DNA of 64,000 nt from Candidatus Merdicola faecigallinarum (GCA_018714565.1 DVNH01000027.1:1009-65008); one strand, 5' to 3'; shown: positions 1-64,000, counted from the stretch's first letter. Numbers and translations: made by a program. Notes: generated by a model from the sequence alone, not told the origin.

Positions 1-330
1 GAATGTTTCTTAGTAGGAAATCCTCGTGCAGCCGGTCATACTGCAATTTCTTCTAAAAAGCATTATAAAGATATGATGGAAATTCCAGATTCCTTATGCA
101 AAGATATTTTTACCTTTGCGAAAAAAATGATGAATATTTTAAAAGAAGTGTATCATTCCGAAAGTGTATATCTTTGTACTATGTGCGATGGTCCAATGAA
201 TCATTTTCATATTCAATTGATTCCTAGATATTCTTTTGAAAAACGTGGATCCCAAAATTTTATAAAGCCAAGAAAAGAATATATTGAGGATATCGAAAAA
301 ATAGAGCAAATAAAAGAACTTTTAAAATAA
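1..330 (+). CDS. HIT-family nucleotide hydrolase/transferase, 5' end cut by window edge
   Basis: Frame 1 is open from base 1. The histidine-triad motif NHFHIQLIPR is present. The listed ORF 73..330 is only the part after an internal Met. Confidence 0.7.
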   Translation, partial: ECFLVGNPRAAGHTAISSKKHYKDMMEIPDSLCKDIFTFAKKMMNILKEVYHSESVYLCTMCDGPMNHFHIQLIPRYSFEKRGSQNFIKPRKEYIEDIEKIEQIKELLK

Positions 331-353
331 AAAATAAAGTGAGGTGACTTTCT

Positions 354-887
354 ATGTATCATCGAATCTCCATTGTGGGTGGATCCGGTAGTGGAAAAAG
401 TACTTTAGCCAATCTTTTATCTAAAGAACTAAATCTACCTGCCATTCATTTAGATGGTATTAATTTTAAGTCTAATTGGGTTGAAGTTGACAAAAAAGAG
501 AGAGATAAAATCATTTCAGAAAAATCTTCTGAAGAGAATTGGATTATCGATGGAAATTATAATAAAACATTAAAGGAACGTTTTGATAGAGCCGATCTAA
601 TCATTTGGCTAGATTACTCTACCTTTGATCAATTAAAAGGGATCTTCAAAAGATACTTGAAAATGCGCCATGCAGAAAGACCAGAAATCCCTGGTTGTAG
701 AGAACGCCTTGATTTTACTTTTATTAAATATGTTGCAACTTATAATAAACAAAAAAGACCTCTTATTGTAGAACTTTTAAATACCATTCCTCAAGATAAA
801 GTTTTAATCTTTAAAAAACAAAAAGATTTAAATCAATGGCTAAAAAATTTTACTCACAATGAAAATATTTTAGATGATTTAAAATAG
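354..887 (+). CDS. P-loop NTPase, adenylate-kinase-like / topology-modulation-protein-like
   Basis: N-terminal Walker A IVGGSGSGKST. Size and layout fit small AAA/kinase-fold proteins. GAGGTGA RBS lies upstream. Confidence 0.6.
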   Translation: MYHRISIVGGSGSGKSTLANLLSKELNLPAIHLDGINFKSNWVEVDKKERDKIISEKSSEENWIIDGNYNKTLKERFDRADLIIWLDYSTFDQLKGIFKRYLKMRHAERPEIPGCRERLDFTFIKYVATYNKQKRPLIVELLNTIPQDKVLIFKKQKDLNQWLKNFTHNENILDDLK

Positions 888-939
888 TTTTCATAACTTA
901 TTATAAAAATAAATTTCAATTTAATCATTAAGAAAAGAG

Positions 940-1287
940 GTGTTTATTTTGACAAATAGCATTGAGTTTTTAAACAAGAAAGTAACAGTAAAAATGGATC
1001 GCCCTATGGGAAGTAAACATCCAAAGCACGGATTTATTTATCCAGTTAACTATGGATATATTCCTAATACCTTAAGTGGTGATGGCGAAGAATTAGATTC
1101 ATATGTTTTAGGTGTCTTTGAACCTTTGCAATCATTCACTGGAACTTGCATTGCCATCATCCATCGAATAAAAGATAATGATGATAAACTAGTAGTTGTT
1201 CCTGAAAATAGAAGCTTTACAGATGATGAGATTAGAGTATTAACCGAATTTCAAGAAAGATTTTTTGAAAGTGAGATTATAAGATAA
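940..1287 (+). CDS. Inorganic pyrophosphatase-like small protein
   Basis: The segment MDRPMGSKHPKHGFIYPVNYGYIPNTLSGDGEELDSYVLG resembles the PPase-fold core. The start is GTG 940 or TTG 948 after AAGAGG. Confidence 0.5.
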   Translation: MFILTNSIEFLNKKVTVKMDRPMGSKHPKHGFIYPVNYGYIPNTLSGDGEELDSYVLGVFEPLQSFTGTCIAIIHRIKDNDDKLVVVPENRSFTDDEIRVLTEFQERFFESEIIR

Positions 1288-1395
1288 TTGGTTTAATATG
1301 ATTTATACTGTCAAAAATAAAGAGATAAGTTATCATATTTATTATCAAATATGATAAAACTTACCTCTTATTTTTATGTTCCTACTTTCTCAGTT

Positions 1396-4300
1396 TTAAG
1401 CTTCTTCGTTTTCCTCTTCTTTTAATACATCGTCTCCTAAGAAATACCTTTCGATATAATCCCAACGTTCTTCATCTGTTTTTAATTCTTTAATAAACTT
1501 TTCGATAATTGCTCGATCTCTTTTATGTTTCTCTGTTGCTTTTTTTACAATTTTGTTTTCATATCGAATCTTTTCTTTTGCAATTGCTTCAATTCTGCTT
1601 GGATCATTGATACGAATAAAGATTTCTGGATTTTCCCCTCCATACATATCATATTGAACCAAATTAAATAGAGATAATAAATTTAATATCTTAATAATTG
1701 GTTTTATTTTCGCATCTCCACTTGTTTTATATTTCTCTGTTTTATTACTATCGATTCTGTCTAATTCTTTTATAAAAGTATTCTTATAAACAAGGGATTC
1801 TGCTACACTTCGATAAGTAGAATTTGTAATTCTATACTTTGTTACTTCTCCTACAGTCTTTTTAACATAAAACTCTTTGTTTTGGAAAGAATTTCCTCGA
1901 TCCTCGATACAAGTAAAATATCCATTTGCAATATTTCTAGCAGTAATATTATCTTTATAAATTTCTACTAGCTCTTTTTCAAATTGTTGTAATGTAAATT
2001 CTCCCTGTTTGCTTTGTAATTTTGCAAGTACTCCACTTACTTTATCAATTTCATCCAATAATTTTTGTTTAATTCCTTTAAATGTTTCATTTTCTTTTAC
2101 CATTTCTATTTTTATCTTATTTCTTGGATGAATATTATTGGCATACTTTTCAAATATTTTTTCTCTATTTTCATAGTAATAATACTTAAAATTAGGAAAA
2201 GATATTCTAGAAAAGTTTTCTTCCCAAATTCTCTTTAAATCTACTACATAAATATCTCCAGTATCACTATTTATCGTAATTTGATCTTTTCGATCAATCT
2301 CGATTTCATCTTTTCTTCCTTCTTTGATTTTCTTGAAATACTTTCCATATTTTCCATTTAAGAATTCATCTTCTATTTCTTTATCTACAACAGCATACGT
2401 ACTTGTGAACATACTTCTTGGTCTAGTGATAATAACTGGGATTTTATATTTTGCCATCATATCTTTTTCTATATTTAGAAGCGCTGTTTTTACCGATGTT
2501 TCTAAATCCGTACTTTTTGGAAATACACTTTCAAAAGCTTGTGGAGTAACTAAATTACTTCTTCTCTTACTCTTTTGATAAATATGATCTAAAATACGAA
2601 TCATTGCGGTAATATGGTATTGTTTAATTGCTGACATTCCAAATAAAGAATTAGAATAATTCATATCTAAATCATAATAATCTAAATGAGCAATTCCAGT
2701 TAAATCTTTTGATCTTGCTGCTCTTCCTATTTCTTGCATATAGTCATTTAGATTACCAGAAATCGCATAATGGTATACATGTTTAATATCTTTAATGTCG
2801 ATTCCCATACCAAATGCTTTGGTAGCAAACATTACTTTTAAATCCCCTTTTTTGTATTTTTCTGCGGATTCTTTCTTAATACATTTTCTTACTTGCCCTG
2901 TGTAAATTCCAATTCCTTTCGATACGTCTTTTAGCATTTCAAATTCATTTCGATTTTCATATGCCTCAATTGCAGTGGAATTATATGGGAAATAAACTAA
3001 AGATTTTTCATCTGCATTTACCCAAGTTTGTATTCTTTCTTTTAAATTTTCTGCTTTTTTTATTTTTGTTTCTGTTTGATTTAATTTTTCTTCATTTACA
3101 TGAATGTCAAACTGAATATCTTTTCTTTTTACTTCTCCAATATAGCGAATTGGATCTTTTAAATATAAACTTTTTGCAATTTCCATAACGCCATCATCTT
3201 TTCCACCAAATACAGATGTTGCAGTAAAAGTACAGATCGGGAAATCATATTTTCTTGAATTTTCATCTAATTTTCCACCGTTGTATCTTGCTCTTCTTAA
3301 TCTTTCGATATAAGAACCTAAATACCAATAATCTGGTCGAAATCCTTGTCCCCATGTTGTAACAATATGCGCTTCATCTACAATAATAGTAGATATATCT
3401 CTAGTTCCAATAATACTTTCAATCGAATAAGATAATAACGCTTCTGGGCTTAAATATAAAATATCGATGCTTCCTTCCTCAATTTTTCTTAATATCTCTT
3501 CTTTTTCAGATGCATTAATATCGGAATTAATTCTAGCGGATTTATGATATCCTCTTTTTTCTAGATTCTCTACCTGGTCATTCATTAATTCTACTAATGG
3601 TGAAATTACAATCGAAATGGAATGATATTTATTGGCTGCATATACTGCTGGAATTTGAAACATGACAGATTTTCCAGCACCGGTTGGTGCTGTTACAAAA
3701 ATATCTCTGTAACTTGCTTTTCTTTCTTCATTTTTGCACAAATCAATTTGAGTTACAATTTCATTAATAATCTCTTCTTGACTTATTTCTTCTAGTTCAT
3801 TTCCCTCACTTGGATTTTTATAAATCTTTATTTTCTTAAAGTTTTGGAAATTCGGAATTCCTATTTCTTCTATGGCAATCCTTTTATATTCTCTACTTCT
3901 TTTTTGGTATTCAATTTGGTTTAAATATTCATATACTTCTTTTCCTATGCTTGTTAAATAAGCAATCAATCCTTGCTTTATTTCCTTGGTTATTTCAGTT
4001 TCAATATCCACCGAGATTCCAATTTTAGAATAGTTTTCACATTCTAATATATTTTCTACATAGGATGTTAAATCCTCACTGATTTCAAAAATATATTCTA
4101 CATTTGCACTTTTCCTTAAATCCTTTTTTTCAATTTCATATCTTTGCTTTACTTCTAATTTGTCCTTATAGTCATATTCATAATTATGATATTGTACAAA
4201 ATATTGATTCTTTATCTTATACACATAAGAATAGATAGAATGTTCCTTATTTGTTTCTTTATTCTCTTCTTCATTCTCTTCTTGTAAAAATTCTTCCATT

Positions 4301-4611
4301 GTTTTTGAATCGTAAATTTCTAAAGGATAAATATTATAATATTTGTTATTCTCAATAATTTCTACTTTTACTTGGAAGGTATTTAGTAATAAGAATAATG
4401 TTTCATAACAGGTAGAAAATTCTTCATAAGTGATCCATTTATCTTCTTCTTTTAATAATAAATAATTTTTAGTAAATTCTTGTATTATTTTTTGTGCTAT
4501 TTCTGAAACTTCTTTTATATCTATTTTTTCTTCCACTGTTGTTTGAATTAAAGCACTTGCTTCATTTTTTCTTAGGAAATCTACTTCAAAACCTTTTAAT
4601 ACTTTTAACAT
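1396..4611 (-). CDS. Long RecQ-like superfamily-2 DNA helicase with uncharacterised N- and C-terminal regions
   Basis: Walker A is TAPTGAGKS; the DEAH box is IVDEAHIVTTWGQGFRPDYW; the helicase C motif is ATKAFGMGIDIKDIKHVYHY. The likely start is Met30 of the ORF (ATG at 4611), preceded by GGAGGAAG. Confidence 0.75.
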   Translation of the reverse strand: MLKVLKGFEVDFLRKNEASALIQTTVEEKIDIKEVSEIAQKIIQEFTKNYLLLKEEDKWITYEEFSTCYETLFLLLNTFQVKVEIIENNKYYNIYPLEIYDSKTMEEFLQEENEEENKETNKEHSIYSYVYKIKNQYFVQYHNYEYDYKDKLEVKQRYEIEKKDLRKSANVEYIFEISEDLTSYVENILECENYSKIGISVDIETEITKEIKQGLIAYLTSIGKEVYEYLNQIEYQKRSREYKRIAIEEIGIPNFQNFKKIKIYKNPSEGNELEEISQEEIINEIVTQIDLCKNEERKASYRDIFVTAPTGAGKSVMFQIPAVYAANKYHSISIVISPLVELMNDQVENLEKRGYHKSARINSDINASEKEEILRKIEEGSIDILYLSPEALLSYSIESIIGTRDISTIIVDEAHIVTTWGQGFRPDYWYLGSYIERLRRARYNGGKLDENSRKYDFPICTFTATSVFGGKDDGVMEIAKSLYLKDPIRYIGEVKRKDIQFDIHVNEEKLNQTETKIKKAENLKERIQTWVNADEKSLVYFPYNSTAIEAYENRNEFEMLKDVSKGIGIYTGQVRKCIKKESAEKYKKGDLKVMFATKAFGMGIDIKDIKHVYHYAISGNLNDYMQEIGRAARSKDLTGIAHLDYYDLDMNYSNSLFGMSAIKQYHITAMIRILDHIYQKSKRRSNLVTPQAFESVFPKSTDLETSVKTALLNIEKDMMAKYKIPVIITRPRSMFTSTYAVVDKEIEDEFLNGKYGKYFKKIKEGRKDEIEIDRKDQITINSDTGDIYVVDLKRIWEENFSRISFPNFKYYYYENREKIFEKYANNIHPRNKIKIEMVKENETFKGIKQKLLDEIDKVSGVLAKLQSKQGEFTLQQFEKELVEIYKDNITARNIANGYFTCIEDRGNSFQNKEFYVKKTVGEVTKYRITNSTYRSVAESLVYKNTFIKELDRIDSNKTEKYKTSGDAKIKPIIKILNLLSLFNLVQYDMYGGENPEIFIRINDPSRIEAIAKEKIRYENKIVKKATEKHKRDRAIIEKFIKELKTDEERWDYIERYFLGDDVLKEEENEEA

Positions 4612-4774
4612 AAATCTTCCTCCAAACTTTTTCCTTATTTTCTTGCTACCTTCGTTTTGTATCTGTTTTCTCTTATTTTCCCTAGTTATATCATACAATC
4701 CTTAGTTTCACAATGCCTTATCCTCCTTTTTCCATTCCACATTCATTCTACATAGTAGGAAATTTCCCATATAA

Positions 4775-4886
4775 TAAGAAAAGTGACTTCGCCACATGTA
4801 CAGATTGCTTCGCAATCGCACAGACTAATGTAACTTAACCTTGTTACTCCAGAAATTTCTGACGAAATTTCCTACGTAATAAAAAA
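4775..4886 (+). repeat. Dispersed ~110-nt multi-hairpin repeat, copy A
   Basis: TAAGAAAAGTGACTTCGCCACATGTACAGATTGCTTCGCAATCGCACAGACTAATGTAACTTAACCTTGTTACTCCAGAAATTTCTGACGAAATTTCCTACGTAATAAAAAA. An extra inverted copy of its 3' end (TAGTAGGAAATTTC) sits at 4753..4766. Confidence 0.85.
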
Positions 4887-4914
4887 GCACTGAAAAGCTT
4901 CTTCTTTTCAGTAC
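4887..4914 (-). terminator. Rho-independent terminator after pheT
   Basis: Hairpin GCACTGAAAAG / CTTTTCAGTAC. On the minus strand it is followed by a T-run that is also the first bases of repeat copy A. Confidence 0.6.
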
Positions 4915-4949
4915 TTTGACAAAGGTATTCATTTTTATTCTAGTGTATC

Positions 4950-7376
4950 TTATTTTCTAAGTTCTGCTCCTAACTCTTTTTCTAACCCAGCTATTATTTC
5001 TTCCATAATTGGATTAATTTCATCGTCACTCATTGTTCTGTCTTTCGCTCTAAATTTTAAGCTATAAGCAATACTCTTTTTATCATTTCCGATTTTTTCA
5101 TCACGATAAATATCAAATAATTTTAATTCTTCTAAGTTTTTCTTTGCTTTTTTCTTAATAATCTTTTCAATTTGTCCTACTTCTACTTTTTCATCTACTA
5201 AAATTGCAATATCCCTTTCCATTGCTGGATATTTTGGTATTTCTACATATTTTTTATTCGATTTTCCGTATTTCTCTAATTTTGCAAGACAAATTTCTGC
5301 TACATATACTCTTTGAGATATGCCATAGTTACTTGCAAGAATAGGATGAATTTCTCCTAAAACAGCGATTGTATCATTTCCTATTTTTATATTTGCTGTT
5401 CTTCCCGGATGATAAATTTCATTTTCCGTTTCTCTTACTACTTCATATCTTAATACATCTGATACTTCTAAAATATTTTCTACATATCCTTTTAATTCAT
5501 AAAAATCTACTTTTTCTCCATACATTCCTAATGTTAAAATAATTTCTTCTGATGGTAATTTTCCTTCTTCAATTTGATGATTATCATTGCGATATCTTCT
5601 CGAAATATCAAATAATTTTACTTCTGGATTCTTTTTATTAGAATTATTTGCTAACATTTGCATCATACTAGGAATCGTAGTTGGTCTTAATAATGTATAG
5701 TCCTCACTTAATGGATTTTTTACTGCAATAATTTCTTTTCTTAATGGGTTTTCTTCTCCCACATTAATTTTTTCTAAATCTTTTTGGTTGATGAATGCAT
5801 AAGTATATATTTCAGACATTCCTCTATTTACTAATAATTTACGAACATTATCTTCTAATTTTTGACCTTTATTCTTTCCTCCAGCAACCGTTTCTGCATG
5901 AATTAAAGTACTATCTAATTTATCATATCCATAAAATCGAACTACTTCTTCTGCAATATCTGCAATTCCTTCTAAATCTTGGCGATAGAATGGTGGCGTT
6001 AAAGTATCTCCTTCGATTTTAATATCTAATCTTTGAAGAATATCTACCATTTCTTCTCTTTTTAAATTTGTTCCTAATAATTGATTAATTCTATCCACAT
6101 TTAATAAAATTTTATTTTCTTTTTGCTTGGTTGGATAAACATCGATTACACCTTCTACCGCTTCTCCAATTCCTAACATTTCTACTAATTGTGCTGCTCG
6201 ATTAGCAGATCTTAACGCATTTTCAGGAGATAATCCTTTTTCATAACGACTAGATGCTTCTGTTCTTAGCCCTACTTTTTTAGCTGTTTTTCTTACACTT
6301 CCTCCATAGAATACAGCAGATTCAAATACAACCGTTTGCGTATCCTTTTCGATTTCTGAATTTTGACCTCCCATTACACCTGCAATTGCAACTGCTTTTT
6401 CTTTATCACTAATCACAAGCATAGTATCCTCTAAATTTCTTTCTACATCATCTAATGTTACAATTTTTTCTCCTTTTGTTGCTCTTCTTACATTAATGTG
6501 TTTTCCAGCAATAGAATTGATATCAAATGCATGCATTGGTTGACCAAGTTCTAGCATTACATAATTTGTTATATCTACAATATTATTAATACTTCTTACT
6601 CCACATGCATTTAATCTTCTTACCATCCATTCTGGAGAAGGTCCAATCTTTACATTTTTTACTACTTTTGCCACATATCGATAACAAAGATCTGGCGCAC
6701 TAATTTCAACACTTAATCCTTCAATTTCATCTTTTGGAACATATGGAATTTCTTTTAAATCTTTACGGGGATCTTTAAATTCTTCTTTTAAAGATACTGC
6801 TGTTTCTCTTCCCAATCCCTCAATAGATAAACAATCAGGACGATTTGGTGTAATTTCAAATTCAATAATATCTTCTCTTAAATTTAATACTTCAACAATA
6901 TCCATTCCTAATTTTGATTCATACTCTTTTGGTAAAATCATAATTCCATGTTCAATTTGTCCTGGATAATTTTCAATATTCAAACCTAATTCTCCTACAG
7001 AACACATCATACCACAGGAATCAATTCCTCTAAGTTTTCCTGTTTTTATTTTTACGCCTCCTGGTAGTTCTGATCCATCTTTTGCAATTGGTACAATATC
7101 ATTTACTTTAATATTGTTTGCTCCTGTTACAATTTGTAAAATTTCATCCTTTACATCTACTTTTGTTACTACTAACTTCTCTGCATCTGGGTGTTTTTCT
7201 ATCTCTAAAATTTTTCCTACTACTACATTTTTAATATCATTTCCTTTTTCTTCTACAGTCTCTACCTTTGATCCTGTTAGCGTAAGAATATCTCCTAATT
7301 CTAATGCAGATTTATTAATATTTGAATATTCTTCTAACCATTCTATACTTGCTTTCATACTTTCCTTCCTTTCCAT
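4950..7376 (-). CDS. pheT: Phenylalanine--tRNA ligase beta subunit
   Basis: 808 aa. It has an N-terminal tRNA-binding OB domain and B3/4 and B5 regions, is downstream of pheS, and the full length is colinear with PheT. Confidence 0.95.
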   Translation of the reverse strand: MERKESMKASIEWLEEYSNINKSALELGDILTLTGSKVETVEEKGNDIKNVVVGKILEIEKHPDAEKLVVTKVDVKDEILQIVTGANNIKVNDIVPIAKDGSELPGGVKIKTGKLRGIDSCGMMCSVGELGLNIENYPGQIEHGIMILPKEYESKLGMDIVEVLNLREDIIEFEITPNRPDCLSIEGLGRETAVSLKEEFKDPRKDLKEIPYVPKDEIEGLSVEISAPDLCYRYVAKVVKNVKIGPSPEWMVRRLNACGVRSINNIVDITNYVMLELGQPMHAFDINSIAGKHINVRRATKGEKIVTLDDVERNLEDTMLVISDKEKAVAIAGVMGGQNSEIEKDTQTVVFESAVFYGGSVRKTAKKVGLRTEASSRYEKGLSPENALRSANRAAQLVEMLGIGEAVEGVIDVYPTKQKENKILLNVDRINQLLGTNLKREEMVDILQRLDIKIEGDTLTPPFYRQDLEGIADIAEEVVRFYGYDKLDSTLIHAETVAGGKNKGQKLEDNVRKLLVNRGMSEIYTYAFINQKDLEKINVGEENPLRKEIIAVKNPLSEDYTLLRPTTIPSMMQMLANNSNKKNPEVKLFDISRRYRNDNHQIEEGKLPSEEIILTLGMYGEKVDFYELKGYVENILEVSDVLRYEVVRETENEIYHPGRTANIKIGNDTIAVLGEIHPILASNYGISQRVYVAEICLAKLEKYGKSNKKYVEIPKYPAMERDIAILVDEKVEVGQIEKIIKKKAKKNLEELKLFDIYRDEKIGNDKKSIAYSLKFRAKDRTMSDDEINPIMEEIIAGLEKELGAELRK

Positions 7377-7422
7377 TTTTCTTTTATTTAAGTATTTCCT
7401 TTATCATAAGTTATTTTTTGTT

Positions 7423-7734
7423 TTATTCTCTTTCTGTTAGTCCAATCGTTTTATCTACTTGTTTTTGAGCCATTTCTTGATCACGGTTTCTCTTTCTTTG
7501 CGCTCCTAAGCTCCAACTTTGATTTGGATTTCTTCTTCTTGCTTTTCTTACTTCAATTTCATAACCAACCGTTACATGTAATCTTTCGTCAATTACTTTT
7601 TGTACATCGATACAAATTCCCTTCTTTTGATATTCTTCTTTTAGTCTTTTTAACTCTTGTATTCTTGCCTTTTCATCAAAAGGTCCATAAAAATCACGTA
7701 TATCTACATATCGCTTTATGATTGGTTCTTTCAT
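7423..7734 (-). CDS. Small hypothetical protein inserted between pheS and pheT
   Basis: The likely start is ATG 7734 (MKEPIIKRY...), preceded by AAAGGAGAGAAAG. The C-terminus is basic. I recognise no family. Confidence 0.5.
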   Translation of the reverse strand: MKEPIIKRYVDIRDFYGPFDEKARIQELKRLKEEYQKKGICIDVQKVIDERLHVTVGYEIEVRKARRRNPNQSWSLGAQRKRNRDQEMAQKQVDKTIGLTERE

Positions 7735-7779
7735 CTTTCTCTCCTTTATTTCTTTTAAGAATAAAACTTTTAACATGCC

Positions 7780-8799
7780 TTAAAATTGTTTTAAGAATCG
7801 AACATCATTTTCAAATAATAAACGCATATCATCAATTCCGTATTTTGCCATAGCAATTCTTTCTGCACCACATCCAAATGCAAATCCCGAATATTCTTCT
7901 GGATCAATTCCGCAATTTCTTAGTACATTAGGATGTACCATTCCACAACCTAATAGTTCGATCCATCCTTCTCCTTTACATGTTTTGCACCCTTTTCCTC
8001 CACAAACGAAACAAGAAACATCTACTTCTGCACTTGGTTCTGTAAATGGGAAATGGTGTGGTCTAAATCTTATTTTTGTATTTTCTCCTAAACATTTTTT
8101 AGCAAATACTTCTAACGTTCCTTTTAAATCTGCCATTGTAATATTTTTATCAATTACTAATCCTTCTATTTGATGGAATACTGGTGAATGAGTACTATCT
8201 ACACTATCAGAACGATATACAGCTCCTGGACAGATAATACGAATTGGTGGCTTTTTACTTTCCATTACTCTTGCTTGCACTGGTGAAGTTTGTGAACGAA
8301 GTACAATATCATCTGTAATATAGAACGTATCTTGACTATCTCTTGCTGGGTGATCTTCTGGTGTATTTAATTTGTCAAAATTATAGATTGCAAGCTCTAC
8401 TTCTGGTCCATCTGCAACTTCATACCCTAATCCAATGAAAATATCCTCAATCTCTTTATTAATACTTGTAACAGGATGTACAGATCCAATTTCTATTTTT
8501 TTACTTGGTTCTGTTACGTCAATTGTTTCTGTTTGTAATTTATGATTTAATTCTTCTCTTTTTAGTTCTGCTTCTTTTCCTTGAATTTCTTTTTCAAGTT
8601 CATCTCTTACTTGATTTACTAAACTTCCAATGACTGGTCTTTCTTCTGGTGAAAGACTTCCCATTCCTCTTAAAACAACAGTAAGTTCACCTTTTTTCCC
8701 TAAATATTTTACTCTTTGATCATTTAATTCCTTTAAGTCTTTTGCACTTTTTATTTCCTGTAGTGCATTCTCTTCAATCTGTTTGATTTGTTCTTTCAT
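7780..8799 (-). CDS. pheS: Phenylalanine--tRNA ligase alpha subunit
   Basis: Class II aaRS motifs are present ([29 protein letters not shown]). The likely start is ATG 8799, after GGGAGGAAAATC. Confidence 0.95.
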
Positions 8800-8865
8800 G
8801 ATTTTCCTCCCTTTTTTATTTTTTCCTATGATGGTACTTTCTCTTTTTTCTTCTATCAATTACAA

Positions 8866-9075
8866 TCAAAAAAGCCATCCATCCTATTGCTAGGACGAAT
8901 GGCTTAAACGATCCGTGGTACCACCTAATTTATTAATTTTAATAATTAATCACTCATTTGCTATAACGTTGCAACCGTTATTTTCTACTTGTTTTCAAAA
9001 ATAAACCTCAAAAGTGAAATTTCCATAAATCGGATTGGACTGGCTTCCAGCAAACGCCCTTCTCTCTATACAATC
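8866..9075 (-). promoter_or_regulatory. T-box leader upstream of pheST, Phe-type
   Basis: On the minus strand: an AGAGAG box, the GGAAAUUUCAC region containing UUC followed by A, the T-box sequence AGGTGGTACCACGG (plus 8913..8926), then the terminator AAGCCATTCGTCC...GGATGGATGGCTTTTTT. Confidence 0.85.
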
Positions 9076-9242
9076 TTAACAATTTATGTACTTTGCTTTT
9101 TCAAAGGCTTTTTTATTTATGTGCAATATCATATCATACTTTTTTTATTTGTGCAAGCTTATCTTAAGTTAGATTCTTGTTCTCTTAAAAATTTCACAAA
9201 CTATCTTCCTTGCATTTTTTATTATTATCTACTTTTTTACTT

Positions 9243-9337
9243 GTTTTATACTAACTTAAGCTATCATATGTATTTAATGCAGAAATAAAAAAAATAGACC
9301 AAAAAATGTTTTATACTAACTTAAGCTATCATATGTA
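9243..9337. repeat. 30-bp direct repeat, two copies 65 bp apart
   Basis: GTTTTATACTAACTTAAGCTATCATATGTA occurs at 9243..9272 and again at 9308..9337. The second copy covers the last codons and stop of ORF 9316..9516. Confidence 0.8.
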
Positions 9338-9516
9338 CGATGAATTGATGCTGTTACATTATTTAAATCATTTTCAATTTTATTTTCTTCTTTGGCACTT
9401 GTAAATGAATTTGCCATATATCCTACAAAAAAACCAACTAAAAATGCTACTACAACAATGATTACATTTCTCATTTCTTCTTGTTTATTATACATATCTT
9501 TATCATATATTTTCAT
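9316..9516 (-). CDS. Small single-pass membrane protein, hypothetical
   Basis: 66-aa ORF with one hydrophobic helix (VIIVVVAFLVGFFVGYM). No family recognised. Confidence 0.4.
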   Translation of the reverse strand: MKIYDKDMYNKQEEMRNVIIVVVAFLVGFFVGYMANSFTSAKEENKIENDLNNVTASIHRTYDSLS

Positions 9517-9544
9517 AAGCTTGTCCTCTCCTTTGTTTCTTATT

Positions 9545-10066
9545 TTATTCTTCTACTTTATTTTCCTTTTGGATCCACTTTCTCTGAATTGGAATCATTA
9601 CAATATATCCAATGCTTTCTATTGCAGCAACTACTAATGTAATGATCATTTGCAGTGATTTTGCTTCTTCTACTACACTTTTTATTTGTTCTTGTATTTC
9701 TTCTCCTAAACTTAACATTTGACCATCAATTCTTAAAATTGAAACAGAATAAACAATAGCATTATAAAATGTGGTAAATAAAATACAAATAATAAAAAAT
9801 ATTAACATATTTCTTTGAAATTTCTTTACGTTTTCTTCGTCCAATAATTTAGATCTAAATATATCTTTGGTAGATAACTTTGTTGCTAAAAAAACGGAAA
9901 TAAATAATGCTACTACTGTTAAAATTGATGAAATAATAATATTCACTTTTGTATAGATAAACGAAAAAATAACTCCAAATATTAAGGTTAAAATAATATA
10001 ATATAAAACATAATGCCATAAAAAACTAAATGTCATTTTTCCTGAACTTCCAATTTCTTTTTCCAC
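9545..10066 (-). CDS. Multi-pass membrane protein, hypothetical
   Basis: 173-aa ORF with about four hydrophobic segments. No family recognised. Confidence 0.5.
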   Translation of the reverse strand: MEKEIGSSGKMTFSFLWHYVLYYIILTLIFGVIFSFIYTKVNIIISSILTVVALFISVFLATKLSTKDIFRSKLLDEENVKKFQRNMLIFFIICILFTTFYNAIVYSVSILRIDGQMLSLGEEIQEQIKSVVEEAKSLQMIITLVVAAIESIGYIVMIPIQRKWIQKENKVEE

Positions 10067-10164
10067 TATTCTTCCTCCATTTTCTTCTGTTTATTTTCTG
10101 TATTTTTATAAAACAATTTTTATCTATTTATATATTTTATCTTTGTTGTACTGCCAATAATTAT

Positions 10165-10443
10165 TTATTCTCTATCGTCTCCCTGATACTGTTCTTCTTT
10201 TTCAATCATTTGTTTTGCAAAATCAGCATATAATGAATCTGGATGTTTTTTCATATAAGTATCATATTCTTTTTTTATTGTACTTGCATATAAAAGTGCT
10301 CCATCCATTCCCTGTTTCTTTCTTACATTTTCTATTTTTTTCCACAGCTTTTTCCTTGGATCTTGAATATCACCTAATAAAACTAGATCTTTTTGCAATT
10401 TCATTTTGTTTAAAAAATTTAAAACTTCTCTATAATTGTACAT
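10165..10443 (-). CDS. Hypothetical protein
   Basis: 92-aa ORF, co-directional with its neighbours. No motif recognised. Confidence 0.4.
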   Translation of the reverse strand: MYNYREVLNFLNKMKLQKDLVLLGDIQDPRKKLWKKIENVRKKQGMDGALLYASTIKKEYDTYMKKHPDSLYADFAKQMIEKEEQYQGDDRE

Positions 10444-10525
10444 TCTTAAAAACCTTTCTTGCCTTATTGTATCATATCTTTTTTTCTTTTTCTATCCTTT
10501 CTATTTAAAAATATAAATTTGTTTT

Positions 10526-11125
10526 TTATAGTGGCTTATAAGTTTTCGTTGGTTTATACTGACCATATACTCTACTTCCATAAATACTTTCTAATCTTTC
10601 TCTTTCTGTTAAGTTTTTCTTTTCTTTCTTTATTTTCACTTTTTCATTTAGCATTTTATTCATCTGATTTATTTTCTCTTTCTTTTCTCTTTCTTTCTCT
10701 TTTTTATATGCTCTTTCCTTGTTTTCCATTTCTTTCTGAATTTTCTTTGCTTTTATTGCTTCTTCTTTTCTTCTATTTATTTCCTCTTTTTTCTTATTTC
10801 TATTCTCTATTTTATTTTGTTTTGGTTCCATCCAACTATTTTCTTCTATCATTTCTAATTTTAAAATATCTGTTTTTTGTGGTAATAATTTAAATTTTTC
10901 TTTTTTATTTTCTCTCTTCTTTAAGAATGGCTTTTTTTCTTTTTCTACAAATCGAAACGTTACAACATAAGCTCCCCATTCATTTAAAGTCACATGGGCA
11001 GTTGCCGTTCTGTTTTCAAATTTTTTCTTCGTTTCATCAATTTCTTTCATAATATCTTCTGCATTATATTGTTCTGAATCATAACAATATTCTAATATTT
11101 TTGCAGTCTTAGACATTTCTACCAT
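10526..11125 (-). CDS. Hypothetical Lys/Glu-rich protein
   Basis: 199-aa ORF with a long charged KE-rich C-terminal half. The plus-strand ORF 10459..10893 is its low-complexity shadow. Confidence 0.45.
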   Translation of the reverse strand: MVEMSKTAKILEYCYDSEQYNAEDIMKEIDETKKKFENRTATAHVTLNEWGAYVVTFRFVEKEKKPFLKKRENKKEKFKLLPQKTDILKLEMIEENSWMEPKQNKIENRNKKKEEINRRKEEAIKAKKIQKEMENKERAYKKEKEREKKEKINQMNKMLNEKVKIKKEKKNLTERERLESIYGSRVYGQYKPTKTYKPL

Positions 11126-11232
11126 CCTTTTTTAACTTTTCTCCTTATATATGTTAACATAATCTATTAATTTTATCAAGAGAAAATCACTAGAAAAAGA
11201 AGTGGTATAGCCACTTCTCTTAATTTTTTCTT

Positions 11233-12225
11233 TTAATTAATGCAAATTTTCTTTTTTCTTAACCAAATTAATGTATCTTTAATGGTTTCATAAATATCAC
11301 GTGGATGATAATTTAGTGTTTTCGATGCTTTTTCATGAGAAAATCGATCATTGCTTTTTAATGTATACAAAGAATATTTAGTATATAAAGGTCTTTGCTT
11401 TTTGATTCTTGAATAAATTCGAATCCCAGGTAAAAACATCTTTGCCATCCAAACTGGCAATGTTGGAACTTTTCTACAATGTTTTATTTTGCGAATTATT
11501 TTTAAAATATCTTTTATTTCATAATGCTTATTCGATAAAATATAGCATTCTCCTATTTTCCCTGTTTTTGTTGCCTGTATACAAGCCTGTGCAACATCTC
11601 TTACATCTACAAAATCATATCCACCTTTTACACAAGCAGGAAGTTTTTTGTTTGCATAATCAATAATTAATTGAATTAAGTGATTTTCTTCTCCTCCATA
11701 TGGTCCAATAATTCCAGATGGATGCACGACAACTGCAGGAAGTCCATTTTTTACTTCATCTAATACAATTTGTGTTGCCATCGCTTTAGTTTTTGCATAT
11801 TCCCCATGTACTTCCCCTGCAGAAAAATGATCTACCTCTTTAATTATTTCTTCTTTCTTTTTTTCGGGTATTGCATGAACAGAACTAACATAAACAAATT
11901 TTGACACGTGAAATTTTAAGCACAAATGAATTAAATTTTTTGTTCCTCCTACGTTTACTTGATATACCTTATCCGATACTTGATCTGAAATACTAATAAT
12001 CCCTGCTGTATGAATCACTATTGTTTCGTAACCTTCTTTATCTTTAAAAAGTGGAATTAAAGACTCCTTTTGAGTTAAGTCTCCTTTTACATATTCAATA
12101 TCTTCTTTCTCTACTTGGTTTGGCAAAATCAATCCTCTTATTTTTTCTCCTTGTTGTTTCAACATTCGAATAATGGTGTTTCCTAAATGACCAGCAGCAC
12201 CAGTTATGATATATAATCTTTTCAT
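11233..12225 (-). CDS. NAD-dependent epimerase/dehydratase (extended SDR family)
   Basis: Rossmann motif ITGAAGHLGN. The likely start is ATG 12225 (MKRLYIITG), after AAGGAGGTGGC. It is divergent from a TetR gene. Confidence 0.8.
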   Translation of the reverse strand: MKRLYIITGAAGHLGNTIIRMLKQQGEKIRGLILPNQVEKEDIEYVKGDLTQKESLIPLFKDKEGYETIVIHTAGIISISDQVSDKVYQVNVGGTKNLIHLCLKFHVSKFVYVSSVHAIPEKKKEEIIKEVDHFSAGEVHGEYAKTKAMATQIVLDEVKNGLPAVVVHPSGIIGPYGGEENHLIQLIIDYANKKLPACVKGGYDFVDVRDVAQACIQATKTGKIGECYILSNKHYEIKDILKIIRKIKHCRKVPTLPVWMAKMFLPGIRIYSRIKKQRPLYTKYSLYTLKSNDRFSHEKASKTLNYHPRDIYETIKDTLIWLRKKKICIN

Positions 12226-12404
12226 ACAAGCCACCTCCTTTTTGTACACCGTGTTGATTTTCTTTCTTATATGTATTATAATACTATTAAAGTTGATATT
12301 CAATCATCAATATTTTTTGGATTGCATCATGTTCTACATCATCATGCTTATTGTATATTATTGAACATTTTCAATATGTTTGTTGATAAATAGAGGTGAT
12401 TCTA

Positions 12405-12980
12405 ATGAAAGAAAATGATCAAAGAGTAAGAATTACAAAATTATTAATTAAAAAGACCTTTACAGAATTGTTGACCAAAAAACCAATTCAAAAAATTTCT
12501 GTAAAAGAACTTTGTGAAAAAGCTGGAATTAATAGAGGAACTTTTTATAGCCATTATGAAGATATTTACGACTTGTTAGAAAAAATAGAAAATGAAATGC
12601 TAGAAGAATTTAAAATTCAATTGTCTCCTATTTTAACTTCTTCCGAAGCTGATTTAACATCCCTTGATTTCTTTATTAGTATTTTCAAATTTTTAGCAAA
12701 TCATTCTGATATTTGTATTATTATGTTTAGTGAAACCGGAGATAAAACTTTTGTGGCAAAAATGTTAGAGCTAGGAAAAGCTCAATGCATCTCTGCTTAT
12801 ACCAAACATTTTAAAAATGCTTCTCCAGATCAAATTGAACACTTTTATTCTTTTGTAAGTGCTGGGTGTATTTCTATTTTAGTAAAATGGCTAGAAGGTG
12901 GTATGAAAGATTCCATTGACGATCTGGCAAAAACAACAGAGGAATTAATTTCTTGTACCATTAAATATTTAGAAAGTTAA
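12405..12980 (+). CDS. TetR/AcrR-family transcriptional regulator
   Basis: N-terminal HTH SVKELCEKAGINRGTFYSHY. ATG 12405 lies 8 nt after AGAGG. Confidence 0.85.
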   Translation: MKENDQRVRITKLLIKKTFTELLTKKPIQKISVKELCEKAGINRGTFYSHYEDIYDLLEKIENEMLEEFKIQLSPILTSSEADLTSLDFFISIFKFLANHSDICIIMFSETGDKTFVAKMLELGKAQCISAYTKHFKNASPDQIEHFYSFVSAGCISILVKWLEGGMKDSIDDLAKTTEELISCTIKYLES

Positions 12981-12987
12981 AAATAAA

Positions 12988-13023
12988 AGGCCGAATATGA
13001 AACGAAACATTCATATTCGGCTT
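12988..13023 (+). terminator. Rho-independent terminator after the TetR gene
   Basis: Hairpin AAGGCCGAATATGA / TCATATTCGGCTT followed by CTTTTAT, which runs straight into repeat copy B. Confidence 0.7.
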
Positions 13024-13134
13024 CTTTTATTACATAGGAAATTTCGTCAGAAATTTCTGAAGTAACAAGGTTAAGTTACATTAGTCTGTGCGATTACGAA
13101 GTAATCTGTATATATGGCAAATTCACTTTTCTTA
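13024..13134 (-). repeat. Dispersed multi-hairpin repeat, copy B (opposite orientation)
   Basis: Reverse complement of the family consensus. The GATTGC/GCAATC stem is replaced by GATTAC/GTAATC, a compensatory pair. The TAA of its TAAGAAAAG end is the stop codon of the 13132.. gene. Confidence 0.8.
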
Positions 13135-14338
13135 TAATTCTACCTCTTCTAATAGCTTATTTAATCTGTTGGTAATTTCATTCATGAATTTTAAAGCAGA
13201 ATAACAGGTAAATAGATATTCTTTATCCATAGATTTTCCAAATATCTTAGGTTCGAACATAGGTCCTGTAAAAAAACGGAAAAAGATATGATTTTCTTTT
13301 ATTACGATTTCAAATTTTAACTTTTTATAGAATTCTGCTAAATATTCCATTGTATCTATTGTTAATAATCTTAATGTTAAAATTTTATCCTCTGAATATA
13401 CATTAAAAATTTCTTCAAATTCTGCATGATCTGTTTCTACTCTATCATTCCCTTTAAATATTCCTCCTGTAACATTCATAATGCTTTCATCCAGGTTTCC
13501 AACATTTTTATTTGTAATTCTTATATAAGTATTTAGTGTTTTTTTACAATCCATATAGGCAAACATACCTTGAAATAACGTTTCTACATTTGTATGCTTT
13601 CCCGATCTAGTAACTTGTTGTACATTAATATCACACATTTGAAATTTAACATCATTCTCCGTATTTCCTTGTATATAATCATCTGTAAAGAATCGATTAA
13701 AAGTTCTTCCATCAAAATTTGCCTTTTCATAGCTTTTTCTTGCCTCAATCCCCAATGTTTCATAAGCTTCTGTTGTTTTATAAGTTAAATTTGGATATAA
13801 CCCTTTTATAAAATTTGAAATAATTTCATCTTTATATACTTTTATATATTTTCTCTTATATTTTTGATTTACAAAAAGAAGAACTACACTCGAAATAAAA
13901 AGTATAAAACAAAGAATTGGCAACATTCCTCTAATAGAATTCGGAATAATGGAGCTTCCTCCGTAACATAATTATGATAACAAATACAGCTAATAATCCA
14001 TATTGAATTATCATACGAATCTTTACTTTCTCTCTTATCTTTTCTAATTGAATCATATGATTTTGATATAGCTCTTGATACAATCCATCAAATTGTTCTT
14101 GCTTACCTTCTTCTAGACTTACGTATTCTTGTTTTGCCATTTCTTTTCTTTTTTTATTTCCTATAATTTTAGGACTAACTGCTGCAAATACTACATATAG
14201 CATAACAACAATATTAATCAATAATCCATATTTTTGAAAAATCATCATCATTGTATCTATTGGAACAACAAAGAAGCTTCCAATTAATACAATAATTAAT
14301 ACAAGCATAAATCCAAATCGAATTAACGAGTCTCTCAT
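13132..14338 (-). CDS. DUF3137-like membrane protein, contiguous only if the frame shifts +1 at in-frame CGG 13963..13961
   Basis: ORFs 13931..14338 and 13132..13926 join as ...IIIML-[C]-GGSSIIPNSIRGMLPILCF... to give 401 aa (N-terminal TM region plus the downstream domain). A LemA gene is adjacent, a common DUF3137 neighbour. Confidence 0.6.
13961..13963 (-). other. In-frame CGG recoding/frameshift site 1
   Basis: mRNA reads AUG UUA CGG AGG AAG. The zero frame stops 10 codons later. The +1 frame reads GGA GGA AGC and runs into the next ORF. Confidence 0.6.
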
Positions 14339-14463
14339 TTTTCTTCACCAAGTTTATTGTAACATTGAAACAATTCCTTGACAAGAATTATTTTGTCCTA
14401 TATTGTTTTTCTTTGTCGTTTATGGTAGAATTTTTTTAAAGAAATCGAAGGAGATATTGAACT

Positions 14464-14988
14464 ATGCCTATTGTTTTTTTTATTTTGATTATCTTATTAA
14501 TTCTTATTATTTTATTATATAATCATTTAATTCATCTAAGAAATAATGTACATCAAGCTAGAAGTGTGATCGATGTTTACTTACAACAAAGGTTTGATTT
14601 AATTCCTAATTTAGTGGAAGTAACCAAAGAATATTCACATTATGAAAGTTCTGTTTTAGAACATATTACTGAGTTAAGAACTTCTTTTCAAAAAGATAAA
14701 AATATAGAAGCTTGTAAAGAATTAAATTCTCAATATTTTAATCTAATTGCTCTAGTAGAAGATAATCCAAATTTAAAAGCTTCCGAGCAATTTATAAACC
14801 TTCAGAAATCACTTGTAAAAGTAGAAAGCGAGTTACAAGCTGCACGTAGACTTTACAATAACAATGTTACAAAATTTAATACTCAAATTACTATTTTCCC
14901 AAATAATTTACTTGCTCGCCTATTTCATTTCCAAGAATTTAGTCTATTTTCTTTAGATGGAGAAAAAGAGGTAAATATAAAATTTTAA
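14464..14988 (+). CDS. lemA: LemA-family protein
   Basis: N-terminal TM helix, then the typical LemA sequence (RFDLIPNLVEVTKEY..., RRLYNNNVTKFNT). Confidence 0.9.
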   Translation: MPIVFFILIILLILIILLYNHLIHLRNNVHQARSVIDVYLQQRFDLIPNLVEVTKEYSHYESSVLEHITELRTSFQKDKNIEACKELNSQYFNLIALVEDNPNLKASEQFINLQKSLVKVESELQAARRLYNNNVTKFNTQITIFPNNLLARLFHFQEFSLFSLDGEKEVNIKF

Positions 14989-14994
14989 AACAAA

Positions 14995-15105
14995 TAAGAA
15001 AAGTGGCTTCGCCACATGTACAGATTGCTTCGCAATCGCACAAACTAAAGTAACTTAACCTTGTTACTCCAGAAATTTCTTTCGAAATTTCCTACGTAAT
15101 AAAAA
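14995..15105 (+). repeat. Dispersed multi-hairpin repeat, copy C
   Basis: TAAGAAAAGTGGCTTCGCCACATGTACAGATTGCTTCGCAATCGCACAAACTAAAGTAACTTAACCTTGTTACTCCAGAAATTTCTTTCGAAATTTCCTACGTAATAAAAAG. Confidence 0.85.
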
Positions 15106-15140
15106 GTGGTATGAACAATTAATATTAATTCATACCACTT
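15104..15140 (-). terminator. Terminator after the GGGtGRT gene
   Basis: Hairpin AAGTGGTATGAA / TTCATACCACTT. The minus-strand T-run is shared with the start of repeat copy C. Confidence 0.65.
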
Positions 15141-15160
15141 TTCTTTCTAAGAATTCATTT

Positions 15161-16162
15161 TTATTTCATTGCTTCTTCTACTGCTACTGCTACTGCTACA
15201 GAAGCTCCAACCATTGGGTTGTTACCCATTCCAATTAATCCCATCATTTCAACATGAGCTGGAACAGAAGATGATCCTGCAAATTGTGCATCAGAGTGCA
15301 TTCTTCCCATTGTATCTGTCATACCATAAGAAGCTGGTCCTGCTGCCATGTTATCTGGATGTAATGTTCTTCCTGTTCCTCCACCAGAAGCTACTGAGAA
15401 ATATTTCTTTCCTTGTTCGATACATTCTTTCTTATATGTACCTGCTACTGGATGTTGGAATCTAGTTGGGTTTGTAGAATTTCCTGTAATAGAAACATCT
15501 ACACCTTCTAGATGCATAATCGCAACACCTTCTCTAACATCATTTGCACCATAGCATCTAACTTTTGATCTTTCACCATCTGAATATGGTATTTCTTCTA
15601 CTACCTTTACTTTTCCTGTAAAGAAATCAAATTCTGTTTTTACATATGTAAATCCATTAATTCTTGAAATTACTTGTGCTGCGTCTTTTCCTAACCCATT
15701 TAAAATAACTCTTAATGGTTCTTTTCTAACTTTGTTTGCAGATTTTGCTATACCAATAGCTCCTTCTGCAGCCGCAAAACTTTCATGTCCTGCTAAAAAT
15801 GCAAAACATTTTGTTTCTTCAGAAAGTAACATAGATGCTAAATTTCCATGTCCTAATCCAACTTTTCTATCATCTGCAACAGATCCTGGAATACAGAATG
15901 CTTGTAATCCTTCTCCTATCGCTTTTGCTGCATCTGCAGCCTTAGTACAACCTTTTTTAATTGCAATTGCTGCTCCTAATGTATATGCCCAAGCAGCATT
16001 TTCAAAACAAATTGGTTGTACTCCTTTTACGATTTCGTATGGATTAAATCCTTTGTCTGTACATATTTTTAATGCATCTTCGAAATCTTTTATTCCGTAT
16101 TTTTCCATTACTGGTTTAATTTGGTCTATTCTTCTTTCATAACTTTCAAATGTTACTGCCAT
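15161..16162 (-). CDS. GGGtGRT-family protein (uncharacterised conserved family)
   Basis: Contains the eponymous motif SGGGTGRTLHPDN. 333 aa, with a strong GGAGGTAAAATC RBS. Confidence 0.8.
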   Translation of the reverse strand: MAVTFESYERRIDQIKPVMEKYGIKDFEDALKICTDKGFNPYEIVKGVQPICFENAAWAYTLGAAIAIKKGCTKAADAAKAIGEGLQAFCIPGSVADDRKVGLGHGNLASMLLSEETKCFAFLAGHESFAAAEGAIGIAKSANKVRKEPLRVILNGLGKDAAQVISRINGFTYVKTEFDFFTGKVKVVEEIPYSDGERSKVRCYGANDVREGVAIMHLEGVDVSITGNSTNPTRFQHPVAGTYKKECIEQGKKYFSVASGGGTGRTLHPDNMAAGPASYGMTDTMGRMHSDAQFAGSSSVPAHVEMMGLIGMGNNPMVGASVAVAVAVEEAMK

Positions 16163-16173
16163 GATTTTACCTC

Positions 16174-16306
16174 CTACATTTCTAAAATCTTTCTTATTTC
16201 TTTTAGTAATTCATCTACTTTCGTATATGTTATCATTTCAAAATTTTTATTTCCTCGAATCATACCGGATACGTTCTCTGATAGATCCTGCAAAATATAT
16301 CTTCAT
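16174..16306 (-). CDS. Possible 43-codon ORF needing a +1 shift at in-frame CGG 16267..16265
   Basis: ATG 16306 lies 8 nt after the upstream stop. The product reads MKIYFAGSIRERI-[C]-GMIRGNKNFEMITYTKVDELLKEIRKILEM and ends at TAG 16176..16174 inside the RBS of the next gene, exactly filling the 150-bp gap. Confidence 0.35.
16265..16267 (-). other. In-frame CGG recoding/frameshift site 2 (tentative)
   Basis: mRNA reads CGU AUC CGG UAU GAU UCG AGG AAA UAA. The +1 frame GGU AUG AUU stays open for 30 codons. Confidence 0.35.
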
Positions 16307-16311
16307 ATATC

Positions 16312-17004
16312 TTATTCCTTTCTTGGATCTATTTTCTTAACAGCTTCATCAAATCTTCCATATGTTCCAGAAGCTTTTTCGATTGCTTCCATTGGATCCA
16401 TTCCTTTTTTGATATTATCCATCATTTTTCCCATATGAACATATTTATAACCAATGATTTGATCATCTTTATCTAATCCAAGTTCTACTATGTATCCTTC
16501 TGTTAATTGTAAATATCTTGGTCCTTTTAATGTACTTGAATAAATTGTTCCAACTTGTGATGTATGTCCTTTTCCTAAATCTTCAAGTCCAGCTCCTACT
16601 GGAAGTCCACCTTCTGAGAATGCTGTTTGTGTTCTTCCATATACGATTTGTAAGAATAATTCTCTCATTGCTGTATTTATGGCATCACATACTAAGTCTG
16701 TATTTAATGCTTCTAATATTGTTTTTCCTGTTAATATTTCTCCTGCCATAGCAGCTGAATGTGTCATTCCTGAACATCCAATTGTTTCGATTAAAGCTTC
16801 TTGAATCACTCCATCTTTTACATTTAATGTTAATTTACAAGCTCCTTGTTGTGGTGCACACCATCCAATACCATGTGTTAATCCAGAAATATCTTTTATT
16901 TCTTTTGCTTTAACCCATTTTCCTTCTTCTGGTATTGGTGCTGGTCCATGGTTTACTCCCTTTGCAACAGTACACATTTCTTCTAATTCTTTTGAATAAA
17001 TCAT
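16312..17004 (-). CDS. NifU/IscU-like domain protein, usual partner of GGGtGRT proteins
   Basis: The segment GACKLTLNVKDGVIQEALIETIGCSGMTHSAAMAGEILTGKTILEAL resembles the NifU N-terminal scaffold fold. The likely start is ATG 17004, after AAAGGAGC. Confidence 0.65.
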   Translation of the reverse strand: MIYSKELEEMCTVAKGVNHGPAPIPEEGKWVKAKEIKDISGLTHGIGWCAPQQGACKLTLNVKDGVIQEALIETIGCSGMTHSAAMAGEILTGKTILEALNTDLVCDAINTAMRELFLQIVYGRTQTAFSEGGLPVGAGLEDLGKGHTSQVGTIYSSTLKGPRYLQLTEGYIVELGLDKDDQIIGYKYVHMGKMMDNIKKGMDPMEAIEKASGTYGRFDEAVKKIDPRKE

Positions 17005-17052
17005 TTTAATTGCTCCTTTCAAAGTATTTATTTTATTATAAATTTTAATAAC

Positions 17053-17769
17053 TTAATTTTGAGTATCTTTTCTATCAAAATTCAAGATTTGATTTTTACT
17101 TTTTTCTTTCATTTCTATTTTTTCTTCTTTTAATTCTTTTTCTATTTTATTTGTTTCCTCTTTTTGATACATATTTTCGTTTTCTTCTTTTTCGTAATCG
17201 ATCACATTATGGGTTGAAGTCTTATAAATTCCTTCTATGTAAGTGTCTTTCATTTCATCCTGTTTCGCATCTTCGTTTTCCATATATTCCAAAATAATAC
17301 TTCTTTCTTTTTTATTATATGTATTAATCCCTGTTTTTAGATATTTATATCGAAAAACAAGATGTCTATCATAACTGCTATAAGCTGAGTTTACTAAGTC
17401 TGTAAAATCATATTCTACAATAAATTTAAAATTTTCAATTGATATTGTAATATTACTCCATGCTTTTTTATTTATTTCATAATATTCTTCTCTTAGTTTC
17501 TTTATTACTCCATAAAGCTCATCAGCTAATTTAAAGTATTTTGAATCTTCTATATTAAACTTAATAGGAACCTCGTATACATTGATTGGATCTTTTTTTA
17601 GAATTCCTTTGGGGAAATAGTAAAAAAACATTTCCCCAGTTTCTAAATTATTCATTCCTTCAATGACAGATGCATATAAATAAATTCTATCCCATTTTTC
17701 TGGAATCATATAAAATAGCTTTTGCTGAATTTCATTATAGAGTCTTTTCATTTTTAGCGTCGTTGTCAC
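17053..17769 (-). CDS. YezG/DUF600-like immunity-type protein with KE-rich C-terminal tail
   Basis: The N-terminal ~150 aa (LYNEIQQKLFYMIPEKWDRIYLYASV...MFFYYFPKG) resemble the DUF600/YezG antitoxin-immunity family. No cognate LXG toxin gene is nearby. Confidence 0.5.
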   Translation of the reverse strand: MTTTLKMKRLYNEIQQKLFYMIPEKWDRIYLYASVIEGMNNLETGEMFFYYFPKGILKKDPINVYEVPIKFNIEDSKYFKLADELYGVIKKLREEYYEINKKAWSNITISIENFKFIVEYDFTDLVNSAYSSYDRHLVFRYKYLKTGINTYNKKERSIILEYMENEDAKQDEMKDTYIEGIYKTSTHNVIDYEKEENENMYQKEETNKIEKELKEEKIEMKEKSKNQILNFDRKDTQN

Positions 17770-17797
17770 GTTAGTTTCCCCCTATATCTCCACTATT

Positions 17798-19330
17798 TTA
17801 CTCTCGAATTAAAAGACTTTCTCCTAACATTTCTTCTGGTTTTTCTAATCCCATAATATCTAACATTGTTGGAGCTAAATCTGCAAGTTTACCTGATTTT
17901 AATTTCACATCTTGCATTCCAACTAAAATAAGAGGAACAGGATTTGTCGTATGAGCAGTATGTGGTTCACCTGTTTTATAATCAATCATTTGCTCTGCAT
18001 TTCCATGATCTGCTGTAATCATTAAAACACCATTTTGTTTTTCTACTTCCTCTACTACTCTTGCAACACAACCATCTATAGTTTCAATTGCTTTAATGGC
18101 AGCTTCTAAATTTCCTGTATGTCCTACCATATCTGGATTTGCATAATTTAAAATAATTGTATCATATTTTTTCGATGCAATTGCTTCTACTACTTTATCT
18201 GTTACTTCTAGTGCACTCATTTCTGGTTGCATGTCATAAGTTTCTACCTTTGGTGAAGGTACTAAAATACGATCTTCCCCTGGGTATTGTTTTTCCTCTC
18301 CTCCATTGAAGAAGAATGTAACATGTGCATATTTTTCTGTTTCAGCAATTCTTAATTGGTTTAACCCTTTGCTACTTACATATTCTCCAAAAGTATTTAC
18401 TAATCTAGTTGGTTTAAATGCAATTTGTACATTTGGCATTGTGGCATCGTATTGTGTAAAGCATACATAATATAAATTTAATTTTTTCGTTTCAAATTCA
18501 TTAAATTCTGGATCTACTAATGTTCTAGTAATTTCTCTTGCTCTATCTGGTCTAAAGTTAAAGAAAATAACAGAATCATTTTCTCCAATTGTTGCAACTG
18601 GATTATTGTTACTACAAATAACAGTAGGTTCGATAAATTCATCAAATACTTCTTTTTGATAAGATTCTTCAATTGCAGCAACTGCTGTATTTGCTTTTTC
18701 TCCTATACCATTTACCATTGCATCATATGCTTTTTGAATACGATTCCATCTCTTGTCACGATCCATGCTATAAAATCTTCCAGAAATTGTAGCAATTTTT
18801 CCAATTCCTTTTTCTTTCATTTTTTCTTCTAATTGTAAGATGTAATTTTCACCTGATGCTGGTGGTGTATCTCTTCCATCCATAAAGCAATGTACATATA
18901 CATCTTCAAAATCTTTTCTTTTTGCTAATTCTAAGATTGCATATAAATGGCGATTGTGGCTATGAACTCCACCATCTGAAAGTAATCCTAAAATGTGTAA
19001 TTTCGAATGATTCTTTTTGCAATTTTCAATTGCCCCTACTAATTCTGGTATATTAAAGAAATCTCCATCTTCAATTGATTTTGTAATTCTTGTTAATTCT
19101 TGATATACAATCCTTCCAGCACCAATATTGGTATGTCCTACTTCTGAATTTCCCATTTGTCCATCTGGAAGTCCAACATTTAATCCGCTTGTATATATAT
19201 CGGTTGTTGGGCATGTTTTCATTAAACGATCAATGGTTGGAGTATTGGCTAATTCTACTGCATTTCCATCTTTATTTTTATTTTCTCCAAATCCATCTAA
19301 GATCATTAACATTGTGAGTTTATCTTTCAT
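17798..19330 (-). CDS. gpmI: 2,3-bisphosphoglycerate-independent phosphoglycerate mutase
   Basis: 510 aa with motifs GNSEVGHTNIGAGR and ITADHGNAE. Sits in the glycolytic gene context. Confidence 0.95.
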   Translation of the reverse strand: MKDKLTMLMILDGFGENKNKDGNAVELANTPTIDRLMKTCPTTDIYTSGLNVGLPDGQMGNSEVGHTNIGAGRIVYQELTRITKSIEDGDFFNIPELVGAIENCKKNHSKLHILGLLSDGGVHSHNRHLYAILELAKRKDFEDVYVHCFMDGRDTPPASGENYILQLEEKMKEKGIGKIATISGRFYSMDRDKRWNRIQKAYDAMVNGIGEKANTAVAAIEESYQKEVFDEFIEPTVICSNNNPVATIGENDSVIFFNFRPDRAREITRTLVDPEFNEFETKKLNLYYVCFTQYDATMPNVQIAFKPTRLVNTFGEYVSSKGLNQLRIAETEKYAHVTFFFNGGEEKQYPGEDRILVPSPKVETYDMQPEMSALEVTDKVVEAIASKKYDTIILNYANPDMVGHTGNLEAAIKAIETIDGCVARVVEEVEKQNGVLMITADHGNAEQMIDYKTGEPHTAHTTNPVPLILVGMQDVKLKSGKLADLAPTMLDIMGLEKPEEMLGESLLIRE

Positions 19331-19348
19331 ATATTTTACCTTCCTTTT

Positions 19349-20104
19349 CTATTCCTTATTGTAGTTTACAATTCCTGCAAATTCTTCTGCTTTTAGACTT
19401 GCTCCTCCAACTAATCCTCCATCAATATCGGATGTTGTAAATAATTCTTTTGCATTAGAAGCTTTAACACTTCCACCGTATTGAATAATTACTTTATTTG
19501 CTACTTCTTCTCCATAATTTTTAGCAATTTCTGCTCGAATTGCTTTAATAGATTCGTTTGCATCATCAGAAGTAGCTGTTTTTCCTGTTCCAATCGCCCA
19601 AATTGGTTCATAAGCAATAATTGTTTTTTCAACTTGCTCTTTACTTAAACCATCTAAGGCAAGTTTTGTTTGATTTGTGATAATATCCTTTGTTTTTCCA
19701 GCTTCTCTTTGTTCTAAACTTTCACCAACACAAACAATAGGAGTTAATCCAACACTATGAGCTTTTTTTACTTTCTTATTTACTGTTTCATCTGTTTCTG
19801 CAAAATATTGTCTTCTTTCAGAGTGTCCGATAATAACATATTGTACACCAATTGCTTTTAACATCTCACCTGAAATTTCTCCTGTATAAGCACCTTTTTC
19901 TTCCCAATGCATATTTTGTGCACCAATTTTAATATTTGTATTTTGGGCAGTTAATAATGCATAAAATAAATCTGTATATGGTACACATAGAACCACTTCA
20001 TTTTCTGTATCTTTTACCATTGGGACTAAATCTTCAATACATTTGATTGCTTCATTTGGAAGCATGTTCATTTTCCAGTTTCCTGCAATTACCTTTTTAC
20101 GCAT
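19349..20104 (-). CDS. tpiA: Triose-phosphate isomerase
   Basis: Motifs [15 protein letters not shown] and [11 protein letters not shown]. Confidence 0.95.
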
Positions 20105-20155
20105 ATTTTTTCTCTCCTTTTCTTTGCCATTTTCATGTCTATGATAAAGGCTATT

Positions 20156-33190: not shown

Positions 33191-35818
33191 CTATCTCATT
33201 GTATCTTTAATTGCGGCTTGTGCTGCTGCTAATCTTGCAATTGGTACTCTGTATGGTGAACAAGATACATATGTTAATCCTAATTTATGACAGAATTCAA
33301 TTGAAGATGGATCTCCTCCATGTTCTCCGCAAATACCAAGTTTGATATCTGGTCTTGTTTTTCTTCCTAATTCTGCTGCCATTTTTACCAATTTTCCAAC
33401 TCCTACTTGGTCAAGTCTTGCAAATGGATCGGATTCATAAATTTTCTTGCTGTAATAATCATTTAAGAATTTTCCTGCATCATCACGACTGAATCCAAAT
33501 GTTAACTGTGTTAAATCATTTGTTCCAAATGAGAAAAACTCTGCCTCTAATGCTATTTCATCTGCTGTTAACGCTGCTCTTGGAATTTCGATCATAGTTC
33601 CTACGTGATAATCTAAGTCTACTCCTGCTTCTTTTATTACTTCATCTGCCGTTTTTGTAATAATTTCTTTTACATATTTAATCTCTTTATATTCTCCAAC
33701 TAGTGGAATCATAATTTCTGGAACAATGTTCATTCCTTCTTTGTTTACATTGATTGCTGCTTCAATAATTGCTCTTGTTTGCATTACACCAATTTCTGGA
33801 TATGTTACGTCTAATCTACATCCCCTATGTCCCATCATTGGATTAAATTCATGTAATCCAACAACAACATCTTTTAACTCTTCAAATGTCATTCCCATTT
33901 CTTTTGCTAAATCTGCAATTTCTTCATCTTCATGTGGTAAAAACTCATGTAATGGTGGATCTAAAAGTCTGATCGTTACAGGGTATCCTTGCATTGCACG
34001 ATATAAGCCTTCAAAATCTCCTCTTTGCATTGGTAATAATTTTGCTAATGCTCTTTCTCTTTGCTCTGTTGTTTTTGATACAATCATTTCTCGAATTGCT
34101 GGAATTCTATCTGGTGCAAAGAACATATGCTCTGTTCTACAAAGTCCAATTCCTTCTGCTCCAAATTTATATGCTTGCATTGCATCTTTTGGACTATCTG
34201 CATTGGTTCTTACTTTTAACATACGATATTGATCTGCCCAGCTCATTAATTTTGCAAAGTTTCCACTTACAGAAGCATCTTCTGTTTCTATTTTACCTTC
34301 ATATACCATACCAGTACTTCCATTAATAGAAATGTATTGTCCTTCTGTATATTTTCTTCCATCTTTTGTCATTAAATATTTTTCATCTTCATTTACAAGA
34401 ATTTCAGAACATCCTGCTACACAACATCTTCCCATTCCTCTTGCAACTACTGCTGCATGAGATGTCATTCCGCCTCTTACTGTTAAAACTCCACTACATA
34501 CATTCATTCCATCAATATCTTCTGGAGATGTTTCTAATCTTACTAGTATTAATTCTTTTTCTCCGTCTTCTCTTAATTTCACTGCTTTTTCTGCTGTAAA
34601 TACAATTTTTCCTGTAGCAGCTCCTGGAGATGCAGCTAATCCTTTGGCAATTACAGTTGCTTCTTTTAATTTTTCTTCTTTAAAGTTTGGATGTAGTAAT
34701 TGATCTAATTGCTTTGGTTCTACTCTCATAACCGCTTCTTTTTCATCAATCATTCCTTCATTTACCATGTCAACAGCAACTTGAAGCGCTGCATTTGCAG
34801 TTCTTTTTCCATTTCTGGTTTGTAAGATATATAATTTTCCATGTTCAATGGTAAATTCTAAATCTTGCATATCTTTATAATGTTTTTCTAATTTATTAGC
34901 ATATCTTACAAAATCTTCGTATACATTCTCATTAATCTCTTTTAATGCTTCAATTGGTTTTGGTGTACGAATGCCTGCAACAACGTCTTCGCCTTGTGCA
35001 TTCATCAAAAATTCTCCAAATATTTTCTTTTCCCCTGTTGCTGGATTTCTTGAGAAAGCCACACCAGTTCCACAGTCATCTCCCATATTTCCAAATACCA
35101 TCTCTTGGATATTTACTGCTGTTCCCCAGCTTCCTGGAATATCGTTTAATCTACGATAAGTAATAGCTCTTGGACTATTCCATGAGCGAAATACTGCTTT
35201 AATTGCTTCCATTAGATGAATATTAGAATCTTGTGGAAATTCTTCTCCTTTATTTTCTCTATAGATTCCTTTAAATACCTTTACTAAATCTTCTAAGTCA
35301 TTTGCATCCATATCTGTATCTAAATTTAGTCCTCTTTGCATTTTCTTAGTATCGATTGCTTGTTCAAATAAACTGTTTGGAATTCCCATAACAACATCGC
35401 CATACATTTGAATAAATCTACGATAACTATCATAGGCAAATCTACGGTTCTTTTTTGCAAGTACTTCTACAGTTTCATCATTGATTCCTAAATTTAAAAT
35501 CGTATCCATCATACCTGGCATAGAAGCTCTTGCTCCTGATCTTACTGATACTAATAATGGATTTTCTTTGTCTCCTAATTTTTTTCCTGTCATTGCTTCT
35601 AATTTCTTTAAAGCATCTTTAATTTGTTTTTCTATCTCTTCTGGAATTGACTCATTATTTTCATAATATTTATTACAACATGTTGTAATAATAGTAAATC
35701 CTTGTGGAACTGGCATTTCCAAATTTGTCATTTCTGCTAAATTTGCACCTTTCCCTCCAAGTAATTCACGCATATTTGCATTTCCTTCTCTAAAAAGATA
35801 TACATATTTTTCGTCCAT
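33191..35818 (-). CDS. ppdK: Pyruvate, phosphate dikinase
   Basis: 875 aa with the phosphohistidine motif GGMTSHAAVVARG and a C-terminal PEP-utilising TIM barrel (GICGEHGGDPSS). Confidence 0.95.
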   Translation of the reverse strand: MDEKYVYLFREGNANMRELLGGKGANLAEMTNLEMPVPQGFTIITTCCNKYYENNESIPEEIEKQIKDALKKLEAMTGKKLGDKENPLLVSVRSGARASMPGMMDTILNLGINDETVEVLAKKNRRFAYDSYRRFIQMYGDVVMGIPNSLFEQAIDTKKMQRGLNLDTDMDANDLEDLVKVFKGIYRENKGEEFPQDSNIHLMEAIKAVFRSWNSPRAITYRRLNDIPGSWGTAVNIQEMVFGNMGDDCGTGVAFSRNPATGEKKIFGEFLMNAQGEDVVAGIRTPKPIEALKEINENVYEDFVRYANKLEKHYKDMQDLEFTIEHGKLYILQTRNGKRTANAALQVAVDMVNEGMIDEKEAVMRVEPKQLDQLLHPNFKEEKLKEATVIAKGLAASPGAATGKIVFTAEKAVKLREDGEKELILVRLETSPEDIDGMNVCSGVLTVRGGMTSHAAVVARGMGRCCVAGCSEILVNEDEKYLMTKDGRKYTEGQYISINGSTGMVYEGKIETEDASVSGNFAKLMSWADQYRMLKVRTNADSPKDAMQAYKFGAEGIGLCRTEHMFFAPDRIPAIREMIVSKTTEQRERALAKLLPMQRGDFEGLYRAMQGYPVTIRLLDPPLHEFLPHEDEEIADLAKEMGMTFEELKDVVVGLHEFNPMMGHRGCRLDVTYPEIGVMQTRAIIEAAINVNKEGMNIVPEIMIPLVGEYKEIKYVKEIITKTADEVIKEAGVDLDYHVGTMIEIPRAALTADEIALEAEFFSFGTNDLTQLTFGFSRDDAGKFLNDYYSKKIYESDPFARLDQVGVGKLVKMAAELGRKTRPDIKLGICGEHGGDPSSIEFCHKLGLTYVSCSPYRVPIARLAAAQAAIKDTMR

Positions 35819-35972
35819 TGTTTCTCCTCCATTAATCTTTTGTTTTAAACCTAATTTTTCTATTGTTATTATATATCAAAAATTAAAAATCTGTAAATAG
35901 AAATTCACTTTTTCCTTATTTTTCTATATTATCTAACTTTATACTCATCAATTGTTTATATTTCTCAATCAA

Positions 35973-36011
35973 AAATACCTTATTCCATCTTTTAAATGAA
36001 ATAAGGTATTT
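35973..36011 (-). terminator. Terminator after glyQS
   Basis: Hairpin AAATACCTTATT / AATAAGGTATTT. Confidence 0.55.
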
Positions 36012-36023
36012 ATACTATTTTTT

Positions 36024-37406
36024 CTAGAACTCTATTTTTTCTTGTAACCAATTTTCTAATTCAGAAATTTTTATTCTTACTTGTTCCATTGTATCACGAT
36101 CGCGAACTGTTACCATTTCATCTTCTAATGTTTCGAAATCTACCGTAACACAATAAGGAGTTCCGATTTCATCTTCTCTACGATATCTTTTTCCTATGCT
36201 TCCTGCTTCATCATAATCACACATAAATTTTTTCGATAATTTTTCATATAATTCTTCTGCTTTTTCGCTTAATTTTTTCGATAAAGGAAGAACTGCTACT
36301 TTATATGGTGCAAGTGCTGGATGAAGATGTAATACCACTCTTGTATCTCCTTCTCCTATCGTTTCTTCTTCATAGCTGTTACATAAAAAGGCAAGTGCTA
36401 CACGATCTGCTCCTAAAGATGGTTCGATACAATATGGAATATATTTTTCGTTTGTTTCTGGATCTAAGTAAGTTAAATCTTGTTTTGAATGTTCCATATG
36501 ACATTTTAGGTCAAAATCGGTTCTATCTGCAATTCCCCATAATTCTCCCCAACCAAATGGGAATAAAAATTCGATATCTGTTGTTCCATTACTGTAATGA
36601 GATAATTCTTCTTTTGAGTGATCTCTTAAACGAATATTTTCTTCTTTCATTCCTAAACTTAACAACCAATTTTTGCAATACTCTTTCCAATATGCATGCC
36701 ATTTCAAATCTTCACCCGGTTTACAGAAGAATTCTAATTCCATTTGTTCGAATTCTCTTGTTCTAAAAGTAAAGTTTCCTGGTGTAATTTCATTACGAAA
36801 AGCTTTACCAACTTGACCAATTCCCATTGGTAATTTTCTTCTTGTCGTACGAAGTACATTTTTGAAATTTACAAAAATTCCTTGTGCAGTTTCTGGTCTT
36901 AAATAAATTTCAGCTTTTGCATCTTCTGTTACTCCTTGAAATGTCTTAAACATCAAATTAAATTTCCTAATTCCTGTAAAATTATGTTTTCCACAATTTG
37001 GACATACAATATTATGTTCATCCATATATGCAATCATTTTTTCATCTGGCCAACCATCTACGATTTCTTCACAATGATGTTCATGCATCCATTCTTCAAT
37101 TAATTTATCTGCTCTATGTCTTGTCTTACATTCTTTACAATCAATTAATGGATCACTAAATCCTCCTACATGACCTGAAGCTACCCAAGTTTGTGGATTC
37201 ATTAAAATTGCAGCATCCAATCCTACATTCATTTTATTTTCTTGAATGAATTTTTTCATCCAAGCTTTCTTTATATTATTTTTAAATTCTACTCCTAAAG
37301 GACCGTAATCCCAAGTATTTGCTAATCCTCCATAAATTTCAGAACCGGCATATACATATCCTCTTGTTTTACATAAACTTACAATTTTATCCATTGAATC
37401 TACCAT
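36024..37406 (-). CDS. glyQS: Glycine--tRNA ligase (homodimeric GlyQS type)
   Basis: 460 aa with class II motifs ([35 protein letters not shown]). A T-box leader lies further upstream. Confidence 0.95.
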
Positions 37407-37421
37407 AAGTCATTCCTCCTC

Positions 37422-37982
37422 TTAATAATTTGTTCTAAGCTCCCAAATTAGAACTTTTTCTTGATTCACTCCAATATTTTTATTAAATACAGAAAATTCT
37501 ACTACTACATTTTGTAAATTATGTTCTAATACATAATCAATAATGTCATAGGCTCCATTAATATATTTTAGCTTTTTATCAAAGATATCGGTATTAATAT
37601 GATATTTTGCATTGTTTACAGCTTCTCTTGCAGAATCACATTTTTCGTTAGTACCTTCTATCGTTACATTTCCTTTTTCATCAATCAGAATGTTTCCTGT
37701 TAAAACTTGATTATCGATATAGTTAAATTGGCTTACCCCAACTGTACAAATATCAAATTTTTGATAACTATTTAAAATGTCTTCTTTGGATGCTTTATGG
37801 TTTCTATTTTTGGAATTTGATTTCACATTATCACGAATGGAATAAAATTGTGCTGGGTGTGAATCTAAAAATCCTTCTACATCCTGAACACCATTTACTT
37901 TGAACATTTTTTGTGGTAATACATTTAAATTTAATTTTTCAATTAATTCTGCACTTTCCAATTTGTTATAAATTTGATACAT
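37422..37982 (-). CDS. Hypothetical 186-aa protein lying between the T-box leader and glyQS
   Basis: Strong RBS AAGGTAGGAGGTTTTAAT before the ATG. It ends 13 nt before glyQS. I recognise no family. Confidence 0.55.
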   Translation of the reverse strand: MYQIYNKLESAELIEKLNLNVLPQKMFKVNGVQDVEGFLDSHPAQFYSIRDNVKSNSKNRNHKASKEDILNSYQKFDICTVGVSQFNYIDNQVLTGNILIDEKGNVTIEGTNEKCDSAREAVNNAKYHINTDIFDKKLKYINGAYDIIDYVLEHNLQNVVVEFSVFNKNIGVNQEKVLIWELRTNY

Positions 37983-38008
37983 ATTAAAACCTCCTACCTT
38001 ATTTTTTT

Positions 38009-38078
38009 CCGAAGTAAGAAAGAAAACTTAACCTTGTTACTTTAGAAATTTCTCCCGAAATTTCCTACGTAATGAAAA
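38009..38078 (+). repeat. Dispersed multi-hairpin repeat, copy D (5'-truncated)
   Basis: CCGAAGTAAGAAAGAAAACTTAACCTTGTTACTTTAGAAATTTCTCCCGAAATTTCCTACGTAATGAAAAG retains only the last two hairpin modules. Related degenerate modules (CTCGCTTCGCGAG, GAAAAATTGCTATGCAATTTTTC) follow up to ~38250. Confidence 0.7.
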
Positions 38079-38289
38079 GATAAATTTCGCCTTGGGAAAA
38101 CTTTGCACTACATTTTCTTCTAAGGACAAATCTCGCTTCGCGAGAACTTTCCTCTACTTTTTCTAATTTAACTATATATTTTTAAGTTCTCAAAGAAGCG
38201 TAAAGATTTGTCGACGCGAAAAATTGCTATGCAATTTTTCTGTGCAATCTTTTTTTGTTATATAGGAAAAATTACTTTTTCCTATATAA

Positions 38290-38490
38290 CAAAAAAACTC
38301 TCGTCCTAGCTAAATGCTAGGGACGAAAGTTTATATCCGCGGTTCCACCCTATTTGATAATGTAAGCAGCATTATCCACTCTGTTTTTTTATGCTCCAAA
38401 GCTCCCCATATTCGTTTGCTGTTAGTTTACACCATCCACTAACTCTCTTAAAACAAAACTGAAATATTTTTTCTTTTTCTTCGCACTATT
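38290..38490 (-). promoter_or_regulatory. T-box leader (presumed glyQS leader)
   Basis: On the minus strand: a GTGCGAAGA...GGAGCA K-turn-like pair, an AGAGAG box, the T-box sequence AATAGGGTGGAACCGCGG (plus 38337..38350), then the terminator CGTCCCTAGCATTTAGCTAGGACGAGAGTTTTTTT. Confidence 0.8.
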
Positions 38491-38614
38491 AAATTCTACA
38501 TATACTTTATCATGTTTTTTCTAAAAAATCAACTATTCCTATTTAAATTTTTATTATTTCCTTTTAATTCAAATTCATTCCTTTTTCATATCTAATTTAC
38601 CCGAATATGTTATC

Positions 38615-39298
38615 CTATCTTGCCGCATTTCCCATATATAGTAATCCAGATAATTTGGAAATTGGCATTGATTGTAACCAAACAGTTCCAGGTCCTTCTA
38701 ATGTTGTTACAAATAATCCTTCTCCTCCGAACACGATATTCTTAACCCCTTTTACTGTTTCGATATCTAATTTTACTTCACTTGTCATTAATGCAACATA
38801 TCCATTATCTACTTTCATTTTTTCTCCTGCTGCTAATTCTTTTTTTACAACAGTGCCGTCTAATTCTAAATATACTTTTCCTGGTCCTGTAAATTTTTGC
38901 ATAATAAATCCTTCTCCACCAAAGAAACCAGCTCCTATCTTTTTACGAAAATGCATAGAAACATCTACACTTTTTTCTGCACATAAAAATGATCTTTTTT
39001 GTGCAATCACAAATTCTCCTTCTTTTAGGTCATATTCTAATATTTCTCCCGGAAAAGAAGATGCAAATGCAATTTCTACATCGTCTATTTCTGCTGTATA
39101 TTGATTCATAAAAATAGATTCTCCAGCTAACGCTCTTCCTAATCCTTTCATAATTCCACCATTTGTGCTTGTTTCCATCTTAATTCCAGAATCCATCCAG
39201 CTCATTCCGCCATTTTCAGATATAATGCTTTCTCCTCTTTTTAATTTAATTGTTACTACTGGTAGTGAATCCCCTATAATTTTTGCTTCCATATTCAC
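38615..39298 (-). CDS. AIM24/TIGR00266-family protein (DUF124)
   Basis: 227 aa. The pattern GESIISENGGMSWMD...GESIFMNQYTA...GEGFIMQKFTGPGKVYL is typical of this family. Confidence 0.75.
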   Translation of the reverse strand: MNMEAKIIGDSLPVVTIKLKRGESIISENGGMSWMDSGIKMETSTNGGIMKGLGRALAGESIFMNQYTAEIDDVEIAFASSFPGEILEYDLKEGEFVIAQKRSFLCAEKSVDVSMHFRKKIGAGFFGGEGFIMQKFTGPGKVYLELDGTVVKKELAAGEKMKVDNGYVALMTSEVKLDIETVKGVKNIVFGGEGLFVTTLEGPGTVWLQSMPISKLSGLLYMGNAAR

Positions 39299-39605
39299 GT
39301 TTCCCCTTTCTTTTCTTAGATGACTTTATACTATCATATTGTTTTTTTACAGGCAAGATCCTTCTTCCTTTTCTTACATTTTTTGATATTCTTCTGCTTT
39401 TAGCAACATCTCTATCGATTCATTTCTTACCTAATATTTGTTTTTTCTTCGTTTTTATTACATTCATATGACAATCCACATTTTAATTTTTTCTCACTTT
39501 TTGTAACTTTTTTTCTTTTCTTTGTTCCTTTTGTCTTTTTTCTCTTGTATTTTTCAAGTTTATGACAATCTCTTTTCAATTTTATGTTACTTTTTGCTCA
39601 TTCTT

Positions 39606-39713
39606 TTATCTACAATCACTATTTTTTCTCAAGTTGTGGATATTGTGGATAAGTCTGTGAATAATTCATTTTACTAGTCATTTTTTCATTTTTTATTCAC
39701 ATTCATTTCCACA
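39606..39713. promoter_or_regulatory. Cluster of DnaA-box-like 9-mers in a 660-bp noncoding gap
   Basis: TTATCTACA 39606..39614; TGTGGATAT 39635..39643; perfect TGTGGATAA 39644..39652; TGTGAATAA 39656..39664; TTATTCACA 39693..39701; weaker ATTTCCACA 39705..39713 and CAATCCACA 39472..39480. Confidence 0.6.
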
Positions 39714-39794
39714 AATATTTATTACAATTTATTTTTACAGTTATTTCCATTGTGTTATGTCTATTACTTTTTAGTTAAATATTTCTAAAAGAAA

Positions 39795-39833
39795 AAGCTT
39801 AAAATATTATATTCAAAATAATATTTTAAGCTT
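39795..39833 (-). terminator. Terminator after the DUF1294 gene
   Basis: Perfect 15-bp inverted repeat AAGCTTAAAATATTA / TAATATTTTAAGCTT, followed on the minus strand by TTTTCTTTT. Confidence 0.7.
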
Positions 39834-39863
39834 GCATGTATTTCATATTTATTTAATTTTAGT

Positions 39864-40170
39864 TTAAAATTTAACAAGAAAATAAATAATTAAAATAATC
39901 TCTGTAATTAATATAACAGGAAAACCTATCGTAAATCTTAGTTTTTTGGTTTTATGCCTAAATAAGTACATTCCTAAAATCCCGTCCAATTCCTCCTCCT
40001 AATAATACAAAACCAAATAATCCTGCTTCACTAATTCTCCATTCTCCTTTTTGTGCTCTTCTTTTATCCCACCACATAGCAAAAAAAGCTAATAAATTTA
40101 TTATCACTAAATAAATTAAAATATTTTGTGGTGTAAAAATAAGTTTTGCAAGTTCTGATAAATCATACAT
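39864..40170 (-). CDS. DUF1294 membrane protein, contiguous only with a +1 shift at in-frame CGG 39984..39982
   Basis: The listed ORF stops at 39958. The +1 frame restores ...LLGGGIG-[C]-GILGMYLFRHKTKKLRFTIGFPVIL..., the conserved FRHKT segment. The product is 101 aa and ends at the TAA at 39866..39864. Confidence 0.7.
39982..39984 (-). other. In-frame CGG recoding/frameshift site 4
   Basis: mRNA reads GGA AUU GGA CGG GAU UUU AGG. The zero frame stops 8 codons later. The +1 frame reads GGG AUU UUA GGA AUG. Confidence 0.65.
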
Positions 40171-40197
40171 ATTTCTTCCTCTTTTCTTACTTTTGTT

Positions 40198-43100
40198 TTA
40201 TACAAAAAAGCTCATTTGATTACTTTGTGTCATTCCTTTTAAGCATCCTGCTTTTTCTAATAATTCTACTACTGATTTTCCTATCTTAGATCGTATTTTC
40301 ATATCGTCAATTGACATAAATTTCCCATCTTTTTTGGCTTCATCTATTCCAATTGCAGCTACCGTTCCCAATCCAGGCAAACTATTTAACGGCGGTCTAA
40401 TTCCATCCTCTTCTATTCTAAATTTCGTTGCATGAGATTTATATAAATCAATAGGAAGAAAATCAATCCCTCTTTCATACATTTCTAAAACCAGTTCTAA
40501 AATTGCATACATATTTTTATCTTTTGCTGTTGCACTATTTCCTTGTAAATCAATTTCTTTCATTTTATTTTTTACTTTTTCTTTTCCATGACACATAATT
40601 TCACTATCAAATTCATCTGCTCTTATGGTAAAGTAAGCTGTATAATATGCTTTTGGTTCATGCACTTTAAACCAAGCAATGCGAAAAGCATTTGTTACAT
40701 AAGCTGCTGCATGTGCCTTTGGGAACATATATTTTATTTTCTTACAGGAATTAATATACCATTCTGGAATATGATATTCCCTCATCATTTCTTCATGCTC
40801 TTTCCATTTTTCTGGATCTTTGGAAGGTTTTCCTTTTCTAACAAACTCCATAATTTTAAATGCTGGCTTTGGTGGCAATCCTTGTTTTATTAAATATAGC
40901 ATAATATCATCTCTAGTACAAATTGCATCTTGTAAGGTAATTGTTCCTTCTTCAATTAATGTTTGCGCATTATTAAGCCATACGTCCGTACCATGGGACA
41001 AGCCTGAAATACGAAGCAATTCCTCAAAAGTAGTAGGTCTTGTATCTACTAACATTCCCCTTACAAATTTCGTTCCAAATTCTGGCACTCCAAAAGTCCC
41101 TACTTCAGAATGAATTTGTTCTGGTGTGACTCCTAATGCTTTTGTAGAAGCAAAAATTGACATTGTTTCTTTATCATCTAAAGGTACTTTTGTTGGATCT
41201 TTTCCTGTTAAATCAAATAGCATACGAATCATGGTTGGATCATCATGTCCTAGAATATCTAGTTTTAATAAGTTTTGATCAATCGAGTGATAATCAAAGT
41301 GAGTAGTTATAATATCTGAATTTGGATCATCTGCTGGATGCTGTACTGGCGTAAATTCATATATTTCTCTTCCTTTTGGTACAACAATAATTCCTCCTGG
41401 ATGCTGTCCTGTCGTTCTTTTTATTCCTGTACATCCTGCAGAGATTCGAAGTACTTCGGCATTATTTACTGTTAATTGTCTTTCTTCAAAATATTTTTTT
41501 ACATATCCGAATGCAGTTTTATCTGCAACGGTACCTACCGTTCCCGCTTTAAATGTCGTTCCTTTTCCAAAGATTACTTCTGTATATTTATGCGCCTTTG
41601 CTTGATATTCTCCTGAAAAGTTAAGGTCAATATCCGGCTCTTTATCTCCATCAAACCCTAGGAAAGTTTCAAAAGGTATATCCATTCCATCTTTATCTAA
41701 CATATGTCCACATTTTGGACATTCTTTATCTGGAAGATCAAATCCATTCTTATACCCATAATCAGAAAAATCAGAATATTTACAATTTGGACATCGATAA
41801 TGTGGTGGAAGAGAATTTACTTCTGTAATTCCTGTCATATTTGCCACAAAGGAAGATCCAACCGATCCTCTGGAACCAACAATATATCCATCTTCATTGG
41901 ATTTCCAAACTAACTTTTGCGCAATAATATACATAACAGAGAAACCATTTTTTATAATAGAGTTCAGTTCTTTTTCTAATCTTTTCTCTACAATCTCTGG
42001 TAAATTTTCTCCATATAACTCATGTGCTTTTCCATATGCAATTGTTTTAATTGTTTCTTCACATCCCGGAATATGAGGCGGACACTTTTCTGGTGAAATA
42101 GGGCTAATTTGTTCACACATATCTGCGATTTTATTTGTATTGGTTACTACTACTTCATAAGCCTTTTGTGGACCTAAGTATTGAAATTCTTTTAACATTT
42201 CGTCCGTTGTTCTTAAATATAGTGGTGCTTGCTCATCTGCATCATCATAACCTTGTCCTGCTTGTAATACTCTTCGATAAATTTCATCTTGTGGATCCAT
42301 AAAATGTACGTCACAAGTTGCTACCACTAATTTATCTAGTTTTTCTCCTAATTGCACAATCTTTCGATTAATATCTTGAAGTGACTCTACATCTGGAACT
42401 GTTCCATTTCTTACCATAAACATATTATTTCCAATTGGTTGAATTTCAAGATAATCATAATCTTTTGCAATTTCTTCTATTTCTTCATCCGTTTTTCCTG
42501 CTACAATAGCACGATATAATTCTCCCGCTTCACAGGCACTTCCCATAATAAGTCCTTCCGAATATTTTTTATAAATTGATTTTAAAATTCTTGGCTTTTT
42601 ATAAAAATAGTGTAAATGAGAAATCGATACTAATTTATATAGATTTCTAAGTCCTATATAATTTTGAGCTAAGATAATCGCATGATAACTAGGAAGTTTT
42701 TTAAAATCTGCTTCTCCAGCTAATTTAATATCAATATCATCTACTGTTTTTACTCCCTTTTCTTCTAACATTTTTAACATATGACGAAATACTTTTACCG
42801 TAGTATCAACATCATCTAATGCTCTATGGGCAACCTCTACTACAATTCCCAAATTTTCCGCAATTTTTCCTAATTTATATTTTTTATAATCTGGGAATAA
42901 ATCTTTTGCTAGTCTTAATGTATCAATATAGGTATTTTCTATACTTAATCCTTGCTGCTTTGCATTGTATTTTAAAAATCCGATATCAAAATCTGCATTA
43001 TGTGCAACTAAAACAGAATCTCCTATAAATTCGATAACCTTTGGTAATACTTGTTCTATCGTTTCTGCATCTTTTACCATGTCATCTGTAATATTGGTTA

Positions 43101-52694: not shown

Positions 52695-53933
52695 CTATTT
52701 TATTCTCCAATTTTTGATTCTTTCGATCGCTTTTATGGTATTTTCTTTTGTTCCAAAGGCAGTTAATCGAAAATATCCTTCCCCACTTGGTCCAAAACCA
52801 GAACCTGGAGTTCCTACTACTCCTACTTCTTCTAACAGTTTATCAAAGAACTCCCAAGAAGTAATTCCTTCTGGTACTTTTAACCATATATAAGGAGCAT
52901 TTTTTCCACCATATACTTCAAATCCAGCCTCTTGTAGTCCGTTTCGGATTAATTTTGCATTTTCCATATAATACTTAATATTTTCTTTTATTTCTTTTTG
53001 TCCTTCTTCAGAATAAATTGCCTCTGCTCCTCTTTGTGTAATATAAGAAACGCCATTAAACTTTGTACAATGTCTACGATTCCATAATTTATTTAATTCT
53101 ACTTCTTCTTCGTTTTCTGTATATCCTTTTAATTCCTTTGGAACTACAGTATAGGCACATCTAACGCCAGTAAATCCTGCTGTTTTAGAAAAACTACGAA
53201 ATTCAATTGCTACTTCTTTTGCTCCTTCAATTTCATATATACTATGTGGCACATTCTCTTCCGTAATAAAAACCTCATAAGCAGAATCAAATAGAATAAG
53301 AGATTTATTCTCTTTGGCATATTGAACCCATTTTGCTAATTCCTCCTTTGTAAGGATTGTTCCTGTTGGGTTATTTGGCAGACATAAATAAATCATATCT
53401 GGTACTTCTTTTGGAAATTCTGGTACAAAATTATTTTCTGCCGTACAAGGCATATAAATAATTCCTTCATAAGTTCCTTCTTTTTCTTTGTAGGCTCCAG
53501 TTCTACCTGCCATCACATTCGTATCTAAATAAACAGGATATACCGGATCTGTAATTGCTACTTTATTTTTAATTGATAAAATATCTCCAATATTTCCACA
53601 ATCACATTTTGCTCCGTCGGATAAAAATATTTCGTCCTCTTTTATATCGATCCCACGATTTTGATATTCAAATTCTACTATTTTTTTCCTTAAAAAATCA
53701 TAGCCTTGTTCTGGCCCATATCCATGAAATCCTTGTGGTGTTCCAATTTCGTCAATTGCTTTGTGCATTGCTTCTACTGCCGATTTTACAATTGGTCTTG
53801 TTACATCTCCTATTCCTAACTTAATAATTTCCTTTTCTGGATGTTTTTGTTGATAGCTGGCTATTTTCTTTGCTATCGTTGAAAATAAATAGCTATCCTG
53901 CATTTTTAAAAAATTTTCGTTTATTTTTATCAT
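52695..53933 (-). CDS. dapL: LL-diaminopimelate aminotransferase
   Basis: Class I aminotransferase with the PLP-Lys motif [12 protein letters not shown]. The N-terminus [20 protein letters not shown] is typical of DapL. It lies beside murE and dapF. Confidence 0.8.
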
Positions 53934-54132
53934 ATTTTGCCTCCTAAGAGTTCTATCGTTATAGATCTTTCAAGTCTGAAAGTTCTTAATTCTTTTATAT
54001 TATTTCTATGTTTTCTTGTCAAGAGTATGTACAAAAAAAAGTGAAAAGTATATAATGCAAGTAAATTTAAATCTATATCGATTGAATTTTATTAAGTTCA
54101 TTTGATAATTAGAAAAATAAGGAGTGCATTTT

Positions 54133-55641
54133 ATGAAACTAAAAGACATATTCAAAAATATAGAAATAATAGAATATAAAGGAGATTTGGAAAAAGAGAT
54201 TAAAAATATTTCTTCTAACTCCAAAGAGATACAGGAAAATGATTTATTTTTTGCAATAAAAGGATATACTTTAGATGGTACTCAATTTATTCCTAACGCA
54301 ATTGAAAATGGAGCAACTGCAATCGCCGTTGATGAAACTTGCGATTTAAATTCTTTCGATATACCTAATGAAATCACATTCATTAAAATTAACCGTATTC
54401 GTTATCATCTAGCGATTGCTAGTGCTAATTTATATGGTCATCCATCTACCAAATTAAAATTAATTGGAGTAACAGGAACAAAAGGAAAAACAACTTCTAC
54501 TTACATGATTAAATCTATCTTAGAAAAACACAATTTTAAAGTTGGATTAATTGGAAGTATTGCAATTTATATTGGAGATGAAAAATTAGAAGATACCGAT
54601 AGAACAACTGCAGAAAGTTATAAAATTCAAAAAACATTGGCACAAATGGTAGATGAAAATGTAGAAATTGCAATTTTAGAAGTTTCTTCTCAAGCAATGA
54701 AATTAGATCGAGTAGTTGGCTGTCATTTTGATGAAGTATTATTTACTAATTTAACAGAAGATCACATCAGTCCTAGAGAACATAAAGATATGGAAGATTA
54801 TTTTAATGCTAAATTATCTTTAGTAAAAATGGCTCCATTCCTTGTAACGAATTTAGATAATGACTATACTTCCAGAATTCCAAATCTATTATCAGAAAAA
54901 GAAATTTTAACTTTTGGAATGGAACATTCTTCTGATATTATGGCAAAAGATTTAGAGTTAAGTAATATCGGTGTTCATTTTACTTTAGTAATGGATCAAA
55001 AAGAATATCCTGTATATGTTTCTATTCCAGGAAAATATATGGTATATAATTGTCTTGGAGCAATTGGTATTGCAAAAAAAATGGGTTGCACTATCTCTGA
55101 CATTCAGGAAGGATTAAAAAATATTAAAGTATTTGGACGAAGTGAAGTTGTTCCTAATAAATTAGGATTAAAAATATTAATTGATTATGCTCATACTCCT
55201 TCTAGTTTACAATCTATTCTAGAAACAGTAAAACCTTATACGAAAGGTCGTGTTATTTGTACCTGGGGAGTTGGTGGAGATCGTGATCGTAAAAAAAGAC
55301 CAATTATGGGTGAAATTTCTGGCAACTTAGCCGATCTTACCATTTTAACTTCTGATCAAGTTCGTACAGAAGAACCAGAACAAATTTTAAATGAAATTGA
55401 AGTTGGATTAAAAAGATCAGGTGGTAATTATGTAAAAATATTAAATCGAACAGAAGCAATTCGATATGCATTATCGATTGCAACTACAGATGATATTATC
55501 GTTCTTCCTGGTCTTGGAAGCGATTTATATATTGAATATATGCATGTAAAATATCCATACAACGAAAGAACTGTAATTCATGATACCATCGAAGACATGA
55601 TCGCTTCTGGCAAAAGAAATCCAATAGGAAATAACTTTTAA
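54133..55641 (+). CDS. murE: UDP-N-acetylmuramoyl-L-alanyl-D-glutamate--2,6-diaminopimelate ligase
   Basis: Mur ligase P-loop GVTGTKGKTT and the DNPR-like region. ATG 54133 follows AAGGAG. Confidence 0.9.
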   Translation: MKLKDIFKNIEIIEYKGDLEKEIKNISSNSKEIQENDLFFAIKGYTLDGTQFIPNAIENGATAIAVDETCDLNSFDIPNEITFIKINRIRYHLAIASANLYGHPSTKLKLIGVTGTKGKTTSTYMIKSILEKHNFKVGLIGSIAIYIGDEKLEDTDRTTAESYKIQKTLAQMVDENVEIAILEVSSQAMKLDRVVGCHFDEVLFTNLTEDHISPREHKDMEDYFNAKLSLVKMAPFLVTNLDNDYTSRIPNLLSEKEILTFGMEHSSDIMAKDLELSNIGVHFTLVMDQKEYPVYVSIPGKYMVYNCLGAIGIAKKMGCTISDIQEGLKNIKVFGRSEVVPNKLGLKILIDYAHTPSSLQSILETVKPYTKGRVICTWGVGGDRDRKKRPIMGEISGNLADLTILTSDQVRTEEPEQILNEIEVGLKRSGGNYVKILNRTEAIRYALSIATTDDIIVLPGLGSDLYIEYMHVKYPYNERTVIHDTIEDMIASGKRNPIGNNF

Positions 55642-55702
55642 AGCCTATTTATTTTATCTAGAAAACAGGAAGATTCATTTTCTTCCTGTTTTCTTCGTCC
55701 GT

Positions 55703-56545
55703 CTATACTTCAATTTTTCCTTCAAATACATAATTTGCAATTCCTTTCATTTTCACATGCTTACTTTTCTCTTCGCAAGAAATTTTTAATTCTCCTCCTT
55801 TTAATAGTACCGTTACTTCCGCATCACAAAAATTATTTAAATATCCTGCCACGACTGCCGCACAAGCACCTGTTCCACAAGCATATGTTTCTCCTACCCC
55901 TCTTTCCCACACTCTTAATTTTATTGTTTTTCTTCCTAATATTTGAACAAATTCTACATTAATATGATTTGGAAAAATTTCTAAATTCTCTATCAGCGAA
56001 CCATATTTTTTAACATCTACTTTCTCTACATTATCTACAAAGAAAATAATATGTGGATTTCCCATCGAAATCCCATATCCTATCATCTCTTTTTCTTGAA
56101 TTTTCAATTTAACAATTTTTCCTCCCCCTGTTTCTTTCCCTTCTTTTATATTTTCACTATCATTTAATTTTGGTTTTCCCATATCCACTTCGATTTCGTC
56201 AAAAGGTAATCCACATCTTACTTTTCGAATTCCTGATTTTGTTTCTACTAGCATTTCATCCCTATTGAAAATCTGATACTTTTGCACATATTTTGCAAAG
56301 CAACGAATCCCATTTCCGCACATCTCTGCTTCTGTTCCATCCGCATTATAAATTTGCATTCGAATATCGGCTATCTTACTTTCCTTTACTAAAATAACTC
56401 CATCTGCTCCTACTCCAAAATGTCGATTACATAAATATCGAACCACTTCTCCTATCTTATCTTTTATCATCCTATAATTACTTCCTAAACAATTAATACA
56501 AATATAATCATTTCCAAGACCATGCATTTTTGAAAAAGTAATCAT
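55703..56545 (-). CDS. dapF: Diaminopimelate epimerase
   Basis: Motifs FSKMHGLGNDY, MCGNGIRC and ACGTGACAAV (the two catalytic Cys). Confidence 0.9.
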   Translation of the reverse strand: MITFSKMHGLGNDYICINCLGSNYRMIKDKIGEVVRYLCNRHFGVGADGVILVKESKIADIRMQIYNADGTEAEMCGNGIRCFAKYVQKYQIFNRDEMLVETKSGIRKVRCGLPFDEIEVDMGKPKLNDSENIKEGKETGGGKIVKLKIQEKEMIGYGISMGNPHIIFFVDNVEKVDVKKYGSLIENLEIFPNHINVEFVQILGRKTIKLRVWERGVGETYACGTGACAAVVAGYLNNFCDAEVTVLLKGGELKISCEEKSKHVKMKGIANYVFEGKIEV

Positions 56546-56748
56546 TTTTATCCTCCTATATCTCCACTCAAAATTTTATTTTGTATTCTCTTTTTAACTT
56601 ATATATATTATTATTCTTTCTTCATTATATGAATTACCTGTTTATTTCATAACCGTAGAAATTCTATTTTTTCTTTGTTTTTTTATATAATTTGTGCTAA
56701 AATGCTATTGTAGTCACTGTTGTGTAATATATATGAAAGGAGATATCC

Positions 56749-57156
56749 ATGAAGAAAGCATTTATGTCATTAAAATTTCATGATGGCGAAGAAGACAAAA
56801 AGAAAATTGACGATTTAACAGAAGCTCTTCTAAATGCAGGAATCCAAAATGTCGTAATGGCTCGTGATGTAGAAAAATACGGCGAAGCTGTATTACCGGA
56901 AGGTACAAAACTGATGCCGGATTATGCATTTCCTGCAATGAGAGAGTGTGACATGTTAATTGTCGAATTTTCTGAAAAAGGCGTTGGCTTAGGAATTGGA
57001 GCAGGATATGCTTATGCAATTGGCCTTCCTATTTATGTTATCGCAAAAACAGGAAGCGACATTTCCTTAACCATGAGTAATTTAGCAAAAGAAGTCATTT
57101 TTTACGACTCCGTAGATGAACTTACAGAAAAATTTAGGAGGATTGAAACCCAATGA
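56749..57156 (+). CDS. Nucleoside 2-deoxyribosyltransferase-like protein
   Basis: 135 aa. The pattern CDMLIVEFSEKGVGLGIGAGYAYAIGLPIYVI resembles the deoxyribosyltransferase/DNPH1-like fold. It is locally GC-richer than the surroundings. Confidence 0.5.
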   Translation: MKKAFMSLKFHDGEEDKKKIDDLTEALLNAGIQNVVMARDVEKYGEAVLPEGTKLMPDYAFPAMRECDMLIVEFSEKGVGLGIGAGYAYAIGLPIYVIAKTGSDISLTMSNLAKEVIFYDSVDELTEKFRRIETQ

Positions 57157-57728
57157 TTCATGTACTTTTAGCATCCAAATCTGCCTTCAGAAAGCAGATG
57201 TTAGAAAGGGAACATATTCCCTTTCATATTTTCGTCAGTGATGCGGACGAAACACCGAATCCATCCAAAAGTTTTGAAGGACAACTAAAAGAAATCTCTA
57301 TGAGAAAAGCTCAGATTGTCTTCAAAAAAACGATCGATTTAGGAGAAAGAGTTATTGTTGCGGCTGACCAAAACATTGTCTTTGAAAATGTAATGTACGG
57401 AAAACCAAAAACTTTAGAGGAAGCCCGAGACTTAATTGTCCGCATGCAAGGACACAATGATATCTATGCCTATGTAGGAAATTCATTGATCTATGCTAAC
57501 GGGGCACATATTCTAAAAACAATAAACAATTGCGATATCGCTAAAATGCGTATGGATCATTTCTCAAAAGAGGAACTGGAAGAGTATCTTTCTACCAAGA
57601 AACCATTAACAAAATGTGGAGGAATTCATATTTCTGATACTCCATCTCTTTCTCTAGAAGAAGGAAAAATGTCTACTGCCTATGGAATGACAATTGAATA
57701 CTTAAAGGATTTACTATCTTCTTTATAA
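57153..57728 (+). CDS. maf: Maf-like nucleoside-triphosphate pyrophosphatase
   Basis: The N-terminus LASKSAFRKQMLEREHIPFHIFVSDADE and overall length fit Maf. Its start overlaps the upstream stop (ATGA). Confidence 0.8.
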   Translation: MIHVLLASKSAFRKQMLEREHIPFHIFVSDADETPNPSKSFEGQLKEISMRKAQIVFKKTIDLGERVIVAADQNIVFENVMYGKPKTLEEARDLIVRMQGHNDIYAYVGNSLIYANGAHILKTINNCDIAKMRMDHFSKEELEEYLSTKKPLTKCGGIHISDTPSLSLEEGKMSTAYGMTIEYLKDLLSSL

Positions 57729-57774
57729 TCATCAAAATATTACAAGAGAATTTATGATTTTAAATCTAACAGCG

Positions 57775-57812
57775 GAAGGGACGCTTACAATTCAGTAGGC
57801 GTCCCTTTTCTT
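57775..57812 (+). terminator. Terminator after maf
   Basis: GC-rich hairpin GAAGGGACGC / GCGTCCCTT followed by TTCTTC. Confidence 0.65.
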
Positions 57813-57938
57813 CATTCTTCAGCATTTACGATCTTCTGCTTGTCCTTCACAACAATATTCCAACTTCGACTCTATTATATTAGTTAGGGGATAAAAACTT
57901 TCTCTATTGACTTGGAATCACTAGCTTTAAATTTAAAA

Positions 57939-57966
57939 CAAAAAAATCGACCTATCACAGTCGATT
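57939..57966 (-). terminator. Terminator of the tRNA operon
   Basis: Hairpin AATCGAC / GTCGATT followed by a 7-nt T-run on the minus strand, 37 nt after tRNA-Phe. Confidence 0.65.
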
Positions 57967-58002
57967 TAATCTTTTTTCGTCTAATATGACGATTATGTGT
58001 TT

Positions 58003-58078
58003 TGGTGCCTCGAACGGGAATCGAACCAGTGACACAGGGATTTTCAGTCCCTTGCTCTACCAACTGAGCTATCGAGGC
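58003..58078 (-). tRNA. tRNA-Phe (anticodon GAA), CCA encoded
   Basis: Minus strand GCCTCGATAGCTCAGTTGGTAGAGCAAGGGACTGAAAATCCCTGTGTCACTGGTTCGATTCCCGTTCGAGGCACCA. It folds as a cloverleaf with anticodon loop CUGAAAA. Confidence 0.95.
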
Positions 58079-58120
58079 TTATTTAATTAATAAATTTTGA
58101 ATAGCTTCATCGTATTTATA

Positions 58121-58233
58121 TAAGAAAAGTGGCTTCGCCACATGTACAGATTGCTTCGCAATCGCACAGACTTAGGTAACTTAACCTTGTTACTCTAGAA
58201 ATTTCTGACGAAATTTCCTACGTAATAAAAAAA
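58121..58233 (+). repeat. Dispersed multi-hairpin repeat, copy E, inside the tRNA operon
   Basis: A full copy lies between tRNA-Asp and tRNA-Phe. On the minus strand it begins immediately after the CCA end of tRNA-Asp. Confidence 0.85.
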
Positions 58234-58310
58234 TGGCGACCTGGAACGGGCTCGAACCGTCGACCTCTAGCGTGACAGGCTAGCGTTCTAACCAACTGAA
58301 CTACCAGGCC
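58234..58310 (-). tRNA. tRNA-Asp (anticodon GUC), CCA encoded
   Basis: Minus strand GGCCTGGTAGTTCAGTTGGTTAGAACGCTAGCCTGTCACGCTAGAGGTCGACGGTTCGAGCCCGTTCCAGGTCGCCA. Anticodon loop CUGUCAC. Confidence 0.95.
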
Positions 58311-58321
58311 GTAAAGAAAAA

Positions 58322-58397
58322 TGGTGGTCGCTATAGGGCTCGAACCTATGACCCCCTGCTTGTAAGGCAGATGCTCTCCCAGCTGAGCTAAGCGACC
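58322..58397 (-). tRNA. tRNA-Val (anticodon UAC), CCA encoded
   Basis: Minus strand GGTCGCTTAGCTCAGCTGGGAGAGCATCTGCCTTACAAGCAGGGGGTCATAGGTTCGAGCCCTATAGCGACCACCA. Anticodon loop CUUACAA. Confidence 0.95.
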
Positions 58398-58417
58398 TTG
58401 TTCTTTCGACGAGTTTT

Positions 58418-58446
58418 ATTTTACTAAATTTTGGTCTATCTGTCAA
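58418..58446 (-). promoter_or_regulatory. SigA-type promoter of the tRNA operon
   Basis: Minus strand TTGACA, a 17-nt spacer, then TAAAAT, about 20 nt upstream of tRNA-Val. Confidence 0.6.
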
Positions 58447-58590
58447 TACTTATTTTAAATTTTTTTTATTTTTTATTATTTCTTCTAAAATTTATCCTTA
58501 TATATCATATCAGAAGCCTATAAATATATAGTATTCTACAGTATATTATGTTTTATTTTTTATATAAAAATTTACATTTAACTAAACCAA

Positions 58591-58702
58591 TAAGAAAAGC
58601 GGCTTCGGCACATGTACAGATTGCTTCGCAATCGCACGAAGTAAAGAAACTTAACCTTGTTACTTCAGAAATTTTTGACAAAATTTCCTACGTAATAAAA
58701 AA
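58591..58702 (+). repeat. Dispersed multi-hairpin repeat, copy F
   Basis: A divergent copy. The last hairpin is GAAATTTT / AAAATTTC instead of GAAATTTC / GAAATTTC, a compensatory C:G to T:A change. Confidence 0.85.
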
Positions 58703-58728
58703 GAATATAGCTGTTACACTATATTCTT
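58701..58728 (-). terminator. Terminator after hup
   Basis: Hairpin AAGAATATAG / CTATATTCTT. The minus-strand T-run is the first bases of repeat copy F. Confidence 0.6.
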
Positions 58729-58766
58729 AATATGAATTCATATACAATCTATATTTCAATTCCTGA

Positions 58767-59045
58767 CTAGTTTTTATTTACTAAATCTTTTAAAGCTTTA
58801 CCAGCTTTGAATACTGGAGCTTTTGAAGCAGGTATTTTAATTTCTTCTTTTGTTTGTGGATTTCTTCCTTTTCTAGCTGCTCTTTTTCTTACTTCGAAAG
58901 ATCCAAATCCAACTAATTGAACTTTATCTCCTTCTACTAATGCTTCTGTAATTACATCTACAAATGCATTAACTGCTGCTTCAGCACCTTTTTTTGTTTC
59001 TCCTGTTTTTGCAGCTATTGCTGCGATTAAATCAGCTTTGTTCAT
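58767..59045 (-). CDS. hup: DNA-binding protein HU
   Basis: 92 aa: [11 protein letters not shown]...[24 protein letters not shown]...KAGKALKD. Confidence 0.95.
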
Positions 59046-59200
59046 AACTATTTTACCTCCTATAAGATTGTTTATGTAGTGCTTACATGCCTACTATTTA
59101 AGATTATTCGCCAATTTTTGATAAAATCCTTCTTTTTTTCTTTATTTTTTTATCAATCCTTTTTCCCTCTAAGGAATTATGCTTTTTCATTTTCTTTCTT

Positions 59201-60847
59201 CTATTTTGCATGTTTTGCTTCTCTATATATACCAAGCTTTTCAAGGATTTTATATATTTTTTGTCCATAAGGAATCATATATATATCTTCTTTGTTTAAT
59301 ATTCTTAACGCAAGGATCGATAAACCATATATAACTACTGCGACAATCATTGCTATTATTGTTGCCAGTCTTTCTATTATTATTCCTTTTAAAACAATGT
59401 AAATAAAATAAGAACAAACTGACATGATAATCGTTGCCATTAAAGGCTTTAATACAAATTTTTTAAATGTTAAATTTAATTTAACGTTCTTTCTAAGTAC
59501 ATTAAAGGCAATTGTAAAAGCTACCATATGACATGCTACAGATCCAATTGCTGCTCCATTTGCTCCAAATGCTGGTATCGGCACTAAAATTAAATTAACG
59601 ATTAATTTTGTTAACATACCAAACCCTAAAGATGTAGCAGGAATCATTATTTTTCCAATTCCTTGCAATGTTCCGTTAATGGTTTGGTCTAAAATAGTAA
59701 AAATAATTGTAAGTGATGAAATCTGTAATATAGTTGTACCATTTGTTGCATTTGGGAATAATAAATTTAAAATTGGACCTGCAAAAATTAACATTCCTGC
59801 AGTGCATGGAAGTCCAATTAACATACTTGCCAATAACGAAAAAGAAGTTCTTTTGGTTATCGTTTCTTGGTCTCCTTTCATCCTTGCTGCAGATATTGCC
59901 GGTACTAATGCTGTCGCAAAAGCAATATTAATTGCAAGAGGAAGAGAAGTTAATGTATCTACTTTTCCACTTAAAATTCCATATTGTGCTTTTGCATCTG
60001 CTTCTGACATAAATGTTTTTAAATTTCTAACAACAGTAAAGGAATCTATATTTTTATTAAAAGAAGACATGATAGAGCTTAATGACATTGGAATTGAAAC
60101 ATGTAAAATATTTTTTACAATTGTTTTCACATTTTGATATCGATAATTAACCGATTTTTTGATTTCTCTTCCAATTTGTCTTCCTTGTCTTTTGTAATAA
60201 GTGAACAAATACATAAAACTTAGAAAGATAGATAGTGTAGTTGCAATATTAGCTCCAGCAGCCATCCAAACAGTATTTCCACTTGTCATTGTAAAAATTA
60301 ACTCTACAATCATAATGGTGAAGACAGTTTTAAATACTTGTTCTAAAGATTGTGATCTTGCAGTTACTTTCATCGAAGATCTTCCATTAAAATATCCTCG
60401 AATAACGGATGCTGTAGATACAAAAAATACAGCTGGTGATAATGCTACTAATGTATATTTTGATTCTGGTATTTGTAACCATACATTTGCAATAACATCT
60501 GCTCCCAAAAATAAGAGTAACGTTCCTACTAGACCAATTACAGAAAAGGTTGCAAAAGCAATTTTAAAAATACGATGTGCTCCTTTATGATCTCCCAGAG
60601 CAGTTCTTTCTGCCACTAATTTTGCAATCGCATTTGGAACACCTATGGAAGATAGTGTAAGTAACATTGCATAAATTTGATATGCTCCTAAATAAATAGC
60701 ATTTCCAGTATCTCCAAATCCTTCTTTATTGGTAAGATATAATGTATAAACTAATCCTAATAATTTGATTAAAACTTGCGAAAACATTAATGAGACAACT
60801 GCCTGCATAAAGCTTTCTTTTTTCTCTTTTTTGGTTCCTCTTGGCAT
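59201..60847 (-). CDS. MOP-superfamily flippase (SpoVB/MurJ-like polysaccharide biosynthesis protein)
   Basis: 548 aa with about 14 predicted TM helices. The pattern is typical of the polysaccharide biosynthesis / SpoVB family. Confidence 0.75.
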   Translation of the reverse strand: MPRGTKKEKKESFMQAVVSLMFSQVLIKLLGLVYTLYLTNKEGFGDTGNAIYLGAYQIYAMLLTLSSIGVPNAIAKLVAERTALGDHKGAHRIFKIAFATFSVIGLVGTLLLFLGADVIANVWLQIPESKYTLVALSPAVFFVSTASVIRGYFNGRSSMKVTARSQSLEQVFKTVFTIMIVELIFTMTSGNTVWMAAGANIATTLSIFLSFMYLFTYYKRQGRQIGREIKKSVNYRYQNVKTIVKNILHVSIPMSLSSIMSSFNKNIDSFTVVRNLKTFMSEADAKAQYGILSGKVDTLTSLPLAINIAFATALVPAISAARMKGDQETITKRTSFSLLASMLIGLPCTAGMLIFAGPILNLLFPNATNGTTILQISSLTIIFTILDQTINGTLQGIGKIMIPATSLGFGMLTKLIVNLILVPIPAFGANGAAIGSVACHMVAFTIAFNVLRKNVKLNLTFKKFVLKPLMATIIMSVCSYFIYIVLKGIIIERLATIIAMIVAVVIYGLSILALRILNKEDIYMIPYGQKIYKILEKLGIYREAKHAK

Positions 60848-61062
60848 ATTTACTCCTCTCTTTATACTATCATATTACCATGAATCTTATTATATTAATA
60901 ATATAAATAACATTCAATACTAGAAATAAAAAAATATTAAATCTTATCCCTATGCAAAGAGTCATATTTTGATATTTTTCCCTGAAAACTCTTGTTTTTT
61001 TAGCTATTTTATAGGATAATATATATGTATATTATTATTTAATTGAAAGTGGTGGAAACATT

Positions 61063-64000: not shown

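Follow-up and report, generated by a model that had tools for sequence, protein, structure and literature searches.

A dispersed 105-nt hairpin repeat inserted 3' of TTTTTAT in a genus of uncultured Clostridia, and its probable movement as single-stranded DNA

A 64,000-nt stretch of DNA from Candidatus Merdicola faecigallinarum (the window) carries a dispersed multi-hairpin repeat near gene ends, which raises the question of whether this repeat is a mobile element, and by what kind of enzyme it would then be moved, or a structured RNA module transcribed with its neighbours. Six copies had been described in the window, and all six were confirmed in place by a 35-nt core scan, a repeat search and alignment, which also reproduced the consensus proposed earlier. 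The core gave 4 matches in the window at ≤3 mismatches (expected 0), while the repeat search returned four direct copies of 126 nt, five copies of 63 nt, among them the truncated copy D, and the inverted copy B. The element has no gene, and the insert measures 105 nt (range 104-106 nt). The copies and their parts are as follows.

4774-4885, minus strand: copy A; insert 4774-4878, target motif TTTTTAT (minus strand) 4879-4885; preceded by the pheT terminator hairpin at about 4887-4915.
13024-13135, plus strand: copy B; target motif CTTTTAT 13024-13030, the tail of a terminator hairpin at 12988-13023; insert 13031-13135, whose terminal TTAT, read as ATAA, gives the stop codon of the converging gene 13132-13926 (minus strand).
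14994-15105, minus strand: copy C, the exemplar; insert 14994-15098, target motif 15099-15105.
15003-15015, within copy C: mini-hairpin H1, GTGGC-GAA-GCCAC, then TTTTCTTAT.
15023-15037, within copy C: mini-hairpin H2, GATTGC-GAA-GCAATC.
15064-15099, within copy C: long hairpin.
38016-38078, minus strand: copy D, truncated; target-like TTTTCAT 38072-38078; long-hairpin (left) half from 38071 to about 38026, both mini-hairpins missing; about 25 nt upstream of the RBS of gene 37422-37982 (minus strand), with no terminator there.
58120-58233, minus strand: copy E; insert 58120-58224, T-run and AT 58225-58233; directly 3' of the CCA end of tRNA-Asp (58234-58310, minus strand), within a tRNA Val-Asp-Phe cluster.
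58590-58701, minus strand: copy F; insert 58590-58694, target motif 58695-58701; inner stem in the compensated variant GAAATTTT/AAAATTTC; downstream of hup (58767-59045, minus strand) and the hup terminator hairpin.

The large genomic family guessed at in the earlier note was borne out by a genome-wide count, in which nhmmer found 117 copies in the 1.5-Mb genome, 84 of them full length. Among the genomes searched, the family is limited to one genus of uncultured Clostridia, and the set of copies varies from species to species. When a 24-nt pattern was taken from the conserved half, it occurred in 51 stretches; nearly all of them bear the label of uncultured Clostridia or of a Clostridium MAG, and one short contig that of Bacilli. 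An exact 27-nt pattern from the variable half gave no match in other species. A search of the window against Rfam 15 at the gathering score returned T-box and tRNA families only, the best sub-threshold matches of a permissive Rfam search with copy C were chance microRNA models placed for the most part over the adjacent terminator, and a similarity search of plasmid and phage collections found no match. A remnant of a class C group II intron, a terminator-homing retroelement, was rejected, as the window returned no match at the gathering score to any group II intron family and the hairpins, with stems of 5-6 bp and triloops, are unlike domain V; an integron attC site was dropped for want of any signature.

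Read on the strand on which the T-run comes first, TTTTTAT is followed by T(A/G)C, GTAG and a long hairpin, then by the conserved linker AACAAGGTTAAGTT, and on the right by GATTGC-GAA-GCAATC, TGTACAT, GTGGC-GAA-GCCAC and TTTTC-TTAT. Three hairpins, the long one and the two mini-hairpins, are kept by compensatory substitutions. The two hairpins with TTC loops described before, which read GCGAAGC on the opposite strand, are real and covarying, as is the GAAATTTC hairpin, while a further hairpin, GTAAC/GTTAC, lacks compensatory support; it was predicted by single-sequence folding and ruled out by pair counts, pair 58:73 being Watson-Crick in only 45% of 137 copies. GTTAC pairs instead with a 3' GTAA(T) to form the outer part of the single long hairpin, and this pairing covaries (TTAC/GTAA, TTGC/GCAA, TTGTATA/TATACAA). 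In the covariation check, 92.8% of cells were paired against 88.1% in shuffles (0/500), 84 cells with double-sided changes were observed against 26.8 expected, and the covariation score was 0.187 against 0.101, and at most 0.072 when the partners were slid. Between species, the half with the two d(GCGAAGC)-type hairpins shows approximately 90-95% identity, whereas only the shape of the long hairpin is preserved.

Both GCGAAGC hairpins are carried by the T-run-first strand, and A:C mismatches on the opposite strand, the one read in the earlier note, are G:T wobbles on it (58 versus 31 in the stems, with 147 more in the internal loop); the predicted DNA folding energy is -19.7 kcal/mol for the T-run-first strand against -17.8 kcal/mol for the other. 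The asymmetry of the G:T wobbles and the GAA loops suggests that the T-run-first strand is likely the folding and active strand. Terminal inverted repeats are absent, the ends TACGTAGG... and ...CACTTTTCTTAT showing no complementarity, and the two mini-hairpins are direct, not inverted, copies. H1 with TTTTCTTAT in copy C was flagged as terminator-like.

Comparison of empty and occupied sites, proposed for strains in the earlier note, was made across sister species and yielded precise sites of both kinds. At the site of copy E, between tRNA-Asp and tRNA-Phe, the sequence in about 18 sister species runs from CCA-TTTTTTTAT directly into ATATAGGAAATGG, and in G005, G012 and G020 the insert TGCGTAGG...CACTTTTCTTAT stands between CCA-TTTTTTTAT and ATATAGGAAATGG. 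L003 is occupied where G000 C31 is empty (TTTTTAT followed directly by TTTGCATAATC), L141 is occupied where C42 is empty, and L114 holds a three-copy array where C41 is empty. The insert begins immediately 3' of TTTTTAT, and the flank downstream of it is unaltered; the junction reads TTAT followed by TAC, and the TTAC target suggested before was not upheld. Because the right end of the element repeats the target (a T-run and TTAT), new copies can land behind old ones, giving head-to-tail arrays with a period of about 105 nt and tandem junctions in which ...CTTTTCTTAT runs into TACGTAGG.... Downstream of gene 15161-16162 the flanks were too diverged in 25 species to yield an empty site, and in three further intergenic regions both this genome and a sister species carry the element, with flanks that do not align.

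The precise empty and occupied sites, the differing copy sets, the tandem stacking and the absence of terminal inverted repeats together indicate a non-autonomous transposable element. The earlier suggestion of such an element, without inverted ends and with a short specific target, is supported; the findings depart from it in the TTAC target, in the IS or RAYT with the same ends, of which none turned up in this genome or the loci examined, and in the obligatory terminator. In our judgement the best reading, and probably the right one, is that the element is moved as single-stranded DNA by an HUH-type enzyme, for which an IS200/IS605 flavour is plausible.

No full-length IS or RAYT with the same ends was found in the genome or in the loci examined. 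The element profile matched no Y1 locus, and no pair of left and right ends encloses a gene as an autonomous copy would. The IS200 TnpA, single copy here and present also in relatives, was rejected as the mobiliser, its end hairpins being unrelated (7-bp stems with TTTTA loops, ending TTATGATT). About 15 of the 26 genus genomes carry RAYT-like genes, 255-270 aa in length; as mobilisers these genes were likewise rejected, since they are absent from the present genome and are flanked elsewhere by palindromes of their own (GAACTTTAGGGACGG..CTTAAAGTTC and variants). In G006 and G023 the element is present with no Y1 gene at all. TnpB is absent from the present genome, a search for IS110 found none, and a search for IS91-type Y2 enzymes was uninformative, giving no match here or in the control genomes. 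In favour of the single-strand reading, the IS200 copies of the genus also lie directly 3' of a terminator hairpin and T-run.

The copies had been thought to begin always at a terminator U-tract or a tRNA 3' end, and this is so for copies A, B, C, E and F. Copy D departs from it, and genome-wide only 39 of the 84 full-length copies (46%) have a hairpin of ≤-8 kcal/mol beside the T-run end, against 3/84 at the other end and 123 of 861 free intergenic TTTTTAT sites (14%; p ~4e-11). Terminators are thus preferred as sites but are not obligatory, the other copies lying in operon spacers or on stop codons; the spacer between a T-box leader and its gene is also affected by a copy. Nor is every copy co-directional with its upstream gene, since orientations between same-direction genes are 33 versus 32. 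Convergent and divergent contexts stand at 33:7 for the element compared with 136:142 genome-wide, the converging gene's stop codon falls within the terminal ATAA in 16/84 copies, and where an insertion hits the TAA stop of a converging gene the stop is restored. Active IS200/IS605 elements usually show a strong replication-strand bias. Orientation relative to replication was 64:44 here, in the expected direction with p = 0.07, a value that rests on local GC skew on short contigs as a crude proxy and is confounded with the terminator preference.

On the favoured reading, the element would move as single-stranded DNA on the T-run-first strand, with an HUH/Y1-type "peel-and-paste" enzyme supplied in trans. 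The role of transposon-adjacent motif would fall to TTTAT and that of transposon-encoded cleavage motif to the terminal TTAT, while the two sequence-conserved GAA-loop mini-hairpins are candidate protein-recognition sites and the long hairpin may be a structural spacer. The terminator bias could be partly a matter of target choice, a hairpin with T-run and AT resembling the element's own right end, and partly of purifying selection, because a terminator-like hairpin and U-run in this orientation would be polar inside operons. A more speculative version, which we hold to be rather unlikely, is that this is an unrecognised subclass of single-stranded DNA transposon whose right end (mini-hairpin, T-run and TAT) is a miniature of its own target, the intrinsic terminator, so that one enzyme, either the lone IS200 transposase acting on unlike ends or a host or unrecognised HUH protein, would read "hairpin-T-run-AT" as both end and landing site. 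If true, this version would account for terminator homing, for self-stacking and for insertion onto stop codons without a scar.

We also considered a classical MITE that is cut or copied as double-stranded DNA, with a DDE-type transposase making a 4-bp TTAT target-site duplication at a preferred T-rich target. TTAT stands on both sides of every insert and once in empty sites, the pattern expected from such a duplication and equally from the terminal TTAT of the element, and the size and the bias towards intergenic and convergent contexts are typical of MITEs. However, mutated forms of the left TTAT (TCTAT, TTCAT, TTTAC, TAAT) are not mirrored at the right, where CTTAT is conserved as part of the element, and these unmirrored variants favour insertion without target duplication. 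With no terminal inverted repeats at all, and no partner IS seen in a non-systematic search of the DDE families, we regard this explanation as improbable.

A structured RNA or terminator module serving the host (acting as an sRNA, as an additional terminator or to stabilise the 3'-UTR), with its spread secondary, would account for the compensatory changes that keep the hairpins and for the terminator-like right end, and the 46% of copies that follow a terminator could be cited in its favour. Copy E must be co-transcribed with tRNAs, and an action as RNA is supposed for the analogous repeats bcr1 and SPRITE. However, the orientation relative to flanking genes is not fixed, which argues against a dedicated 3'-UTR role and leaves about one third of the copies transcribed on the "wrong" strand. 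The loops on the T-run-first strand are DNA-type GAA triloops of the d(GCGAAGC) kind, whose stability is known in DNA rather than in RNA, and the transcribed 3'-UTR module offered as an alternative in the earlier note is disfavoured on these two grounds. Since, moreover, there is no Rfam family, copy sets vary between species with sites present or absent, and the long hairpin changes freely in sequence, a host-serving module seems very improbable. Least probable is a repeat of REP/REPIN type, with the single-copy RAYT-like tyrosine transposase of the genus acting on it: in most copies GTAG or, in roughly half, ATAG immediately precedes the inner stem of the long hairpin on its 5' side, recalling GTAG-tagged REPs (PMC3733652), and RAYT-like genes do occur in the genus, but the tag lies inside a larger hairpin, the mini-hairpins are not inverted as in a REPIN, the element does not border the RAYT-like genes, and their presence does not track its abundance, the present genome having the most copies and no such gene.

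The repeat belongs to a known kind of small mobile repeat in bacteria and is, as a family, undescribed. The PATEs, non-autonomous IS200/IS605 derivatives known for example from Haloquadratum (PMC3119063) and Geobacillus stearothermophilus, share with it the lack of a gene, a length of about 100 nt or slightly more, the absence of inverted ends and the subterminal hairpins on one strand. ISGst2 has the adjacent motif TTTAT (PMC10055086), so TTTAT targets are documented in this mechanistic class, and likewise common ground are a 4-5-nt motif with the insertion on its 3' side, a putative motif for cleavage at the right end and presumed mobilisation in trans. In contrast, PATE ends are shared with resident tnpA/tnpB elements and no such parent was found here; the left and right hairpins of the present element differ from each other, as typical IS200/IS605 ends do not; and its adjacent and encoded motifs are identical (TTAT), giving tandem arrays, with a replication-strand bias that is weak on the crude proxy used.

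Group A bcr repeats of the Bacillus cereus group (bcr1; PMC3184786, PMC6542083) are likewise dispersed Firmicute repeats in the 100-155 bp range with TTTAT direct-repeat flanks, compensated hairpins, a distribution not conserved between relatives and no known mobilising enzyme. However, bcr1 is about 155 bp, folds as a two-stem cruciform and is found in the B. cereus group only, whereas the present element has 105 nt with a long hairpin and two GAA-loop mini-hairpins and belongs to one genus of uncultured Clostridia; compared by descriptions only, the likeness concerns behaviour, not descent. The element showed no detectable similarity to anything in the plasmid collection, in which copies of bcr1 are present. 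SPRITE of Streptococcus pneumoniae (PMC3049150), again compared by description, is similar in its length of about 105 nt, its AT-richness, its terminator-like duplex with a U-rich tract, its strong enrichment between convergent genes near 3' ends and its lack of a known partner IS; it differs in its AAAA/TTTT mini inverted ends and in that no empty site was ever found, while the present element has exact junctions and three hairpins. REP/BIME and REPIN-RAYT repeats, thought to be processed as single-stranded DNA by HUH Y1 enzymes (PMC3116915, PMC3333891, PMC3733652), are also extragenic hairpin repeats, often clustered and downstream of genes, and their GTAG tag beside the stem recalls the GTAG or ATAG described above. 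Unlike them, the present element flanks no RAYT, the RAYT-like genes of its genus carrying other palindromes, and it is a composite 105-nt unit with defined junctions rather than a 25-40-nt palindrome or inverted doublet.

The family amounts to about 12 kb, roughly 0.8% of the 1.5-Mb genome, in a host lineage known from metagenomes only. The element shapes intergenic regions and gene ends, with 16 copies providing the stop codon, as well as a tRNA operon and the stretch between a T-box leader and its gene. It also breaks assemblies and should be masked in annotation, while presence or absence and array lengths are ready-made strain markers. Its junctions are exactly defined for an element that seeks terminator tails with neither inverted ends nor a visible transposase. 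In this it resembles bcr1 and SPRITE, but with its target TTTTTAT, its likely active strand and its conserved candidate protein-binding hairpins defined, a biochemical search for the enzyme is directly possible.

The 105-nt element is a mobile, gene-less, hairpin-bearing repeat that has its junctions at TTTTTAT, stacks on itself and prefers the tails of terminators. The six copies that the earlier note had placed in the window (A to F) were borne out by a core match, by a repeat search and by an alignment that included the flanks. A 35-nt core gave four matches in the window at no more than three mismatches and none in shuffled sequence, and the repeat search recovered four direct copies of 126 nt at 84-100% identity, five copies of 63 nt, the truncated copy D among them; it also recovered copy B, inverted, with an identity of 85-92%. 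In the alignment, similarity set in sharply at ATAAG and ended in an A-run, the flanks being unrelated. An iterated nhmmer profile found 117 copies in the assembly holding the window (as C9:1009-65008; 1.50 Mb, 28.8% G+C), or ~1 per 13 kb, of which 84 were full length, mostly 111-112 nt with the A-run included. Median identity to the consensus was 92.9% and 31 copies reached at least 95%, which suggests that older copies have been overlaid by a fairly recent burst.

Of the 24 other species of the genus that were searched, 16 carry the element, which was absent from all 16 genomes of eight other genera of the order; first-look candidate counts were 113 in the window's genome and at most 45 in any other. 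A 24-nt core pattern matched 51 stretches; the labels were nearly always those of uncultured Clostridia or Clostridium MAGs, with human, mouse, ruminant and other animal guts as sources, and for one short contig Bacilli. No match to the element was obtained in Rfam, in a plasmid collection or in a phage collection.

Insertion junctions could be read at the tRNA Val-Asp-Phe cluster, which is conserved throughout the genus. The sites concerned, and one site elsewhere on contig C4, are as follows.

58120-58233 (- strand), copy E, directly after the CCA of tRNA-Asp
L045-L047, loci of relatives with a copy at the same tRNA-Asp site
C4:49630-49693, site outside the window on a contig of its genome, occupied at locus L138

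In ~18 species the Asp-Phe spacer is empty and reads CCA-TTTTTTTAT-ATATAGGAAATGG…, whereas in three others (G005, G012 and G020) the element, TGCGTAGG…GCCACTTTTCTTAT, stands between TTTTTTTAT and ATATAGGAAATGG, and copy E has the identical insertion point. Further empty sites were sought using the whole genome of the window's species as source. Locus L003 is occupied and its counterpart on contig C31 empty, both having a hairpin and TTTTTAT on one side of the junction and TTTGCATAATC on the other; L141 is occupied and C42 empty; and L114 carries a three-copy array behind a terminator whose counterpart on C41 is empty. These pairs thus define an insert of 104-106 nt, placed 3' of TTTTTAT and terminating in TTAT, with the right flank intact; the element has no inverted ends. 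Its right end, TTTTCTTAT, resembles its target, so that new copies land behind old ones, and the tandem junctions read …CTTTTCTTAT directly followed by TACGTAGG… with a period of ~105 nt. The TAA stop of a gene that converges on the element's right end lies inside the terminal ATAA in 16 of the 84 full-length copies; insertion onto a stop embedded in ATAAAAA is thus repaired by the element's own end.

The right-hand 60 nt are identical in the tRNA-Asp-site copies of four species, and their long hairpins are set apart by three double changes, each fully compensated. Separate insertions at a hot spot by different subfamilies, or an exchange of the hairpin module, fit these copies better than point mutation in place. 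The C4 site reads hairpin-TTTTTTTAT-TACGTATTGTGAT…, and the first six bases past the target match the element's left end (TACGTA); it may be a deletion remnant and not a clean empty site.

Copy D, a left-half remnant, precedes a ribosome-binding site by ~25 nt and is not at a terminator. Two further features were noted in this region.

38257-38290 (- strand), perfect 34-nt hairpin GTTATATAGGAAAAA-GTA-ATTTTTCCTATATAAC with T7 and A7 runs on its sides
38316-38490, T-box leader, whose terminator directly precedes that hairpin

The hairpin is similar to the long-hairpin variant TTATATAGGAAAAATC… from other species and could be the lone remnant of a further copy, in which case the ~330-nt spacer between leader and gene would hold two element remnants, copy D included.

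Pair counts over the 84 copies of this genome and 137 distinct copies from many species backed three helices, GTGGC/GCCAC, GATTGC/GCAATC and one long hairpin. At pair 34:40 of GATTGC/GCAATC we counted 116 G-C, 20 A-T and one broken pair. The inner stem of the long hairpin alternates between GAAATTTC/GAAATTTC and GAAAAATC/GATTTTTC (pair 84:93, 69 T-A, 66 A-T, no breaks), and the outer stem between TTAC/GTAA, TTGC/GCAA and TTGTATA/TATACAA (pair 73:104, 76 A-T and 46 G-C; pair 74:103, 104 C-G and 28 T-A). In a cross-species alignment (A2) of 61 element sequences, 92.8% of cells were paired as against 88.1% in shuffles, none of 500 shuffles matching the observed value; double-sided change cells numbered 84 against 26.8 expected, and the covariation score was 0.187 versus 0.101, and at most 0.072 with the partners slid. 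The third hairpin of the earlier note, GTAAC/GTTAC, did not hold up: it displayed no compensation, its pair 58:73 being Watson-Crick in just 45% of copies, and its pairing competes with the outer stem of the long hairpin, although single-sequence folding nonetheless predicts it. From species to species the half bearing the two mini-hairpins stays ~90-95% identical; of the long hairpin, the shape is kept and the sequence is not. The element is described here on the T-run-first strand, the complement of the one read earlier, because A:C mismatches of the latter become G:T wobbles on it, both GCGAAGC hairpins lie on it and its folding is the more stable. Among DNA mini-hairpins, d(GCGAAGC) is the classic hyper-stable example.

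Preference for terminators was assessed by counting hairpins of -8 kcal/mol or stronger within the 40 nt adjoining each element end. Of the 84 copies, 39 had such a hairpin beside the T-run end and three beside the other end, compared with 14% of unoccupied intergenic TTTTTAT sites (n=861; difference from copies, p ~4e-11). Convergent gene pairs hold more than their share of copies (33 copies in convergent and 7 in divergent intervals, against 136 and 142 such intervals genome-wide). Where the flanking genes run the same way, the orientations balance (33 versus 32); with the T-run-first strand along the genes 52% of copies follow a terminator, as against 17% in the opposite orientation, where several occupy the gap from a stop codon to the following ribosome-binding site. 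The right-end mini-hairpin with TTTTCTTAT is terminator-like by score, and polarity inside operons could lead to selection there against one orientation. Against a GC-skew proxy for replication, orientation stood at 64:44, the excess being on the side expected if the strand is active on the lagging template; the signal is weak and confounded.

The element would move as single-stranded DNA through an HUH/Y1-type enzyme acting in trans, with TTTAT as its putative adjacent motif and the encoded motif supplied by the terminal TTAT; a TTTAT adjacent-motif/encoded-motif arrangement is documented for ISGst2-type elements (PMC10055086). The candidate loci are listed below.

C40:10277-11013, IS200 of the window's genome, after gyrA
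L074-L080, L093, L094, L101, other IS200-type loci examined in the genus
L081, L086, L087, L089, L092, RAYT-like gene loci in sister species
L016-L020, L023, L040, L077, L138, further loci listed for the palindrome system

The one Y1 transposase of the window's genome is the intact IS200-type TnpA on C40. All IS200-type elements examined in the genus sit directly behind a terminator hairpin and T-run, or after a tRNA, a habit common with the 105-nt element; their ends, however, are unlike its own, with 7-bp stems, TTTTA loops and the terminus TTATGATT, and the right ends, where readable, terminate in GGTTATGATT. Two element-bearing genomes are without any Y1 gene. TnpB and IS110 are both absent from the window's genome, and no element copy enclosing a gene was found. 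A RAYT-like gene of 255-270 aa is present in ~15 genomes of the genus and absent from that of the window. These genes are single-copy and bracketed by inverted palindromes of their own (GAACTTTAGGGACGGAGCTTAAAGTTC- or GGGATTTGGGGACGTTCTTTAAATCCC-like), which also recur downstream of other genes; palindromes such as GAACTTTAGGGACGGAGCTTAAAGTTC are essentially missing from the window's genome. This is a second, separate repeat system in the genus, and it looks like a classical REP/RAYT arrangement in Clostridia.

In behaviour, the closest described analogues are SPRITE of pneumococcus and bcr1 of the Bacillus cereus group; bcr1 is flanked by TTTAT, its hairpins are compensated and no enzyme is known for it. 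In presumed chemistry, REP/RAYT systems and PATEs are closest. The defining trait of PATEs is ends common with a resident IS, and on that point the element differs. For this reason we file it not as a proven IS200/IS605 derivative but as a new family within a known kind, the 'small non-autonomous hairpin repeats'.
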